From NCBI RefSeq assembly GCF_963921235.1, contig NC_086097.1, positions 19,470,001 to 19,534,000 of the forward strand: a DNA stretch of 64,000 nt. The letters run 5' to 3'. The position numbers and the translations under genes were made by a program. Shown in pieces: positions 1-64,000 of this stretch (positions are counted from its first letter, which is position 1; the number at the start of each line of letters is the position of its first letter). Below the pieces are notes generated by a model, which saw nothing but the letters and a program-made list of their open reading frames with translations, was not told the origin of the DNA and did not search any database. Origin of the DNA: Mobula hypostoma (taxonomy: Eukaryota).

Positions 1-194
1 TTCTTATTTTGTTTATTTTTACAAAGCACGTCGATATAAAATTCCTCACGCTCATCTTCAAGCACAGCATTTACTTGTTTCAATTTATTTTCCTTCTTTC
101 TACTTTTACAACAGCGTGAAAAATGATTAATCTTACCGCAGCCATTGCAAATTTTGCCATATGTGGGACACTGATTTGGACAATGGTCCACAGA

Positions 195-352
195 GGTTGG
201 TTGAATGTGTCTACCCAGGGTCACAGAGTAGCGTCCGATCTGGAACGTCAACCGTGGGCATGATTTTTTTCTCTCCGCCAACAGAAGTACAGAGATAGAA
301 GTCCCTCTACATTGTGTTTATTGATGTCACTGAGGCACTTGACTTGGTCAGT
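195..352 (+). mobile_element. RTE-clade LINE fragment (RT core, decayed)
   Basis: Frameshifted translation VYPGSQS..RSGTSTVGMIF-SLRQ..PLYIVFIDVTEALDLV resembles the RTE RT motif PESQCGFR..STVDMIFSLRQLQEKCRE..PLYIAFIDLTKAFDLV. Confidence 0.75.
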
Positions 353-468
353 TCCTCTCTACCAGGGCCATGCACAGTATAATGTGCCCACAAAGTACAG
401 AGTAAAGCTAAGTTCAAGTTCAATTTGTTTAATTTTCATCCATCCATACATATACGTATAGACTCTAT

Positions 469-619
469 TGTGGTGAACGTTCAGTCCATGATGACAAACG
501 AGAGGAACTCATTTATCTCAACTGCTGTTTTTATTGCAATAAGCGCAATAACAGACAGAGCTCTATCGCTTGCTGAGAACCGACCCAGTCAAGTGCAGAC
601 GGGGAAGGTGATTACTACA
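469..619 (-). mobile_element. Gypsy LTR (3' LTR, about 150 bp)
   Basis: Minus strand reads TGTAGTAATCAC...TTCACCACA (TG..CA) and contains AATAAA. A diverged inverted copy lies at 1963-2106. Confidence 0.7.
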
Positions 620-1865
620 CATCCTGGTTACAGGCAGGGTGACCCACAAGCGAACAACTGTATAACCCGAATGCATTTTAAAACAAGAACAATAAACAGC
701 ATTGGCCACTAGGAATGCTGGGGCGAGCTGTCGACCACACCACACTGTCACTACCTGAGAGGTCAGCTGAACCCAACAACCCCAGACAAAAGTCCTGGTG
801 GAGTTTGACGCTGCCTCCTGGGGTCTGGATCGTGACTGTAGCACCCCGCCCAGGGGAAGCACAGTTCGGTGAGGCAAGAGGCAGGGCACCCAGAGTGTCA
901 CTTCCTTCAGCCTCGCTGAGTCAATGGTGGCTACCAGCTGATCCGGTGCAGCACAACTGCCTTCCACCAGCCAGGAAACCTCATCCAGTATACCACATCA
1001 GAGATGTGGTCGAGCACCTCTTCCAGCCCCATCCAGTGTCTTCCAAACTTAGGGATAGTCCCTCTTTTCTTGGTGGGGCCATAGACCCATACTGGGGCCC
1101 CCACCAGCTACTGTTATATTGCTGCCCTGGACTAGTGGCCCAGCCCCTCCTGGGATGTGCATGAATAGCTCCACGTCCTGCCTGTCCTCGGGCCGATAGA
1201 AGATTTGGCACAGTTTGCCGAAGTCTTTGTGACTCTGAAATTGCTGGCCCCCACCAGCCCCTGCTCCGACCGCCCATGCGAAGCCCCTAGGGGACTGCCA
1301 GCTGCCGGAGATGTCTGCTGCCTTCGGAAATCCGCCACCACCGGAACAGCAAACCGTTGCGCACCTCCAGCATGCCACACTGAGAGATTGGGGGGCTTTG
1401 GTCTCTGGATCCAGGCTGGAAACCTCTGCCTGCTCTGGCCATTGTCCCACGCCCAGCCACCCCCTCACCCGGGCCAGCACGGGCTCACGCTCCTCTTTGC
1501 CGCACAGCCACTGGTGATCAAAAGTGGGGACGCCTACCTCGTCAGCAGCTGCCACCTGAAGCGCAGCCCCGCCACTTGCCCCTGGTTCTGCCGTGTTGCG
1601 CTGGGCCACTGCGGGTCGTGCTGCACAGCTGCGGGCTGCCGGGAGACCGGTGGTGGCTGTTGCTGTCCCCACCGAGTCTGCTTTCTGGGGCTGCCCTGCT
1701 GGAGAGCCATGGCTTCAGCACCGAGGTAGAGTGTTGCCCCCGGCACCTCCACGCAGGCCCCTCCTCCACCCCAGCGGGACAGCACGACTGCCTTCTGCCA
1801 CCCAGGGAACCACATCCGGTGCAGCGCATCGGAGATGTGTCGAGCACCTCTTCCAGCGGGTCGTT
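620..1865 (-). mobile_element. Ty3/Gypsy pol remnant (integrase zinc-finger region and C-terminus), decayed, with a duplicated segment
   Basis: Minus frames give EPVLARVRGWLGVGQWPEQAEVSSLDPETK, a degenerate HG..GAGHFGVTKT..FYRP..RQDVELF, and LEEVLDHISDVVYWMRFPG..VVLHR. The last segment occurs twice (about 940-1030 and 1775-1858). Confidence 0.75.
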
Positions 1866-1962
1866 GTCCACCCAGGCCGGGATGGCTGGTCCGTGTTGGG
1901 GAGGACACCTGGACAGTTGTTAGCTTGTGTGTTTGTGAGTCACCCTGACTGTAACTGGGGTG

Positions 1963-2126
1963 TGTAATAATCACATCCCCCGTCTACATGTGACTGAGTT
2001 GGTCCTCTCCGAGCGACAGTGCTCTGTCCATTATTGTGCTTGGTGAATGGCAGTTGAGATAAACAAGCTCTTCTCATCAGTCATCACGGACCGGATGCTC
2101 ACCCCATTGGTGTCAGGAGTGGGATT
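1963..2126 (+). mobile_element. Gypsy LTR followed by a tRNA-Leu primer-binding site
   Basis: TGTAATAATCAC...CTCACCCCA (1963-2106), then TGGTGTCAGGAGTGGGATT (2108-2126), which is complementary to the 3' end of tRNA-Leu. The LTR is preceded by PPT-like AACTGGGG. Confidence 0.75.
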
Positions 2127-2342
2127 AGAAATTGCTGGCTGGCCCTGCTGTCCGTGCTCCGTCCTGCCAGCACCGACAGAGGACTTCATGCAGTGGTGTG
2201 GTCAAGTGGTCATGCAGTGCTTATCATGTCTGGGGAAATCCTGTCATTGCCTGGTGCCTTCCCTGAGGACAAAAGGCCTTTGGCCTTGCTGAGCTCCTGT
2301 CGCATCAGCTCTCCATCCTGTTCTTCCACTGCTGGCAGGCAC

Positions 2343-3600
2343 TCAACGGCATCCAGGGCTGAGGTGGTGACAGTTCTCACTCTGGAAGTCAGAGAAATGT
2401 TCTACCCATCTCTCCATCTGTTTGTCCCTGTCTGTGATTACTTCCCCATTGATGGATTTGAGGGGAGCAATCCTGCTCTGAGACGGGCCGAGGGCTTTTT
2501 TGATGCCTTCATACATACGCCTGATATTGCCTGTCAGTGCAGTGGTCTGGATGTCTCCACTGAGCTGGACCCAGTAGTCACTGGCACAGCGTCTGGCAGG
2601 CTGCTGAACTTCACCTCTAGTAGCTCTCAGGATCTGTAGATTCCTCTCAGTTGGAGAATACTTATACTTGGCTAGGGCAGCACGATTGGCTTCAATGCCA
2701 GGGGCCATCTCATTGGGTTTGGCTTCAAGCCAGTCATTTGTTTTTGAGGTCTTTATCCCAAAGGTAGCTAAGGCTGTCCTGAACAGTAGGTGGTATTCTG
2801 CAGAAGTTCCCATTTCCCTGTGTCAGTTTCCAGGCTGCTGGGCGCTCAGTGCTTTCTCGACGAACTTTGCAGATCTAGGTGAGACAACTTACTGGCTCCC
2901 CTGCAAGGGTTCCCTTCTTGTTTAGTGCAATGGAATTTCTTTGACTGCAGTCTGCATGTGCAATACATCAGCGAGTAGCCTGTGCCATAGTCTGTGCTAT
3001 GGCAGGAACGTGTGAAAAGCACACTACCGAGGAAGGAGGGCCTGACAAGGATCATGTTGAGCTGGTGCTAGTGTCCGGAGTGAGAGTGTCTCCAGGAAAC
3101 CTTGTGTTGAAACTTGGACTGGAAGTATAAGTTGGTGATACGTTGATTATGGTAGGTACAGAACCCCACAATTGCTGTCCGCCATCATTCATCTTGCCCA
3201 CGCCAAAGTGACCTAGGCAGAAGGGTCAGGAGTCATGATCTGCACCCACTCTGACAATGAAAACAAGTGTTCCTTGCTCAGGGTATTCCTAATAGTGGCG
3301 GCGAGGTTCCTTTGCCTCAGATGTGGAGCACAGCGTGGGAGTGTACACACTGACAACGTGTTCTCACTGCAAAGTCTACTCCATGCTCTCTGGGCTCATC
3401 AGAGCCCTTCCTTTACCAGAGAAAGGTGCAGCCTTTCTCCTTTAGTGTGCCTGAGTCAGCCAGACCCATCTCCTGGTGGCTACGTCCTCATGAAATTGCT
3501 TGAGCTCTTCATTTATTACAGCAGTCTTCCTCACATCACCGATGCCTTAAGGCTATCAGAGAGGCCAGTCATCATTGCTCGAACATTCCCACATTCCAGT
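2343..3600 (-). mobile_element. RTE-clade LINE 5' part (endonuclease and linker), decayed
   Basis: ORFs 2343-2813 (ARRCASDYWVQL..GNIRRMYEGIKKALGP..DKQMERWVEHFS) and 2846-3055 (MILVRPSFLGSVLFTRSCHSTDYGT) resemble the RTE endonuclease C-terminus and linker. Confidence 0.8.
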
Positions 3601-3619
3601 CTCAGAGCTGATCGCTTTT

Positions 3620-4670
3620 ATTCCACTGTCGATCAGATGGCGCGCTCTTTAACCTTATCCACCTAACAGCCAAAATCAAAGTGCATCAGGTTATGATCTA
3701 AGATATGTTGCTTGCTAATGATTCAGTAGTCACAACCCACACTCCTCAGCATCTCCAGAGCTTAATGGCTCACTTCTTCCAGGCCTGCAAGAAATTCGGT
3801 CTGACTGTCAGGCTGAAAAAGACAAATGTCTTGGGGCAAGACGTGGAGGCATTACCAATCATTACCAATGATAACCACAAACTGGATGTTGTTCACCAGT
3901 TCATACACCTGGGGGCCTTCGTCAGTGACAACCTCTCCTTGGATGTAGAAATCGACAAGCGCATCGGGAAGGCTACAACAGTTCTTGCCTGCCTCACCAC
4001 ACAAGTCTGGGAGAACTCCAAACTCTCAGTCAAAACAAAGATGGCAGTGTACAACACTTGTGTTACCAGCACAACGCTGCACAGCAGCGCGACCTGGAGA
4101 ACATACGCTAAGCTGGAGAGAAGGCGCAACACCTTCCATTTAAGGTGCCTTCATCCCATCTTGGGCATCTCCTGGAGAGACAGAGCACCCAAGTGCTGTG
4201 GTTCTTTCACGCTGGCCTCTCTATTATGTACACTCTGCGCAAGCAGTGTTAGGCTGCACTGGCTGGGCCGTATCTGCTGCATGTCAGACAGCTGTTTCCC
4301 AAAAGACATCCTCTACTGTGATCTGCCTTCAGGCAAGAGAACTACTGGCCTACAAAGATTGCAACTGTGCTACAAAGATGTCTGCAAGCCGGACGTGAAG
4401 GCACTGGACATTAGCACTGAGTGCTGAGAGGAACCTGCAGCCAACCGCACCAGGTGGAGAAAGATCCTGAAATAACACCTTACGCCAGGGGAAAAAAAAT
4501 TCTTGCAAGTGGGAGAAGACAAACAGCCCATAGAACGGAATGCTGCATCTCCCCGAGAGCTGAGAGCACTTACAGATGCAGCCTTTGCAACAGAGGCAGC
4601 CACTCTCGCATTGGTCTGGTCAGACACAGACGGCGCTGCACCAACAACTAGGTTGCAAGATCCATGGCCA
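3620..4670 (+). mobile_element. RTE-clade LINE 3' part (RT thumb and C-terminal C2H2-like finger)
   Basis: RSDGALFNL..DMLLAND (decayed FADD), FGLTVRLKKTNVL, LDVEIDKRIGKA, and terminal YRCSLCNRGSHSRIGLVRHRRRC. Confidence 0.9.
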
Positions 4671-5264
4671 ACCACAAGAGGGCCTCACCTGGCAACGTTA
4701 CAACCCGGAGAGTTCTGAGGATAACAGAGAACGCTTGCATGGATGTTACAAACACTGGAGGATGTTGGCCAAGAGAAAGGACTGGTTGTGTTGGAACAGA
4801 GGAAACTGAAGAGAAATTCAGTTGAGTATAATGGAACAAGATAGTGGACAGGAAGGACCTGTTGTCCTGAACAGGAGGTCAATGTCTCCCCTGCATTAGA
4901 TTAACGTACAACAGCACACACAAAATGATGAAGGAATTCAGCAGGTCAGGGAATATCCATGGACGGGAATAAACAGCCTCTATGTATTAATGTTTCCTCT
5001 GCTTCTGCTTGGTACTGCGCAAGCACTGCCAGACGGCTGTTATAACGCGCAGTCGGTGTGAACGACGTGGGAGTTAAATTGTAAAATAACCTTTTTTGAC
5101 TAGATCCCCTAAATCGATTTGATTGAGTCTATCTTTAAAAATATTAATGTCAGAAATACTGCGTAGGTCAGGCGGCAGAAGATTCCACTCTCTTGTTGGT
5201 CTTGGGTACAGGGAGTATTAATGTTTCTAAGCAATAGCTATATAGATACAGAAGCAAACATTCT

Positions 5265-5360
5265 ATCTCTCTACTCTCTCTCTTCTCTTGCTTTCTCTCT
5301 ATCTCTCTTTCCCTCTATCTTTCTTTCCCTGTCTCTCTCTCTCTCTCTCTCACACACACA
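5265..5360. repeat. (TC)n/(AC)n low-complexity microsatellite
   Basis: Direct inspection. Confidence 0.9.
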
Positions 5361-6429
5361 TAGAAGTCTATGACATGGGAAAGGCTCTTCAGCCTACAAT
5401 GACAGCATAATGCCAATTTAAACTAAATCCCTTCTGCCTGTCCATGGCCCATATCTCTACATTCCCTGCAAGTTCATCTCACTATCATTCATGCACTTCA
5501 GACCGAGACGAAATGTTGACCGTTTATTCCCCTCCATAGGCACTGCCTGACCTGTGGAGTTCCTCCAGCATTTTCTGCCAGTTGCCCAAGATTTCCAGCA
5601 TCTGTCTATAATGGAGGAAACCTGACTGGCTGAGAAAGCTGAGATGCTAGTGAGCTTCCATGTGTCCATATGGATGGATTAGGAGAAATTATTGGTGATA
5701 TTTTTACAGATCGAGTTTGCGAGTCTGCTGGAGGCTGGAGGCCTGGAAGTCTGTCCTGGATTTGAGGTTCTGCCCACGTGTGTGGGCAGATGGGAGGGAG
5801 GAAAGGAGCTTGTTTTGTTGTGGTTTTGTTGCTTGTTGTGGTCTATTTTGTTGTGCTCTGTGTTCTTCTGCCAAGCATCGAGGGCTTGTGATGTAGGCGC
5901 CTGGGGACTGCCCCCTGCACACCCTTAGGTTGTGTTGGTAAACACAAACAACACATTTCACTGTATGTTTCAACGTACATGTGATAAATAAATCTGAATG
6001 TCTGCCTCAGCAAACAGGGGTACGTGTTCCGCTGGCTAGAGCCAAGGATCAGGTGTTTGGTTTTGCTGACGTTGTGGGAAAGGTTGTTGCCATGGCACCG
6101 TGTCACTAGGCTCTCTATCTCCTTCCTGTACCCTGCCTTGTCATTGTTTGAGGTCTAGCCCACTGGTGTGGGGTCATCTGCAAACTTGTAGATGGAGGTG
6201 CTGCTGAATTGATCCATGCAGAGCATACAATCACAACTGCCTGACTGGTGATGCCATTAGGTATACTAATGACACCAGGCAAATGTGATGGGAGTTCCTC
6301 AATTTCCCGATGGATTGAACTTCACCTAGAAATTAACCTCACTGGTAAAGTCATCTGTATGCGTCAATGGACCCACGTCCAGGACACCCTGCGTCCACTG
6401 CACCATTTTGACATTTCCTTTAGCCTGGT

Positions 6430-6750
6430 CTTACCCTCACTATGGATGTCCAGTCCTTAGACAACTGTATTCCCCTCCTCCAGCCCTCTATCCCTTTCAC
6501 CAATCAACGTTCCAGCTTTTTAATTCACCCCTCCCCCTCCCCTTTCACCTATCACCTGCCACCTTGTACTACTTCCTACCCTCCCCCCACCTTCTTATTC
6601 TGACATCTCCCCTTCCTTTTCAGTCCCAATGAAGGGTCTCGACCCGAAACATTGACTGTTTACTCTTTCCCATAGGTGCTGCCTGGCCTGCTGAGTTCCT
6701 CCAGCATTTTGTGTGCATTACTTTGGATTTCCAGCATCTGCAAACTTTCT
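6430..6750 (+). mobile_element. Penelope-like element 3' end with degenerate hammerhead motif (6621-6658)
   Basis: Polypyrimidine UTR, then cagtc-ccaatga-agggtctcgaccc-gaaac-att-gactg and the family tail gctgagttcctccagca...ccagcatctgca. Confidence 0.8.
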
Positions 6751-8167
6751 TATGTCTGTGACATCCTCAGACGGTGTTGGGTTATTGACACAAATGACAC
6801 ATTTCACCGTAAATGTCAGAACGTTCAGTGCAGAGATAATGACACTGAAGTGGGTCAGCAGTTCACTGACTTCAATGAGATCTGTTGCAGGATTTTAACA
6901 GCAAGCACTAGGCCAACAGGGCCATTAACTAAAAATCTCAAAGTGAGAGTTAACTGCCAACACCACAGCTGGGAGCAATGCCAAAATATTAAACCAATAC
7001 CGTCCCATTACAGAATCTGTCGAAATGCTAGTCCTCTTTCCCGAACAAGTACGAGGGTAAGCAGGAAGTACAAATGTTGCCGTGCTTTTGGTCAAGGCTC
7101 GACAAGACTGAAACAAAAGGAAGTGAGTTAAATACTGCCAGTAATTAGCTGGAATGTGCACACTCCCAAGAGTAATTGTCAAATCCGTTGTGCAGCTCGC
7201 CTGCGCAGGTGTGTAGTCCCCGCTGCAGAGTCCGTGATTGTAACACTACTGCATGGGACAAATAAAGCCCATCTCTCTCCCTGAACACAAACCCTACCCA
7301 GTGTTAATGGGGATAGGTAAAATGAAATTCATTTTTAAAACTGGCTCTCCGTTTCTCTCGTCGTCTGCAGCTGGAAATCTTTATATGATTAATCATGGGC
7401 TGGTCGACTCGAGTTTTGAAACTACTCCTCATTCAATCTACATAGAGCATCAAGCGTGACCTCTGCTGCAGTACAGCCACGAGAGAAGACAGGAGGAAAT
7501 CAACTGGAGATTTGTGTCTTCCACTGAGTATTAATCTGCCAGGTATTCTTCACTACAATCTTGCATTAATTATAGGAAGATACTGTTGCAGGGACTGGAT
7601 TTAACTGATTCAGAGCGCAAGCAGTTCAGTCACCGTTGACACAAGTGATCCCATTGGTGTGTTAATGAGTCAGACTTCTAGGCCTCTCCTGGTGATTTTC
7701 CCAAGCATCATTCAATGCAAACTGCAATGAGAGCAGAACCCTGGAAAGCATGTGCATTAGTGGAGGTCTTCGTCAGCATTAAAGGCATTTAATGCTGCCA
7801 TCTCCTCTAGTCCCATCACACAGCTTCTCACAAGCATCTCCTTGACCAGTAGAAGCAGCAGAGAAGGGGAAGCACACACCTGTTGAGAGGATCATGGAGA
7901 CTTTGTCGGCTGGGGGTGTAAGGGGTGGAAAGGAGTGAAGGAAGGTGTTAAGTGATTGGAGAACAATCAAGGTCAGTCAGCACCAAAATGGATTTTGTCT
8001 TTCTATAGCACATGGAGGATGTGCTAGGCGCTTTACAGCTGATGATGTAGATTTGAAGTATATTGCTCGTTTAATGGAGGAAATGCTGCCAGCACATTCT
8101 ACAGAAGTGATGGAGGCCATCTCGCCTGATTTCAGTTGTTAGCCTGGGACATTAGTAGTGGCAGCGC

Positions 8168-8270
8168 CACACACAAAACGCTGGAGGAACTCTGCAGGTC
8201 AGGCAGCGTCTATGGAAGGGAATAAACAGTTGATGTTTCTGGTTGATATCCTTCATCAAGACATGAAAGG
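8168..8270 (-). mobile_element. Penelope-like terminal repeat, degenerate hammerhead
   Basis: acacaaaacgctggaggaactc...cagttgatgtttc..cttcatcaagac is the reverse complement of the family repeat. Confidence 0.7.
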
Positions 8271-8309
8271 TCAGGCTTGGTACTGTATGTAGGCTGGAGC
8301 AGGAGTGGT

Positions 8310-9680
8310 TTCAAAACTTGAATCAACCAGCTGTGGTGAATAATATAGATCAAGTCATTCAACCGTACACGTGTATATCACCAAATGAAACAACGTTCCT
8401 CCAGACCAAGGTGCATAGCATAGTACATAATACTTATATGCACAACGCATAAAGTAATATTACCAAAATAAGTTAACAAGTAATAAGGTGCATTTACAAC
8501 ACAAGTTAAAAAATAAACAGCATAACACCATGGTCGCTTCATACATGATGAGATCTTAATGGTGACAGGACGTTCAGTAGTCTCATAGCCTGGGAGAATA
8601 AGCTGTTTTCCAGTACCTTCTGCCTATTGGTGGGGGTGGGGGGGTGGTCAAAGAGATTGTTGGATAGATGGGAGGAATCATTGACAATGCTAAGGGCCCT
8701 GCATATGCAGTGCTCCTGATAGATATCCCAGATGGATGGAAGGGATGTCCCAATGATCCACTCAATGCTCCTTACAGTCCTTCGTAGGGTCTTGCGGCCA
8801 GATGCCTTGCAATTCCCCTACCATACAGTGATCCAGCTGGTCAGGACATTCTCGATGGTGTTAGAATAGATGGGGGGGGGGGGGCGGGACTTTGCTTGCC
8901 TCAGGAAGTGGAGATGATGCTGTGTTTTCTTGACAAAAGAGGTGGTGTTGAGGGACCACAGGTGAAAGAAATAAAGAGTCAGTTTTTCGGGGCAGTGGTG
9001 GGAATAATAGAGATTGCACTCTCTTCTGTAGCACCATGCCATCTTTTCCATTCACTCTTGAATGAGGGTCCCTTTCACATCTGCTCTACGGGCAGCTCCC
9101 CGGACTGTGCAGCACTCCTACAGCACCATGTGGCTGAGGTGAATTGTATTCTACTCTCTTGGAATGGAACATGAACCCTGAACCTCCAAGAAGTCAAAGT
9201 CGAGTTCATTGTCAAATGCAAAAGTACTTGTACGTTCAGGAACAATGAAAAACCTTTTGCAGCAGTATCACAGACACATAGCACCTGATACACAACACTC
9301 ACAGGAAAAGCAAAATTTAAACATAAATTATACAAGAAAGGACACAATTAAAACAAAAAAATAGCCCATGTAGTGGAACGTGGTCGTAGTGTTACTGTAC
9401 CGGGTAGCAATTAGCATGGCACAGGTTGATTCAAGAACTGAACAGTTGAGGGGAAATAACAGTTCTTGAAGCTGGTGGTGTGGGACTTCAAGTTTCTGTA
9501 CCTCCTGCCCAATGGTAGCTGCAAGTAGATGTCATGGCTGGGAAGGATGGGATTCCTGATGATATTGTCTTGGGGCAGCACCTCCGATAGATACTACCAA
9601 TGGTGGGGTAGGATGTGTCTATGATAGACTGGGCTGAATCCATTACTTTCTGCAACTTCATACATTCATGCATATCCACT
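8310..9680 (-). mobile_element. Two stacked decayed Rex1/L2-like LINE 3' fragments
   Basis: Minus frames give KKTQHHLHFLR, TIENVLTSWITVW, KLQKVMDSAQSII..PTIGSIYRRCC. Confidence 0.7.
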
Positions 9681-9799
9681 GAGTCCCAGTTAATTCTGAC
9701 TTTGTCAAACTACACCCACAGTAGGCTTGATAACTCTGATTGGACATACTTTGAGATGCCATCATATGACCATGAGTGTCTGGTATCCTGCTGCTGGCT

Positions 9800-10500
9800 G
9801 GCCAACCGTTCCTTCTCCAGCAGTCCAGCAGGATTGAGGATGACCTGCTCCCACTCCGGTTTTGTGGATTCTGACTGAGAAATACATGGGAACTCTTCCA
9901 TGGATGGGGCAGAAGAAGCCTGATGGATTTGGCAGGCGGGCGGTATGCCCAATCCATCTGCCGTTTATGTAGGGTTTCTGTCTAATCCTGATCCAAGGTT
10001 CCCAACATCATCCCACAAGCTCCTTCTTCACTTTGAGTTCTCCTAGGGTGGAGCTTTCCTCGAGTCAGGAGAAGTATTTGATCTTTTGCAGGAGCTTTTG
10101 AGCACATTTGAGCATAGCATTGGTATAATCTCTTTTTCTGTCTGCCTGGTGATTGCTTCCTGTGACAGAAGTCAGTGGAGAGAGATTTTCAGGAGTGTGG
10201 TGTTGGTCAGGAAATGATGGGCCCTGACCACAACCACCTGAGTATAACCAGAGCCTCAGTACATTGTTGGCCTATGAGAAGACACTTCTCCTTCCAACTT
10301 GGAGGATTTTGCAGAGATAGCATTGGTGGTATCTTCCGATATCTGGCGATATATAGGTAGACCAAGTTGCAAAATCTTACTGGAAGGCATTTCTCAACCC
10401 TTCTATCTAACAGAGCTTCACCTTCCAATGCCGTGTGTCCTGATTGGATCATTCTTGGCTGTTGGTTTGGTTCCTCAACTGAAATACTTTTATACAACAA
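9800..10500 (-). mobile_element. Decayed RTE-like LINE 3' fragment
   Basis: Frameshifted YHQC.LCKILQ..WK-like and LRWLWSG-like motifs; similar in character to the RTE C-terminus at 4100-4450. Confidence 0.5.
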
Positions 10501-11039
10501 CGGAAAAGTTGAACAAGAATGAGACGAGTGCTAAGTCTTTCAACAGCAATTTCACAATGGTTTTTTTTAATTTTCCTCCTGGCGTTGCCTCACACACATT
10601 CCAAGAAGTTAATACTCAATTCCTGGAGATGTGGGGACAATCAAGGAGGACTGGAAACTCTAGAATCCTGCCACAGCAACAGCAAAAACAAAATAATGTG
10701 GAAGCTAAAGATCTAAAATACTAGGTTTTGGAGATGCTTAGCATAATAAGGAGCATCTTTGGTGAAAGAGGTGGAGTTAATTGGTGACCTTAAATGCACA
10801 CTAATACCAATCTTTGTAACCAATTAATTTCTTCACTGACATCTCACTGATGAACCGATGGTACAGGTAGGTACAACGTAGAGAGTTCTTCATCAATAGA
10901 ATTCAGGTTTCAATCCATGCCAAAACTTCTGGTAGTATGGTTGCTAGCACAACACTATTACAGCATTAGCATCTGTAACCACCACTGTCTGTAAGGGATT
11001 TTTAGTCTCCTCGTGGCCGTGTGGGTTTCCTCTGGGTCC

Positions 11040-11440
11040 TCTATAGATGCAGAGTAGAGATTATCATGGCCTGGTATGAAAGCAACAATGCCCCAGTATG
11101 TAAAGTCCTACAGAAAGTGCTGGACACAGCCCAGTCCGTCACAGGCAAACCCTTCCCCACCACTGAGCACATCTACAAGGAGCGCTGCCAAAAGAAAGCA
11201 GCATCCATCATCAAGGACCCTCAGTGTCCAGGTCATGCTCTTCTCTCGCTACTACCTTCGGGTAAGAGCTACAGGAGCCTTAGCTCCCACACCATCTAGT
11301 TCAGGAACACTTATTACCCTACAGCCATCAGGCTGCTGAACTGGTACGGATAACTTCACTCACCTGAACTGATTCCACCACCAAAAGTCTCACTTTCAAG
11401 AACTCTGGGACTCCTATTCTCAGAAATATTCATTTTTTTT
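11040..11440 (+). mobile_element. Rex1/L2-like LINE 3' fragment
   Basis: LQKVLDTAQSVTG..KKAASIIKDPQCPGHALLSLLPSGKSYRSL. Confidence 0.8.
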
Positions 11441-11537
11441 AACTTTTTGCATTATGATATTCTCTGAAAACGTTTGTGCAGATTATTGGATCCCTTGAGG
11501 TAAACACGGCAGAGAGGTCCCTACTCCTCCCTCCACA

Positions 11538-12588
11538 GCACAGCAATGCAGGTGGATGCTTTCCTGGTGTCATGGATTCTTGATTACCTGACTGGCAGAC
11601 CACAGTACGTGTGCCTGCAACACTGTGTGTCCAACAGAGTGATCAGCAGCACTGGGGCTCCACAGGGGACTGTCTTGTCTCCCTTTCTCTTCACCATTTA
11701 CACCTCGGATTTCAACTACTGCACAGAGTCTTGTCATCTTCAGTAGTTTTCTGATGACTCTGCCATAGGTGGATGCATCAGCAAGGGAGATGAGGCTGAG
11801 CACAGGGCTACCATAGGAAACTTTGTCACATGGTGTGAGCAGAATTATCTGCAGCTTAATGTGAAAAAGACTAAGGAACTGGTTGTAGACCTGAGGAGAG
11901 CTAAGGTACCGGTGACCCCTGTTTCCACCCAGGGGGTCAGTGTGGACATGGTGGAGGATTGCAAATACCTGGGGATACGAATTGACAATAAACTGGACTG
12001 GTCAAAGAACACTGAGGCTGTCTACAAGAAGGGTCAGAGCCTCTATTTCCTGAGGAGCCTGAGGTCCTTTAACATCTGCCGGACGATGCTGAGGATGTTC
12101 TACGAGTCTGTGGTGGCCAGTGCGATCATGTTTGCTGTTGTGTGCTGGGGCAGCAGGCTGAAGGTAGCAGACACCAACAGAATCAACAAACTCATTCGTA
12201 AGGCCAGTGATGTTGTAGGGATGGAACTGGACTCTCTGACGGTGGTGTCTGAAAAGAGGATGCTGTCCAAGTTGCATGCCATCTTGGACAATGTCTCCCA
12301 TCCACTACATAATGTACTGGGTGGGCACAGGAGTACATTCAGCCAGAGACTCATTCCACCGAGATGCAACACAGAGCGTCATAGGAAGTCATTCCTGCCT
12401 GTGGCCATCAAACTTTACAACTCCTCCCTTGGAGGGTCAGACACCCTGAGTCAATAGGCTGGTCCTGGACTTATTTCCTGACATAATTACTATTTAACTA
12501 TTTATGGTTTTATTACTATTTATTATTTATGGTGCAACTGTAACGAAAACCAATTTCCCCCGGGATCAATAAAGTATGACTATGACTG
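11538..12588 (+). mobile_element. Rex1/Babar-like LINE, 5'-truncated and fairly young (RT C-half, 3' UTR, tail)
   Basis: WILDYLTGRPQYV, TGAPQGTVLSPFLF, stop codon before FSDD, KTKELVVDLRR, HPLH..RHRKSFLPVAIKLYN; then AATAAA and a (TATGAC)n tail. Confidence 0.9.
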
Positions 12589-14349
12589 TTCTTTGTGGGA
12601 GCTCTCTGTGTTTAAATAGCTGTCCTGGTTATCTATGTTACATTAGCGGCTGACATTCAAAGTGAAATATGGTGAGGCAGTTGTGATGGAGCTCACCTGT
12701 CTCTCTTCCCTCGTCTGCATTTCCCTCCAATGCTCCAGTTTCCTCCTACACCCCTGAAAGATTCCGTTTGATAAACTGGCTGAAATTATTGAAGCTATCC
12801 CTAATGTAGATGGAGAGTTGAGGAACATTTGAGTGAGAATACGTTACAGGAAAATAAAGACTGCTGGGATGGCCCCTCACTTCATCACCCCTACTGGGGC
12901 ATAGGCCACTGACAGCAGCTCGCTGGAGTCTCTGTCCTGGACCAGTCTTTCAAGCTGTCCCCAGGCGTGGCCCATCTTCTTGGTGCATCCTACCTCTCCC
13001 AGGGATGAGGTCTTTGGAGCTCCTGTTGGCGTTTCTGTTTCTGCAGCTCTTGTTTTTTCACTGGAGGTGCTTGCTAGACCCATGCCCAACACCCCTCCTC
13101 TCACAGCCAAGCCTGGGGTGGGTAAATTGGAATATTATTGCCGTCAGAGCCACAGTGAAAAGCTTTGTTTGTGTGCCATCCAGACAGATCGTTCCAAACA
13201 TTCATGAATACATTGAGTTGGTACAAAAGGAAAACAATCAGTGCCAAATATAGTGTTCCAGTTGTAGGCAACGCGCAGTGCAGATGAACAAGTAAGGCGC
13301 AAAAGCTATTTAGAAGGATCTCTCTGATCATAAGACATAGGAGAAGCACAAGGCCATTCACTCCATTGAGTCTGCTCTGCCATTCCATCATGGCTGATTT
13401 ATTATCCCGCTCAATGCCATTCTGCTGCCTTCTCCCCATAACCAGTGATGCCCTGACTAATAGCAATGTCCCAGCTGGGTAAGAGCCTTCCTCCTCTGTC
13501 ATAAGGAGACATGGCAGAGGTGTGAAATCCTTAACAGTTCAGATTCGAAATCATTAATGTAGCTGACCTGCTGAACCTTTCCTGCGTTTTCTGGTTAATC
13601 CTACATAGCTGGTGTTAAGACAGCAAGGGGTCATAAATCAGAATGGGCCAGGATCTAGGAGCCACAATCGCCGTGGGAACTGAAAGGGAGGCGATATTTA
13701 AAAAGAAAATGACAGAAAGGCAAGATGCCTTAGTCAGAGATATGTCAGCTCATCTGTAGATCTAGGAACCAACTCCATCTCCTGTCTCTTTGATATGAGA
13801 GCTCAGTGTGGTTAAAAGGTTTGTCATGAAATAGCCTTGAAAACGTTATACTGGATTCATTAACGCGAGCAGCATTGGTTTCCAAAAATTTATAAGCAGT
13901 GAGTTCAAAAGATAAGGCTCTGAAAGAGGGCAGTAGAATAGAGACCTATCAAAGTACTCATCTGCGTTGCCTGCGGAAACTGATCTGCTTACAGTGCATC
14001 AATCAGAACAAGTGAAGACTATTCATTATTAATGAGAGAGAGGGGAGACCGATTGAAGCTTCTCCAGCCTGCTCCACCTCCAATAGGGTGAATGGGCTTC
14101 CTCCCCACCTTGCACGCAGCAAAAACAACATGGAAAATCAAGATATCCACACCACTGACAAATGCGGTGTGTTATTCTGCTCATACTGTCGCAGTTTCTG
14201 CCCAATTCTCACCGCCCCCGTAGCTTTAATTACTTGGCTGCTTTCAGAAATGTGACCGAAGGAAGAGGGGGAGTTATTTATAATTAAATGAAGCAGAGTT
14301 GTACTTGGAGATACACGCTGCTTTCAGCAGCAAACCAGGTTTGCTGTGG

Positions 14350-14620
14350 GTGGCGTGGGAGCGTAGTGGTTAGCACAATGCTTTATAGCACTAGCTGTAA
14401 GACCAGGCTGGATTCCCACCACTGTCAGAAGTTGGTCCAATGTCCTCATGACCACTTAGCTTTCCTCTGGGTGCTCCAGTTTTCACCCTCATTCCGAAGA
14501 TGTACGGTTAAGATCAGTGAATTCTAACCATGCTATGTTGGTGCCGGAAGCATGTTTTTGACGTATGATGCATTTAATTGTATGTTTCAATGTACATTTG
14601 ACGAATAAAGCTAATCTTAT
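14350..14620 (+). mobile_element. tRNA-derived V-domain SINE
   Basis: A-box-like gtagtggttagc head; V-domain-like tttcctctgggtgctccagtttt..cattccgaagatgtacgg; AATAAA near the end. Confidence 0.7.
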
Positions 14621-15824
14621 CGGGTTAGAGGTCTCCCTCACAATGAATGGAAAACCACCATTCCCTCACTGGGATTTACATTAGTTAAGGATGAAACTGG
14701 GCTTTTTTTGTGCTGCTGTTACAATATGACAAAACTGACAAAATTAGAATTTATTATTTATAAAATCTTAAGAAACAGAAGTAAAGGAGGAAGTCAGACA
14801 TAACTGAGAGATTTTTGAGCATCAGCTCAGTGTGCGAATTTGTCCCAACTTGTTTCTAAGGTAGGTGCCGCATCACAGATGAATGTAAATGGCCACACAA
14901 ATCACAAATCCATAGAGCAGGGAAACAGGCCTTTCGGCCTATTCAGTCTGCACTGACCATCAAACACCAACACACAACAACCTCCAGTGTATCTTCCTCT
15001 GGTTCTCAGCAGTCCCACAAGATTCTACCACTCACCTACACACTAGGGAAAGCATAGTAAACCTTTATGGGAGCATGAGCCCAAATTGGCAATAACAAGA
15101 CCATGAGATATAACAGCAGAATTAGGCCATGTGGCCCATCTACTCTGCTCCATCACTTCCTCCTAATCTCTGTTCTAAATGGACAACCCTCTGCTCTGAG
15201 GCTGTGTCCTGTCAAAAAAATCTTTAATCTTCTGAAAAAAATACTTCACATGCCGTGGTAGTTATCATTGATTAATGAATTAGTAACAATAATTACAGTC
15301 ATTTTGTAAGGAAAAAGGATGGGTCCTGTTGCTTATTTATGAGTATTCAATGTTTTACTATTAATAAAAGTATAACACAGACAGATTATAATAAATGAAG
15401 CATTTTAGAAAACCTGTTCAAAAGTTATTAATATACTTACTATATATCTTCTGAAAAGACAATTGAAAAATAACATCATTTCCAAACAGTTTACTATTCA
15501 AATACTGATGTGTCTGCAAGGATTTCAAAATGTATTATCCAAATGTCACGTGTCCTTGGAACTGTCCAGCTGGTGCCAAGCCGGTACTAGATGTTTCAGA
15601 GCTCTAGGGTTCTAAAAATATCACTTGCTACTTCATTTGGAAGTAAAGATAATCATAATGTATCTTTTTACTATGGATGCTGTAGGATGACCATGTATGC
15701 TGCATGCCAACTAAACTTTTACACTCGCCATCTTGGACATGTGTGCCTTTGGTTCACCACCCTTGAGGTAGGAGCAATTTACAGTGGTCAATGAAGCCAC
15801 CCACCTACCTACCAGGAACAAAGA

Positions 15825-15945
15825 CAGAGCACCACACAGACACAGTGAAAATGTGCAAATTCCACACAGACAGACGTCAAGGTCAGGATTGAACCCAGAT
15901 TACTGGAGATGTGAGGTAGTATTTCCACCACTGCACCACCATGTC
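15825..15945 (-). mobile_element. tRNA-derived SINE head (HE1-like)
   Basis: Reverse complement ggtggtgcagtggtgg...ctgggttcaatcctgacc (A and B boxes), then tgtgtggaatttgcacattt. Confidence 0.6.
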
Positions 15946-16304
15946 GTCCAGACACCCAAAGTTGGGAAGAAATTCCTGGAATTCCCAGTGGATCCCCTGA
16001 GCTCCATCGTGTTATTACTTGGGGAGCTCACCGTGCACTTGATTTCTGACATTTCCCTGACTTGGTGGCAGCCATGTGTCTTCGGAAGTACCTCATGCAC
16101 TGGGGAGTGCTCTGGGGTAAACAGGAAAGGACGCCCTGTGCTAATCTCTTCTACTTCTCTGTCTCTAGCTGGCCAGCCGCAACCGGGGACAAACCATCAG
16201 AAATCGTACAATCAGTAACACCAGCAGAAACTCATCTCCAAAACCTTCAAAGAGTGCCCAGCTGCTCATGATCAGTTTCATTTGATGAGAAACCAACACA
16301 AGAA

Positions 16305-16876
16305 GTATTATGTCAGTGAGGCTAAATGCAGGTTGGAAGAGCAACACCTCATGTTCCATCTGAGTAGTCTCCAACCTAATGGCATGAACATCGGTTTCTC
16401 TAACCTCTGATAACCACTTCTCTCTGTTCCCCCCTACACACCATACAGACACACATGCTCTTATTGTCTTTTCCCATTCTGGTAGCCCTCTCACCCCTTA
16501 TCTTCTCCTCCCCCACCTTCATCGCCTGCTCACCCTTCCTCTGGCTCCCCATCTCCTTCCTTTCACTCCGCTGTCCACTTCTATCAGATTCCTCCTTCTT
16601 CAACCCTTTACCTCTTCCACCTATCACCTCCCAGTTCCTCACATCATTTGCCATCCCTCCCCCACACACCTACCTCCCCCTTCACCTGGTGTCACCTATC
16701 ACCTGTATTCCTCCTCCTCCCCCCAACTTCTGCCATTTCTTTTCCAGTCCTGATGAAGAGTCTCGGCCCAAGACATCAACAGTATATTCCCCTCCATAAA
16801 TGCTGCCTGACCTACTGAGGAACTCAATAGGAAGAGCAGCATCGGTTGGAGTAACGGATTTGTCGATGTTTCAGGT
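16305..16876 (+). mobile_element. Penelope-like element 3' end: GIY-YIG C-terminus, UTR, degenerate hammerhead (16745-16782), short inverted stub
   Basis: EAKCRLEEQHLMFHLSSLQPNGMNIGFSNL* resembles the Penelope-like ORF terminus; followed by cagtcctgatgaagagtctcggccc. Confidence 0.85.
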
Positions 16877-16999
16877 GCTTGACTTCCTCATTGGCAACGC
16901 AGACCAATAATAACACCTCCTCCTCATTTACAATCAAAGCAGGCATGCCTCAAGGAGACGTACTTGGCCCACTGCTTTTGACTGCGTGGCTTATGGTGG

Positions 17000-17440
17000 T
17001 GGTTGTCAATCGAGTCCTGTGTGAGAGAGTTTCTAAAGTGGAAAAGCCACTAGACTGGGGCAGTTCCAGTCTCTTGACCTCAGAAATCCGGGTCCAGTGG
17101 TCCAAACAAGCATCGCAAACCGGGGTCCTCCTAGCAGTGGATGACCACGTCATCTTCTGTGCCTTGTCATGCCCTCGCCACAGAGCTTTGTAGTTCTGCC
17201 TTCCTGGCCGTTGGTCCTCACTGTAGATCTCATCCTTCCAGTCCTTCACACGCTCGGACAGGCGTGTCCCTCTCTCACTGGCGTGTGAGCGGTGTACAAG
17301 GGGGTGGCCGCAAAATACAAACAGCTACTCGGAGCCACAGCTGAGAGCTGAGTGTCCACTGGGGACAAAAGGTGAGTGAGCTGCCCTGGAACGGACATAA
17401 CATGCCCCTTCAGCAGAGGTGCTGCCCCTCCCTGGGCACC
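17000..17440 (-). mobile_element. Non-coding interspersed repeat, probably RTE 5' UTR-derived (second copy at 51530-51990)
   Basis: Both copies share cagttcca.tctc.tgacctcagaa, cttctgtgccttgtcatgc, tagatctcatcc and agctact.ggagccaca. Confidence 0.6.
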
Positions 17441-17442
17441 TC

Positions 17443-18140
17443 ATTAGATTAGATTAGATTAGATTCAACTCTATTGTCATTGTGCCGAGCACAGATACAA
17501 AGCCAATGAAATGCATTTAGCACCTGACCAGAAATGCAAAGGATAGTGTTATTTACAAAATAACTGCGAATAAAAAGTAAGTGCTACAGCACACTAATAT
17601 AAAAGTACTGAGACAGTACAATACGGATGCAATACTGCTTAGCGCTGTGATATGAGGTTCAGCAGTGTCACAGCCTCAGGGAAGAAGCTCTTCCTGTGCC
17701 TGCTAGTGTGGGAGCGGAGGCTCCTGTAGTGCCTACCGGATGGGAGGACAGTAAAAAGTCCATGGTTAGGGTGAGATGCATCCTTGATAATGCTTTTCAC
17801 CCTGCCCAGGCAGCGTTTATGGTAGATACTCTCAATGGTGGGCAATTGGGTGCCGATAATCCGCTGGGCAGTTTTCACCACACGCTGGAGTGCTTTGCGG
17901 TCTGATACGGGACAATTGCCATACCACACTGAGATGCAGTTGGTGAGTACGCTCTCAATGGTACAGCGGTAAAAGTCCGTCAGTATCCTGGGACAGAGGT
18001 GAGCTTTCTTCAAGCTCCGCAGGAAATAAAGGCGCTGTTATGCCTTTTTGATCAGGATGAAGGAGTTCAGGGACCAGATGAGATCCTCGGAAATGTGGAC
18101 ACCAAGGAATTTGAAGCTTGATACACGCTCCACCACAGTT
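17443..18140 (-). mobile_element. Rex1/L2-like LINE 3' fragment (young) with (TCTAA)n tail
   Basis: ORF 17639-18013 FYRCTIESVLTNCISVWYG..IIKDASHPNHGLFTVLPSGRHYRSL; (ttaga)n at 17443-17466. Confidence 0.9.
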
Positions 18141-18144
18141 CCTA

Positions 18145-18790
18145 CACCCCTGTGTGGTTAGTCATAGCTTAAACGCCATCTATAAATTCACTGATGCCGC
18201 CATTGTTGACAGAATTTCAGATGCCAGTGAGGAGGTGTAAAGAAGTGAGATGGATCAGCTGGTTGGAAGTGCCACAGCCACAACTTTGCACTCAACATCA
18301 GCAAGCCCAGGGGATTGATTGTGGACTTCAGGAAAAGGGAGTCGGGAGAACATACAATAGTCCTCATTCTCAGTGGAAAGGGTGAGCAGCTTCAACGTCT
18401 CAGAGGATCTGTCCTGGGACATAGTGATGCAATTACAAAGAAGGCATCCCAGTGAGTATACTTCATTAGGAGCTTGAGGTTACCAGGCTCTCTAGCAAAT
18501 TGCTACAGATGTCCGGGAGCGAGCATTATGATGGGCTGTATCACAGCCTGGAATGGAGGCTCCAATGCACTGGATCACAAGTCAGCTCTATCACGGGCAA
18601 AACCCTCCCCACCTTTGAGGACATCCTCAAAACGTAGTGCCTCAAAAGGCAATATCCGTTGTTAAAGACCCTCTTTACCCAGGCCATGACCTCCTTGCAT
18701 TACCATCATCAGGAAGGAGGGGCAGGAATCTGAAGACTCACACTCAATGATTCAGAACCAGCTTCTTCCCCTCCACCATCGGACTTCTGC
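18145..18790 (+). mobile_element. Decayed Rex1/L2-like LINE fragment
   Basis: tataaattcactgatgcc (decayed YKFADD), gattgtggacttcagg (IVDFR), GCITAW. Confidence 0.7.
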
Positions 18791-18859
18791 TTTGTCACAG
18801 TCATACAAAAGTACAGCTCTGAATCTGTCCATCTAGTCTATCTGTCCAACTGTCCAACT

Positions 18860-20460
18860 AGCATATTGATATTAGGGGAGAGGAGGTGTTGGAGTTGTTA
18901 AAATACATTAGGATGGATAAGTCCCCGGGGCCTGATGGAATATTCCTCAGGCTGCTCCATGAGGCGAGTGAAGAGATTGCTGAACCTCTGGTTAAGATCT
19001 TTATGTCCTTCTTGTCCACGGGAATGGTACCGGAGGATTGGAGGGAGGCGAATGTTGTCCCCTTGTTCAAAAAAGGTAGTAGGGATAGTCCGGGTAATTA
19101 TAGACCAGTGAGCCTTACGTCTGTGGTGGGAAAGCTGTTGGAACAGATTCTTAGAGATAGGATCTATGGGCATTTAGAGAATCATGGTCTGATCAGGGAC
19201 AGTCAGCATGGCTTTGTGAAGGGCAGATCGTGTCTAACAAGCCTGATAGAGTTCTTTGAGGAGGTGACCAGGCATATAGATGAGGGTAGTGCAGTGGATG
19301 TGATCTACATGGATTTTAGTAAGGCATTTGACAAGGTTCCACACGGTGGGCTTACTCAGAAAGTCAGAATCCACCTGTCCAGGGAAGTTTGGCCAGGTGG
19401 ATGCAGAAATGGCTTGACTGCAGAAAGCAGAGGCTCATGGTGGAGGGAGTACATTCAGATTGGAGGGTTGTGACTAGTGGTGTCCCACAAGGATCTGTTC
19501 TGGGACCTCTACTTTTCGTGATTTTTATTAACGACCTGGATGTGGGGGTAGAAGGATGGGTTGGCAAGTTTGCAGATGACACAATGGTTGGTGGTGTTGT
19601 AGATAGTGTAGAGGATTGTCAAAGTTTGCAGAGAGACATTGATAGGATGCAGAAGTGGGCTGAGAAGTGGCAGATGGAGTTCAACCCGGAGAAGTGTGAG
19701 GTGGTACACTTTGGAAGGACAAACTCCAAGGTAGAGTACAAAGAAAATGGCAGGATACTTGGAAGTGTAGAGGAGCAGAGGGATCTGGGGGTACATGTCC
19801 ATAGATCCCTGAAAGTTGCCTCACAGGTAGATAGGGTAGTTAAGAAAGCTTATGGGGTGTTAGTTTTCATAAGTCAAGGGATAGAGTTTAAGAGCCGCGG
19901 AGTAATGGTGCAGCTTATAAAACTCTGGTTAGGCCACACTTGGAGCATTGTGTCCAGTTCTGGTCGCCTCACTATAGGAAGGATGTGGAAGCATTGGAAA
20001 GGGTACAGAGGAGATTTACCAGGATGCTGCCTGGTTTGGAGAGTATGCATTACGATCAGAGATTAAGGGAGCTAGGGCTTTACTCTTTGGAGAGAAGGAG
20101 GATGAGAGGAGACATGATAGAGGTGTACAAGATAATAAGAGGAATAGATAGAGTGGATAGCCAGCGCCTCTTCCCCAGGGCACCATTGCTCAATACAAGA
20201 GGACGTGGCTTTAAGGTAAAGTGTGGGAAGTTCAAGGGGGATATTAGAGGAAGGTTTTTTAATCAGAGAGTGGTTGGTGCGTGGAATGCACTGCCTGAGT
20301 CAGTGGTGGAGGCAGATACAATAGTGAAATTTAAGAGACTACTAGACAGGTATCTGGAGGAATTTAAGGTGGGGGGTTATATGGGAGGCAGGGTCTAAGA
20401 GTCGGCACAATTTTGTGGGCCGAAGGGCCTGTACTGTGCTGTACTGTTCTATGTTCTATA
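18860..20460 (+). mobile_element. CR1 LINE, 5'-truncated, near-complete RT with two frameshifts
   Basis: [72 protein letters not shown]1 3' end gggccgaagggcctgtactgtgctgtactgttctatgttcta. Confidence 0.95.
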
Positions 20461-20834
20461 GTCCATGCCAGGCCACTTAAGCTGCCTGCTCCCATCAACA
20501 GGGTGGGGTCCACAAACTCATGAACTCCACCTCGTTATATATCTTTTGCACTATTGATATAATTTTGTAACTTATAGTAATTGTTACGCCTTCCAATGTA
20601 CTGCTGCCCACAAAGCAAAAAAATTCATGGCAAATGTCAGTGATAATCACCTGGTTCTGATTCTGACATGCATCCTGGGTTCCTGAGCAGCAATTTGTGT
20701 CCCTCCTGACAGGCTAAGTGCTCCTGACTTGTAATGAATCCATGTGTCACTATATTCCTCCTGCCTCATCAATTGGATGCTTAGCCCTGTGCTATCACAG
20801 ACAGCTACCATCTACTATTGTCTAAACTAAGAGC

Positions 20835-21920
20835 AAATTCAGAAAACCGAGGTGCAAAAAGACTTGGGAGTGCTTGTGCGGAATTCACCAGTGGTTAACT
20901 TGTAGGCTGAATCAGTAGGAGGGAAAACAAATGCAATTTTAGTATTCATTTCAAGAGGGCTAGAATATAAAAGCTGAGACCTAATAACACAGAATATACA
21001 ACAAAACAGCACAGTCCACGCCTTCAGCCCATAATGTTATGCCAGACTTTGAACCTATTCCAAGATCATTCCAGAACACCTCTTCCACATAGACCTCCAT
21101 TTTTCCTTCATCCATATGCCTATCTAAGAGCTTCTTAAACGTCCGTAACGTATCTGCCTCTACCACCATCCCTGGCAATGTGTTCCATGCAGCCACCACT
21201 CTGTGTTAAAAGAAAACCTATATTTCCCTCCAAAACTTTAAAACCTGCCCTCTTTATTCGCCATTTCAGTCTTCCCCTGCCCCGCCACCATGGGAAAAAG
21301 GTGCAGGATGTCCACTCTATACCTCTCATCATCTTATGCATCCTCTATAAGACATCGCTCAGTCCACAGCTGAAGAACTGTGTTTCAGTTTTGGGTCCCA
21401 TATCTAACGAAGGACATCCTGGCATAGGAGAGAATCCAGAGGAGATTCACGAGACTGATCCTAAGAATGAAAAGGTTAACACAGAGGAGTGTTTGATGAT
21501 TTTGGGTCTGTACTCATCAGAGTTTGGAAGAATGAGGGGGGATGTCATTGAATATTGAAAAGCCTAGACAGAGTGGACATGGGGGGGGGGGGGGATGTTT
21601 CCAATAGTGGGACAGTCCAGAACCAGAGGGCACAGCCTCAGAATACAAGGATGTCTCTTTAAAAAAGAGATGATGATGAGTTTTTTTAGCCAGAGAAGAG
21701 CAAATCTGTGGAATTCATTGCCACAGACAGCTGAGGAAGCCAGGTCATTGGGTATATTTAAAGAGGAGGCTGATAGGTTCTTGATTAGTAAGGGTATAAA
21801 TGGTTAGGGGGAAAAGGCAGGAGAATGGGGTTGAATGGCAAAGTAAATTGCTGTGATTAACTGGCAGAGCAGACTCAATAGACTGAATGACCTGGTTCTA
21901 CTCTGACATCTTATGGTCAT
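20835..21920 (+). mobile_element. Decayed CR1 3' fragment interrupted by an opposite-strand CR1 3' fragment (about 20985-21350)
   Basis: Plus strand: gacttgggagtgcttgtgc..., SRTRGHSLRI..NLWNSLPQ. Minus strand: VAAWNTLPGMVVEADTLRTFKKLLDRHMD. Confidence 0.75.
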
Positions 21921-22754
21921 CAAACCTCTCGGCCTTTGTCTCACTGTCAGAATACTTCAAACCAAACTGCATTAAACGGTTCTTTGACTATCATCGAATC
22001 CAATTCAAAGCATCACTGATTCCACAAGGGTCCTGTGAGGCAATTTTGATTACACGTCATATATTTTTCACCCAGTGTCGCTTGTAATCAAATTCGCCGT
22101 GAATTGCTCAGGGACGGTAATGGATTAGATCTGTCACAGTGAAGTGCATCAGCCCCTCTCTCCGCACTGCGAGCATCAGCTAAGAAATTATGCTGCACGT
22201 TAGCACATACAAGGCACTAACTGCAATCTCAGCTGCTCAGCAGATACATTGATTAATCATTCATTTTAAATACAGCAAACGTAATATATGAACAAAAAGA
22301 AAGTCAATAAAGATAGACACTCAAATACACATTGAGAAGTGACAGTCCCAATACAAGAGATGTAGACTTGTAAAGAGTACAATAAAAAATAATGTATGCC
22401 ATAAAGAGGCTATCCCAGTAAAATGGTGCATTATAATTGGAACAGGAAAATGTCCCAGTAAAACAGGGCAGGCTTTACACTATACATAGAAGATGAATCA
22501 TCCGAGTAACACAATAAATATTCTAATTGGCACAGGAGGGAGACTGTCCCTGTAAAACAAGGCATATTACAATGAAGAGACAGCAAAGGATGCCTCAGTA
22601 AGCCAGGATGTTTTAAAAAAATATATATATACAGAAGAGAGGGTTACCTGTGAAAAGGGCATTTTGAAATGCAGAGAGAAGGAGAATTTCTTGAAACATA
22701 CCCTCTTGAATTGAGGTGTTGAAGAAGATACTGAGAGTCACCATTTTTTTCCCT

Positions 22755-22960
22755 CCAAGAGGACCACAGGCTTGTGGTAGGGTTTGGGAGCATGCAGAGA
22801 GCTACGTTGGCTAGAGCTGGGCCTTGTGCTTTGACTCTTAGTGAAGTCACCCATGACGAACAGGTCAAAGGGTAGATGCCAGACTTAGAGTTGTCCACCT
22901 GTCTTCCACTCAGGTAAAAACCCTGACTGGTCAAAAGAACTGTTATGGAAACAGCAAAAT
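22755..22960 (+). mobile_element. RTE-like 5' UTR fragment
   Basis: agagctacgttggct...gtcacccatgacgaacaggtcaaagggtag.gccagac resembles RTE 5' leaders. Confidence 0.45.
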
Positions 22961-23179
22961 AAAATTGCTGCCCTAAACACCAGTGGTGTAACTACTACGA
23001 TTTTTTCCACCAGGAGTTTGGAACTAACTGACTGATGGAGGTAGAAACCCTCACCATAGTTAACATCTTACATGCAGAAACCCACAAGGACATGGACTAA
23101 CATGATGGATGGGCTGAATGGTCTCCTGTGCCACAATGTCTACGATTAGTACTCTCAACGTGTCCAACTGGAGCACAGG

Positions 23180-23557
23180 AGAACAAGGGGAGATTGGATA
23201 GAGGTATCCAAATTTTGAGGGGTATGGTTAGGGTAAGCATACTTTCTCCACCGAGGCTGAGTGAAACTGGAACTAGGGGTCATGGGTTAAAGGTGAAAGG
23301 TGAAATGTTTAACAGAAACCAGAGGGGGAACTTCTTCACTCAGAGTGTGGTGAGAATGTGGAACAAGATGCCAGTGGAAGTGATGGATGCAGATTTGATT
23401 TCATCATTTAAAAGAGTTTGGATAATAACTTGGATGGGAGGAGAAAGGAGGGAGGGGCTATTGGCCAAATAAGGCTCTATGCAAAATAACACTTCAGCGT
23501 AGACTAGATGGGCCAAAAGGTCCGTTTCTGTACTGTAGTACTCTGTGACTATGACTA
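23180..23557 (+). mobile_element. CR1 3' fragment
   Basis: TRGHGLKVKG..RGNFFTQSVVRMWNKMP; tail ctgtgactatgact. Confidence 0.8.
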
Positions 23558-24304
23558 AATCAAATCAAAATGAATTGGGCTCTTATCTCATTGCTTCCTT
23601 TCTATTTAATTGACTGTTGTACTTTTTTACAGTACTGTTAACAACAGTGAGAGTTTACTTTGTTTTTACCTCTGGAAATCCTTGGAGAGATTTCTCTGTC
23701 TCCCCTTCACAATCCACAATCACACTTGGACTTTTCCTGCCGCCTCACCCCCCACCCCCAGGCAGTGAGATTAGCTGCTTCAAAGTGAGATGGAAAGTAA
23801 TAGTGGGAATATCACAAAGAGAAAGATGAAAGAAAAAGTAATCAAGAGAGTTGGAAATTTTATCTTTGTAACATTTTTTAAAATTCTCTTAAATTTGCAA
23901 TTCTAAAAATATTTTAGCAAATGCCTTCTGGACATTCGAGCATTGATAGAGGTTCCTCCTCATTTTCAAGTTTAATGAAAAAAATATTACAGAGCAGTAG
24001 AAACCCATCTGATAGTTTACATCGTTACTAAGGGAAATTTTGTGACCAAGTCCCACACCAACGATTAATAGTAAAAATACAAGCCACTTTAGAGTCCTGG
24101 GTTCTGGGGAATGCTTCTTAACTGAAGGGACCTTGAGAAGGAACCTTGCCCAATCTCAGAAGGATTTGCAAAGTTGTAACATGGGAAACCCAGTGTCACA
24201 GAGTGAGACTCCACTATTTGTAATGAGATAATTGTTGTTCATGTTCACACAAACCAGTCTCCCTTCCATTGACTCTCTCTGCACCTCACACTGCCTCGAT
24301 AGAA

Positions 24305-24862
24305 CAGCCCATTCCCATTCCAACATGTTGGTCCACAGCTTCCTCTACTGCCATGATGAGGCCACCCCCAGGCTGGAGGAACAACACCTCATATTCGTCT
24401 GGGTAACCTCCCGCCTGGTAGCATTAACCTCAATGCCTCTAATTTCCAGTAATTTCTCCCACTGACCCTTCTCTCTGTTTCTATTCCTTACTCCAGCTTC
24501 ATTCTTATCCCTTCTCTTCTACACACCTGCCTATCACCTCCCTCTGGTGCCCCTCTTCCTTCCCTTTCTTCCATGGTCCACTCTCCTCTCCTTCCAGTTC
24601 TTCTTCTTCAGCCCTTTGCCTTTTCCACCTATCACCTCCCAGCATCTTACTTCATCCCCCTTCACCCGCTTACCCACCGTCATCTCACTTATCACTTGTC
24701 AGCATACAGTACTTCTCCTCCACCAGCTTCATATGCTGGCTTCTGCTCCCTTTCTTTTTAGTCCTGATGAAGGGTCTTGGCCCAAAGGGTCAACTGTTTA
24801 TTCCTCTCCATGGATGCTGCCCGGCCAGCTGAGTTCCTTCAGCTTGGTGTGTGTGTTGCTTT
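24305..24862 (+). mobile_element. Penelope-like element 3' end (GIY-YIG C-terminus, UTR, degenerate hammerhead 24760-24796)
   Basis: HSHSNMLVHSFLYCHDEATPRLEEQHLIF; agtcctgatgaagggtcttggcccaaagggtcaactg. Confidence 0.85.
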
Positions 24863-25582
24863 TCACTGTATCTCAGTACATGTGACAATAGTACAATCAA
24901 TTACCAGAAACAACTAATTGTAAATTGAATTAGAGCAGTGCTAAACATGGAGACAAATCAAGCCCTTTGTCTGTCAACCACCCATTCTCACCAATCCTAC
25001 ATGAGCCCAGCTTCTTTTAATTTCCCCACATCTCCTTCAACTCCCCCAGGTTCCACTACTCACTAACACAGCCTTAGGGTAATTTACAGCCAGGGGGTGG
25101 TGAATCTTTGGAATTTGTCCCCTCAGAGAGCTAAGGAGACCAGTAATTGGATGTATTTAGGCAGAGATTGATAAGTTCTTGATTGGAAGGCAGGTGAAAT
25201 ATCCTCGAGGATTGAATGGTGGGACAGATTCAATGGGCCAACTGGCCTAATTCTTCTCCTATATATTATGATCTGTGGTACTCAACTCCCTCCATACAAC
25301 AATATCTCTCACCTCTTACTCTATAAATAATAGTCGTCTGGCTTTGCTTACCAGTGAGGATAACTTCACTTTTATCCACATTATGCTGCATCTGTTGCTA
25401 ATTTGTCCACTCGCTCAATTTGTTGCTAATTGGTTTATTATTGTCACATGCAGTGCAAAGATTTTGCTCGCATGCCATCATTTCATACAAAGTAGTACAA
25501 TCAAAAACAAATATTGAATGCAGAATATAGTGTTAGAGTTATAGAGAAAGGGCAGGCAGGCAGACAGGCTGCAAAGGCCATG

Positions 25583-26051
25583 TGTCAGTACCTCCAGTTG
25601 AACTCTGTCTTCTTGTATGTTTCCCATTGCCATGTGCTCTTGTCCCCACTCCTGCTCTACTCCGGCCCCTGTATTACTGAGTACTCCGTCTCTCACCTGT
25701 TTCTCATTATTACCTGTGTTGCTGCCACCTGTGTCATATTGTGCTCCACCTATCATCTGCCTCTCTGTTTATTGCTCAGTGTATTTCAGTCCTGTGTTTT
25801 CAGCCATTTGTTGCTAGGTTGTGCAGTGAATTTTCCTAAACCTTTCCAGCATTTGTATCTGTATGCTGGCTGTCTAAATATTGACTCTGCTGGTTTCCCA
25901 ATTCTGGTTTTTTGAATTTCTCTGGCTGTTTTGATCTTTGCCTGAACTTTCATGCTGACTTTGTTCACACCTTGGGATTTGTTACTCAATTAATATTACT
26001 GTGTGCACAGTACTGGGTCTGTGATTGGATCCCTGCTCCAGTGTCCTGACT
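25583..26051 (+). mobile_element. Solo LTR (469 bp) with 5-bp TSD CCATG
   Basis: Termini TGTCAG...CTGACT (inverted; last base mutated from A). CCATG at 25578-25582 and 26052-26056. Confidence 0.8.
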
Positions 26052-26109
26052 CCATGGCAAGGTAGACTGGGAGACTAAGAGTTCATCTTTATCATATCAG
26101 AGTTCTACT

Positions 26110-26765
26110 CAAGAGCTGCAACAACAATCTTGCACTCAATACCAGTAAGACCAAGGAATTGATAGTGGACTTCAGGAAGGAGAAGTTGAGGGAACACATA
26201 CCAGACCTCATTAAGGGATCAGCAATGGAAAGGATGAGCAGTTTCACGTTCCTGGGTGCCAGCATCTCTGAAGACCTATCCTGGGCCCACCACACCAGTG
26301 CAATTACAAAGAAGGCAGATCAGTATCTCTATTTCATTAGGAGTTTAAGGAGATTTGGTATGTCACCAAAGACTTCAGCAAATTTCTACAGATATAGCAT
26401 GTAGAACATTCTAATTGGTTGCATCACTATCCAATCAGAAGAAGTTGCAGAAGGTTATAAATTCAGCCGACTCCAATATGGGCACTGGCTTTAAAAGATG
26501 ATGCCTCAAAAAGGCAACACCTGTCATTAAGGACCCCCACCACCCAAGATGTACACTCTTCTAATTACCACCATCTAAAGCCACACACTCAATGTTTTAG
26601 GAACATATTTTGCCCTCTGCCATCAGATTTCTAAACAGACAATGACCTCATTATTTTTGGTCTCTTTTTGCACTACTTGCTAAATTCCTTTAAATATATG
26701 TTTCTAATTATAATTCATGGTATATTTTATGTCTTTTATATGTATATACTTGATTCTGATTCTTA
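26110..26765 (+). mobile_element. Rex1/L2-like LINE 3' fragment
   Basis: KTKELIVDFRK, FTFLGASISEDLSW, LYFIRSLRRFGMS. Confidence 0.8.
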
Positions 26766-27249
26766 TAACAGCAGGATAGGAGCTGCCCTTGAGCCTGGGG
26801 GTACATGTTCTGCACTCTCCTTGAAGCCCCAGGTCTCTGGAATGGGTCTTGAAACCTCAGATGTGAAGTTGTGAATGTTCCATCTGGGCTACACCTAATA
26901 GAGACAATTCAGATGGGATGGGGGGGGAGACAATAAATGTCTTCCAATTGTTAGTGCTACAGTGGGGCAAATAATTAATGGTGATTATGGCACAGAATAA
27001 TTTTGCAAGTCTGTAAACTGACTGGACTCACTCAGTAACTTCCAATGAACATCTGGCAGATTCAGTGACATCAACCTGCCAAGACGCTGCCTGCCCCTCA
27101 GTGGTGAAACCCTGTGTATTGGCAGAACGTTGCATGCCAGAATGCCAATGCCTGGAGGACCCACAGCCTTCAAAGACCAGAAATCTCTTTGACACCCATT
27201 CTGCTTGGCTTAGCAGCCTGTCAAATCTGTCAGAAATCTTGAATGTTCC

Positions 27250-27415
27250 TAAATGCCCTGACATTCAAAACCATTCAAAAACTATTAAAAATCAATCAAA
27301 CAATTTCAAGTTCCTCTGACATTTAAAATCCATTAAAATCAAACAATAAAAAATTAAAATTTCAAATGCCTCTGACATTCTAAAACATTCTAAAACTATT
27401 AAAATTCGATTAAAT
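27250..27415. repeat. Degenerate AT-rich tandem repeat, about 57-bp unit x3
   Basis: aaatgccctgacattcaaaa / aagttcctctgacatttaaaa / aaatgcctctgacattctaaaa. Confidence 0.6.
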
Positions 27416-27902
27416 ATTAAAGTTGTAAAAGAAACAAGAACCCTGGCACTTAAAAATAATTAAGAACATTTACTAAATTAATGCAAAAAATCTATATTAC
27501 CTGATATAAACCTTGTAGGCAGTCTGATCTCCTGAAGTGGATGGAGCTGTATTCCCTAGTTTGACCTGGTTCAAGTTCCCGGGAGAGTTCATCAGCTTCA
27601 GTAGTGAGAAACTGGCACAGCTTTGTATCTGTCCCAGAGGAGTCCGGGACTGGAACAGTGAGGAAATGTAGAGCAGTGGAGATGTCAACCTACATTGGTG
27701 AGCGGATTCACATTTAATAATATTCCCCGGTCAACAGCTAATCGCAATTTTTCATGGAGCGTAGGACAAGTGGTGTCAACAACCTCAAAAAAAATGTAAA
27801 CTAACAAATAAGTTTCAGCTTTGAGTCTAATGTACAGTTTTTGGTGATGCCACAGTTTATGTTCTGAATAGAAGCGGTGTTTCACGCTGCGTCAGTGATA
27901 AG

Positions 27903-28150
27903 GAGGCACGTAGCATGCCAGTTAGTGTAACACTATCACAGCTTCAGCAAAGTGGGTTCAATTCCTGCCACCTTCTGTAAGGAGTTGTACGTTTCCACGT
28001 GACCACATTAGGTTCCTCCGGGTGCTCTGGTTTTCTCCCAGATTACAAAGACATACAGGTTGTTAGGTTAATTGATCGCCTGGGAATAATTGGATGGCAA
28101 GGGCTTGTTGGGCCAGAAGGCCCTGTTTACCCTGCTGTATCTCTAGATAG
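27903..28150 (+). mobile_element. tRNA-derived V-domain SINE
   Basis: B-box gggttcaattcc, V-domain ttcctccgggtgctctggttttctccca, CR1-like tail gggccagaaggccctgtt. Confidence 0.75.
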
Positions 28151-28504
28151 AATAAGATTGAAATGAGGGAGGCAGCCTCGTGTGAATGGTGTCTGATATT
28201 ACAGACTGGTTTTATCCATCTGCAAGTCAGCTATACGACACCTTTGTTGCCCTCGGCACATACTGCCTGTCGGCCCAGGTATTACTCTACATGTCACGTT
28301 TCAAAGTGACACTAGGTAATCACCTCAAGTTCGTCAGGGAGAAACAAGTTCAGAAACCTTAAAGGACTTTGCCAAAAGACAAAAGTCAGGCTTCTGTAAA
28401 ACATAAGGTAAGATAACTTGTACGTTGAAAGAAAGCACGTTACTTAAGGGAAGTTTCAGCAGGTGAGAGATGAACCAATGATTTTAAAGGGTATTACACA
28501 TAGC

Positions 28505-28625
28505 ATTCCTAACCCTAACCCTAACCCATACATCTTTGGACTGTGGGAGGAAACCAGAGCACCCAGAGGAATCCCACACGGTCACGGGGAGAACGTAAAA
28601 ATTCCTCGCAGACAGCGGCCGGAAT
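28505..28625 (-). mobile_element. V-domain SINE fragment
   Basis: tctttggactgtgggaggaaaccagagcacccagaggaatcccacacggtcacggggagaacgta. Confidence 0.8.
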
Positions 28626-28830
28626 GTACGAAAATCTGAGCACATTTCAGCATTTTTGGCATCATTACACTGGCCGCCTGTGTCCTTTCCGATCAATTTT
28701 TAAATACTCTTAATTGTATATAAGGCTCTGAATAATCTAGCTCCTCCATATATATTGGTGTGTCTACCCTCTTACACTCCTAATTGTAATCTTAGATCTG
28801 TGAATACTGCTTTGCTTAGTGTCCCTAAAG

Positions 28831-28900
28831 CAGGGGTTCCCAACCTTTTTTATGACATGAGCCAATGTCACTAAGCAAGGGCTTAGGTTGAGAATGCCTG
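28831..28900. mobile_element. hAT-like mini-MITE
   Basis: Terminal inverted repeats (TIRs) caggggttcccaacct / aggttgagaatgcctg; 8-bp flanks ccctaaag / tcctatag match at 6 of 8. Sister copy at 41036-41115. Confidence 0.65.
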
Positions 28901-29137
28901 TCCTATAGCCAAGCCTACAAGAACTGGCGATGCTGTTATGCACCGCAAGTCTGGAATACTCTACCAACCGAGGTGTGCCAGGCTAGTACCATGGAGTGGT
29001 TTAAAAACACTCCTAACAACCTACTTCTTCTAATTTGGCCCACGTATAGGATTTTTTAATGCCTGTTGATGTTGGTTACATTTATATAATTTGGTATATT
29101 CGATTACATTCTATTCTATAAAATGTTTGTCTTTACA

Positions 29138-29385
29138 CGGGGGAACATGAGAGGAAACCTCTTCACTCAGAGGGTGGTGACAGTGTGGAATGAGCTCCCA
29201 GCATAACTGGTGCATGTCAGCTTGATTTCAACATTTCAGAGAAGTTTGGATAGGTACATGGATGGTAAGGGTATGGAGGGCTATGGTCCCAGTGCAGGTC
29301 GATGGAAGTAGGCAGTTTCAGTGGTTCAGTACAGATTAGATAGGCTGAAGGGCCTGTTTCTGTGCTGTACTTTTCTATGACTATT
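29138..29385 (+). mobile_element. CR1 3' fragment
   Basis: gggaacatgagaggaaaccttcttcactcagagggtggtg...gggcctgtttctgtgctgta. Confidence 0.75.
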
Positions 29386-30089
29386 TCCAATGATTTTTAA
29401 TTATGTTTCGTATTTTTATAACTATACTGATTTATCTTTACAATCGATGGAAAGCACCTTGAGCCTGCCTCTTAATATGTGAAAGGTGCTATGTAAGTAA
29501 AGTTATTATTATAAGTAAACGCCAGTCAAGAATCGTTGGCTCTGTAAGGAGTTGTACTAAATGTTCCACCATCTCGCTATGTTTCAGGTTGAGACCTTGC
29601 ATCAGGACCTATCAACTGTTCCTCTGCCTCCAGAGGTGCAGCCTGACCCTCTGAAATTCTCCAGCAGCAACGTGGGGAAGAGTGACAATGAGAACTGATT
29701 TCCATAAATGGATCGTCAGTACACGTCAAAACCTCAGCATGTTAATGGGTTTCATGGCAACTGGCCCAGACAAATGGGATTTCTTTTTCTTTCAAGCCAT
29801 TTCTTTTGATTTCATCTTCTGGATAAAGAGCTCTGGTGCCCAGTCCAGGAACGCAGCTTTCAGATCGCTGATTGAAACACAGAGAGAAGTACAATTGCAG
29901 AACAAATTGCAATTACCATCTACTACTTTCCCGGAGCTGAGCGAAATTTGCTGCAGCTTTTCGAAATTGTGGCCAAGAATTTAGAAAGGTACCAGCTGTA
30001 AACGAAACCAAAAAGCCACCCATTCCGTTTGGGCTCATCATGGGCTGAATCTTTTAAAGGGACCTCGCCCAACCTTGCCGGAGGCTGTA

Positions 30090-30615
30090 TATCAGAATCA
30101 GGTTTAATATCACTGGCATACAGCATGAAATTTGTTGTTTTGTGGCAGCAATACATTTGTTGTTTTGTGCAATACATTTTTAAATAACAACTATAACTTA
30201 CAATAGGAAATGTATTTAAAAATTAAATTAAATGAGTAGTGCACAAAGAAAGCAGAAATAATGAGGTGGTGTCCATTGTCCATTCAGTAATCTGATGACA
30301 GAGGGGGAAGAAACTGTTCCCAAAACGTTGTGTGTGTGTGTGTGCCTTCAGGCTCCTGTACCTCCACTTTGATGAGGATACTAAGAAGAGAGCATGTCCG
30401 GGGTGATCAGGGTCCTTAATGATGGATGCCACCTTTTTGAAGCATCGCCTTTTGAAGATGCCCTGGATGCTGGGGAGGCTATTGCCCATGATGAAGCTGG
30501 CTGAGTTTGCAACTCTCTGCAGATTTTTCCAATCCTGTGCAGTGGTCCTTCCATACCAGATGGTGATGAAACCAGTTGGAATGCTCTCCACGGTGAATCT
30601 GTAGAAATTTGCTCG
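30090..30615 (-). mobile_element. Rex1/L2-like LINE 3' fragment
   Basis: ORF 30223-30591 ITIWYG..LQRVANSA..IIKDPDHPGHALF; (tctga)n tail. Confidence 0.85.
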
Positions 30616-31466
30616 ATTGCATCCTAATTATACCGATGGAGTCGTGGCGTTAGCATCTTCAGACGGGTGATGCCATCGTTGTCACACCTGCCTCTGGCTT
30701 TCTGCCCATGTTCTCCCTCCCCCCTAACCCACCTATTAATGTTAATCCCTGTCTCAACTGCAGGGATCACAGGTCAGAGGGAAGTGGATATTGGACTCGC
30801 TGGCTGAGTTTAGCAGGATTCACTAGTGAATGTAATTAATTCAATTCAAATCAAGATCAATTGTCATTCAACCATTCATGAATATCATGAATACTGTACA
30901 GCCAAATGAGACAGTTTTACTCCAGGGCCAAGGTGCAAAAACACATTACCAACAGTCACACACCGTACAGCACACACACAAGATCACAATCACGGAATAA
31001 GAGTCCCGACGTGCTCCCCCCCGCCACCCGCATGACACCGCGGATTGAGGCCCAGTCCCCAGTCCTCAGAAGAATTAATCTTCTTATAGTGTTCCACAGA
31101 GCAATTTCACATCATCTCTTAAAGACAGGCAACATTTTACCTCAACCCTGTGCAAACTGACTTCAGGGAATATGGAATATAGTACATAGCACATCAAACA
31201 GTATAGCACATGAGCTGGCCCTTCTGCCCATCATGTTGGTTCCAACCATGAGACCAGTTTAAACTGCACTCTTGCTTGCACGGTCCCTATTGCTTAAATC
31301 TCTGTCTGTTCATCTGTCTGTCTAAATGCCTCTTAAACGTTGTTATTCAATCTGCTTCCGCTACTTTCCCTGGCAGTGTGTTCCAGTCATCTACAACTCT
31401 CTGAGCAAAAGAAAAACTTGTTATGTAAATCTCCTCTAAGCTTCCCTTTTCTCCCCTATAAAGCTA

Positions 31467-31965
31467 CGAGGGGTGATTGATAAGTTCGTGGCCTAAGGTA
31501 GAAGGAGTCAATTTTAGAAAATCTAGCACATTTATTTTTCAACATAGTCCCCTTCTACATTTACACACTTAGTCCAGCAGTTGTGGAGCATACGGATCCT
31601 TCTTTGTAGAAGTCGGTGTCTTGAACCTCCAGAAAGTGGTCCACAGCAGGGGTGATTGATAAGTTCGGGGCCTAAGGTAGAAAGGGATGAGATATTAACT
31701 TCAAACTTTCTGCATAATCACTCAAAGAGTTGAACTGCATGTGCATGTAATGAGAGCTGTATAACTCACCTCCTTCTACTGTAGGCCACAAACTTATCAA
31801 TCACCCTGCTGTGGACACTTTCTGGAGGTCCAAGATCCGTATGCTCCACAACTGCTGGACTAAGTGTGTAGATGTAGGAGGGGACTATGTTGAAAAATAA
31901 ATGTGGTAGGTTTTCTAAAATTGACTCCTTCTACCTTAGGTCACAAATTTATCAATCACCCCTTG
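31467..31965. mobile_element. Mariner-derived palindromic MITE with TA TSD and nested internal TIRs
   Basis: TA|CGAGGGGTGATTGATAAGTTCGTGGCCTAAGG ... CCTTAGGTCACAAATTTATCAATCACCCCTTG|TA. The outer inverted arms pair over about 130 bp, and TIR copies recur at about 31649-31690 and 31766-31806. Confidence 0.9.
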
Positions 31966-32619
31966 TATACACTTTGGTATTTAATGTTTCCATCCCAGGA
32001 AAAATAATTTTTTCTCTGTTAGAACATAGAACAAGAGAGGGCTATGTGGGAGGGAAGAGTCAGATTGATCTTAGAATAGGTTTAAAGGGTCAGCACAATA
32101 TTGGGGTTGAAAGACCTGTACTGTACTATTCTATGTTCTAACATATTGTATTGTGCAAAAGTCTTTGGGAAAAGAGGTGGGGGTGTGACACTGCTGATCA
32201 GAGATAGTTTCACGGCTGCAGAATAGGAAGAAATCATGGAGGGATTGTCTACTGAGTCTCTATGGGTGGAAGTTAGAAACAGGAAGGGGTCAATAATTGA
32301 GTGTTTTTTTATAGACTACCCAATAGTAACAGGGACACCAAGGAGCAGATAGGGAGACAGATTCTGGAAAGATGCAATAATAACAGAGTTGTCATGGTGG
32401 GAGATTTTAATTTCCCCAATATTGATTGGCATCTCCCTAGAGCAAGCGGCATAGATGGGGTGGAATTTGTTAGGTGTGTTCAGGAAGATTTCCTGACACA
32501 ATATGTAGATAAGGCTGTACTTGATCTGGTATTGAGAAATGAACCTGGTCAGATGTCAGGTCTCTCAGTGGGAGAGCATTTTGAAGATAATGATCACAAT
32601 CCTATCTCCTTTACCATAG

Positions 32620-32827
32620 ACAACAGAAATTCTGCAGATGCTGGAAATTCAAGCAACATACATCAAAGTTGCTGGTGAACGCAGCAGGCCAAGCAGCATA
32701 GGCGCAGTCGACGTTTCAGGCCGAGACCCTTCGTCCTGACGAAGGGTCTCGGCCTGAAACGTCGACTGCGCCTCTTCCTATAGATGCTGCTTGGCCTGCT
32801 GCGTTCACCAGCAACTTTGATGTTTGT
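32620..32827. mobile_element. Fold-back Penelope-like mini-element with 13-bp TSD
   Basis: TSD TCCTTTACCATAG at 32607-32619 and 32828-32840; near-perfect inverted arms centred at 32735-32737. Confidence 0.9.
32733..32766 (+). ncRNA. Minimal type I hammerhead ribozyme motif (intact core)
   Basis: gtc-CTGACGA-agggtctcggcct-GAAAC-GTC-gac. Confidence 0.8.
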
Positions 32828-32856
32828 TCCTTTACCATAGCATTGGAGAGGGATAG

Positions 32857-33758
32857 TGTCACGTACCCCGTGACGGGAATAAAGAAACAGCAGAATTAGA
32901 AAACACTTTGGAGTCCAGCATTGCTATAAACTAATAATATTTATTAGTAACTGCACAATACAGTAACATAAATGTAGATAAGTCAAACAGGTTAGCAATG
33001 ATTATATATATAAGTAAGTATATCAGTAAGTGTGGAAATATATGTATGGAAAACCAAGCATCTTTAAGTCTAGGGGTAAAAAGATCCAGTCTTACGATGA
33101 TGAGCAAAGTTCAGTTCAGTTCAGTTCGTGGTATTGAGTTGAGTAGTGATGGAGAGAGAGAGAGGGAGAGATTTAAGGCTTCAGGGGAGCTAACGCCATC
33201 GATGTTCTCGTTGTCCTTCGAAATCCTTTAAAAGTCACTGACTGTGACTTTAACAAAGGGGACTGGTTTTTCTGTGGTGGAGCTATCCCCCAGGCGAGGG
33301 TGGACACATGGACAACTCCCCACCAGTCAACCCTTTTCCTCTTTCCACTGCAAGAGCGATGGATCGATCCACCTGATCGATCCTCCAAACCCCACTTTTT
33401 CTGCGGGCACAACAATGCTCATTCAGTGTCCAAACATGTGTCTGAGGTCTGTATCATCTGACCTCCTATTTTATCTTCCTGTGCTGAGCATCAACTGTCA
33501 TTCAAATAATTCCTCCTTCCTCTCTCTGTGTAAGAAATGCAAGCAGGCAAAAAGTCCTTGAAAGGTGTCAACAACCTGCCTGCGGTCACCATAGCAACTT
33601 ATGAGCTGCTCGGTGCTGTCTCCAACTCCAGCAGAAATCCAAGAGTTAACCAGTTCCTTAAAGTGACAGTCCAACCGTTAATCTTCGTCTCGCTCTCTCT
33701 TTTACAAACAAGCTATCGGTGGTAAATAACTCTAGGGGTACCTCAGGATCCCCTCACA
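32857..33758. mobile_element. Solo LTR (902 bp, Gypsy-like) with 4-bp TSD ATAG
   Basis: TGTCAC...CTCACA; ATAG at 32853-32856 and 33759-33762. Removing it restores the CR1 sequence. Sister copy at 46203-47011. Confidence 0.88.
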
Positions 33759-36700
33759 ATAGGAACTGACAAGTTAGGAAAATATTTAATTGGAATAAGG
33801 GGAAATATGAAGCTATCAGGCAGGAACTTGGAAGCATAAATTGGGAATAGATGTTCTCAGGGAAATGTACAACAGAAATGTGGCAAATGTTCAGGGGATA
33901 TTTACATGGCATTCTACATAGGTACGTTCCAATGAGGCAGGGAAAGGATGGTAGGGTACAGGAACCGTGGTGTACAAAGGCTGTTGAAAATCTAGTCAAG
34001 AAGAAAAGAAAAGCTTACAAAAGGTACAAAAAACTAGGTAATGATAGAGATCTAGAAGATTATAAGGCTAGCTGGAAGGAGCTTAAGAAAGAAATTAGGA
34101 CAGCCAGATGAGGCCATGAGAAGGCCTTGGCGAGCAGGATAAAGGAAATCCCCAAGGCATTCTACAAGTATGTGAAGAGCAAGTGAGTGAATAGGACCAT
34201 TCAAGTGTGACAGTGGAAAAGTGTGTTTGGAACCAGAGGAAATAGCAGAGGTACTTAATGAATACTTTTCTTCAGTATTCACTATGGAAAAGGACCTTCC
34301 AATTTTAGGGATGACTTACAGCGGACTGAAAAGCTTGAACAATAGACGTTAAGAAAGCATCAAGTTGGATAAGTCACCGGGACCGGACGAGATATACCCT
34401 AGGCTACTGTGGGAGGCGAGGGAGGAGATTGCTGAGCCTCTGGCAATGATCTTTGAATCATCAATGGGGACAGGGAGGTTTCGGAGGATTAGAGGGTTGA
34501 AGATGTTGTTCCCTTATTCAAGAAAGGGAGTAGAGATAGCCCAGGAAATTATAGACCAGTGAGTCTTACTTCATTGGTTGGCAAGTTGATGGAGAAAATC
34601 CTAAGAGGGTGGATTTATGAACATTTGGAGAGGCATAATATGATTAGGAATAGTCAACATGGCTTTGTTAAAGGCAGGTCGTGCCTCACGAGCCTGATTG
34701 AATTTTTTGAGGATGTGACTGAACACATTGATGAAGGTAGAGCAGTAGATGTAGTGTATATGGATTTCAGCAAGGCATTTGATAATGTACCCATGCAAGC
34801 CTTTTTGAGAAAGTAAGGAGGCATGGGATCCAAAGGGACCTTGCTTTGTGGATCCAGAACTGGCTTGCCCACAGAAGGGAAAGAGTGGTTGTAGATGGAT
34901 TATATTCTGCATGGAGGTTCGTGACCAGTGGTGTGCCTCAGGGATCTGTTCTGGAACCCCTTCTCTTTGTGATTTTTATAAATAAACTGAATGAGGAAAT
35001 GGTGGGATAGGTTAATAAATTTGCTGATGACACAAAGGTTGGGGGTGTTGTGGATGGTGTAGAGGTCTGTCAGAGGTTACAGCGGGACATTGATAGGATG
35101 CAAAGCTGGGCTGAGAAGTGGCAGATGGAGTTCAACCCAGATAACTGTGAGGTGGTTCATTTGGTAGGTCAAATATGATGGCAGAATATAGTATTAATGG
35201 TAAGACTCTTGACAGAGTGGAGGATCAGAGGGATCTTGGGGTCCGAGTCCATAGGTCACTCAAAGCTGCTGCGTAGGTTGACTGTGTGGTTAAGAAGGCA
35301 TATGGTGCATTGGCCTTCATCAACTGTGGGATTGAGTTCAAGGGCCAAGAGGTAATGTTACAGCTATAGAGGACCCTGATCAGACCCCAGTTGGAGTACT
35401 GTGCTCAGTTCTGGTCACCTCACTACAGGAAGGATATGGAAACTATATAAAGGTGTAGAGGAGATTTAAAAGGATGTTGCCTGGATTGAGAAGTATGCCT
35501 TACAAGAATAGGTTGAGTGAACTTGGCATTTTTTCTTTGGAGCGATGGAGGATGAGAGGTGACCTGATAGAGGTGTATAAGATGATGAGAGACATTGATC
35601 ACGTGGACAGTCAGAGGCTTTTTCCCAGGGCTGAAATGGCTAACACAAGAGGGCACAGTTTTAAGTTGCTTGAAAGTAGGTACAGGGTGGGTGTCAGGGG
35701 TAAAATTTTTTGTGCAGAGAGTGGTGAGTGCGTGAAATGGACTGCTGGCAACGGTGGTGGAGGTGGATACGATAGGGTCTTTTAAGAGGTTCCTGGATAG
35801 ATACATGGAGCTTAGAAAAATAGAGGGCTATGGGTAACGCAAGGTAAGGACATGTTTGGCACAGCATTGTGGGCCGAAGGGCTTGTATTGTGTTGTAGGT
35901 TTTCTCTGTTTCTATATATATAGCTTTAAGATTTTTATACAGTACTGTACTTGTCAACATGGGGTGGAGAGCGAGTTTGTAAATCTGGCAGGAGCAACAG
36001 GTGTTGAGAATGGTGAAGGTGGAATGCCACTGGAGGGGTTTGGGACAGGCAGCAGAGAAGGAGTTCCAGGGACAAGGGTGACGTGAGTGAACACTACAGC
36101 CCACTTTGGCCCAATGTTGTCTGAACCAACTAACTAATAATCAAATGTCTAACTAAACTAGTCCCTTCTGCATATACAATGACCATATCCCTCCATTTCC
36201 TGTACATTTTTATTCCTATCTGAAAGCCTCTTAAATCCTTTATCATATTTGCCTCCACCACCACCCCTGGTAGTGCATTCCAGACACCCACCACACTTGC
36301 CCTGCACACCTCCTTTGAACTTTCCCCATCCCACCTTTTGTAGTTGTAACTGAACAAAACTCTGCAACTGGCTCTCCTCATCCTGCCCAACAGGGTCTCC
36401 TTATCTCTTTGCAGAGCAGTTGGTCACAAGACCAGGGCTTTGTCTGCACTGGTGATGGGGCAGCTCGCCTTAAAACCTGACGCATAGCCGTTCACAATAA
36501 CCACAATGGAAGTCTTTGCGTCAGGGTACAGGGGTGGATGTGGTGACCTTCCGCTGTTGCGACAAGGAAGCTTCGAGCTAATTACTGATGCGTGCTCACC
36601 TTTGCTCTAAGTTCCAGGTGGACCACTCAGCCACAGCTCATCCACAGAAATGGTCCCTACACTGAATCATCTGTGCAGAATAGAATTGATGGCAGTGAGT

Positions 36701-37139
36701 TTGCATTCAAGCAAGTGTCATGCCTGGTAACTCCTATCACTGGCTATGTGAGGGTAAGAGCTCCCTGGAGTCATGGAGTATTACCACACAGAAACTGGCC
36801 CTTCGGTCCAACTGGTCTCTGACAGCCACAGAATTCACCCCCTCCCCCCACTAGTCACAGTTGCCCACTTTCAACCCGTAGCACTCCCCTCCAGGTACCC
36901 ATCTGAAATGCCTCTTCAATGTTGCATTTGTACTTCCTCTGGAAGCTCATTCCAGGTACTCACTACCTTCTGTGTGAGGTTGTTACCTCTCAGGTATCTT
37001 AAATCTTTTACCTCTTATCTTATAGCTGTGTCCTCGAGTTTTGGACTTCCTAACCATGTGGTAAAGACTGTGAATGTCCATCTTATCCATACCCCTCTTG
37101 ATTTTATAAACTTCTATAAAGTCACCTCTCATTCATCAC

Positions 37140-37392
37140 AGAGATGAGGAGAAATTTCTTTCGCCAGCGTGTGGTGAATTCATTTCCACAGGTGACTGTG
37201 GAGGCCAAGTCATTTGGTATACTTAAGGCTGAGGTTGATAGATTCTTGATTAGTCAGGGCATATAAGGATATGGGGAGAAGGCATGAGATTGGGGCTGAT
37301 AGAGAAATGGAACCACCATGATGAAATGATGGAGCAGACTCGAAGGGCCAAATGGCCTAATTCTGCTCCTCTAACTTATGGTCTTATGGTCT
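37140..37392 (+). mobile_element. CR1 3' fragment nested in an opposite-strand CR1 (about 36770-37600)
   Basis: gagatgaggagaaatttctt...gggccaaatggcctaattctgctcct. Confidence 0.7.
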
Positions 37393-39191
37393 CATTCTCC
37401 TTTGTTCCAAGGAATAAACATCCAGCGTGGCCAATCTCTCTCTATAACTCAAGCTCTCTAGTTCAGGCAACATCCTCATAAATCTCTTCTATACCACCTC
37501 CAATTTGGGAACCTCTTCTGGTTCAATGCCAACATATCCTTTCTTAGATAAGGGGCCAAGCTGCTCAGTTGTGGTCTGAACAATGCCTTATAAGGCCTCA
37601 CTCAGTTTCAGTCCTGATGCAAGTGTTCATCCCAAAGTGTCACCCATCCTTCTGCCTCCACAGGTGCTGCTCAACCTGATAAGTTCCTCCAGCGGTTTGT
37701 TTGTTTTTGTTTCAGTTCTTTGGTTTTCCTTCTCTTTATTTACATTAATAAAGGAGAAATATAGAATGAAATATTGATTAATACCACTTTAGAAATTGTA
37801 ATATGCGACCAACTACCCTCAGTACATTGTTGACTTATTGATTCATTATAGACATTTACTTCCAGTACCTTGGAGAGTGACCTAGAGGAGATTCGGGATA
37901 TTAATTATTGCTTTGTTACCTCCCCAGTGATTATCTAAAGTCTATGCGTCTCATTAAACTCCTGCCAGCTCGAAGCAATCTATCACCTAAACACTGTATC
38001 TGATCTAACTTTTCACAATGCCACTTGACCTTTTTTCAAGTGAAAGTGACATTAATTTCTCAAGTCTCCATTCATCACCTCAGCCCTGATAATATCTGGT
38101 TAGATCCATGCTGCACGCTCACCATTGCAAGCTTAAACCAGAGCTGCAAGAGGAACAAGGATCTTGTAAGTTTGATATCATTTCTCTGCTGAAAGGCTTT
38201 ATTATTATTCTGAAAGTCAAGAGTTCTATCTAATATTTCATGGCCTCCTCCACCTGCACTGACAGATTTAATGATGTGTTAGTGCTGATTGAGATCCTTG
38301 CTCTCATACTCCCTTTGACCTTACTGTTTAATGAGGCCTCCTTATTCTTACTGTCAGCTACATCTAACTTCACTTGCTATCTGTTTATACAGCTCTGTCC
38401 CTCTGAGGATCTCCTTCTCGTCCACACCTACCCTTGCTGGTTTGCCGCTGTGACATCATCTGAAAATACAGACTTAGTTCCCACACTGATAATATACAAT
38501 GCCCCCTTAGTTTTGGGTAAACCTCTGAGGGGAAACATCTACCTTGTTAATCCCCTCTGTTATGTTTCAATAGGATCGCCTCACATTATTCTAAACTCCA
38601 ATGAATATCAAATGAAACCTCTCAGCCATTCTTCATATGTCAAAACCAGGACTCAGCATGGTGAATCTTCTCTGCACAATCTCCTAAGAGAATAAAGCCT
38701 TCTTGAAAAACTGTACACAGGACTCCTAATGCAGCTTCACCAGCTGTGGACGATTTTAACCAACTGGGGTCTGGTAAATATCTTTGCAAGACTATAGAAT
38801 TGTGTGTCTGTATTGCTTAAGGCCTGAATCAGCAGAAAATCATGGAGCTGCCCTCTACCTTTCTGCTGTAGACTTAAGATTACATGGTGTTGCTCTCTCA
38901 CTTGCAGCTATGTATACAAGACTATGTATTTTTTCTCTCTAGCTAGCTTAGGACAATACCGAATATGGAAATGTTGAACAAACCATACCCGTTAGAAGTA
39001 GCCATAAAGGGGGTGCGTGTACTGATTGTAAGCGGAGTCATTCCTCTCCGGAGGGACAGCGCCCAATGTCACGTAAATAAAGAGTCTCCTAACAAATACC
39101 TGGATCTGAGTCTTGTGTGGGAAAAGAAATTCCCTAACACCAGCACTATGCAGAGTTGCGTAAAACCTACAGACTTTATATTTTTGAAACA

Positions 39192-39273
39192 GGTAGCTGC
39201 CAGGATTCAAACCCATGTGAGGAAATCCCATTGGATCTCTAGTCCATTGCCTTAACCACTCAGAGACAAATAC
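39192..39273 (-). pseudogene. tRNA-Ser(AGA) pseudogene
   Basis: Reverse complement GTATTTGTCTCTGAGTGGTTAAGGCAATGGACTAGAGATCCAATGGGATTTCCTCACATGGGTTTGAATCCTGGCAGCTACC is 82 nt and colinear with vertebrate tRNA-Ser(AGA). Acceptor stem, D stem and TTC loop are mutated. Confidence 0.85.
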
Positions 39274-39704
39274 TGCCAAGACACTTCGATAACCTTACCA
39301 TGGGAAAATATTCTATCCACCCTGTCAATGCCTCTTACAATTTTATTTACCTCTATAAGTCACCACTCAGCCTCCTTCGCCCTAAGGAAAATGAGCCCAG
39401 ACTATTCAATCTCTCCCCATAACTAAAACCCTCCAATCCAGGCAACATTCTGGTGAATCTCCTCTGCACTCTCTCCAGCACAAACACATCTTTCCCTTAG
39501 TGTAGCATCTAGAACTGCATACAATTCCCCATGTTGTCTGGCCAATGTTTTCAAAGGTTGCAACATAGCATCCTGACTTTTACAAGTCAAGCTTGATAAC
39601 TTCCAACAAATACCTCCTTACTAACAGATTCCCATATTTTCCCAATTACAGATATGAGGTTAATTAATTTATGGTTTTCTGTTTCTCATTTCTCACATTT
39701 TTTG

Positions 39705-40730
39705 ACCAGTGCTGACAACTCCAATGCCATATTCAAGTTTGCTGATAACAGCACTGTCACAGACAGAACAAAAGGTGGTGATGAATCAACATATAGAAGG
39801 GAGAATGCAAATCTGCTGAGTGGTGCCACACAACAACCTCTTACTCAATATCAGCAAGACCAAGGAACTGATTATTGACTTCAGGAGGGTGAAACCAGAG
39901 GTCCATGAGCCAGTCCTCATCAAAGGATCAGAGATGGAGAGGGTCAGCAATTTTAAATTCCTCAAAGTTACTGTTTCGGATGACCTGCCCAGGTCTCAAC
40001 ATCTAAGTGTAATTATGAAGAAAGCACAGCAGCGCCTTCACTTCCTTAGAAGATTATGAAGACTTGGCATGACATCTAAAACTTTGACAAACTTCTTTAG
40101 GTGTGTGGTGGAGAACATACTGGCTGGCTGCATCACAGCCTGGTATGGAAACACCAATGCCTTGGAACAGAAAATCCTACAAAAACTTGTGGATACAGAC
40201 CAGCCCGCCATGGATAAAGCCCTCTCCACCACTGAGAACATCTACGCGAAACATTATCACAGGAAAAAAACATTCATCATCAGGGACCACCACCACCCAG
40301 GACATGCTCTCTTCTCAATGCTGCCATCAGGAAGAAGGTACAAGAGCCTCAGGACTCAGCACGAGGTTCAGGAACAGTTATTACCAAAAAACCATCAGGC
40401 TCTTGAACCAAAGGGGATAACTTCACTCAACTTCACTTCATTATTGAAATATTCCCAAAATCCATGGATGCACTTTCGAGACTGTTCATCTCAAGTTCTT
40501 GATATTTATTGCTTATTTATCTATTTTGTTACTTCTTTTTGTATTTGCACAGTTTGTTGTCTTTTGCAGACTGGTTGAACGACCAAGTTGGTGCAATCTT
40601 TTATTGATTCTATTATGGTTATTATTCTGTTATGAATGGATTGAGTATGCCTGCAATAAAATGAATCTCAGGGTTGTACATGGTGACATATATGTACTTT
40701 GATGATAAATTTACTTTGAACTTTGAACTC
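39705..40730 (+). mobile_element. Rex1/L2-like LINE 3' fragment
   Basis: IFKFADN, KTKELIIDFRR, KAQQRLHFLRRL, HPGHALFSMLPSGRRYKSL; (ACTTTGA)n tail. Confidence 0.88.
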
Positions 40731-41035
40731 TTATGATTTTCCAATCCTCTGGTACCCTCCAGAATTCAGGGACCTTCAATGGATTACAACCAATGTATTC
40801 ACCATCTCTGCAGACTGGAGTATGTAGAGTATTAGGTCCAGGGGTATGTTAGAACATAGAGTATAGCACAGGAACAGGCCCTTCAGCCCACAATGCCTGT
40901 GCTGAGCATGTTAAACTAAATCTTCTTACCCCTCCATATTCACCTGTCTGTCCAACAGTCTGTTAAACATCTCTATCATATCCGCTTGCATCTCTTTTAA
41001 TCATCTCCCTCTCAGTAAATGCACATCCTCTGGAG

Positions 41036-41115
41036 CAGGGGTTCTCCACCTTTCTTATGCCAAAGACACCTGTCATTAACGAAGACATCTCTGGACCCCA
41101 GGTTGGGAAACCCTG
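41036..41115. mobile_element. hAT-like mini-MITE (second copy)
   Basis: caggggttctccacct / aggttgggaaaccctg. Confidence 0.6.
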
Positions 41116-41865
41116 CCCCAGAATTCGACATTTTTAGTCTGAGGAAAAGACTGTCTACCCTATCATAATTGTATAAACTTCCATTATTTCCCTTCTCAGC
41201 TTTTGACGCTCCAGAAAAATCCACCTTAGTTTGTTCAACGCCTCCTTATTGCTCATACCTTCTAATCCAGGCAGCATCCTCATAAACCTCCAATGAAGAA
41301 GTACCAAAGCCTCCACATCCTTCCTCTAATGGGGCGGCCAGAATTGCACACAATACTCCAAGAGCAGCATAACCAAAGTTTAGTTCTGAGATCACCCATT
41401 TAGAAGCCGCGTACTGTAAGTGTTCATGCTAGAACTAGTGGTCATGGGTTAAGGGTGAAAGGTGAAATGTTTAAGGGGAACATGAGGGGGAACGTCTTCA
41501 CTCAGAAGGCAATGACAGTGTAGAACGAGCTGCCAGTGGTAGTGGATGCAGGTTTGATTTCAACATTGAAGAGAAGTTTGGATAGGTACCTGGAGGCTCA
41601 TAGGCCAATCGTGAGATGATGGGATTAGGCAGAATAACAGTTCAGAATGGACTAAAGGGGCTGAAGAACCTGTTTCTGTGTTGTAGTGTCCTATGACTCT
41701 AAGTGCTACAAAAACAATGTAGGGTGTTCTTGATGTGACAATTGCACTATGTTTCTACAAGGACTATTATTGTGGTCCCTTCCACCAATGTTATCTGCTA
41801 TGGATGATGCCAGGAGGGCTTGAGATAGACTTGATACATGTGACAAATAATCTAATCTAGTCTAA

Positions 41866-42250
41866 ATCCTGATGAAAGGTCTCAGCCCAAAACGGTGACT
41901 ATTTATTTCCCCCTGTAGATGCTACCTGACCGACTGTTCCACCAGCATTTTGGGTGTGTTGCTCTAGATTTCCAGCATCTGCAAACTTCTTTGGCTTCTA
42001 ATCTAGTGTACTGAAAAAGGAAAGCTCCTTGAGAAGGATGAATCACTTGTGGATAAATAAGGAAGTTAAAAATAGAATCAAATGGAAAGAAAATGCACAG
42101 AATAGAAGCACAAGACACTCTGCAGATGCTGGAAATCCAGAGCAACTCACAAAATCCTGGAGGAACTCAGCAGGTCAGGCAGCATCTATGGAAATGAGTA
42201 AACTGGGGATGTTTCAGGCTGAGACTCTTCACTAGGACTGGAAAAGAAGA
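41866..42250. mobile_element. Two Penelope-like terminal repeats, tail-to-tail (plus 41866-41990, minus 42110-42250), degenerate hammerheads
   Basis: tcctgatgaaaggtctcagcccaaaacg and gtttcaggctgagactcttcactaggactg. Confidence 0.75.
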
Positions 42251-43531
42251 AGAATGTTGTTGAGATTAATGGTGGGACAGAGGATTGGAAAACATTTAGA
42301 AACCAACAAACAATGACTCAGCAGGTCAGGTGGCTGTTTTTCCTCCCACGGATGTGGCTGACTTCTTGAGTGTTTCCAACATTTTCTGGGTTTTTTCCAC
42401 TTTAAAGCTCATGATCTCTTTGGCTGTCCAAATGCAGGATTTTCAGAATCATAACCAGGTTTAGTATCTCTACTGTCGTGATGCTACCTGAGGGTGGTGC
42501 TGGAGTCTTGGATCCTGGACAAGGTTTAATTGACACGGATTGTGGACTCTGTAGTTCATGTTATGATGTGTTTCTGGTTTCTGGTTGCTCCTTTTATGTT
42601 GCTATTCTGCGTAATTTTGATTGAGGTGGACTGACTCTGGGGCCTACAGTCAACGAACAACACAGGCTAGGTTAAGCTGAATTGAACAAAACTGGACATT
42701 CCTGGACTGTTTCGATGAATTTGTAGTTTGATGTTATATATTCCGTGTTTTCCGCTCTCATTTTTTTACCATTTGCATGATTTATTCTTTTTTTTATGCC
42801 TTTGGCGTTTGTTGATTTTCTTTGATTGGGTTCCACAGTATTTCTTAATATCATGACTGTCGGCAGAAAAATGAATCTCACTGCATTCATACTTTGATAA
42901 TAAATGTACTTTGAACCTTTGCGATTTGTTGTTTTGCAGCAGTATTGTGAAATACACAAAGATATTATGAATTACAATAAGAAATACCAATATATATAAA
43001 AGAAAATTAAATTAACGCAGAAAGAGAAGAAGAAGAGCACTTCTACAGTGAAGATTTCTCAAAGGACAGGTGTTGGTTAAGGAGTTAACTTACTTCACAT
43101 CTGATTCTTTTTTCCATGTCTAGTTGTGAAGAAGTAATGCAGCACATAATAAAATTGGATTGAATTCAAATTCAATTCCTAATCATCAGCATTGTTGCAG
43201 ATATGCTGAGAGCATCCCTTTATCTCCCGGCTCTTCCACTCTACTGTCTGCAGGTTTTTTGCTTGAAGAAAATATATTCCAGACAGTGAATAATTCAAGC
43301 AGTAGATCAGTACAGATTTGGAAAGCCAGACTTCTTTACAGCTGTGGTTTCAATGTGATAGGACAGCAGATGATGTCTCCAAATTGTTTCTTTGAGTACA
43401 TCGACATGAAGCACTGTCACAGGAGAGCAGCATCCACCAATGTCAACAATAGAGCTGGTCATTGACTTCAGGAGGGGTTCACATGCTCCTGTCTACATGA
43501 ACGGTTTTGAGGTTGAAAGATTCAAGCCATA

Positions 43532-43695
43532 GACACAAGAGATTCTGCAGATGCTCGAAATCCAGAATAACACACGAAAAACTGAGCAGAACAGACAGCA
43601 TCTATGGAAAAAAGTAAGCAGTCGACGTCTCAGGTCGAGTCTTGATGCAGGGTCTTGGCCCAAAATGTCGACTGTTTATTCCTCTCCATAGATGT
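43532..43695. mobile_element. Older fold-back Penelope-like mini-element
   Basis: catctatgga..cagtcgacgtctcagg | tcttgatgcagggtcttggcccaaaatgtcgactg..ccatagatg (inverted arms). Confidence 0.7.
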
Positions 43696-43892
43696 GAGTG
43701 TTACCGAGAGCCCCAGGTCCCCAAGAGTGCACATCACCGGCAGTAAGTCCTAGTCCATCTATGAAGATGCCAGGGCCAAGATGGCACACCAACACCTCTA
43801 CTTCCTCAGAAGGCTAAGGAAATTTGGCATGTCCCCGTTGACCTTCACCAGTTTTTATTGATGCCCCATCCTATCTGGATGCATAACAGCTT

Positions 43893-44045
43893 AGACAACA
43901 CACATCAAAGTTGCTGGTGAACGCAGCTGGCCAGGCAGCATCTCTAGGAAGAGGTACAGTCGACGTTTCAGGACGAGACCCTTAGTCCAACACAACTTTG
44001 ATGTGTGTTGCTTGAATTTCCAGCATCTGCAGAATTCCTCTTGTT
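43893..44045. mobile_element. Fold-back Penelope-like mini-element with 13-bp TSD
   Basis: TSD TGCATAACAGCTT at 43880-43892 and 44046-44058; arms caacacacatcaaagttg / caactttgatgtgtgttg. Inserted in a Rex1/L2-like LINE (about 43440-44540). Confidence 0.88.
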
Positions 44046-44586
44046 TGCATAACAGCTTGGTTTGTTAACCGTCCTGGACACGACCACAAGAAACTGCAGA
44101 GAGCTGTCATCACATCACAGAAATCCGCTTCTCCTCTATGAACTCTGGCTTTACTTCTCACTGGCTCAGTAAAGCAGCCAGCATAATCAAAGGCCCACCC
44201 ACCCTGGACATCCTCCCTTCTCCCCTCTCCCATCAAACAAAAGATACAGAAGCCTGAAAGCATGTACTGTTCGGCTAAAGGTCGGCTTCTGTCCCACTGC
44301 TATCAGACTCCTGAAAGCATCTCTTGTGCAGCAAGCTGGGCTCCTGGCCTCACAATGTACCTCACTGTGAAGTTGCACTATTGTTGACTTACACTTCACT
44401 TTCTCTGTAGCTTTCACACTTTATTCTGCATTGTTGCTGTCTTAGCTTAATGCACGATGTAATGGGTTTGATCTGTATGAACAATATGCAAGACAAGCTT
44501 TTCACTGTATCTTGGTGTACGTGACGATAATAAACCAGTACCACAACTGAAGACAGGATGATTATTTATATTACACTCACGAATAT

Positions 44587-44795
44587 TGGCCAGGACATGA
44601 GGGGATCATGTCCTAATCCTCCGTAGAGCACTGTGATCCTTGTTCACCAACCCGGTGGAGCAGATAAGGATTTGTTTTAAAGTTTGACCCAAGGCACTCC
44701 CTCGGCACAGGACTAAAGTGCCATAGAATCGTGACTTAAATTCTCTGAATACACTCTGAATGCAGAGCCCGTAACTCAAGAGGCAAGATGGTCAA
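44587..44795 (-). mobile_element. Ancient Deu-domain-like SINE (SacSINE1/AmnSINE type), highly diverged
   Basis: ggccaggaca...gcactccctcggcacaggactaaagtg...actcaagaggcaag resembles the reverse complement of the DeuSINE body. Recalled from memory, not aligned. Confidence 0.45.
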
Positions 44796-44999
44796 ATCAA
44801 TCGTGAAATGTGCAAAGGGCATTGAAGGGAGGTAACAGGTCACAGATAGGAAACAGCATTACCAGGAGGAGAGAGGATTTTTGGATTTTTCTTTTCCATA
44901 TCACATAATCTGTTGATAAAGATCTTCAAACTTTCAGTAATGGACCACATTCCTAGCATAAAAGCACTGTAATGACATGAATGTTTGATGTGATAACTG

Positions 45000-46319
45000 C
45001 TGAACAGAGCCTACTCCCGTCTGGATAAGCAAGCAGCACTGTGGGAATCGTGTTTTTTGACTTCTCAAGTACCATACAGCCCTCATTGCTGGGGGAGAAG
45101 CTCCATTCAATGCAGGTTGGCAATTCCATTGTATCCTGGATAATGGACCACCTGACTGGCAGACCACAGTTTGTGCGGCTTCAGGGCTGTGTGTCAGACA
45201 TGCTGCAAGCAGCACTGGGGCCCCACAGGGGACGGTATTGGCTCCCTTCCTGTTTACCCCATTTACCTCAGAGTTTAGATACAACACTGAGTCATGTCAT
45301 CTTCAGAAATTCTCTGTTGACTCAGCAATAGTTGGGTGTATCAAGGAGGAACAGGACGATGAACACAGGGCCCTGGGGACTTTGTCAAATGATGCAAGCT
45401 GAATCATCTGCAGCTCAACATCAGTAAGACAAAGGAGATGGTGATGGACTTTAGGAAGTTAAGCCAGCGTTGCTCCCTGTTACTATTGATGGTGAGGAAG
45501 TGGATGTGATGAGGACCTACAAGTACCTGAGAGTGCACATGGACAACAGATTGGAGTGGAGCACCAACACAGGAGCTGTGTACAAGAAAGGCCAGAATTA
45601 CCTCTGCTTTCTGAGGAGACTGAGGTCCTTTGGAGTATGCAGTCCTCTCCTTCACATGTTCTACCAATCTTTTGTTGACACTACAATCTTCTATGGGGTG
45701 GTGTGCTAGGGAAATGGTGTCAACAAGATAGATGCCAACAGGCTCAATAAACTGATTAGGACGGTTGGGTCTGTTATAGGAGTTGAAGTGGACACACTGG
45801 AGGCTGTATGAGAACAAAGAAAATCTTAGCAATTCTGGACAATGTTTCTCACCCTCTGCATACCACCTTGGCTGAACAGAGGAGCACTTTGACTAAGACA
45901 GCTGTGCTGCTCCAAAGAGCGATATATGAGGTCATTCTTACCCTCAGCCATTAGGCTCTATAATGAGTCAACCTACAACCGGAGAAATGATGACCCCTCC
46001 TGTTAGACTGTTGTTAACCTCTGTTTACCAGAGCTCTGTTTAGCTCTGTTTACCACACCCTACTATCACGAATACCCTGTTCAATACTGTGCAATAAAAC
46101 CATCACTTCTTATCTGGACAGCGTGAATGTGCATCCGTTGCTATATAATATTACGGTAATTCTTGATTTACCATCTTATCAGTGTGAACTTGGAAACCTC
46201 AAAGTGTGGAAATATATGTATGAAAAACCAAGCTTCCTTAAGTCTAGGGGTAAAAAGATACAGTCTTACGATGATGAGTAAAGTTCAGTTCAGTTGAGTT
46301 TGTGGTATTGAGTTGAGTA

Positions 46320-46359
<40 letters not shown>

Positions 46360-47130
46360 AGTCTTCAGGTGAGCTGACACCATCGATCTTCTCGTTGTCC
46401 TTCGAAATCCTTTAAAAGTCACCGACTGTGACTTTAACAAAGGGGACCGGTTTTCTGTGGTGGAGCTATCCCCCAGGTGAGGGTGGACACATGGACAACT
46501 CCCCACCAGTCAACCCTTTTCATCATTCCACTGCAAGAGCGATGGATTGATCCGCCTGATCGATCCTCCAAAACCTACTTTTCCTGCAGGCACAACAATG
46601 CTCATTCAGTGTCCAGAACATGGGTCTGAGGTCTATATCATCTGACCTCCTATTTTATCTTCCCATACTGAGCATCAATTGTCACTCAAATAACTCCTCC
46701 TTCCTCCCTCTGTGAAGAAATGCAAGCAGGCAAAAAGTCCTTGAAGAAGTATCAACAACCTGCCAAAAATCATAACATCAATTGTCCATTTAATAACACC
46801 GTTGGTCACCACAGCAACTTACGAGCTGCTCACTGCTATCTCCACTTCAGCAGAAATCCAACAGTTAACCAGTTCTTTCTCATTCCTTAAAGTGACAGTC
46901 CCACAGTTAGTCTTCATCTCTCTCTCTCTTTTACAAACAAGTCAGTGTTAAATAACTCTCTCTCTCTTTTCAAAACAACAGTTCATAGGGGTAATTCAGG
47001 ATCCCATCACAAAGGTAACTTATTTTTTTATTCTTCTTACTTTTCTTCTAATATTTGTACATCTGTGAATTTGTAATGCTACTGTGACACTGTAATTTCC
47101 TTTGGAATCAATAAAGTATCTATTTATACT
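45000..47130 (+). mobile_element. Rex1/Babar-like LINE 3' part, interrupted at about 46012-47011
   Basis: FFDFSSTIQP..WIMDHLTGRPQFV, YKYLRVHMDNRLEWS; the 3' UTR resumes at 47012 (aggtaactt..tttggaatcaataaagtatctat). Confidence 0.85.
46203..47011. mobile_element. Truncated copy of the 32857-33758 LTR
   Basis: Highly similar from aagtgtggaaatatatgtatg to caggatcccatcaca. Confidence 0.9.
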
Positions 47131-47185
47131 GTTGGACCTCCAAAGAACGAACAGGCATAAGAGTCTGGCTTGAATGTGGCTAGCA

Positions 47186-47448
47186 CCAATGGATTCAACA
47201 AATGGAGACACCAATCATTCACCAAAAGGATCTAAGCCTTGGTGACACCCATCATTCACCCAATGGATCCAACCCCTGGTGACACCCATCATCAGTCACC
47301 CAATGGATCCAACCCCTGGTGACACCCATCATTCACCCAATAGATCCAACACCTGGTGACACCCATCATTCACCAAAAGGATCTAAGCCTTGGTGACACC
47401 CATCAGTCACCCAATGGATCCAACCCCTGGTGATACCCATCATTCACT
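47186..47448. repeat. Minisatellite, 37-bp unit, about 7 copies
   Basis: TGGTGACACCCATCATTCACCCAATGGATCCAACCCC, alternating with a variant ending CAAAAGGATCTAAGCCT. Confidence 0.92.
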
Positions 47449-47736
47449 AGTTGAGGGGTAAGGGCAGAAGCCGGACAGTTTTTCAAAGTTCCACCGAACC
47501 TCCTTCCTGTTGTGTTTCTGAGATTCTCGTTTCCTCCATCCACCCACCCTCTTACAACTCCCTCTCTCTGTATCAGCACTCATCCCATTCCCTCAATTCT
47601 TCACCCCAGTTCTTACCCCATCCTTAAAATTCCTGTCCCTTAGCCTCAGCTCTTCGACAGGAGATGGGAAACTTTCCCACTTCTTCCCTCCCATATTCCA
47701 CCTGAGCATACTGTCCATATGCAACATGAGCAAAAA

Positions 47737-47812
47737 CACTCACTGGCCACTTTATTAGATACACCTGTACACCTACTCGTTATTGCAAATATCTAATTAG
47801 TCAACTGTGTGA
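47737..47812 (+). mobile_element. Tc1-like TIR fragment
   Basis: cactcactggccactttattagatacacctg resembles fish Tc1 termini (CACTCACCGGCCACTTTATTAGGTACAC). Confidence 0.65.
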
Positions 47813-48001
47813 TACACTACATTCATGCACTCAGTATTATTTATTTATTGTTATTATTAATTGTTTTTGTTTTTATTGTTTTGGGACAATTTGGCTACTT
47901 TTGCACATTGCTTGTTCGTCCATCTTTCTTTCTGTGTAGATTTCCATTGATTCTATTGTATTTCTTTGCTCTACTGTGAATGCCTGCAAGAAAATGAATC
48001 T

Positions 48002-48239
48002 CACATCAAAGTTACTGGTGAACGCAGCAGTCCAGGCAGCATCTACTGGAAGAGGTACAGTCAACGTTTCTGATTAATCTCTTACTATCTCTTCTTTCAG
48101 TTAGTCCTGACGAAGGGTCTCGGCCTGAAACGTCGACTGTAGCTCTTCCTAGAGATGCTGCCTGGCCTGCTGCGTTCACCAGCAACTCTTATGTGTGTTG
48201 CTTGAAATTCCAGCATCTGCAGATTTCCTCCTGTTTGCG
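48002..48239 (+). mobile_element. Penelope-like mini-element with inverted 5' arm and 13-bp TSD
   Basis: TSD AGAAAATGAATCT at 47989-48001 and 48240-48252; inverted arm 48002-48070. Confidence 0.9.
48103..48138 (+). ncRNA. Minimal type I hammerhead ribozyme motif (intact core)
   Basis: agtc-CTGACGA-agggtctcggcct-GAAAC-GTC-gact. Confidence 0.85.
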
Positions 48240-48507
48240 AGAAAATGAATCTGATATGTTGACATACATGTATTTTGATAACAGATTTACTTTGAACGTT
48301 GACATTGTGAAGAAAAGCTCTGTAGGCCTCTATATTGCCGCACGTTGTCCTCGGTGATTCAGTACAGTTGAGGACTGGTTATTGAGAGCGAATGCTCGTA
48401 GGTGCCTGGAGGTCACATAGTTCTTCCAAAGCACCATCTTTTCAACCACCCTCCTGCCTCTTCTCACAGAACTTACGGCACAAAAGAAGACTCAATCAGA
48501 TAACTAT

Positions 48508-49135
48508 AAACACAAGATTCTGCAAAGCTCGGTTAACACACCCAAAATGCTGGAGGAACCCAGCAGGTCAGGGAGCGTCCCTGAATAAACAGTCAGTGTT
48601 TCAAGCCGTGCCCAGAACTGGAAAGGAAGGATGCAGAAGCCAGAATAAGAAGGTGGGGAGAGGAGAAGAAGTAAAAGAAGGTGAGGGGAAAGACAGGCTG
48701 ATGGGTAACAGGGGTTGAAGTGATAATTTAGGAGGTGATAGTCCCCATTCAGTCTCCACTCTCACCCCTTCTCTTGTCCTCACCTGCCTTTCACCTCCCT
48801 CTGGTTCTCCTCCTCTTTCTCTTTCTCCCATGGTCCACTCTCCCCTCCTATCAGATTTCTTCTTCTTCAGCCCTTTATCTTTTCCACAAATCACCACCCA
48901 GCTTCTTACTTCATCCTGCTCTCCCCCACCCACCAAACTTCCCCCTCATCTGGACTCATCTATCACCCACCAGCTTGTAGTCCTTCACCCTCACCTCACC
49001 TCCTTATTCTGGCCTGTTCCCCCTTCCTTTCCGGTCCTAATGAAGCATCTCAGCCCAAAACGTCGACTGTTTTATTCTTCTCCATAGACACCGCCTGACG
49101 TGCTGAGTTCCTCCATCATTGTGTGTGTGAGTGTT
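48508..49135. mobile_element. Older inverted pair of Penelope-like ends
   Basis: Minus arm 48508-48720; plus arm 48740-49135 with ggtcctaatgaagcatctcagcccaaaacgtcgactg. Confidence 0.75.
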
Positions 49136-49687
49136 GCAGAGTTGCACCACGTGTATGCAGGAGAAAACCCCCTTTTGTGTGGAACAGAGCCAGAGCCAGC
49201 CACAGAGAGAATCAGAGTGACTAACGGTGGATGGTGTCCACTGACACAATTAATCATATTGAACTGCCGGACCCTATCAGCACTGCCAGCCTCTTGGGAT
49301 TGTAATCTTGAAAATAGATCCAAGCTGCAATCTGAAATGGAATCACTTGCTAATTTAGCTTCCACAGTTTAAGCTATTGGAATTGCTTATCGGGTTTCCC
49401 CATGTGCTGGGCTATCATGATAGCTAGGGTGTACAAACTTTGCCACATCACAAAAAATGAAACCTTCTCCTTTATTATTACACTGGGATTGTAAACTTTG
49501 AAGACCACACCTGCAGGTTCCTATGAGGGCACATTCAATTCTCTGTACCTTTTTATCATCAAGTGCGTTTGTGAGTGTGTGTATGTTTGTTTCAGTTTGT
49601 GTGTACGCATGTACTGTACAGTATACATGTGAGTGTGTGCGTATGTGTGTACTTTAGTGTGTGTGTGAAAAAAGGCAGACTATTCTA

Positions 49688-49980
49688 TACACAAGAGATT
49701 CAGCAGGTGTTGGAAATCCAGAGTAACACACTCAAAATGTTGGTGGAACTCAGCAGGTCAGGCAGCATCTATGAAAAGGAATAGGGAGTCAACGTTTTGG
49801 GCCAAGACCCTTCATCTGGACTGCTCTAGGTAACACACACAAAATGCTGGAGGAACTCAGCAGGCCAGGCACCATCTATGGAAAAAAGTACAGTCGACAT
49901 TTTGGCCTGAAACCCTTCAGCAGGACTGAAGAAATAAAGCTGAGGAGTAGATTTGAAAGGTTGGGGTGGGGGGGGGAAGG
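49688..49980 (-). mobile_element. Tandem direct pair of Penelope-like terminal repeats with two degenerate hammerheads
   Basis: agtcaacgttttgggccaagacccttcatctggactg (49787-49823) and cagtcgacattttggcctgaaacccttcagcaggactg (49891-49928). Confidence 0.8.
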
Positions 49981-50069
49981 CATTTAGATCATATTTGTTT
50001 GAGATTGTTAAATTTACAGCAGTGTGATAGATTGGTCCCAGACGAGTACAGATAGAGTAAGTCTCTGGC

Positions 50070-50645
50070 TCAGATGGTTTTTGATTGGTTATGGCTAAAT
50101 TCAGGTCAGATTGGGTTTGGCTGTGGTTAGGTTTGGATCAAGGTGGGGTTGTCCGTGGATTCATGTCAGGTTTTGATTGGTAGTGGTTGGGTTGGTTTGA
50201 GATGAAATTGACTATGGTTGGATGCAGATATGGTTGGGATTGATTGTGGTTAGGTTTGGCTGAGTTGGGATTGGCTGTAATTGGGTTTAGGTGGAGGCTT
50301 GGATTGGCCTTGGTTGGGCTTGGGTCAAGTTGGGATTGGCCATGATTGGTTTCACGTCAGGTTTGGATTGGTTGTGGTTGGGCTTGGGTCAAGTTGGGAT
50401 TGGCTATGATTGGTTTCAGGTCAGGTTTGGATTGGTTGTGGTGGGACTTGGGCCAAGTTGGGATTGGCCATGATCGGTTTCAGGTCAGGTTTGGAGTGGT
50501 TGTGGTTGGGCTCATGTAAGGTTTAGATTGGTTGTGGGTGGGCTTAGGTCAAGTTGGGATTGGCCATGATTGGTTTCAGGTCAGGTTTTGAATGGTTGTG
50601 GTTGGGCTCATGTGAGGTTAGGATTGGCTGTGGTTGAATTCAGGA
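50070..50645. repeat. GT-rich minisatellite, 32-bp subunits forming a 64-bp higher-order unit
   Basis: tgggtcaagttgggattggc recurs at 50321, 50385 and 50449. Confidence 0.85.
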
Positions 50646-51529
50646 TAGTTATATTTGAAGAAGCTGTCAATGCTAAAATGATAGCTTTTTTATCATTGAA
50701 AGGAGGGTATCAATGATAAAATTCACCAGTGCCCTCAAAATGCCATCACTGTCCTGTCTGAATATTGACACACTCCTCAGAGTATCCGCACCAATTCACA
50801 AATTGTCAGACATGAGGAGGGGAATAAGTAGGAAATAGGGAAAATGGGAGACAATCCACAGAGTGATTACATCCATCACACTCTCCCACCCCCCCCCCCC
50901 AACCTTTCTGGACAATCAAAGCAAGGCATACTCATCATTTGCTTCCCCCATCTGCCTACCTCGATTAGTCACGGGAAGGATGTGGTAGCAATAGAGAGGA
51001 CGCAGAAGAAATTCACCAGGATGTAGCCTGGAACAGAGGGCTGTGGTCAGAGAAGATAGGCTGGGTTTATCCTCACTGGAACATAGGAGGCTAAACGGTA
51101 ACCTTATAGAGGTTTATAAAATTATGAGGGGCAGAGACAAGGTAGATAGTCACAGTCTTTTACCAATGATGGGTGGGGCTTCACAGTAGGGGGAGGGAGG
51201 TGCCCAGAACTACAGGGCACAGGATTGAGGTGAGACGGGGAGAAATTTAAAGAGAAATCTTCAAAAGCCAATGCCTCAAAAAGGCAGCATCCATCATTGA
51301 GGATCGCCATGCCCTCTTCTCATGGCTACCATCAGTAGAGAGGTACAGGAACCTGAAGAAAAGTACTCAACATTTTAGGAACAGCTTCTTCCCCTCCACC
51401 ATGAGATTCCTGCATGGTCTATGAATCCATGAACACTGCCTCACTATTCTGTTCTGTCTTTACACTATATTCTTATTTCTTGTGGGATTCCTATTGTAAC
51501 TTACACATTGCACTGTGTGCTTATCCGTC

Positions 51530-51990
51530 AAGTCCGACAATGACAGGAAAACTGTGTGGGAGAGCTTTTGAAGTGGAAAATGGGACAGTTCCACTCTTGT
51601 GACCTCAGAAGTCCAAGTCCACCTATACGAACAAGTGTCACAAACTGGGGTCTTGACCATGACGTCTTCTGTGCCTTGTCATGCAAGTTCGCTCTCCGTG
51701 GAGCGTGGCAGTATCACCTTCCTGGCCGATGGATCTCACCGTAGATCTCATCCGCCCAGTCCGCAGGAGCTGACTTCACGTGCTAGGACAGGCCTGTCTC
51801 TATCTCACCAGGGTGTGAGGCCGCCAGCTACCCTCACCTGATCTGGCGCCTCTGTTGAACTGGTGTGCCAGGGTGTGGCCCCTGTAGCATGCGGACAGCT
51901 ACTTGGAGCCACAAGTGAGAACCGAGTGCCCAGTGAGGACCAAGGGTGAGTGAGCCACCCCAGAATGGAAACGACCAGACCCTTTGCTCC
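51530..51990 (-). mobile_element. Second copy of the 17000-17440 repeat
   Basis: Shares the motifs listed for 17000-17440. Confidence 0.6.
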
Positions 51991-52319
51991 CTGGACATCC
52001 CACCGACTGCGAAACAATAAATTTCACATCGATGGTAAAAAACCTGACTCTGATTCTGGATCAGAGGGGTACGGCTGGTGAAAATCTGCAACGAGCTGCC
52101 AGAAGAGATGATGGAGGCAGATATAATTACAACATTTAAAAGGAGCTTGGCCACAGACATAGAGGTGTACAGAGGTATGGGCCTAATACTGGCAAATCAG
52201 AATAGTGCAGATAAACACCGTAGTGGGCAGACAGAGCTTGTTTACGTGCTGTACGATTCTAAGACACTAACAAAAATACAGCAAATCCCAAGTACTTAAG
52301 CAGGCATTACACTGCTGAC

Positions 52320-52865
52320 GGCGTACACGAGATATTCCCTCAGACCTTTTGAGAGGCTAGTGCAGAAACTGCAGCGGCCCTAGCAGAGGTGTTTAAAATG
52401 TCCTTAGCCACAAGTGAGATGAGAAAGGATTGGAAGATAAATCCAATCTGTTCTGTTGTTTAAGAAAGGCTCCAAGAATAAGCCATGAAACTATAGGCCT
52501 GTGAGCCTGATGTCAGTAGTGGGAAAGTTATTGCAAGGTATTCGGAAAAACTAAATATATAAGTACTTGGCTAGACAAGGACTATTTAGGGAAAGTTAAC
52601 AATGGCTTTGCGTGTGGGAGGTCATGTCTAACCAATCTTTTTCGAGGAGGTTACCAGGAAAGTTGATGAAGGAAAGCAGAGGATGTTTTCTACAAGGCCT
52701 TTGACAAGGTTTTGCATGGGAAGTTGGTCAAGAAGGTTCAGTCGCTTGGCATTCAGGATGAGGTAGTAAATTGCATTTGATGTGGGAGAAGCCAGAGAGT
52801 GGTAGTAGATGGTTGCAACTCTGACTGGAGGCCTGTGACTAGTGGTGTGCCGCAGGGACCAGAGC
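52320..52865 (+). mobile_element. Decayed CR1 RT fragment
   Basis: aactataggcctgtgagcctgatgtcagtagtgggaaag (NYRPVSL.SVVGK) and gtgactagtggtgtgccgcaggg (VTSGVPQG). Confidence 0.8.
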
Positions 52866-52879
52866 TGGAAAGATGGCAC

Positions 52880-55797
52880 CAATAAGGGATCACTCGTGTG
52901 CAGTTTCAGTGGGAATGATTAAATATTCCTATTCAGGACTACTACAACTGAAATCTAGCCACAGCCATATGTACTTCAGTAAGCAACACTGTTTTTTAAG
53001 ATGTTCCGAATGCAGTTCCCTTCAACAAAAAGGAGGTGAGGAAAGGGTGCGGGATGCAAGTAAGATTGAAATGCAGAGGCTTCAGACACTCACTCCCAAC
53101 TATCTTTCTGGTGAATAGAGAGTCTCTGGAAAATAAAATTGAAGACCCTCAGAGCAAGATTACAGTACCAGAGGGAATTTAGTGATTGCTGTGTACTTTG
53201 CTTCACGGAAACATGGCTATCGCCTGCCATTTCAGACACAGTGCTGCAGCCTGATGGCTTTACCATTCTCACCAAAGACTGCTCTGTCTTTTAAAGGAAG
53301 AGGAGATGGAGTATCCTTTATGATTAACCCAGCATGGTACACAGGCGTGATGGTTCTGCCTGAGTCCTGCTCACCCAACCTGGAACATCTGGTAGTCAAA
53401 TGTTGTCTTCCTTGTCTGCCAAGGCAGTATTCCACCATTATCCTGGTAGCCGTGTACATTCCACCTCAGGCCAACATCTGGCAGGACTGGAGGGGTTGAG
53501 CAATGACACAAAACGGAAGGCACCCTAATGCTTTCCCTATTTTTGTGGGGAAATTCAACCAGGCCAGCTTGAAGAAGTCTCTCAACAACTACCACCAACA
53601 TATCACCTGTAGAATCAGAGGAGCCAACACACTTGACCATTGTTATACCACCATCAAAAATGTTTACTATACCATCCCAGACCCACACTTTGGAAAGTCT
53701 GATCACCTGACTGAACTTCTACTCCCAGCATATAGGCAGAGACTAAAGGCCCCAATATCTTTGGTGAGGACCAAGCAGGTAGGGTCAAGGGAGGCATAGG
53801 AGCACTTTCATGACTGCTTTGGGTCAGTGGACTGGACAATATTCAGGGATTCATCTTCGAATCTGAATGAATATGCCACACTTGTCACCGATTTCATCAA
53901 AACCATGTGGATGAGTGCATGCCTTCAAGAACGTACCAGAGAAATCAAAAGCCATGTATTAACCAGGAGATTCATAGTCTCCTGAGGGCTAGATATGTGG
54001 CATTCAAAACCAATGATCCAGAACTATACATGAAGTCCAGGTACGACCTACAGTAGGCTATCTTAACAGCCAGAAAACAATTCGGAATGAGGTTGGAGAT
54101 GGAATCGGATGCACATCAGCTCCAGCATAGTTTGCTGGCCATTACTTCCTGCAAAGCAAACCCTAACATTATGAATGAGTGTGATGCTTCACTCCCGGAT
54201 GAGATCAACTCTTCCAAAGGGAGAATAAAGCTACACCTATTGGAATCCCTGCAGTATCCAGTGACCCCGTGATCTCTCTCTTGGAGGCTGATGTCAGGAC
54301 ATCTGTCAAGAGGGTGAACCCTCGTAAGGCATCAGGTGTACCTGGTAGGGCACTGAAAACCTGTGCCAACCAACTGGTGGCATTGTTCAAGAAAGAGTTT
54401 TCAATCCCTAACTGCTGCAGTCGGAGGCTCCCACCTGCTTCAAAAGGGCGACAATCGTACCAGTGCCCAAGAACAGCAGGGTGAGCTGCATCAATGACTC
54501 TCGCCCTCTGGCACTCAGATCTACTGTGATGAAGTGCTTTGAGAGGTTGGTCATGGCCAGATCAACTCCTGCCTAAGCAAGATCCTGGACCCATTCCAAT
54601 TCTCCTATCGCCACAAGAGGTCTACAGCGGATGCAGCCTCACTGGCTCTCCACTCGGCGTTGGATCACTTGCACTTACATCAGGTTGTTTTTTTATTGAC
54701 TACAGCTCAGCGTTCAACACAATCAGAACATTAGTCTAATCAACAAGCTCCAAAACCTGGGCTTCAGTACCCCCCCTCCGCAACTGGATCCTTGACTTCC
54801 TCACTGGAAGACCACGGTCAGTGTGCATTGGAAATAACATCTCTTCCTCGCCGACAATCAACACTGGCGCACCTCAAGGACGTGTGTATAACTCGCTGCT
54901 TTACGGCGTCTACACCCATTACTGGGTTGCTAGGCACAGCTCAAGTGCTATCCATATAAATTTGCCAACAACACAACTGTTGCTGGCAGAAGTTCAGGTG
55001 GTGACCAGGAGGCGTAGAGGAGCAAGATAAACCAGCTGGTTGAGTGGTGTCGCAGTAACAGCCTTGCACTTAATGTCAGTAAGACCAATGAAATGATTTT
55101 GGACTTCAGGAAGGGAAAGTCCAGGGAAAAGGGAAAGACACACTAGTCCTGACTGAAGGATCAGAAGTGGAAAGGGTGAACAGTTCAAGTTCCTGGGTAC
55201 TAACACCTCTGAGGATCTATCCTGGGCTGAACATATTGATGGAACTACAAAGAAGGCACAACAGCGGCTATATTTCATTTGGAGTTTGAGGAGAATTAAT
55301 ACTTCATGTCACCAAGGACACTTGCAAATTTCCATAGATGCATTCTAACTGGTTGCATCACTGTCTGGTGTGGAAGGGCCACTGCACAATATCGGAAAAA
55401 GCTGCATGAAATTGTCAACTTAGCCAGCTCCATCACGGGCACCCGCCTCCCCAGCATCGAGGACAGCTTCAACAGGGGATCTCTCAAAAAGGCAGCATGC
55501 ATCATCAAGGACCCAGGACATACCCTGTTCTCATTGCCGCCACCATGAAGGTGCTGGAGCCTGGAGACACACACTCAATGCTTCAGGGACACCTTCTTCT
55601 CCTCTGCCATCAGATTCCTGAATGGCAATGAACCCACAAACACAACCTCAGTCATTTTCCCCTTTCTTTTTGCACCACTTATTTATTTTATATATACTTC
55701 TTATTGTAATATATAGTCTTTATTATTATGTATTGCAATGTACTGCTGCCGCAAAACAACACATTTCACGACATATTAAACCTGATTCTCATTCGGA
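52880..55797 (+). mobile_element. Near full-length but decayed Rex1/Babar-like LINE (endonuclease plus RT)
   Basis: GRGDGVSFMIN, ILVAVYIPPQA, LDHCYT..FGKSDH (endonuclease); VNPRKASG, FIDYSSAFNTI, TGAPQG (RT); IIKDPGH; tail cctgattctc. Many stops and frameshifts. Confidence 0.9.
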
Positions 55798-55872
55798 TTT
55801 TGGGTTTGTTGCTTGTCATCTGGGAGAGTTCGCTGGGAATGTCCTGAGCCGCTGTGTGAATCGTGTGTGATT

Positions 55873-55890
55873 GCTGCCATCTAGTGGGCA
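55873..55890 (-). promoter_or_regulatory. Candidate CTCF-binding motif
   Basis: Reverse complement TGCCCACTAGATGGCAGC matches the CTCF core CCAC/GYAGR(G/T)GGCRS, in non-repeat sequence. Confidence 0.45.
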
Positions 55891-56044
55891 AGGTAGGTAG
55901 AGCAGCTTAATCGTCCTCAGATTCTGCTCCTCTCCAAGGGTTCCATAAAGAAAGATTGGCTTAATTTGTCACAAGTACATTGAAAATGAAATGCTTTATT
56001 TGCATCAGAATAGTTGCTGAGGGCATCTGCAAGTGTCACAAGTG

Positions 56045-56405
56045 TCGAAAGGACTAGATAGGATGGATGTGGAGAGGATGTTTCCTATGGTGGTGGTATC
56101 CAGAACTAGGGGACACGCCTCAAAATTGAGGGACGACTCTTTAGACAGAGGTAAGGAGGAATTTTTTTTAGCCAGAGAGTAGTAAATCTGCGGAATGCTC
56201 TGCCACAGACTGCGGTGGAGGCCAAGTCCGTGCATATATTTAAGGCAGAAGTTGATCGTTTCCTGATCAGTCAGGGCATCAAAGGATATGGTGAGAAGGC
56301 AGGTGTATGGGGGATTGAGTGGGATCTGGGTCAGCCATGATGGAATGGCAGAGCAGACTCGATGGGCTGAATGGCCTAATTCTGCTGCTATGTTTTATGG
56401 TCTTT
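56045..56405 (+). mobile_element. CR1 3' fragment
   Basis: ggactagataggatggatgtggagaggatgtttcc...gggctgaatggcctaattctgct. Confidence 0.8.
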
Positions 56406-56789
56406 ATAGTCACTGTGCTTCTACTGCCAATTTAGTACTCCTCACTAACCCGTATGTTTTTAGAATCCGGGAGGAAACCCATGAAGTCATGGAGTGAACA
56501 TACAAACTCCTTACAGGCAGTGGCAGGAATTGTGCCCCGATAGTGGATCGGTTTCAGTGCTGTGCTCCATGTCCAGACTGATTTAGTGTCATTGCTAAAG
56601 GACAGTGAGCAGTCACTACGGACAGAGGGAGGGAAATTACTGAAACTCATAGCGTGCCAAGGAAACAGGCATCAGCTTCATAAATCAGAGCACTGAGGAC
56701 GGGCATTGGGATGTTATGTCAGAATTGTACAAAATGCTGGTGTGGACATCTACTTCCCTTCAACCGTTCAGTTCCTGAACCAACCTGCA

Positions 56790-57390
56790 CAATCAGAATC
56801 AGAGTGAACATCACTGACATGTCATGAATTTGTGGTTTTGCAACAGTAGTAGAGGACAATAAAAATACCGTAAGTTACAATGAGAAATATATACGTAATT
56901 AAATACGTTGTGCAAGAACAGAGGGAAGAAAAATAGTGAGATAGTGTTCATGGGCTCGTTGTACATTTAGAAATCTGATGATAGAGGGGAAGAAGCTGTT
57001 ACTAAATCACTGAGGGTGTGCCTTCACATTTCTGTACCTCCTCCTCGACAGTAGCAATGAGAAGGGGGCATGTCCTGGGTGATGGGGGTCCTTAAATGAT
57101 GAAAGCTTCCTTTCTGAAGGACACCATTTGGAAGGTGTCCTCGGTGACTGGGGGTGGGGTTATCGCCCATGATGGAGCCGGCTGATTTTACAACTTACTG
57201 CAGCTTTTCCAATCCTGTACAGTGCCCCCACCCCTCCATACCAGACAGTGATGCACCCGGTTGGAATGCTCTGTATGGTATAGCTGTAGAAATTTGCTAG
57301 TCTTTGGTGATGTACCAAATCTCCACAAATCCCTAATGAAATGTAGACGCTGTATGTAACTGCATCAATATGTTAGGCCCAGGATAGATC
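56790..57390 (-). mobile_element. Rex1/L2-like LINE 3' fragment
   Basis: Same family as 30090-30615 (gggaagaagctgtt..gcatgtcctgggtgatgggggtcctt). Confidence 0.75.
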
Positions 57391-57769
57391 CCTAATCACT
57401 ACTTCAGTATAGTAACAGTCTGACCTCTTTGCACTACAAAGGACTTCCTTTTTATTCAAATGGTTTTCTTTCTTGTATAATTTTTTATCATTTTTTTTAT
57501 TTTTTGCTTTGCTTGTGAATGCTGTGTATCATCTGCTATGCATCTGTGAGCTGCTGCAAGTTAAGTTTTTTCATTTCACTTGTACATACATGTATATATT
57601 ACAATAAACTCCACTTTGACTTTGGCAGGTCCATTAACTCCTCTTTAATTGGTTTTCCCACTACCCTAATGCATGTTGGTCCAATCGAAAATTCCAAGAG
57701 AAGGATTGAATGATTTCTGTTGGCTAACCGAATCTAGTGATCCAGAATAAAGACCGAAGTTAAAGGTGC

Positions 57770-58535
57770 CATCATTAATCAGGGTATGAGTGCAGGTCTT
57801 GGGCCGTTATGTTGCAGTTGTGTAAGTCATTGGTGAGACAGTGTTTGGAGTACTGTGTACGGTTTTGGTCACACTGTTACAGGAAAGAAGTGGTTAAATT
57901 AGAAAGGGTGCAGAAGAGATTTACAAGGATGTTTCCAGGATCAGAGTTATAGGGAGAGATTGGCCAAGCCAGATCTGACGAAGGGTCTTGGCTTGAAACG
58001 TCGACTGTACTTCTTCCTAGAGATGCTGCCTAGCCTGCTGCGCTCACCAGCAACTTTGATGTATGTTGCCAGATCTTTATGTGCTGTGTTTTCCTCTTGG
58101 TCCCAGAGGAATGTTGTTTCATTTTGTTGTATACATGTGTACGGCTGAATGACAATAAACTTTAACTTGAATTTGAACTTTATTCCTTGGAATGTAGGAG
58201 AATGAGGGGGCGACCTTAAGGAAAAGTTTAAAATTATGAGGGGCATAGTTAAGGTGGAAGTAGCAGTCTTTTCCCCAGGGTGGGGGAATCCATAACAAGG
58301 GGGCATTGACTTACTTTTTCAAACAGAAGATGGTGAGGACATGGAATGAGAAGCCAGATGAAGTGGTTGAGATAGATACAACAATATCATTTAAGCACTT
58401 GAATATGTTCAGGGAGGGGCCTGAAGGGATGTATGCCATTTGCACAACATTGGGATAATCTATGTGGATGTGGTCAGCAGGACTAGTGGGGCCGAAGGGC
58501 CTGTGTCCATGCTACATTGTTCCATGACTCTAATT
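57770..58535 (+). mobile_element. Decayed CR1 3' part with nested insertions
   Basis: ttggagtactgtgtacggttttggtcac, agggtgcagaagagatttacaaggatg, gggccgaagggcctgt. Confidence 0.75.
57975..58067 (+). mobile_element. About 91-bp Penelope-like insertion starting at the hammerhead core, 9-bp TSD
   Basis: GCCAGATCT at 57968-57976 and 58068-58076; CTGACGA-agggtcttggctt-GAAAC-GTC-gactg. Confidence 0.8.
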
Positions 58536-59029
58536 GACTTGAACAGAACACACATGAGGGGATTAGTTGGGCCAAAGGATGTGTATCCATGCATATCGCT
58601 CCGTGGCTCTAATCGGCCTGATCAGAACATGTTTGAGGGGCCGAACAGTCTCTTCCTCTTCCTGGGTCACTAAGGTGAAGCACTTCACAGAAACACACCA
58701 CTTGCTTAATTCCTTTAACTGATGGACTTGTGCTGATTGCACACCGAGGATCATTCGCCCCTTTAAGAGGTTTTTCAATTACATTTTAATTCCCCCAAAT
58801 TATCTGAAGAAGCCTTTAGTCCTTCTGGGTGTGTGGATCACCTCCATTTCACACATTGTTAAATGGTTTGCAGATGAGAGTTAGCCAGCATAGGAATCTG
58901 TTACACTAACCTGCTGCAATTGAAACTATGTGTAATTACATTGTGTAACAGCTACTAGAACTGCTCAGGCAAATCAGTTCAACTGCAAGGAAGACAATTA
59001 TTGTAATTATGATGGAAACAGAAAAAGAC

Positions 59030-59235
59030 TACTGATGCCAGCATCTGGAGCAACAGCCAAACTGCTGGAGGAACGCAGCAGGTCAGGCAGCGTCTGTGGG
59101 AGGCAGGGGGATGGTTATCATCTCGGGTTGAGACCCTGCATCACGGTCTTGACCGAAAAAGAGGACCATCCCTCCTGCCTCCACAGATACAATCTGACCC
59201 GTTGAGTTCTTCCTGCAGTTTGGTTGTTGCTTCAT
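59030..59235. mobile_element. Older fold-back Penelope-like mini-element (different subfamily)
   Basis: gcaacagccaaactgctggaggaac..gaggcagggggatggt / accatccctcctgcctc..gcagtttggttgttgc. Confidence 0.75.
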
Positions 59236-59334
59236 TAGTTCAAAGTTTTAAGTGAATTTATCAAAATAGGTATTGTATATGTTCACAACACGCTGGAGGA
59301 ACTCAGCAGGTCGGGCAGCATCCGTGGAAAAGAT

Positions 59335-59372
59335 CGATCGACGTTTCGGGCTGGAACCCTTCGTCAGGACTG
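59335..59372 (-). ncRNA. Minimal type I hammerhead ribozyme motif (intact core)
   Basis: Reverse complement cagtc-CTGACGA-agggttccagccc-GAAAC-GTC-gatcg. Confidence 0.8.
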
Positions 59373-59887
59373 TAGAGGGAAGGGCCAGAGGCCCTATAAA
59401 GAAGGTGGGGGGAGGGTGGGAAGGAGAAGGCTGGTAGGTTCCAGGTGAAAAACCAGTAGGGGGAAAGATAAAGGGGTGGGGGAGGGGAAGCAGGGAGGGG
59501 ATAGGCAGGAAAGGTGAAGAAGGAATAGGGGAAAGCACAATGCGTAGTAGAAGGAAGCGGAACCATGAGGGAGGTAGTAAGCAGCTAGGGTAGTCTCCAG
59601 TCCCTTGGTATGAACATTGAATTCTCCAACTTCCAGTAATTCCCTCCCCCTATCCCAGTTTCACTCTGCCCCCTCCCCCAGCTGCCTATCACTTCCCTCA
59701 TGGTTCCACCTCTTACCCATTGTGCTTTCCCCTGTTCCTTCTTCACCTTTCCTGCCTACCCCCTCCCTGCTTCCCCTCCCCCACCCCTTGATCTCTCCCC
59801 TTACTGGTTTTTCACCTGGAACCTACCAGCCTTCTCCTTCCCTCCCTCCCCCCACCTTCTTTATAGGGCCTCTCCCCCCTCCCTCTT

Positions 59888-59925
59888 CAGTCCTGACGAA
59901 GGGTTCCAGCCCGAAACGTTGACCG
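59888..59925 (+). ncRNA. Minimal type I hammerhead ribozyme motif (intact core, GUU site)
   Basis: cagtc-CTGACGA-agggttccagccc-GAAAC-GTT-gaccg. Confidence 0.8.
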
Positions 59926-60264
59926 TTCGTTTCCACGGATGCTGCCCCACTTGCTGAGTTCCTCCAGCATGTTGTGAGTGTTGCTTTGACCCCAGCATCT
60001 GCAGAGTATTTTGTGTTTACTGTATATGTTACCATATACTACCCTGAGATTCATTTTCATGCAGGCATTCTCAGTCGAATCAAAGAAACTCAATGAAATC
60101 AGTGGAAAACTACACACAAAGACTGACAAAGAGCCAATGTGCAAGAGAAGACAGACTAACTCAATCAATCAATCAATCAATTGATAATATTGAGAATATG
60201 GATTGAAGCTGAGTCCATAGGTTGTGGATTCAATTCTGTTTTCAGTGTTCAGTTCAGTGTTAAT

Positions 60265-60800
60265 TATCAGAATCAGGCTTATTAATAATGACAAATCTGA
60301 AATTTGTTCTTTTGCAGCAGCAGTAGAGTGCAATACATTAAGAAAATGCTCTAAGTTACAAAAGTAAATAAATAAATAAATAAATAAATGGTGCGAAAGC
60401 AGAGTAAGATAGCGAGGAAGCATTAGTGGGTCGTGGACATTCAGAAACCTGTTGCTGCAGGGGAAGAAGCTGTTTTCAAGTGATGAATGTTGGTCTTCAG
60501 GCTCCCGAACCTCCTCTCTGATGGTAGTATTGCGAGGCGGGTGTGTATCGGATGGTGAGGGGCCTTCGTGCTGGATGCTGCCATTTTGAGGCAACACCCT
60601 TTGAAGATGTGGGGAGCATAGTGCCCATGGATCTGGCTGAGTTTACAACCCTCTGCAGCCTTTTCCGACGCTGTGCAGTGGCCTCTCCTCCCCCATACCA
60701 GAGGGTCTTGCATGCAGTTAGAATGCTCTGCATGGTAAATCTATAGAAATTTGCAAGTGTCTTTAGTAACATACCAAATCTCCTCAAATTATGACATTGA
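60265..60800 (-). mobile_element. Rex1/L2-like LINE 3' fragment
   Basis: LRRFGMLLKTLANFYRFTMQSILTAC..RLQRVVNSA. Confidence 0.8.
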
Positions 60801-61319
60801 ATGGAATACGAGATTCCTGGACGTAGTGGGGAGTGACCTTCCCCTCTGTGAGAGAAGGCCGAGATCACATCTCTCTGGTTCCCCACCTCCTTCTCTTTAT
60901 TCCACAGTCTTCTGTCCTCCCAGATTTCTTCTTGTTCATCCCCTTTACCTTTTGCATCAATTCCCTCCCAGCTTCTCACATCACCCCCCCTCTCCCACCC
61001 ACGCACTTTTCCCCTCAACTGATTCTCACCTATCACCTGCCCGCTTGTATTCCTTCCCCTCTCCCATCCTTCCTTTCCAGTCTTCCCCAGCTACCAGGCT
61101 GATCCTCATGCAGTTCACCGCATGTTGTGGGAAAATGGACTGTATGGGACGGATCGCAGTGGAGCGTGAGTCAGCGACCCCCTTTGATGAACCCACAGAC
61201 TGCAAACCACAACAGGCTGCGCCTCAAGAAGACAGCTTCCATCATTAAGGACCCTCACGGGTCAGGACGTTCCCTCTTCACATTGCTTCCCGTGAGAAGT
61301 TACACGCCCTTCTCATCAA

Positions 61320-61632
61320 TGGGTGGGACGGTTAGAGCACTCACCTTACAGCCCCTGCGATCACGGATGGGGGTTCAATTCCTGACACTGCCTGTAAGGA
61401 GTTTGTACGTTCTCCACGTAGCCACGTGGATTTCCTCCAGGTGCTCCAATTTCCTCCCACATTCCAGAAACATAAGCTTAGTGTCAGTGTGTTGTGGGCA
61501 AGTTATATTGGTGCCAGAAGCCTGACAACACTTGCCAGCTGCCTAGCATAATCTTTACTGATTTGATTTAATGCGAACAACGCAGTTCACTGTATGTTTC
61601 AATGTCCAAGTGACACATAGAGCTAATCTTAT
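61320..61632 (+). mobile_element. V-domain SINE
   Basis: gggttcaattcc B-box; gtttgtacgttctccacgt..tttcctccaggtgctccaatttcctcccacattcca. Confidence 0.75.
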
Positions 61633-62346
61633 TACTGTCTGGGAGGAAATAGCAATACTGAGAACCACTCTCAACATTATAGCTTCTTTCCCTATACTGT
61701 CAGATTTCTCAATGGTCCATGAACCCATCAACAATACCTCACTATCCTCTTTTACACTAGGTATTTATTTATTGTAACATTATCACTTTTTGTTTTCAAG
61801 TAGACTGCTGACACAAAACAAGAAAAATCACAATGTCAGTGATGATAAACCCGATTCTGATTCAAGAGATGGGGCTAAGGTACACTGGCAATAATAGAAA
61901 CATAAGGTGGTCCTGTGGTTCTCCAGTACCTGTGGAGAATTCATCACTTTGCCACCAAAGATGTTCTTCAATGTATAACGCAGGAATCAGGGTGGCTAGG
62001 AGGATTCAGCACTGTCTCCAAAGAGCAAGGCAACAACATCCAAATGGCCCAGTTTTTGTTGGACAAATTAGTGTTTTTACTGGTTCAATTGACTGCCAAT
62101 CAACAGAAACCGAACCAACAGCCAAACCTCTTCGACCAGCACAGTAGGTAACTAAGAAAGGTGGTGAATGGACTTCATTTTGGTTTTTGACAAGGTCGCA
62201 CATGGTAGACTGCTCCAGAAGGTGAAGGTACAAGCGACCTAAAGCATTCTGGCAAATTGGATCCAAAGTGGGCTTCATGATAGGAGTAGAGCATAGAAGT
62301 AGTCATGGTATTGGTACTGGTTTACAATTGTCACATGTTAATCATA

Positions 62347-62825
62347 AACACAAGAAAATATGCAGATGCTGAAAATCTAAAGTAACACACACAAAATGCT
62401 GCAGGAACTCAGCAGGTCAGGTAGTGTCCATGGAAATTATTCAGCTATAGAAAAGAATAATCAGTTGACATTTCAATCTGAGACCCTTCTTCAGAACTGG
62501 AAAGGAAGCGGGTAGATACCAGAGTAAAAAGTTTGGGGGGAAGGGGAGGAGGATAGCTGAAAGGTGGTAGGTGAAGTCAGGTGGGTAGGGAAGGTAAGGG
62601 GCTGGAGAGGAAGGAATCTGATAGGAAACGAGTGGACCATTGGAGAAAGGGAAGGAGGAGGGGATCCAGGAGGAGGTGATAGGCAGAAGAGAAGAGGTCA
62701 GAGTGGGGAAAAGGAGAAGAGGGGAGGAAGAGGATTTTTTTTTCTCTTTTTGCGGAAGGAGAAATTGATATCCACGCCATTAGGTTGGAGGCTACCCAGA
62801 TGGAATATAAGATTTTGCTTATATT
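62347..62825 (-). mobile_element. Penelope-like element 3' end with degenerate hammerhead (62462-62500)
   Basis: Reverse complement encodes QNLIFHLGSLQPNGVDINF; purine-rich UTR on the plus strand; cagttgacatttcaatctgagacccttcttcagaactg. Confidence 0.8.
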
Positions 62826-63219
62826 CTTTCCGGGTAGCATATTGTCTGCATATTGTCATAGGTACCAAGATGCAATAAAAACCCTGTCTTGTATACTGTT
62901 CATACCAACCAAATCATTACACAGTGCATCGAGGCAGAACAAGGTAAAACAATAACAATGCAGAATAAAGTATAACAGCTACAGAGAAAGTGCAGTAACC
63001 AATAAAGTTCAAGGAGAAATTGTGAGGTCAGGAGTCCATATTATCCTACATAGACCATTTAATAGTATTTTTAACAGTGGGGTAGAAGCTGCCCTTGACC
63101 CTGGTGGTATGTTCCTCCAGGCTTTTGTATCTTCTACACAATGGAAAAGAGAATGTCTGGGGTGGTGGGGTCTTTGATTATGTTGGCTGCTTTAATGAGA
63201 AAGCTAGACATATCAGAAC

Positions 63220-63850
63220 ATTAACATATCAGAGGATCTGTCCTGGGATCTGCACCTAAGTCCCAACACGAAGAAGGCACAACAGCGCTTCTACAGTCTT
63301 GGAGGTTTGTGTGGATTCAGCACGTCACTAAAACCTTGACAAACTTCTATAGATGCACAGCGGAGAGTATCCTGATTGGTTGCACCACAGCCTGGTATGG
63401 AAATGCCAGTGCCCGGGAACACTGATGGAAGTTGCCCAGTTCACCACAGCTGAAGCCCTCTGCACCACTGAGCACCTTTACACAAAGCACTACCACAAGA
63501 AAGCCACACCATCCAGGCCATGCCCTTTTCTCACTAGCACCATCAGGCAAGAAGTACGGAAGCCTTAGGTCCCACACACCTGGGTTCGGGAACCTGCAAC
63601 CATCAAGTTCCTGAACCAAAGTGGATAAGCACATTCACTACTCTGAGCTGATTCTGCGACCTACAGACCAGGTTCGAGCATGCGTTACATCTCATATTAT
63701 TTGTATTTACACAGCTTGTCTTCTTTTGCACATTGGTTGTTTGTCAGTCTTTGTTTCTCTATGGTTTTTCATAAAATTCTATTATATTTTTTCCTATAAA
63801 TGCCTGCAAAAATTGAACCTCAATGTAGTATATGGTAACACGATTTGATT
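63220..63850 (+). mobile_element. Rex1/L2-like LINE 3' fragment
   Basis: HHPGHALFSLAPSGKKYGSLR; gaggatctgtcctggg (EDLSW). Confidence 0.75.
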
Positions 63851-64000
63851 TGGTTCCTTAAGGTTGTTATAGCCAGGGGTGTAGTGGGGATAAGCTCCCA
63901 CTACCTATTAAATGCTCCCAATGGCATGCGGCTCAAATAGTCTCTGACAACCAAATCCAGCTCCTGGCCTTCACACGTGGCCCAGTGGAAGCGTTTCTAC

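Follow-up and report, generated by a model that had tools for sequence, protein, structure and literature searches.

The short repeat that recurs across the window (the whole 64-kb stretch of DNA that was analysed) was very probably a minimal type-I hammerhead ribozyme motif (min-HHR), located between the stop codon and the 3' end of a Penelope-like retrotransposon (PLE). Motifs of this kind are already described. The unusual feature is the very large number of nearly identical copies.

Motif copies in the window

A 42-nt motif taken from window positions 48098-48139 was aligned locally to both strands of the 64-kb window. There were 20 matches with a score of at least 34, located at 6622+, 8227-, 16746+, 24758+, 29581-, 32705-, 32730+, 41867+, 42208-, 43619-, 43638+, 43957-, 48098+, 49034+, 49787-, 49891-, 57975+, 59338-, 59889+ and 62462-. 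No match reached this score in any of three shuffles of the window. The earlier note had regarded 20 places as one repeat, which proved right: 18 of them passed the motif alignment, and inspection of the sequence showed that 5499 and 59105 were genuine but decayed, with the hammerhead part internally deleted or degraded. Two copies absent from that list, 32705(-) and 43638(+), were found by the motif alignment. A blastn search of the window with 48085-48215 as the query gave 22 HSPs. The features are collected in the table.

The core pattern CTGANGA-N8-20-GAAAC occurred six times in the window against 0.72 expected. Five of the matches were the intact cores reported before (32736+, 48107+, 57975+, 59343- and 59893+), and the sixth, at 30292, was unrelated to the repeat. 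The core boxes were intact in just five copies, and the motif alignment showed about 15 others to be decayed. All window copies are 3' ends left by 5'-truncated insertions of differing age. The copy at 32730..32832(+) and its inverted left arm formed a perfect hairpin at 32701-32772. Four copies had been placed downstream of GIY-YIG C-termini, and all four C-termini were recovered, three by tblastn and the one at 59607(+) by motif. The distance from each remnant to the motif copy downstream was about 260-440 nt.

Table. Copies of the repeat and GIY-YIG remnants in the window, in order of position
Position	Strand	Feature	Basis
5496..5570	+	decayed repeat copy; CUGANGA box and 5' half of helix II deleted	sequence inspection
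6622..6736	+	old copy, broken core CCAATGA; motif 6622-6658	blastn, motif alignment
8187..8262	-	old copy, C3 to T; motif 8227-8262	blastn, motif alignment
16306..16407	+	GIY-YIG C-terminus remnant of Penelope-like ORF	tblastn (68% identity over 34 aa, E 9.5e-9), motif
16746..16817	+	old copy, CTGATGA box retained, GAAA to AAGA	blastn, motif alignment
24295..24449	+	GIY-YIG C-terminus remnant	tblastn (E 5.6e-10)
24752..24861	+	old copy without GAAA box; motif 24758-24796	blastn, motif alignment
29581..29608	-	motif fragment, A9 to C	motif alignment
32639..32743	-	inverted arm of head-to-head pair; motif cut at junction (AGGACGA)	blastn, motif alignment
32730..32832	+	young 5'-truncated copy; exact 33-mer hammerhead 32736-32768	core pattern
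41867..41900	+	old motif copy, G12 to A	motif alignment
42127..42239	-	old copy, CTAGTGA; motif 42208-42239	blastn, motif alignment
43585..43639	-	truncated arm of head-to-head pair	blastn, motif alignment
43638..43675	+	decayed motif, partner arm of 43585..43639	blastn, motif alignment
43896..43997	-	93% identity copy; GAAACGTC retained, 5' box broken	blastn, motif alignment
43993..44025	+	33-nt match to 3'-terminal segment of element (query positions 99-131), adjoining copy 43896-43997	blastn
48002..48070	-	inverted arm, truncation within motif	blastn
48098..48238	+	young copy: helix I, exact 33-mer hammerhead 48107-48139, complete 3' end with tail	
48535..48608	-	decayed copy of segment downstream of motif, 72.5% identity	blastn
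49034..49110	+	old copy, CTAATGA	blastn, motif alignment
49708..49927	-	head-to-tail short copies (49832-49927 and 49708-49822), each from 4 nt before C3; both cores broken	blastn, motif alignment
57975..58069	+	copy with truncation exactly at C3; both core boxes intact, helix I 5' strand lost, helix II weakened	
59063..59140	-	decayed copy (59105 of the earlier note)	blastn, sequence inspection
59299..59371	-	second-subfamily copy, helix II GGGTTCCAGCCC, intact core	core pattern, blastn, motif alignment
59607..59640	+	GIY-YIG C-terminus remnant, ..LGMNIEFSNFQ*	motif
59889..59986	+	second-subfamily copy, intact core, cleavage triplet GUU	core pattern, motif alignment
62462..62498	-	old copy; CTGAAGA and GAAA boxes retained, helix II and palindrome damaged	motif alignment
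62758..62850	-	GIY-YIG C-terminus remnant	tblastn (E 2.2e-5)

Hammerhead anatomy, folding and conservation

In the motif, helix I comprised 5 bp and helix II 4 bp, A9 was followed by an unpaired A, and helix III had no loop but only the palindrome ACGU at 15.2-16.2 (GAAACGUC). The core boxes CUGANGA and GAAA, together with U16.1 and H17, were present in five window copies and in the genome copies that satisfied the full descriptor. In the consensus of the earlier note, helix II is better read as GGGU/GCCY with a 4-nt loop, preceded by the extra unpaired A, instead of as ggg(N6)ccc directly following CUGANGA. TTAGTC...GACTG[C/T], which gives five pairs and an open helix I (type I, 4-5 bp), was found in 57 of the 97 descriptor hits in the analysed sequences. 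The nucleotide between A9 and 10.1 was A in 95 of these 97 hits and in all 61 sampled copies. Position 10.1 was always G. Among the 61 sampled copies of the main family, its partner at 11.1 was U 53 times and C eight times, which puts G-U where a G10.1-C11.1 pair is usually conserved; the second subfamily and most of the old copies in the window had C at 11.1. This G-C pair is a recurrent trait of PLE minimal hammerheads and stands outside the descriptor published in PMC4209133. The 97 descriptor hits showed U/C changes opposite G only, and none that was truly compensatory. This result and the G-U pair weighed against the hammerhead reading.

The proposed identity as a minimal type I hammerhead was borne out by the fit to that PLE descriptor (PMC4209133). 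The min-HHRs described there (Cervera & De la Pena 2014; fish Xena/Poseidon/Neptune, coelacanth, Xenopus) shared with our motif the location in both pseudo-LTRs, the 5-bp helix I, the missing helix III loop and the palindromic 15.2-16.2. They differed in that helix II was only 4 bp here and G10.1 paired with U in the main subfamily.

Rfam holds the hammerhead families Hammerhead_1, Hammerhead_3, HH9, HH10 and Hammerhead_II. Their catalytic boxes are common with the motif, yet no copy scored against any of them. At the gathering threshold, no Rfam model of any kind hit the motif copies in the window. With the cut-off relaxed to E<=10, the window gave no hammerhead hit, and a slice of 71 nt around 48107 matched no Rfam family at all. 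The 32730..32832(+) copy matched mir-3926 with 52 bits, below the gathering score of 82. A covariance-model search had been proposed in the earlier note, and its outcome formally spoke against a hammerhead. It was judged non-diagnostic, because those models likely include a closed helix III.

The missing Rfam hit and the shortness of the boxes might suggest that the core match was a chance resemblance within an ordinary repeat. We regarded this as barely conceivable. All published PLE min-HHR features were present, in the correct order and place in a PLE pseudo-LTR, the motif was conserved between subfamilies as described below, and the reversed-pattern controls were 0.

Folding was predicted for monomers and dimers. 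The minimum-energy fold of the monomer (-11.6 kcal/mol) included helix I UAGUC/GACUG and helix II GGGU/GCCU with the loop CUCG, and the core GACG was paired with CGUC. For the dimer, the double hammerhead scored -12.7 and the minimum was -31.5. The active form was thus not favoured by nearest-neighbour folding, which was neutral on self-cleavage as a dimer.

Conservation was compared between and within subfamilies. The identity between loci L019 and L083 was 78% in the ORF, 44% in the UTR and 84% (32/38) in the motif, where the differences were confined to loop 2 and position 11.1. The motif was the conserved island of the UTR between subfamilies, and this was counted as selection across lineages. 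Among 61 young copies, there were 17 private substitutions in 30 non-CpG, non-polymorphic sites of the motif (0.93%) and 18 in 32 sites of the flank (0.92%). Equal rates are expected under neutral decay. The core was no more conserved than the flank among these young copies, which formally contradicted the earlier proposal and was again considered non-diagnostic.

The carrier element and its abundance

The idea of a Penelope-like carrier was supported at locus L019, where the motif lies in the pseudo-LTRs of an RT and GIY-YIG element. Its 1043-aa open frame spans 1051-4179 and lies between two hammerheads, at 966 and 4482, which are 3516 nt apart. The pseudo-LTR was a 663-nt direct repeat (400-1060 against 3914-4576, 99.1% identity), and positions 1-392 were an inverted copy. 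Three further loci (L012, L016 and L017) resembled L019, with motifs about 3515 nt apart flanking the ORF. Pfam placed RVT_1 at residues 534-683 (E 0.0023) and GIY-YIG at 946-1020 (E 0.0011), both just below the Pfam cut-offs. The nearest named proteins carried the RT family PF00078 and, in some, the GIY-YIG family PF01541. The ORF with its C-terminal GIY-YIG ended about 297 nt before the motif. From the motif, it was about 95-130 nt to the 3' end of the element and about 165 nt to the first Met of the next ORF. Visual inspection of the translations showed a CX4CX2C linker (CKRNKCYTC). A CX2-5CxxC linker is described for the Neptune clade, of which the element would be a candidate member.

The genome held 101,216 copies within two mismatches of the 33-mer, 59,239 copies satisfying the full hammerhead descriptor, 116,330 copies of the downstream 20-mer and 4,393 copies of the second subfamily. 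Each reversed-pattern control gave 0. These counts agreed with the very large genomic family that had been supposed. The genomes called 'remarkable' for PLE hammerheads in PMC4209133 contain about 4,000 and 9,000 copies, and the copy number here was 10-25 times theirs. Identity to the query was 97-100% in all 60 scored RT matches, of which 16 lay in stop-free 1043-aa frames. The family is young, with RT matches that are 97-98% identical. The low sequence heterogeneity resembled the D. virilis case, which is tied to ongoing invasion in PMC4209133.

Insertion ends and possible roles

The insertions showed a partial tandem, next to it an inverted copy with a truncated 5' end and, on one arm only, a tail of about 36 nt. 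PMC8557442 describes these signatures for canonical EN+ PLEs, in which the partial tandem gives rise to the pseudo-LTR and the tail, present at one end, measures 30-40 bp. By eye, 15 of 19 neighbour pairs at most 4 kb apart were head-to-head among the first 79 listed places of the 20-mer. As with the min-HHRs of PMC4209133, most copies were dispersed singles that stem from truncated elements, and pairs on opposite strands were separated by 100-700 bp. The 3' ends of 60 sampled copies were bimodal, with 31 at +65..+102 and 29 at +122..+140. A similar element, Poseidon PAc of Anolis carolinensis, is an RT and GIY-YIG PLE with a pseudo-LTR hammerhead (PMC11167929). Its 'tail' comes from two adjacent reverse-transcription start sites, to which the two 3'-end classes about 36 nt apart can be compared. 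PAc insertion also involves cutting and extending both strands of the target, in line with the head-to-head copies here. The PAc ORF begins inside the hammerhead, whereas our motif was about 300 nt past the stop and preceded the next first Met. Protein-assisted cleavage was demonstrated for PAc (PMC11167929).

Following the literature, the ACGU palindromes of two motifs in one transcript, or in a pair of RNAs, would anneal to give the helix III of a double hammerhead. Cleavage would then occur behind GUC, or behind GUU in one copy, probably aided by the protein of the element. Read-through and tandem transcripts would be processed in this way to release the PLE RNA. In PMC4209133, PLE hammerheads had no activity as single motifs and low activity as dimers, and protein-assisted cleavage is reported for one PLE (PMC11167929). 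No activity is expected of copies that lie singly and dispersed. The suggestion that intact copies could cut host pre-mRNA was unsupported, since only 5 of about 20 window copies kept the core and single motifs in the literature are inactive.

The 5' ends were examined in an unbiased sample of 60 copies. Between -48 and +23 of C3 there were 32 ends, 14 of them within -8..+6, and only 6 of 60 ends fell in the next 250 nt upstream of this pile-up. Many of the piled-up ends were head-to-head junctions, and one exact 24-nt junction recurred 471 times. At most 1 of 60 copies started at the predicted cleavage site; therefore, there was no footprint of cleaved RNA as a template. The pile-up might suggest that the hammerhead-like sequence was kept for recognition by the RT or as a turn-around structure, with the catalytic boxes as inherited baggage. 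Self-complementary DNA or RNA could promote template switching or fold-back. This non-cleavage role would be consistent with the inactive hairpin preferred in the predicted folding. It would also agree with the unaffected in vitro insertion of ribozyme mutants in the Anolis PLE, the one PLE tested biochemically (PMC11167929), and with the good proliferation of hammerhead-free PLE clades (PMC8557442). We considered it unlikely. The boxes, the bulged nucleotide and ACGU were kept exactly between subfamilies with unalignable UTRs, and a mere hairpin does not need them. Related PLE motifs cleave as dimers or with protein (PMC4209133; PMC11167929). In addition, the truncation rate downstream of the motif was poorly bounded, and ordinary early termination may account for part of the pile-up.

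Apart from a processing hammerhead of the PLE, the short copies might be an independent non-autonomous element, similar to a retrozyme or SINE, spreading via small self-cleaved circular RNAs. Animal non-LTR retrozymes are alike in their type-I motif, weak helix III and need for dimers, and they probably derive from PLE pseudo-LTRs (PMC7229834, PMC7761336, and the 2026 preprint 10.64898/2026.07.22.740005). The head-to-tail pair at 49708-49927 and a few tandem arrays also pointed in this direction. We found this reading very improbable: the 5' ends were ragged with no single boundary, none of the 60 sampled copies continued into a further unit, 22 of 60 extended into the PLE 3' UTR and ORF end, and the 3' end of the PLE itself had the identical sequence. 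Retrozymes occur in tandem arrays, from which circular RNAs arise (PMC7229834, PMC7761336), whereas the copies here were dispersed truncated PLE ends. Direct motif pairs 93-123 nt apart numbered 93 genome-wide, which was negligible against more than 100,000 copies, and the array periods were about 106, about 61 and 40 nt.

Hammerhead motifs in the window

The 42-nt unit at 48098-48139 was aligned to both strands of the window, and 20 matches scored at least 34, compared with none in three shuffles. Ten copies lay on the plus strand and ten on the minus strand, without strand bias. The earlier note had listed 20 places of a hammerhead repeat, and 18 of them were among these matches. The other two, 5499 and 59105, were recognisable copies of the same repeat in which the hammerhead part was deleted or decayed. 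Two additional copies were found at 32705(-) and 43638(+). The descriptor CTGANGA-N8-20-GAAAC gave 6 matches in the window against 0.72 expected, and it recovered all five cores that had been described as intact. The sixth match, at 30292, was unrelated to the repeat. The spacer between the core boxes was 13 nt. In most other window copies, a box had been lost through CpG-type transitions, such as GAAACG to AAAACG or GAAACA. Four motif copies lay downstream of GIY-YIG C-terminal remnants, which had already been noticed from the sequence.

The RNA unit was 5'-UAGUC / CUGACGA / A / GGGU-CUCG-GCCU / GAAA / CGU / C / GACUG-3'. Helix I had 5 bp and was open, corresponding to the type I topology, and helix II had 4 bp with a loop of 4 nt. 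A single unpaired A was located between A9 and G10.1. Helix III was absent; A15.1-C15.2-G16.2-U16.1 formed the palindrome ACGU, followed directly by C17. The unit agreed feature for feature with the minimal hammerhead ribozyme (min-HHR) of Penelope-like elements (PLEs) reported by Cervera and De la Pena (PMC4209133). In that ribozyme, helix I is 4-5 bp long, positions 9 and 10.1 are separated by a conserved nucleotide, and 15.2-16.2 is palindromic; it is expected to act as a dimer and has low in vitro activity. The original reading of the repeat as a PLE minimal hammerhead was correct. The G10.1-C11.1 pair is a recurrent trait of the published PLE min-HHRs (PMC4209133), whereas the main subfamily, the abundant one (copy 48098-48238), mostly had G-U, with U at 11.1 in 53 and C in 8 of 61 sampled copies. 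The pair was G-C in the second subfamily (for example, window copies 59338 and 59889) and in most old window copies. The minimum-energy fold of the monomer contained helices I and II exactly; it also paired GACG (G5-G8) to CGUC, an inactive arrangement. Thermodynamic folding of the dimer, which ignores tertiary contacts and protein and is therefore not decisive, did not predict the double hammerhead as the minimum.

A search with Rfam hammerhead models had been proposed, and silence of the models was to count against the motif. No hammerhead match was obtained, either at gathering thresholds or, with the cut-off relaxed to E<=10, on the window and on a 71-nt slice. The Rfam hammerhead models appear to require a closed helix III, and the search that discovered the published PLE hammerheads relied on RNAmotif descriptors instead of covariance models (PMC4209133, Methods). 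A descriptor search is the appropriate substitute here. For annotation, this meant that the whole class of helix-III-less PLE hammerheads escapes Rfam-based scans. The only notable Rfam match was mir-3926, which was below threshold (52 bits on both strands, gathering score 82). It was explained as the palindrome of two head-to-head motif copies at 32701-32772, which form a perfect hairpin of ~30 bp. Such palindromes were common in the PLE family, and one may speculate that they feed a small-RNA pathway.

Features of the window, genome-wide copy counts and 5' limits of sampled copies
Feature	Position or scope	Count or source
LINE-type fragments (RVT_1, Exo_endo_phos_2, ALKBH8_N-type C-terminal motif)	window 11747-12454, 17642-18037(-), 18862-20063	Pfam
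LINE-type fragments, same domain set (RVT_1, Exo_endo_phos_2, ALKBH8_N-type)	window 26066-26401, 32301-32675, 34493-34813	Pfam
Head-to-head motif pairs	window 32705/32730, 43619/43638, 48002/48098, 59338/59889	
Head-to-tail motif pair	window 49708-49927	
33-mer of the hammerhead (as at window 48107-48139), <=2 mismatches	genome-wide	101,216 copies
Full descriptor (4 bp helix I, both boxes, bulge, helix II, ACGU, H17)	genome-wide	59,239 copies
Exact 20-mer 36 nt downstream of C3	genome-wide	116,330 copies
Span -20 to +86 reached	genome-wide	68,188 copies
Second subfamily	genome-wide	4,393 copies
5' limit >320 nt upstream of C3 (runs on)	sampled copies	22/60
5' limit -301 to -128 relative to C3	sampled copies	6/60
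5' limit -48 to +23 relative to C3	sampled copies	32/60; -8 to +6 in 14 of these

Family size and carrier element

Genome-wide counts were obtained for several parts of the repeat, and for every one the reversed-pattern control gave 0. On average, a copy of the 33-mer occurred roughly every 34 kb in the 3.48 Gb genome. The earlier note had proposed a very large family and a descriptor search for it; the 33-mer and descriptor counts both bore this out. Around 4,000 hammerheads in coelacanth and 9,000 in Xenopus were termed remarkable in 2014 (PMC4209133), and a 2026 preprint gives a vertebrate retrozyme maximum of 14,255 (10.64898/2026.07.22.740005). No such numbers were found in the literature on PLE or hammerhead abundance in sharks and cartilaginous fishes, which does not prove that they are unpublished. 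The Mobula hypostoma genome may hold the largest ribozyme-motif family on record.

Four of 24 sequencing runs, all of which were contigs of uncertain kind and so inform on presence of the family but not on RNA ends, were compared with positions 3700-4700 of L019, a genome locus with a full PLE. Contigs of these runs (X1, X5, X9 and X19, under four organism codes) carried stretches at least 90% identical to it; the matching pieces numbered 13,464, 8,926, 161 and 2,046, respectively. The U/C variant at 11.1 made up 14-38% of the depth on this segment in the four runs. The family or its close relatives therefore extend beyond one sample.

The carrier was identified from genome copies. No Penelope reverse transcriptase was present in the window, where tblastn with the family ORF found C-terminal ends only. 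Among 139 window ORFs of at least 88 aa, no Pfam match to GIY-YIG was obtained because the PLE parts there were too short and decayed; the matches were limited to LINE-type reverse transcriptase, endonuclease and ALKBH8_N domains. These LINE-type fragments were unrelated to the Penelope copies. Separately, window 1-4500 had a G+C content of 52% vs ~44% elsewhere and, on both strands, numerous long open frames that overlapped. Pfam gave no match on these frames, and the region may represent a CpG island or simple sequence.

In genome copies, the GIY-YIG-containing frame ended ~297 nt upstream of the motif. A genome search with the reverse-transcriptase part gave 60 scored matches that were 97-100% identical, 16 of them in stop-free frames of 1043 aa. 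In L019, the frame spanned 1051-4179 and motifs were located at 966 and 4482. Its segments 400-1060 and 3914-4576 formed a 99.1% repeat, a pseudo-LTR from a partial tandem, and 1-392 was an adjacent inverted copy. RVT_1 and GIY-YIG were detected in the frame, both slightly below the Pfam cut-offs. The linker motif CKRNKCYTC was of the CX2-5CxxC type, which is ascribed to Neptune and Nematis (PMC8557442). Judged by this linker motif, the PLE may belong to Neptune or Nematis. The closest named proteins were uncharacterised ones of bamboo shark (72% identity). The element is of a known kind, notable only for its scale, its youth and the possibility that the motif is connected with the sites at which reverse transcription stops.

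Conservation of the motif

The earlier note had expected core nucleotides to be more conserved than their flanks among young copies, and this was not observed. In 61 young copies, rare substitutions occurred at ~0.9% per non-CpG, non-polymorphic site in motif and flank alike, and core positions outside CpG showed 5 changes in 10 sites. Transposon copies decay neutrally after insertion, so a comparison of motif and flank in young copies cannot test function. Differences between source elements are more telling. High-frequency polymorphic sites numbered 1 in the 39-nt motif vs 4 in the 37-nt flank, too few for significance, and the sole polymorphic motif site (U/C at 11.1) keeps pairing. The main and second subfamilies were 78% identical at the ORF end, 44% in the 3' UTR and 84% (32/38) in the motif, where differences were limited to loop 2 and 11.1. 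Among 97 descriptor matches examined, there was no two-sided compensatory change; only wobble-to-Watson-Crick changes were seen because all lineages in the genome share the same helices.

A second conserved block, GATGCTGCC.G.CCTGCTG.GTTC, was found ~15 nt downstream of the motif when L019 4515-4600 was compared with the second subfamily, and the 3' CAGCATCTGCAG was partly complementary to it. RNAalifold gave no conserved structure downstream of the motif (z-scores of +0.3 and -1.0). The block may be a reverse-transcriptase recognition or initiation region.

Insertion structure and possible role of the ribozyme region

Limits were determined, with C3 of the CUGANGA box as zero, in a sample unbiased regarding the motif: the first 60 places at which the downstream 20-mer occurs in the genome. 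The 3' ends fell into two classes, 31/60 at +65 to +102 (mostly +90 to +99) and 29/60 at +122 to +140. Continuation into another unit was seen in 0/60. Inverted pairs carried an extra ~36 nt on one arm that was missing from the other, corresponding to the published PLE 'tail' (PMC8557442, PMC11167929). Among 19 neighbour pairs within 4 kb, assigned by eye in the first 79 places, 15 were head-to-head, 1 was convergent and 3 were on the same strand. The 20-mer counts, taken as a bound on truncation downstream of the motif, were confounded by mutation within the 20-mers.

A 24-nt sequence that spans a head-to-head junction within the motif (GACCCTTCGTCCTGACGAAGGGTC, window 32725-32748) had 471 exact occurrences, spread over many contigs of the genome. 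They may reflect separate events that each hit the same preferred nucleotide, or the copying of a single palindrome. At the genome locus G000:C190:364900-365450 (L142), an array at 163-366 consisted of five 40-nt units repeated in tandem at 100% identity. Each unit was the hammerhead alone, and a loop of 2-4 nt closed its helix I. The array was flanked by an inverted arm from ~30 nt after C3 on one side and by normal downstream sequence on the other. Other micro-arrays had periods of ~61 nt (C5:27282264, C63:13592830) and ~106 nt (C1:150399572).

Hammerheads in PLEs have been known since 2014 (PMC4209133), and reviews still describe both their role and their activity in vivo as unknown (PMC7761336). 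According to the literature, two motifs would pair through ACGU to form helix III of a dimer, and each would be cut after C17. Single PLE motifs are reported as inactive and dimers as weak in vitro (PMC4209133), and for an Anolis PLE, cleavage depended on the protein of the element, while insertion in vitro did not require cleavage (PMC11167929). Copies starting at G1.1, the footprint of cleavage, amounted to at most 1 of the 60 sampled, none clearly. The anatomy, carrier, copy number and insertion signatures were observed directly; catalytic activity of the predicted hammerheads in this genome would be plausible, with the chances close to evenly balanced. The suggestion that dispersed single copies cut host pre-mRNA was unsupported.

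It is conceivable, though we consider it rather unlikely, that Penelope reverse transcription preferentially stops or turns around at the ribozyme region. A stop or turn-around there would explain the 32/60 sampled stubs of <=190 nt that consist of 'hammerhead plus tail' only, the presence of ~1/3 of copies in head-to-head palindromes, and the bare-hammerhead minisatellites, including the five perfect 40-nt units. The stop might arise if the PLE RNA starts near the ribozyme region (pseudo-LTR promoter), if the enzyme is blocked by the folded motif or by its complex with protein, or if the self-complementary cDNA of the motif folds back and self-primes. If this is true, the min-HHR, whose role is called a mystery in the literature cited here, gains a measurable in vivo effect, and the Mobula hypostoma genome is the place to test it. 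The family is very young (reverse-transcriptase matches of 97-100%, many open frames), which suits the question of the role of PLE hammerheads. Its sequence-perfect motifs number in the tens of thousands and occur as single copies, inverted or tandem copies and bare arrays, which makes them convenient material for mapping 5'-OH and cyclic-phosphate RNA ends and for the question of host-transcript cleavage.

A further rearranged copy was observed at G000:C1:517500-525500 (L009). Its N-terminal and reverse-transcriptase part (a 745-aa frame) was antisense to its own GIY-YIG end, and the two parts met at a 36-nt inverted repeat (3949-3984 / 5947-5982). It represents either an inversion within the element or a further product of fold-back. 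The same locus carried a 99-nt perfect tandem duplication at 5725-5922.

What the first reader, a model, noticed from the sequence alone, without database searches (positions are those of the whole stretch)
32607..32840. Fold-back non-coding mini-element centred on a hammerhead, with a 13-bp TSD
Seen in sequence: a 208-bp insert bounded by TCCTTTACCATAG on both sides. Its inverted arms meet at tcgtc-ct-gacga, exactly at the CTGACGA core, so the plus strand has an intact ribozyme core while the minus strand reads AGGACGA. Inference: the RNA would be a long hairpin competing with the ribozyme fold. It could be a mobile retrozyme-like or hairpin-RNA element, or a template-switch product of Penelope-like reverse transcription.
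Basis: partly seen in the sequence, partly recalled or inferred. Interest (0 to 1): 0.75.

Follow-up and report, generated by a model that had tools for sequence, protein, structure and literature searches.

The report
Fold-back stub of Penelope retroelement
This 208-base hairpin-shaped insert is two head-to-head copies of the end piece of an abundant Penelope-like jumping gene, most likely a dead by-product of one insertion whose hammerhead motif is predicted to be locked shut, so it is a tidy example of a known pattern, not a new mobile RNA.

Summary
In detail: a 208-bp insert (32620-32827), a 13-bp duplication, arms meeting at GTC-CT-GAC, a hammerhead core on + and a broken one on -. Both arms are the 3' end of a high-copy Penelope-like element (PLE); about 28 pieces lie in this window, and older ones carry the end of a GIY-YIG-type reading frame. 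The left arm has a 35-nt tail that the right lacks. Three other TSD-flanked inverted inserts in the window have the same one-sided tail and different junctions, and public contigs show many more junction types. This is the published PLE insertion architecture. The hammerhead has a 3-bp helix I and is predicted to lie 56 kcal/mol above the hairpin. It is not a retrozyme. Whether this exact junction recurs elsewhere could not be tested. One real residue: arm 5' ends cluster at the 5' edge of the hammerhead (9 of 28, about 1 expected), not at its cut site, which may mark where the template RNA begins. The scan has reported such stubs before, in this and other genomes. Interest 0.15.

The parts
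32607..32619 (+). Left target-site duplication (13 nt; 12 plus 1 nt of microhomology is equally possible)
32620..32735 (-). Left arm: inverted copy of the PLE 3' end, from +2 of the CUGA box to near the tail end; 10-nt deletion between 32699 and 32700
32620..32654 (-). 35-nt tail, present on this arm only
   Evidence: the same segment ends the right arms at 48.2, 44.0 and 60.0 kb
32733..32735 (.). GTC shared by both arms: 3-nt microhomology at the junction, part of the element's own GTC-CT-GAC mini-palindrome
32733..32828 (+). Right arm: sense copy of the PLE 3' end from -3 of the CUGA box to the tail-less end point
   Evidence: the copy at 57975-58068 ends at the same point
32733..32766 (+). 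Minimal type I hammerhead motif: CUGACGA 32736-32742, helix II 32744-32755, GAAA 32756-32759, predicted cut after 32763, helix I only 3 bp, no monomer helix III
   Evidence: read from sequence; no Rfam hammerhead match
32731..32737 (-). Broken core box (AGGACGA) on the minus strand
32828..32840 (+). Right target-site duplication
32301..32856 (+). Host: decayed LINE, endonuclease end (CR1-like; that label is recalled); reading frame resumes in the right TSD
   Evidence: Pfam PF14529, E 6e-8; frames
47989..48252 (.). Sister inverted insert, 13-bp TSD, junction +20/about -33, tail on right arm only
43880..44058 (.). Sister inverted insert, 13-bp TSD, junction +2/+76, tail on right arm only
57968..58076 (+). 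Sister single-arm insert, 9-bp TSD, begins at the CUGA box, no tail
59274..60030 (.). Older-subfamily inverted insert, 10-bp TSD, tail on right arm only
24307..24396 (+). Reading-frame remnant upstream of an older copy: end of a GIY-YIG-type endonuclease
16318..16407 (+). Second reading-frame remnant of the same kind

Best explanation
The insert is two head-to-head, heavily 5'-truncated copies of a Penelope-like element's 3' end between 13-bp duplications, most likely left by a single insertion event and probably inert. Inferred steps: the element's endonuclease nicked both strands of a LINE copy about 13 nt apart; both 3' ends primed reverse transcription on the element's RNA, one at the outer start site (tail included) and one at the inner site (tail missing); synthesis stopped at the 5' edge of the hammerhead, a preferred stop; the centre closed through GTC/GAC complementarity, by annealing of the two cDNA ends or by fold-back of the right-hand cDNA; repair filled in the inverted repeat and the duplication. 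The hammerhead is a passenger, predicted to be sequestered in the hairpin on + and mutated on -.
For: Shown: both arms match a family with about 28 pieces in the window. Older pieces run upstream into a frame whose profile finds 68 proteins; the fourth-best carries a full GIY-YIG-type domain with cysteine/histidine motifs. Tail on exactly one arm in 4 of 4 TSD-flanked inverted inserts, with four different junctions. At this insert and at 43.9 kb each arm holds sequence the other lacks, so neither is a plain copy of the other. In contigs of four public runs, 14 of the 15 listed joints (of 352) join an antisense arm, at 13 different end points, to a sense arm. Hammerhead fold 56-58 kcal/mol above the hairpin, which forms as the core is transcribed. 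Literature: inverted 5'-truncated copy and one-sided 30-40-bp tail (PMC8557442); inverted pLTRs with 8-10-bp TSDs and junction palindromes (PMC3846280); both strands nicked and extended, two start sites bounding the tail, hammerhead cleavage not needed in vitro (PMC11167929).
Against: No genome is held, so recurrence of this exact centre was not counted; one search lists only 32 of 144,432 pieces and none of them covers the centre. The insert has no reading frame; the protein link runs through older subfamilies, and Pfam GIY-YIG scored under its cut-off (E 0.002 and 0.001; 2 of 13 proteins scanned). No PLE reverse transcriptase was seen. This junction is the most symmetrical in the window, which a fixed master palindrome would also give. 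The mechanism is borrowed from a lizard element studied in vitro.
Confidence: 0.77

Rival explanations
1. Single-primer fold-back: one cDNA with tail folds back at GTC-AG-GAC and copies itself into a hairpin, which is then trimmed of one tail and joined to the target. Still a one-off PLE by-product; only the route differs.
For: The centre is exactly what a fold-back of the minus-strand cDNA on the native mini-palindrome would give, and it explains the symmetry. A 4-nt palindrome sits at the 48-kb junction. PMC3846280 reads junction palindromes as self-priming.
Against: It needs an extra trimming step. The junctions at 43.9, 48, 43.6 and 59 kb and the listed contig joints are asymmetric. At 43.9 kb each arm has long sequence that the other lacks.
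Confidence: 0.13
2. A propagating non-autonomous palindromic mini-element, copied as a unit by PLE proteins.
For: Clean TSD, young (CpG observed/expected 0.84 against 0.30 for the window), carries the tail signal, symmetrical centre; PLE ends can mobilise sequence in trans (PMC3846280). Exact recurrence is untested.
Against: No second copy of this centre in 64 kb while sister inserts differ. The shared arm variants are subfamily traits: about a third of the laid depth in run X1 has the insert's letters at 32770 and 32791. A near-perfect 81-bp duplex is a poor template (inference).
Confidence: 0.05
3. A retrozyme-like element that self-cleaves and spreads through a circular RNA.
For: Size near 200 nt, type I core, TSD longer than 4 bp, as in metazoan retrozymes (PMC7229834).
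Against: Inverted, not head-to-tail; minimal rather than canonical hammerhead; one core only; fold blocked; none of 28 arm ends within 3 nt of the cut site; no Rfam hammerhead hit.
Confidence: 0.02
4. Later collapse of a longer inverted insert by deletion of its centre, or an assembly error at a hairpin.
For: Long inverted repeats are unstable (general knowledge); the left arm already shows one deletion; no listed contig spans the locus.
Against: Single-arm copies with TSDs begin at the same spot (57975, 41866), which needs no hairpin. The arms differ in three features and the TSD is exact, unlike a mirrored assembly.
Confidence: 0.03

Closest known systems
Insertion units of endonuclease-bearing Penelope-like elements (PMC3846280; PMC8557442)
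   Same: Head-to-head inverted, 5'-truncated copy; 30-40-bp tail on one end only; short TSD; palindrome or microhomology at the junction; hammerhead in the terminal repeat.
   Different: Truncated so far that only the terminal repeat remains; TSD 13 nt against the 8-10 nt in the rotifer passages read; clade (Poseidon, Neptune) not determined.
Minimal hammerheads of metazoan PLEs (PMC4209133)
   Same: Core boxes, unpaired base before helix II, palindromic 15.2-16.2 with no helix III. That paper also notes pairs of such motifs 100-700 bp apart on opposite strands.
   Different: Here the junction cuts into helix I (3 bp) and destroys the second core, so there is one motif, buried in a hairpin.
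Poseidon element of Anolis carolinensis in vitro (PMC11167929)
   Same: Both strands nicked and extended; two internal start sites that bound the tail; cleavage by the hammerhead dispensable.
   Different: That work does not explain the inverted junction or a preferred 5' stop in the parts read; nothing was assayed for this family.
Metazoan non-LTR retrozymes (PMC7229834)
   Same: Small, non-coding, type I hammerhead, TSD over 4 bp.
   Different: Retrozymes are head-to-tail repeats with canonical hammerheads and circular RNAs; this is an inverted pair of PLE ends.

Membership tests
Endonuclease-bearing PLE insertion | Terminal repeat lies downstream of a GIY-YIG endonuclease frame | tested here: met
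   Indirect: older copies of the same terminal sequence carry the frame end; profile hits include a full domain; Pfam score under cut-off
Endonuclease-bearing PLE insertion | Telomerase-like reverse transcriptase in full-length members | not tested
   No full-length copy in the window and no genome held
Endonuclease-bearing PLE insertion | Adjacent inverted 5'-truncated copy, head to head | tested here: met
Endonuclease-bearing PLE insertion | 30-40-bp tail at one end only | tested here: met
   35 nt, left arm only; 4 of 4 TSD-flanked inverted inserts
Endonuclease-bearing PLE insertion | Short, variable TSD | tested here: met
   13, 13, 13, 11, 10 and 9 nt; 6 of 18 candidate spans had one
PLE minimal hammerhead | Core boxes with helices I and II, no monomer helix III | tested here: met
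   Boxes intact on +; helix I 3 bp, below the 4-5 bp described
PLE minimal hammerhead | Self-cleavage as dimer or with protein help | not testable with these tools
   Only folding predictions, which are unfavourable
Metazoan retrozyme | Head-to-tail repeats of the unit | tested here: not met
   Single inverted pair
Metazoan retrozyme | Canonical type I hammerhead (6-bp helix I, helix III) | tested here: not met
Metazoan retrozyme | Abundant circular RNA | not testable with these tools
   No raw RNA reads were available
MITE-like propagating palindrome | Inverted repeats reach both termini | tested here: not met
   35-nt one-sided overhang
MITE-like propagating palindrome | Many copies with the same centre and different TSDs | tested here: inconclusive
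   None in 64 kb; other junctions abound; genome-wide count not possible

The most novel reading that the evidence does not exclude
The centre marks a programmed stop. The template RNA begins, by transcription start or by a splice acceptor, at helix I of the hammerhead, where the native sequence is a pyrimidine tract followed by YAG-TCCTGA. Reverse transcription started at the tail then runs off after 100-135 nt, like a retroviral strong-stop DNA, and these mini-palindromes are arrested intermediates of the reaction that builds pseudo-LTRs. The bolder form, that such units are themselves remobilised, has at most 0.05.
Probability: 0.3. Interest if true: 0.5.

Novelty: already known. Interest (0 to 1): 0.15.

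Why it matters
The locus itself matters little: it is one of very many truncated PLE insertions. How PLEs build their tandem and inverted ends is still open (PMC8557442). A young, abundant family with clean TSDs and a preferred 5' stop offers a large natural data set for deciding between two-primer joining and fold-back, and for asking whether the RNA starts at the hammerhead. Such hairpins could also be sources of small RNAs against the family; that is untested.

Tried and rejected
Whole genome: none held. Rfam: no match at gathering score in the window; at E up to 10 the insert gave 5 matches, all under their gathering scores (miRNA hairpin models and UnaL2), and the native copy at 48 kb gave no hammerhead either, so Rfam does not cover this motif. 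Exact-pattern scans for family copies found 0 in metagenome contigs, viral contigs and prokaryote genomes. Run search: no RNA holder listed, no raw reads, best share of words 0.52. Contigs laid on 32300-33025 showed no listed piece across the locus, so the empty site and the exact centre stayed untested. No second copy of this part of the LINE lies in the window. Pfam on a 27-aa remnant found nothing; the Atlas search was uninformative (best 0.82). A motif scan for a fuller GIY-YIG frame in the window found none. Rejected: ribozyme cleavage as the cause of the junction, since the cut site lies 28 nt downstream and no arm ends within 3 nt of it. Rejected: shared arm variants as proof that one arm was copied from the other, since they are subfamily traits. 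The pile-up of contig joints at 32733 is partly an artefact of where the reference arm begins and was given little weight. Three references had a misplaced anchor and were ignored. Paper searches (listings only, open-access library) showed no paper on these mini-palindromes or on 5' clustering at the hammerhead; Repbase and Dfam were not available, and no supplements were read.

Full report
Observation. A 13-mer is repeated exactly at 32607-32619 and 32828-32840, enclosing 208 bp; by chance about 8e-6 with +-10 nt of slack. The strand folds into one long hairpin, -167.6 kcal/mol, z -23.6. The arms agree at 80 of 81 aligned positions. They are not mirror images: the left arm has a 35-nt extension and a 10-nt deletion, the right arm begins with five bases that the left lacks. 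The plus strand carries CTGACGA and GAAACGTC; the minus strand reads AGGACGA.

Host site. Translated separately, the left flank ends in ISFTI and the right duplication begins SFTIALERDS, so the repeat is a duplication of target, not a feature of the host frame. An empty orthologous site was not seen.

What the arms are. Both are the 3' end of a repeat with about 28 pieces in this 64 kb, in a young and several older subfamilies. Two older copies run upstream into a stop-poor frame. A profile of these two remnants found 68 proteins at E up to 0.001; of 13 scanned, two hit Pfam GIY-YIG below its cut-off (E 0.002, 0.001) and the others gave unrelated families or none; the four others I printed end in or contain the same fragment behind unrelated sequence. 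P0004 shows the complete domain with cysteine and histidine motifs directly upstream of the matched stretch. Together with the minimal hammerhead this marks a Penelope-like element (PLE). The link for the young subfamily is by homology of the terminal region; no RT was seen and the clade was not determined. In four public runs of four coded organisms, 19,812 to 52,878 contigs each were laid on the 726-nt stretch, with the greatest depth over the arms. About a third of the depth in run X1, but about 4 and 14 percent in X4, carries the insert's letters at 32770 and 32791, so these are subfamily traits. CpG observed/expected is 0.84 against 0.30 in the window, which fits a young copy.

One-off or propagating. 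The window holds its own controls. Of 18 candidate spans, 6 have a TSD of 9-13 nt. Four are inverted pairs: this one (arm ends +2/-3 relative to the C of CUGA), 48 kb (+20/about -33), 43.9 kb (+2/+76) and 59 kb (about -225/-293); three have 13-bp TSDs. All four carry the tail on one arm only. Among contig joints, 15 of 352 are listed; 14 join an antisense arm, at 13 different end points, to a sense arm. So the architecture recurs and the junction varies. The exact centre of this insert could not be counted elsewhere: no genome is held, collection scans were empty, and none of the 32 listed contig pieces covers it.

Ribozyme. Helix I is 3 bp here against 5 in the native context at 48.1 kb; helix III is absent as a monomer in both. 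Forcing the hammerhead helices costs 56-58 kcal/mol in either helix II register, and the hairpin is predicted to zip up as the core is transcribed. Rfam has no matching hammerhead for either copy. Minimal PLE hammerheads showed no cleavage as monomers and low cleavage as dimers (PMC4209133). Activity here is unlikely, but this is prediction.

Why the junction sits at the core. It is not chance. Arm 5' ends fall within 5 nt of the CUGA start in 9 of 28 arms, 7 of 26 without this insert, where a geometric truncation model expects about 1 (P 7e-5, or 0.003 after allowing for 40 windows). Boundaries of old copies were partly read by hand, and alignments may tend to stop at a conserved motif. No arm ends within 3 nt of the predicted cut site at +28. 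The native sequence there is a pyrimidine tract followed by YAG-TCCTGA, which fits a splice acceptor or an initiator (motifs from recall). In D. virilis Penelope the intron ends at helix I (PMC4209133) and lies 46 nt after the start site (PMC2377424). A run-off at the RNA's 5' end is therefore my preferred guess for the stop; stalling at structure or the GTC-CT-GAC mini-palindrome are alternatives.

Mechanism. Shown: anatomy, family, variable junctions, one-sided tail, clustering. Inferred: staggered nicks about 13 nt apart, priming from both nicks at the two start sites that bound the tail, arrest at the hammerhead edge, closure by GTC/GAC. A lizard PLE protein nicks and extends both strands and starts at two sites bounding the tail (PMC11167929). 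Two priming events explain why each arm holds sequence the other lacks, here and at 43.9 kb. Whether the centre closed between two cDNAs or by fold-back of one cannot be told; the symmetry of this junction and the self-priming reading in PMC3846280 keep fold-back alive.

Comparison. The inverted 5'-truncated partner and one-sided 30-40-bp tail are described as typical of PLEs (PMC8557442; PMC3846280). Retrozymes are head-to-tail repeats with canonical hammerheads (PMC7229834); both features fail here. Papers as seen: PMC11167929 and PMC4209133, parts 1-2 of 4; PMC3846280, passages and Discussion; PMC8557442, PMC7229834, PMC2377424, passages; no supplements, which may hold examples bearing on junction positions. 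Seven searches listed no paper on the clustering.

Earlier scan notes. Look-ups by words and place returned many reports of such stubs in this and other genomes with the same reading, one reporting the same clustering in this genome. These are unchecked notes and not independent support; my reading was recorded before seeing them, and one gave the lead to PMC3846280.

Verdict. Real, young, ordinary: a fold-back stub of a PLE. Kind already known; interest 0.15. The preferred stop at the hammerhead edge is the part worth a genome-wide follow-up.

Noticed in passing
window 32857-33757: A 901-bp insert with TG..CA ends and a 4-bp duplication (ATAG), like a solo LTR, nested in the same LINE just right of the focal TSD; a second copy at about 46202-46959 is 85% alike.
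   Followed up: partly
window, 28 PLE arms between 4.9 and 62.8 kb: 5' ends cluster at the 5' edge of the hammerhead (9 of 28 within 5 nt of the CUGA start) and none lies at the cut site.
   Followed up: partly
window 49686-49980: Partial tandem of two older PLE ends; the second unit starts at -5, right at helix I, like a minimal pseudo-LTR.
   Followed up: partly
window 48068-48081: The junction of the 48-kb inverted insert carries a small palindrome (GATT-AATC), of the kind read as self-priming in PMC3846280.
   Followed up: no
window 41851-42007: Single-arm copy with an 11-bp TSD and five unexplained bases between the TSD and the hammerhead start; possibly untemplated or a remnant of an upstream exon.
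   Followed up: no
window 32512-32513: The host LINE lacks about 15 nt that other copies have (table 7).
   Followed up: no
proteins P0001, P0006, P0015: Several predicted host proteins end in or contain the PLE endonuclease fragment; likely gene-prediction or read-through chimeras.
   Followed up: no

What the first reader, a model, noticed from the sequence alone, without database searches (positions are those of the whole stretch)
43880..48252. Young subfamily with a stereotyped 13-bp TSD and shared 'inverted arm plus about 40-nt tail' design
Seen in sequence: inserts at 32620, 43893 and 48002 share the diagnostic caaagttgctggtgaacgcagc (one mismatch at 48002). All three have perfect 13-bp TSDs (TCCTTTACCATAG, TGCATAACAGCTT, AGAAAATGAATCT). 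In each, one arm stops at about cacatcaaag while the other continues about 40 nt (gcttgaa(a/t)ttccagcatctgcaga..gtt). Inference: a fixed-stagger endonuclease cut plus a defined second priming site, a mechanistic signature of this Penelope-like family.
Basis: partly seen in the sequence, partly recalled or inferred. Interest (0 to 1): 0.7.

Follow-up and report, generated by a model that had tools for sequence, protein, structure and literature searches.

The report
Penelope two-armed stubs, 13-base duplications
These three small mirror-image inserts are stumps of a Penelope-like jumping gene in a layout already described for that class (one arm with a short tail, one without), likely made when both cut DNA ends start copying the element's RNA; their 13-base target duplications look like a favoured length rather than a fixed one.

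Summary
Observation confirmed. The three inserts (32620-32827, 43893-44045, 48002-48239) carry the diagnostic and perfect 13-bp target duplications, with one tailed and one tail-less outward-facing arm. They are 5'-truncated ends of an endonuclease-bearing Penelope-like element (PLE): the arms hold a minimal hammerhead, and older relatives in the window carry a GIY-YIG C-terminus whose full-length homologues are Neptune/Nematis-type. The inverted copy plus 30-40-nt tail is the published PLE layout, and two reverse-transcription start sites were shown in vitro in 2024. Contigs of public runs also end in two clusters, at the tail and tail-less sites. 'Fixed 13' is not established. An older solo copy has 11 or 14. 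Junction microhomology blurs the lengths, and both end points wobble by 5-8 nt. One older two-armed insert does read 13 (one mismatch), so 13 is likely the mode. No genome was available for the distribution. This scan has noted the same design many times elsewhere in this genome, with 11-17-bp duplications (unchecked notes). Known kind; low interest.

The parts
32607..32619 (+). Insert 1 left target-site duplication (13 bp)
   Evidence: host frame restored on excision by coordinates
32620..32735 (-). Insert 1 tailed arm (tail about 32620-32650; 10-nt internal deletion; 5' end inside the hammerhead core)
32736..32827 (+). Insert 1 tail-less arm, starting at the hammerhead core; shares 3 private substitutions with the tailed arm
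32828..32840 (+). Insert 1 right target-site duplication; first base could be element-derived (12-13 bp)
43880..43892 (+). Insert 2 left target-site duplication (13 bp)
43893..43988 (-). Insert 2 tail-less arm (96 nt); reaches further 5' than its tailed partner
43989..44045 (+). Insert 2 short tailed arm, preceded by about 4 unaligned junction bases
44046..44058 (+). Insert 2 right target-site duplication; first 3 bases also match the element's tail (10-13 bp)
47989..48001 (+). Insert 3 left target-site duplication (13 bp)
48002..48070 (-). Insert 3 tail-less arm (69 nt)
48071..48239 (+). Insert 3 tailed arm with complete minimal hammerhead (core at 48107, stem I 5 pairs) and about 30 nt of upstream pyrimidine-rich sequence
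48240..48252 (+). Insert 3 right target-site duplication; abuts an 8-nt gap relative to a paralogous host repeat, so the original length may have been more than 13
57968..58076 (+). Insert 4: solo tail-less arm of the same subfamily (57977-58067) with a 9-bp duplication and 2-nt microhomology at both ends
59271..60030 (.). Older-subfamily two-armed insert (59284-60017): tail-less left arm, tailed right arm carrying the last codons of the endonuclease; 13-bp duplication with 1 mismatch (10 perfect)
41851..42010 (+). Older solo tailed arm with a duplication of 11 bp perfect or 14 bp with 1 mismatch
16282..16820 (+). Older 5'-truncated copy: endonuclease C-terminal codons (about 16309-16407), pyrimidine-rich 3' region, hammerhead-bearing arm; like remnants at 24283-24862 (+) and 62345-62850 (-)

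Best explanation
The inserts are 5'-truncated, head-to-head pairs of the 3' end of an endonuclease-bearing Penelope-like retrotransposon, each likely built anew at insertion when both 3' ends of a staggered cut, usually about 13 bases apart, prime reverse transcription, one at the tail site and one at a site 32-44 bases further in. Shown: the duplications, the outward-facing 3' ends, two end clusters, different centres in each insert, the hammerhead motif, and the link of older relatives to a GIY-YIG C-terminus. Inferred: both nicks prime; the enzyme acts as a dimer whose geometry favours a 13-nt stagger; the two cDNAs are joined at their truncated ends by microhomology; one-armed copies arise when only one end primes and the other is trimmed or joined, giving other duplication lengths. 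The 13 is read as a mode with spread, not a constant.
For: Geometry: a duplication-forming cut leaves a 3' overhang on each side, and extending both gives an antisense left arm and a sense right arm with 3' ends outward, as in all three inserts. Either arm can reach further 5' (tail-less arm in insert 2, tailed arm in insert 3), so neither is a copy of the other. The tail-less end also occurs alone (insert 4). In contigs of public runs laid on 32590-32698, long loose ends with diverse flanks cluster at 32620/32625 (161 and 47 records in X1; 144 at 32620 in X5) and at 32651/32652 (65 and 59 in X1; 51 and 52 in X5); only the 6 best rows per run were shown, 264 hidden. The tail-less ends fall in the loop or 3' stem of a predicted local hairpin (weak, z -1.5 to -1.8). 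In vitro, the anole PLE protein cuts and extends both strands, starts at two RNA sites bounding the tail, and is predicted to be a dimer (PMC11167929). Two-armed inserts with a readable duplication: 4 of 7 examined, all reading 13, one with a mismatch supported by a host paralogue.
Against: No genome was held, so there is no length distribution. Solo copies read 9 and 11 or 14. Microhomology or an adjacent gap makes the three named lengths 12-13, 10-13 and 13 or more. Three equal lengths arise with probability 0.03-0.09 under narrow but not fixed distributions, and the window was flagged for that coincidence among thousands. 3 of 7 two-armed candidates had no recognisable duplication (old copies, ends set by eye). 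Insert 1's near-perfect palindromic centre and 3 shared private substitutions also fit fold-back copying or later arm-to-arm conversion. The in vitro paper saw no strand difference in start site, so it does not explain why the arms pair one tailed with one tail-less. The endonuclease remnants sit on older subfamilies; the young subfamily's own partner was not found. The tail-less cluster was not among the shown rows for X9 and X13.
Confidence: 0.68

Rival explanations
1. One reading: an invariant 13-bp stagger specific to this subfamily.
For: 3 of 3 young two-armed inserts read a perfect 13; an older two-armed insert reads 13 with one mismatch.
Against: Same-subfamily solo copy reads 9; true lengths are blurred; the older insert shows 13 is not subfamily-specific; earlier unchecked notes list 11-15, 11-16, 13-17 and 14 bp in this genome; PMC8557442 describes PLE duplications as variable and PMC3846280 reports 8, 9 and 10 bp.
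Confidence: 0.15
2. One priming event, then fold-back self-priming (or copying of an antisense template), with the endonuclease resolving the intermediate at the tail boundary, as proposed in earlier descriptive papers.
For: Insert 1 has a 2-nt centre between 100% complementary stems and arms that share 3 private substitutions; PMC3846280 argues for self-priming from junction palindromes; PMC8557442 attributes the tail to endonuclease-mediated resolution.
Against: In insert 2 the tail-less arm holds about 78 nt missing from the tailed arm, and inserts 2 and 3 have no palindromic centre; solo copies end at the tail-less site; two start sites exist in vitro.
Confidence: 0.2
3. A separate non-autonomous hairpin element (MITE-like, DIRS-like or retrozyme) that moves as a unit.
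For: Short, non-coding, inverted arms with a hammerhead motif and clean duplications.
Against: All three centres and arm lengths differ; termini are not conserved inverted repeats; homologous arms continue into PLE endonuclease codons in older copies.
Confidence: 0.04

Closest known systems
Canonical insertion unit of endonuclease-bearing Penelope-like elements (Craig et al. 2021, PMC8557442; passages read)
   Same: 5'-truncation, adjacent inverted 5'-truncated copy, 30-40-bp tail at one end, hammerhead in the pseudo-LTR, C-terminal GIY-YIG domain; full-length homologues have the CX2-5CxxC linker of Neptune/Nematis.
   Different: Here only the terminal 50-170 nt are left. The paper calls duplications variable in length; here 4 of 4 readable two-armed inserts give 13.
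Adineta vaga Pen2/Pen2a/Pen3a insertions (Arkhipova et al. 2013, PMC3846280; passages read)
   Same: Inverted pseudo-LTR, 31-bp tail on one inverted arm, target duplication around the whole unit, palindromic junctions.
   Different: Duplications of 8-10 bp; rotifer elements of another lineage; interpreted there as self-priming.
Poseidon element of the green anole, PAc (Frangieh et al. 2024, PMC11167929; parts 1-3 of 4 of the text read; supplements searched)
   Same: Two internal start sites bounding the tail, start window about 8 nt wide in a stem-loop downstream of the hammerhead, both strands cut and extended.
   Different: Poseidon clade; start region AC-rich there, GU-rich here; the text read reports no nick spacing, duplication length or tailed/tail-less pairing.
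Minimal type I hammerheads of metazoan PLEs (Cervera and de la Pena 2014, PMC4209133; passages read)
   Same: Core motif with no real helix III and a palindromic 2-nt link.
   Different: Activity not tested here; arm 5' ends lie upstream of the expected cleavage position.
L1 twin priming (recalled; not read here)
   Same: Both target ends prime, giving an inversion inside one duplication.
   Different: In L1 the second primer copies a different, upstream part of the RNA; here both arms copy overlapping sequence from two set 3' sites.

Membership tests
EN+ Penelope-like element insertion | Hammerhead motif in the terminal repeat | tested here: met
   Own descriptor (core motif recalled) hit 8 sites in the window: 6 in PLE arms (32736, 48107, 57975, 59367, 59893, 62494) and 2 without a paired stem I or proper link. 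Rfam scan gave no hammerhead hit.
EN+ Penelope-like element insertion | Inverted 5'-truncated copy adjoining head-to-head | tested here: met
EN+ Penelope-like element insertion | 30-40-nt tail at one end only | tested here: met
   32-44 nt in 3 of 3; two end clusters in contigs of runs X1 and X5
EN+ Penelope-like element insertion | Target-site duplication | tested here: met
EN+ Penelope-like element insertion | Linked ORF with RT and C-terminal GIY-YIG endonuclease | tested here: inconclusive
   Older copies carry C-terminal codons matching P0001 and its homologues. 5 of 8 long homologues scanned have both RVT_1 and GIY-YIG hits, several below the curated cut-off. No ORF is attached to the young inserts themselves.
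Neptune/Nematis clade | CX2-5CxxC linker upstream of GIY-YIG | tested here: inconclusive
   Present in all 4 homologues viewed (definition), but that region is not in the window; no RT tree was built.
DNA transposon (MITE) or DIRS | Conserved terminal inverted repeats and a shared internal structure among copies | tested here: not met
   Ends asymmetric and variable, centres all different
Non-LTR retrozyme | Tandem direct monomers with hammerheads | tested here: not met
   Arms are inverted, single and truncated; definition from bioRxiv 10.64898/2026.07.22.740005 (listing and passages)
Fixed-stagger integrase-like cutter | Invariant duplication length genome-wide | not testable with these tools
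   No genome; window gives 13, 13, 13, 13 (1 mismatch), 9, 11 or 14

The most novel reading that the evidence does not exclude
Two-armed insertions record a concerted double cut by a PLE dimer with a sharp 13-nt stagger, in which the two subunits are assigned asymmetrically to the two RNA start sites, while one-armed insertions have variable duplications because the unprimed end is processed. This would replace the view that PLE duplication length is set by a variable late second nick, and would give a spacing that a structure of the RT-endonuclease dimer must match.
Probability: 0.35. Interest if true: 0.5.

Novelty: new member of a known kind. Interest (0 to 1): 0.25.

Why it matters
The PLE transposition cycle after the first priming step is still unexplained in print (PMC8557442, PMC11167929). 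A very abundant, lineage-restricted subfamily gives many natural end products in which nick spacing and start-site pairing can be counted. The three inserts here add only a handful of data points to a known layout; the value lies in the genome-wide count that could not be run.

Tried and rejected
Collection scans for more copies with flanks: viral contigs 0; metagenome contigs 0, then 6 loci whose matches are only 18-22 nt, judged chance; prokaryote genomes 0. Rfam: 6 matches, all below gathering score, no hammerhead family. Laying four runs on 16 kb was swamped by repeats and showed no empty-site joint among the 15 joints listed (21,871 hidden); no conclusion. No RNA holder listed. Contig depths were not used as copy numbers. 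tblastn of 13 PLE proteins against the window found only C-terminal endonuclease remnants and one weak unrelated hit, no autonomous copy. Duplication search on 18 candidate inserts found 9 or more perfect bases in 6; the other 12 (old copies, ends set by eye) gave nothing beyond chance. RNA folds of tailed arms were not clearly better than shuffles except the one spanning insert 1's palindrome. Literature searches listed no paper giving a duplication-length distribution by insertion architecture or applying twin priming to PLEs; most hits were seen only as listings, the library lacks most subscription papers, PMC522041 was not held, bioRxiv supplements are closed, and figures were not visible.
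Full report
Observation. The diagnostic 22-mer matches six places in the window and none in 100 shuffles. These belong to four inserts. The three named ones, 32620-32827, 43893-44045 and 48002-48239, are each flanked by a perfect 13-bp direct repeat. None of 400 random position pairs searched with the same slack reached 13. Removing insert plus one repeat by coordinates restores an open host retroposon frame across the junction at inserts 1 and 2, and insert 3's empty site aligns to a paralogous host repeat. The duplications are real. The finding's span joins inserts 2 and 3, which are separate events with 3.9 kb of unrelated DNA between them.

Anatomy. Each insert has an antisense left arm and a sense right arm of the same sequence, with 3' ends facing out and truncated 5' ends meeting at a centre that differs in every case. 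One arm carries a tail, the other stops earlier. In the seven-arm alignment the tail-less ends fall at columns 101-109 and the tailed ends at 140-145, so both wobble, and the difference per insert is 32-44 nt. The tail is on the left in insert 1 and on the right in inserts 2 and 3. The arms hold a minimal hammerhead motif (core recalled, architecture as in PMC4209133 passages). Rfam did not find it.

What it is. Older relatives of the arm are scattered through the window. Four are preceded by the last codons of an endonuclease. A profile of three remnants found P0001, E 1.7e-9, with a weak GIY-YIG hit (E 2.3e-4, below the cut-off). Its homologues include 600-900-residue proteins; 5 of 8 scanned have both RT and GIY-YIG hits, and the four viewed have the linker that marks Neptune/Nematis. 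So the arms are the 3' end of an endonuclease-bearing PLE. No ORF is attached to the young inserts and no autonomous copy lies in the window. The host looks like a cartilaginous fish; 'ray' comes from earlier scan notes and was not tested.

Two end sites beyond the window. No genome was held and collection scans gave no usable copies. Laying contigs of four public runs on insert 1's tailed arm, long loose ends with low agreement cluster at the tail end (32620: 161 records in X1, 144 in X5; 32625: 47 in X1) and at the tail-less end (32651 and 32652: 65 and 59 in X1, 51 and 52 in X5). Only six rows per run were shown and 264 were hidden, and alignment edges shift such positions by a few bases, so this shows two clusters, not their widths. 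X1 may be the window's own source. For X9 and X13 only tail-end rows were shown. In X13 cover over the diagnostic falls to about 50 against about a million over the tail, so the subfamily is lineage-restricted, which fits 'young'.

Is 13 fixed? For: of 7 two-armed candidates in the window, 4 have a readable duplication and all read 13. The fourth is an older-subfamily insert, 59284-60017, with one mismatch; a host paralogue supports the full length. The visible lengths are also blurred. Insert 2's first three duplicated bases match the element's tail (10-13), insert 1's first base does (12-13), and insert 3's right copy abuts an 8-nt gap in the host repeat (13 or more). Three equal lengths have probability 0.03 under a uniform 11-16 range and 0.09 under a peak with SD 1, and the window was flagged for this coincidence among 2,290 noted windows. 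Only the older insert is an independent test. Earlier unchecked notes on this genome report 11-15, 11-16, 13-17, 14 and 9 bp. Best reading: a mode near 13 with spread.

Mechanism. A cut that yields a duplication leaves a 3' overhang on each side; extending both on the element RNA gives exactly the observed orientation (inference from the sequence). Fold-back copying of one cDNA is the main rival, and insert 1 fits it: a 2-nt centre and three private substitutions shared by both arms. But in insert 2 the tail-less arm holds about 78 nt that the tailed arm lacks, in insert 3 the reverse holds, and the tail-less end also occurs alone (insert 4). So each arm was likely copied from RNA. Insert 1's shared variants then suggest one template or later conversion; insert 3's arms share none and differ at about 9 of 69 sites, which is uninformative.

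Comparison with print. PMC8557442 describes the adjacent inverted 5'-truncated copy and the 30-40-bp tail at one end as typical, and calls duplication length variable (passages). PMC3846280 shows the layout with a 31-bp tail and 8-10-bp duplications (passages). PMC2377424 notes the 34-37-bp repeat in Drosophila (passages) and PMC8969392 lists the features for curators (passages). PMC11167929 shows in vitro cutting and extension of both strands and two start sites that bound the tail (parts 1-3 of 4 read; three supplementary files had none of five search terms). The 'defined second priming site' is therefore known. I found no paper on duplication length by architecture or on twin priming in PLEs in seven searches, within a library that lacks most subscription papers.

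Verdict. A real, correctly described set of inserts of a known kind. The design is class-wide and published, and this scan has noted it repeatedly in this genome. What stays open is whether two-armed inserts have a sharp 13-nt stagger from a concerted dimer cut (probability about 0.35, interest 0.5 if true). Overall interest 0.25.

Noticed in passing
window 32736, 43988, 57975, 41865: Arm 5' ends cluster at the upstream edge of the hammerhead core (both arms of insert 1, tail-less arm of insert 2, insert 4, the older solo), about 27 nt before the expected cleavage position; earlier scan notes report the same.
   Followed up: partly
window 49686-49985: Two older arms in direct tandem on the minus strand, a tail-less one followed by a tailed one; no duplication found.
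   Followed up: partly
window 43530-43697, 48510-49135, 59030-59235: Three older inverted pairs that by eye also have one tailed and one tail-less arm; duplications no longer recognisable.
   Followed up: partly
window 32841-33760 and 46200-46960: Two copies of a roughly 760-nt repeat (85% identical); the first starts about 11 nt right of insert 1's duplication, inside the same host retroposon fragment, and contigs of all four runs skip about 906 nt there.
   Followed up: no
window 47186-47447: Short tandem array with a unit of about 35-39 nt and higher-order repeats.
   Followed up: no
window 50079-50644: Degenerate tandem repeat region seen in the self-comparison.
   Followed up: no
window 18862-20398 and 11747-12457: Long frames that look like decayed LINE reverse-transcriptase fragments (family resemblance recalled, not tested).
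   Followed up: no
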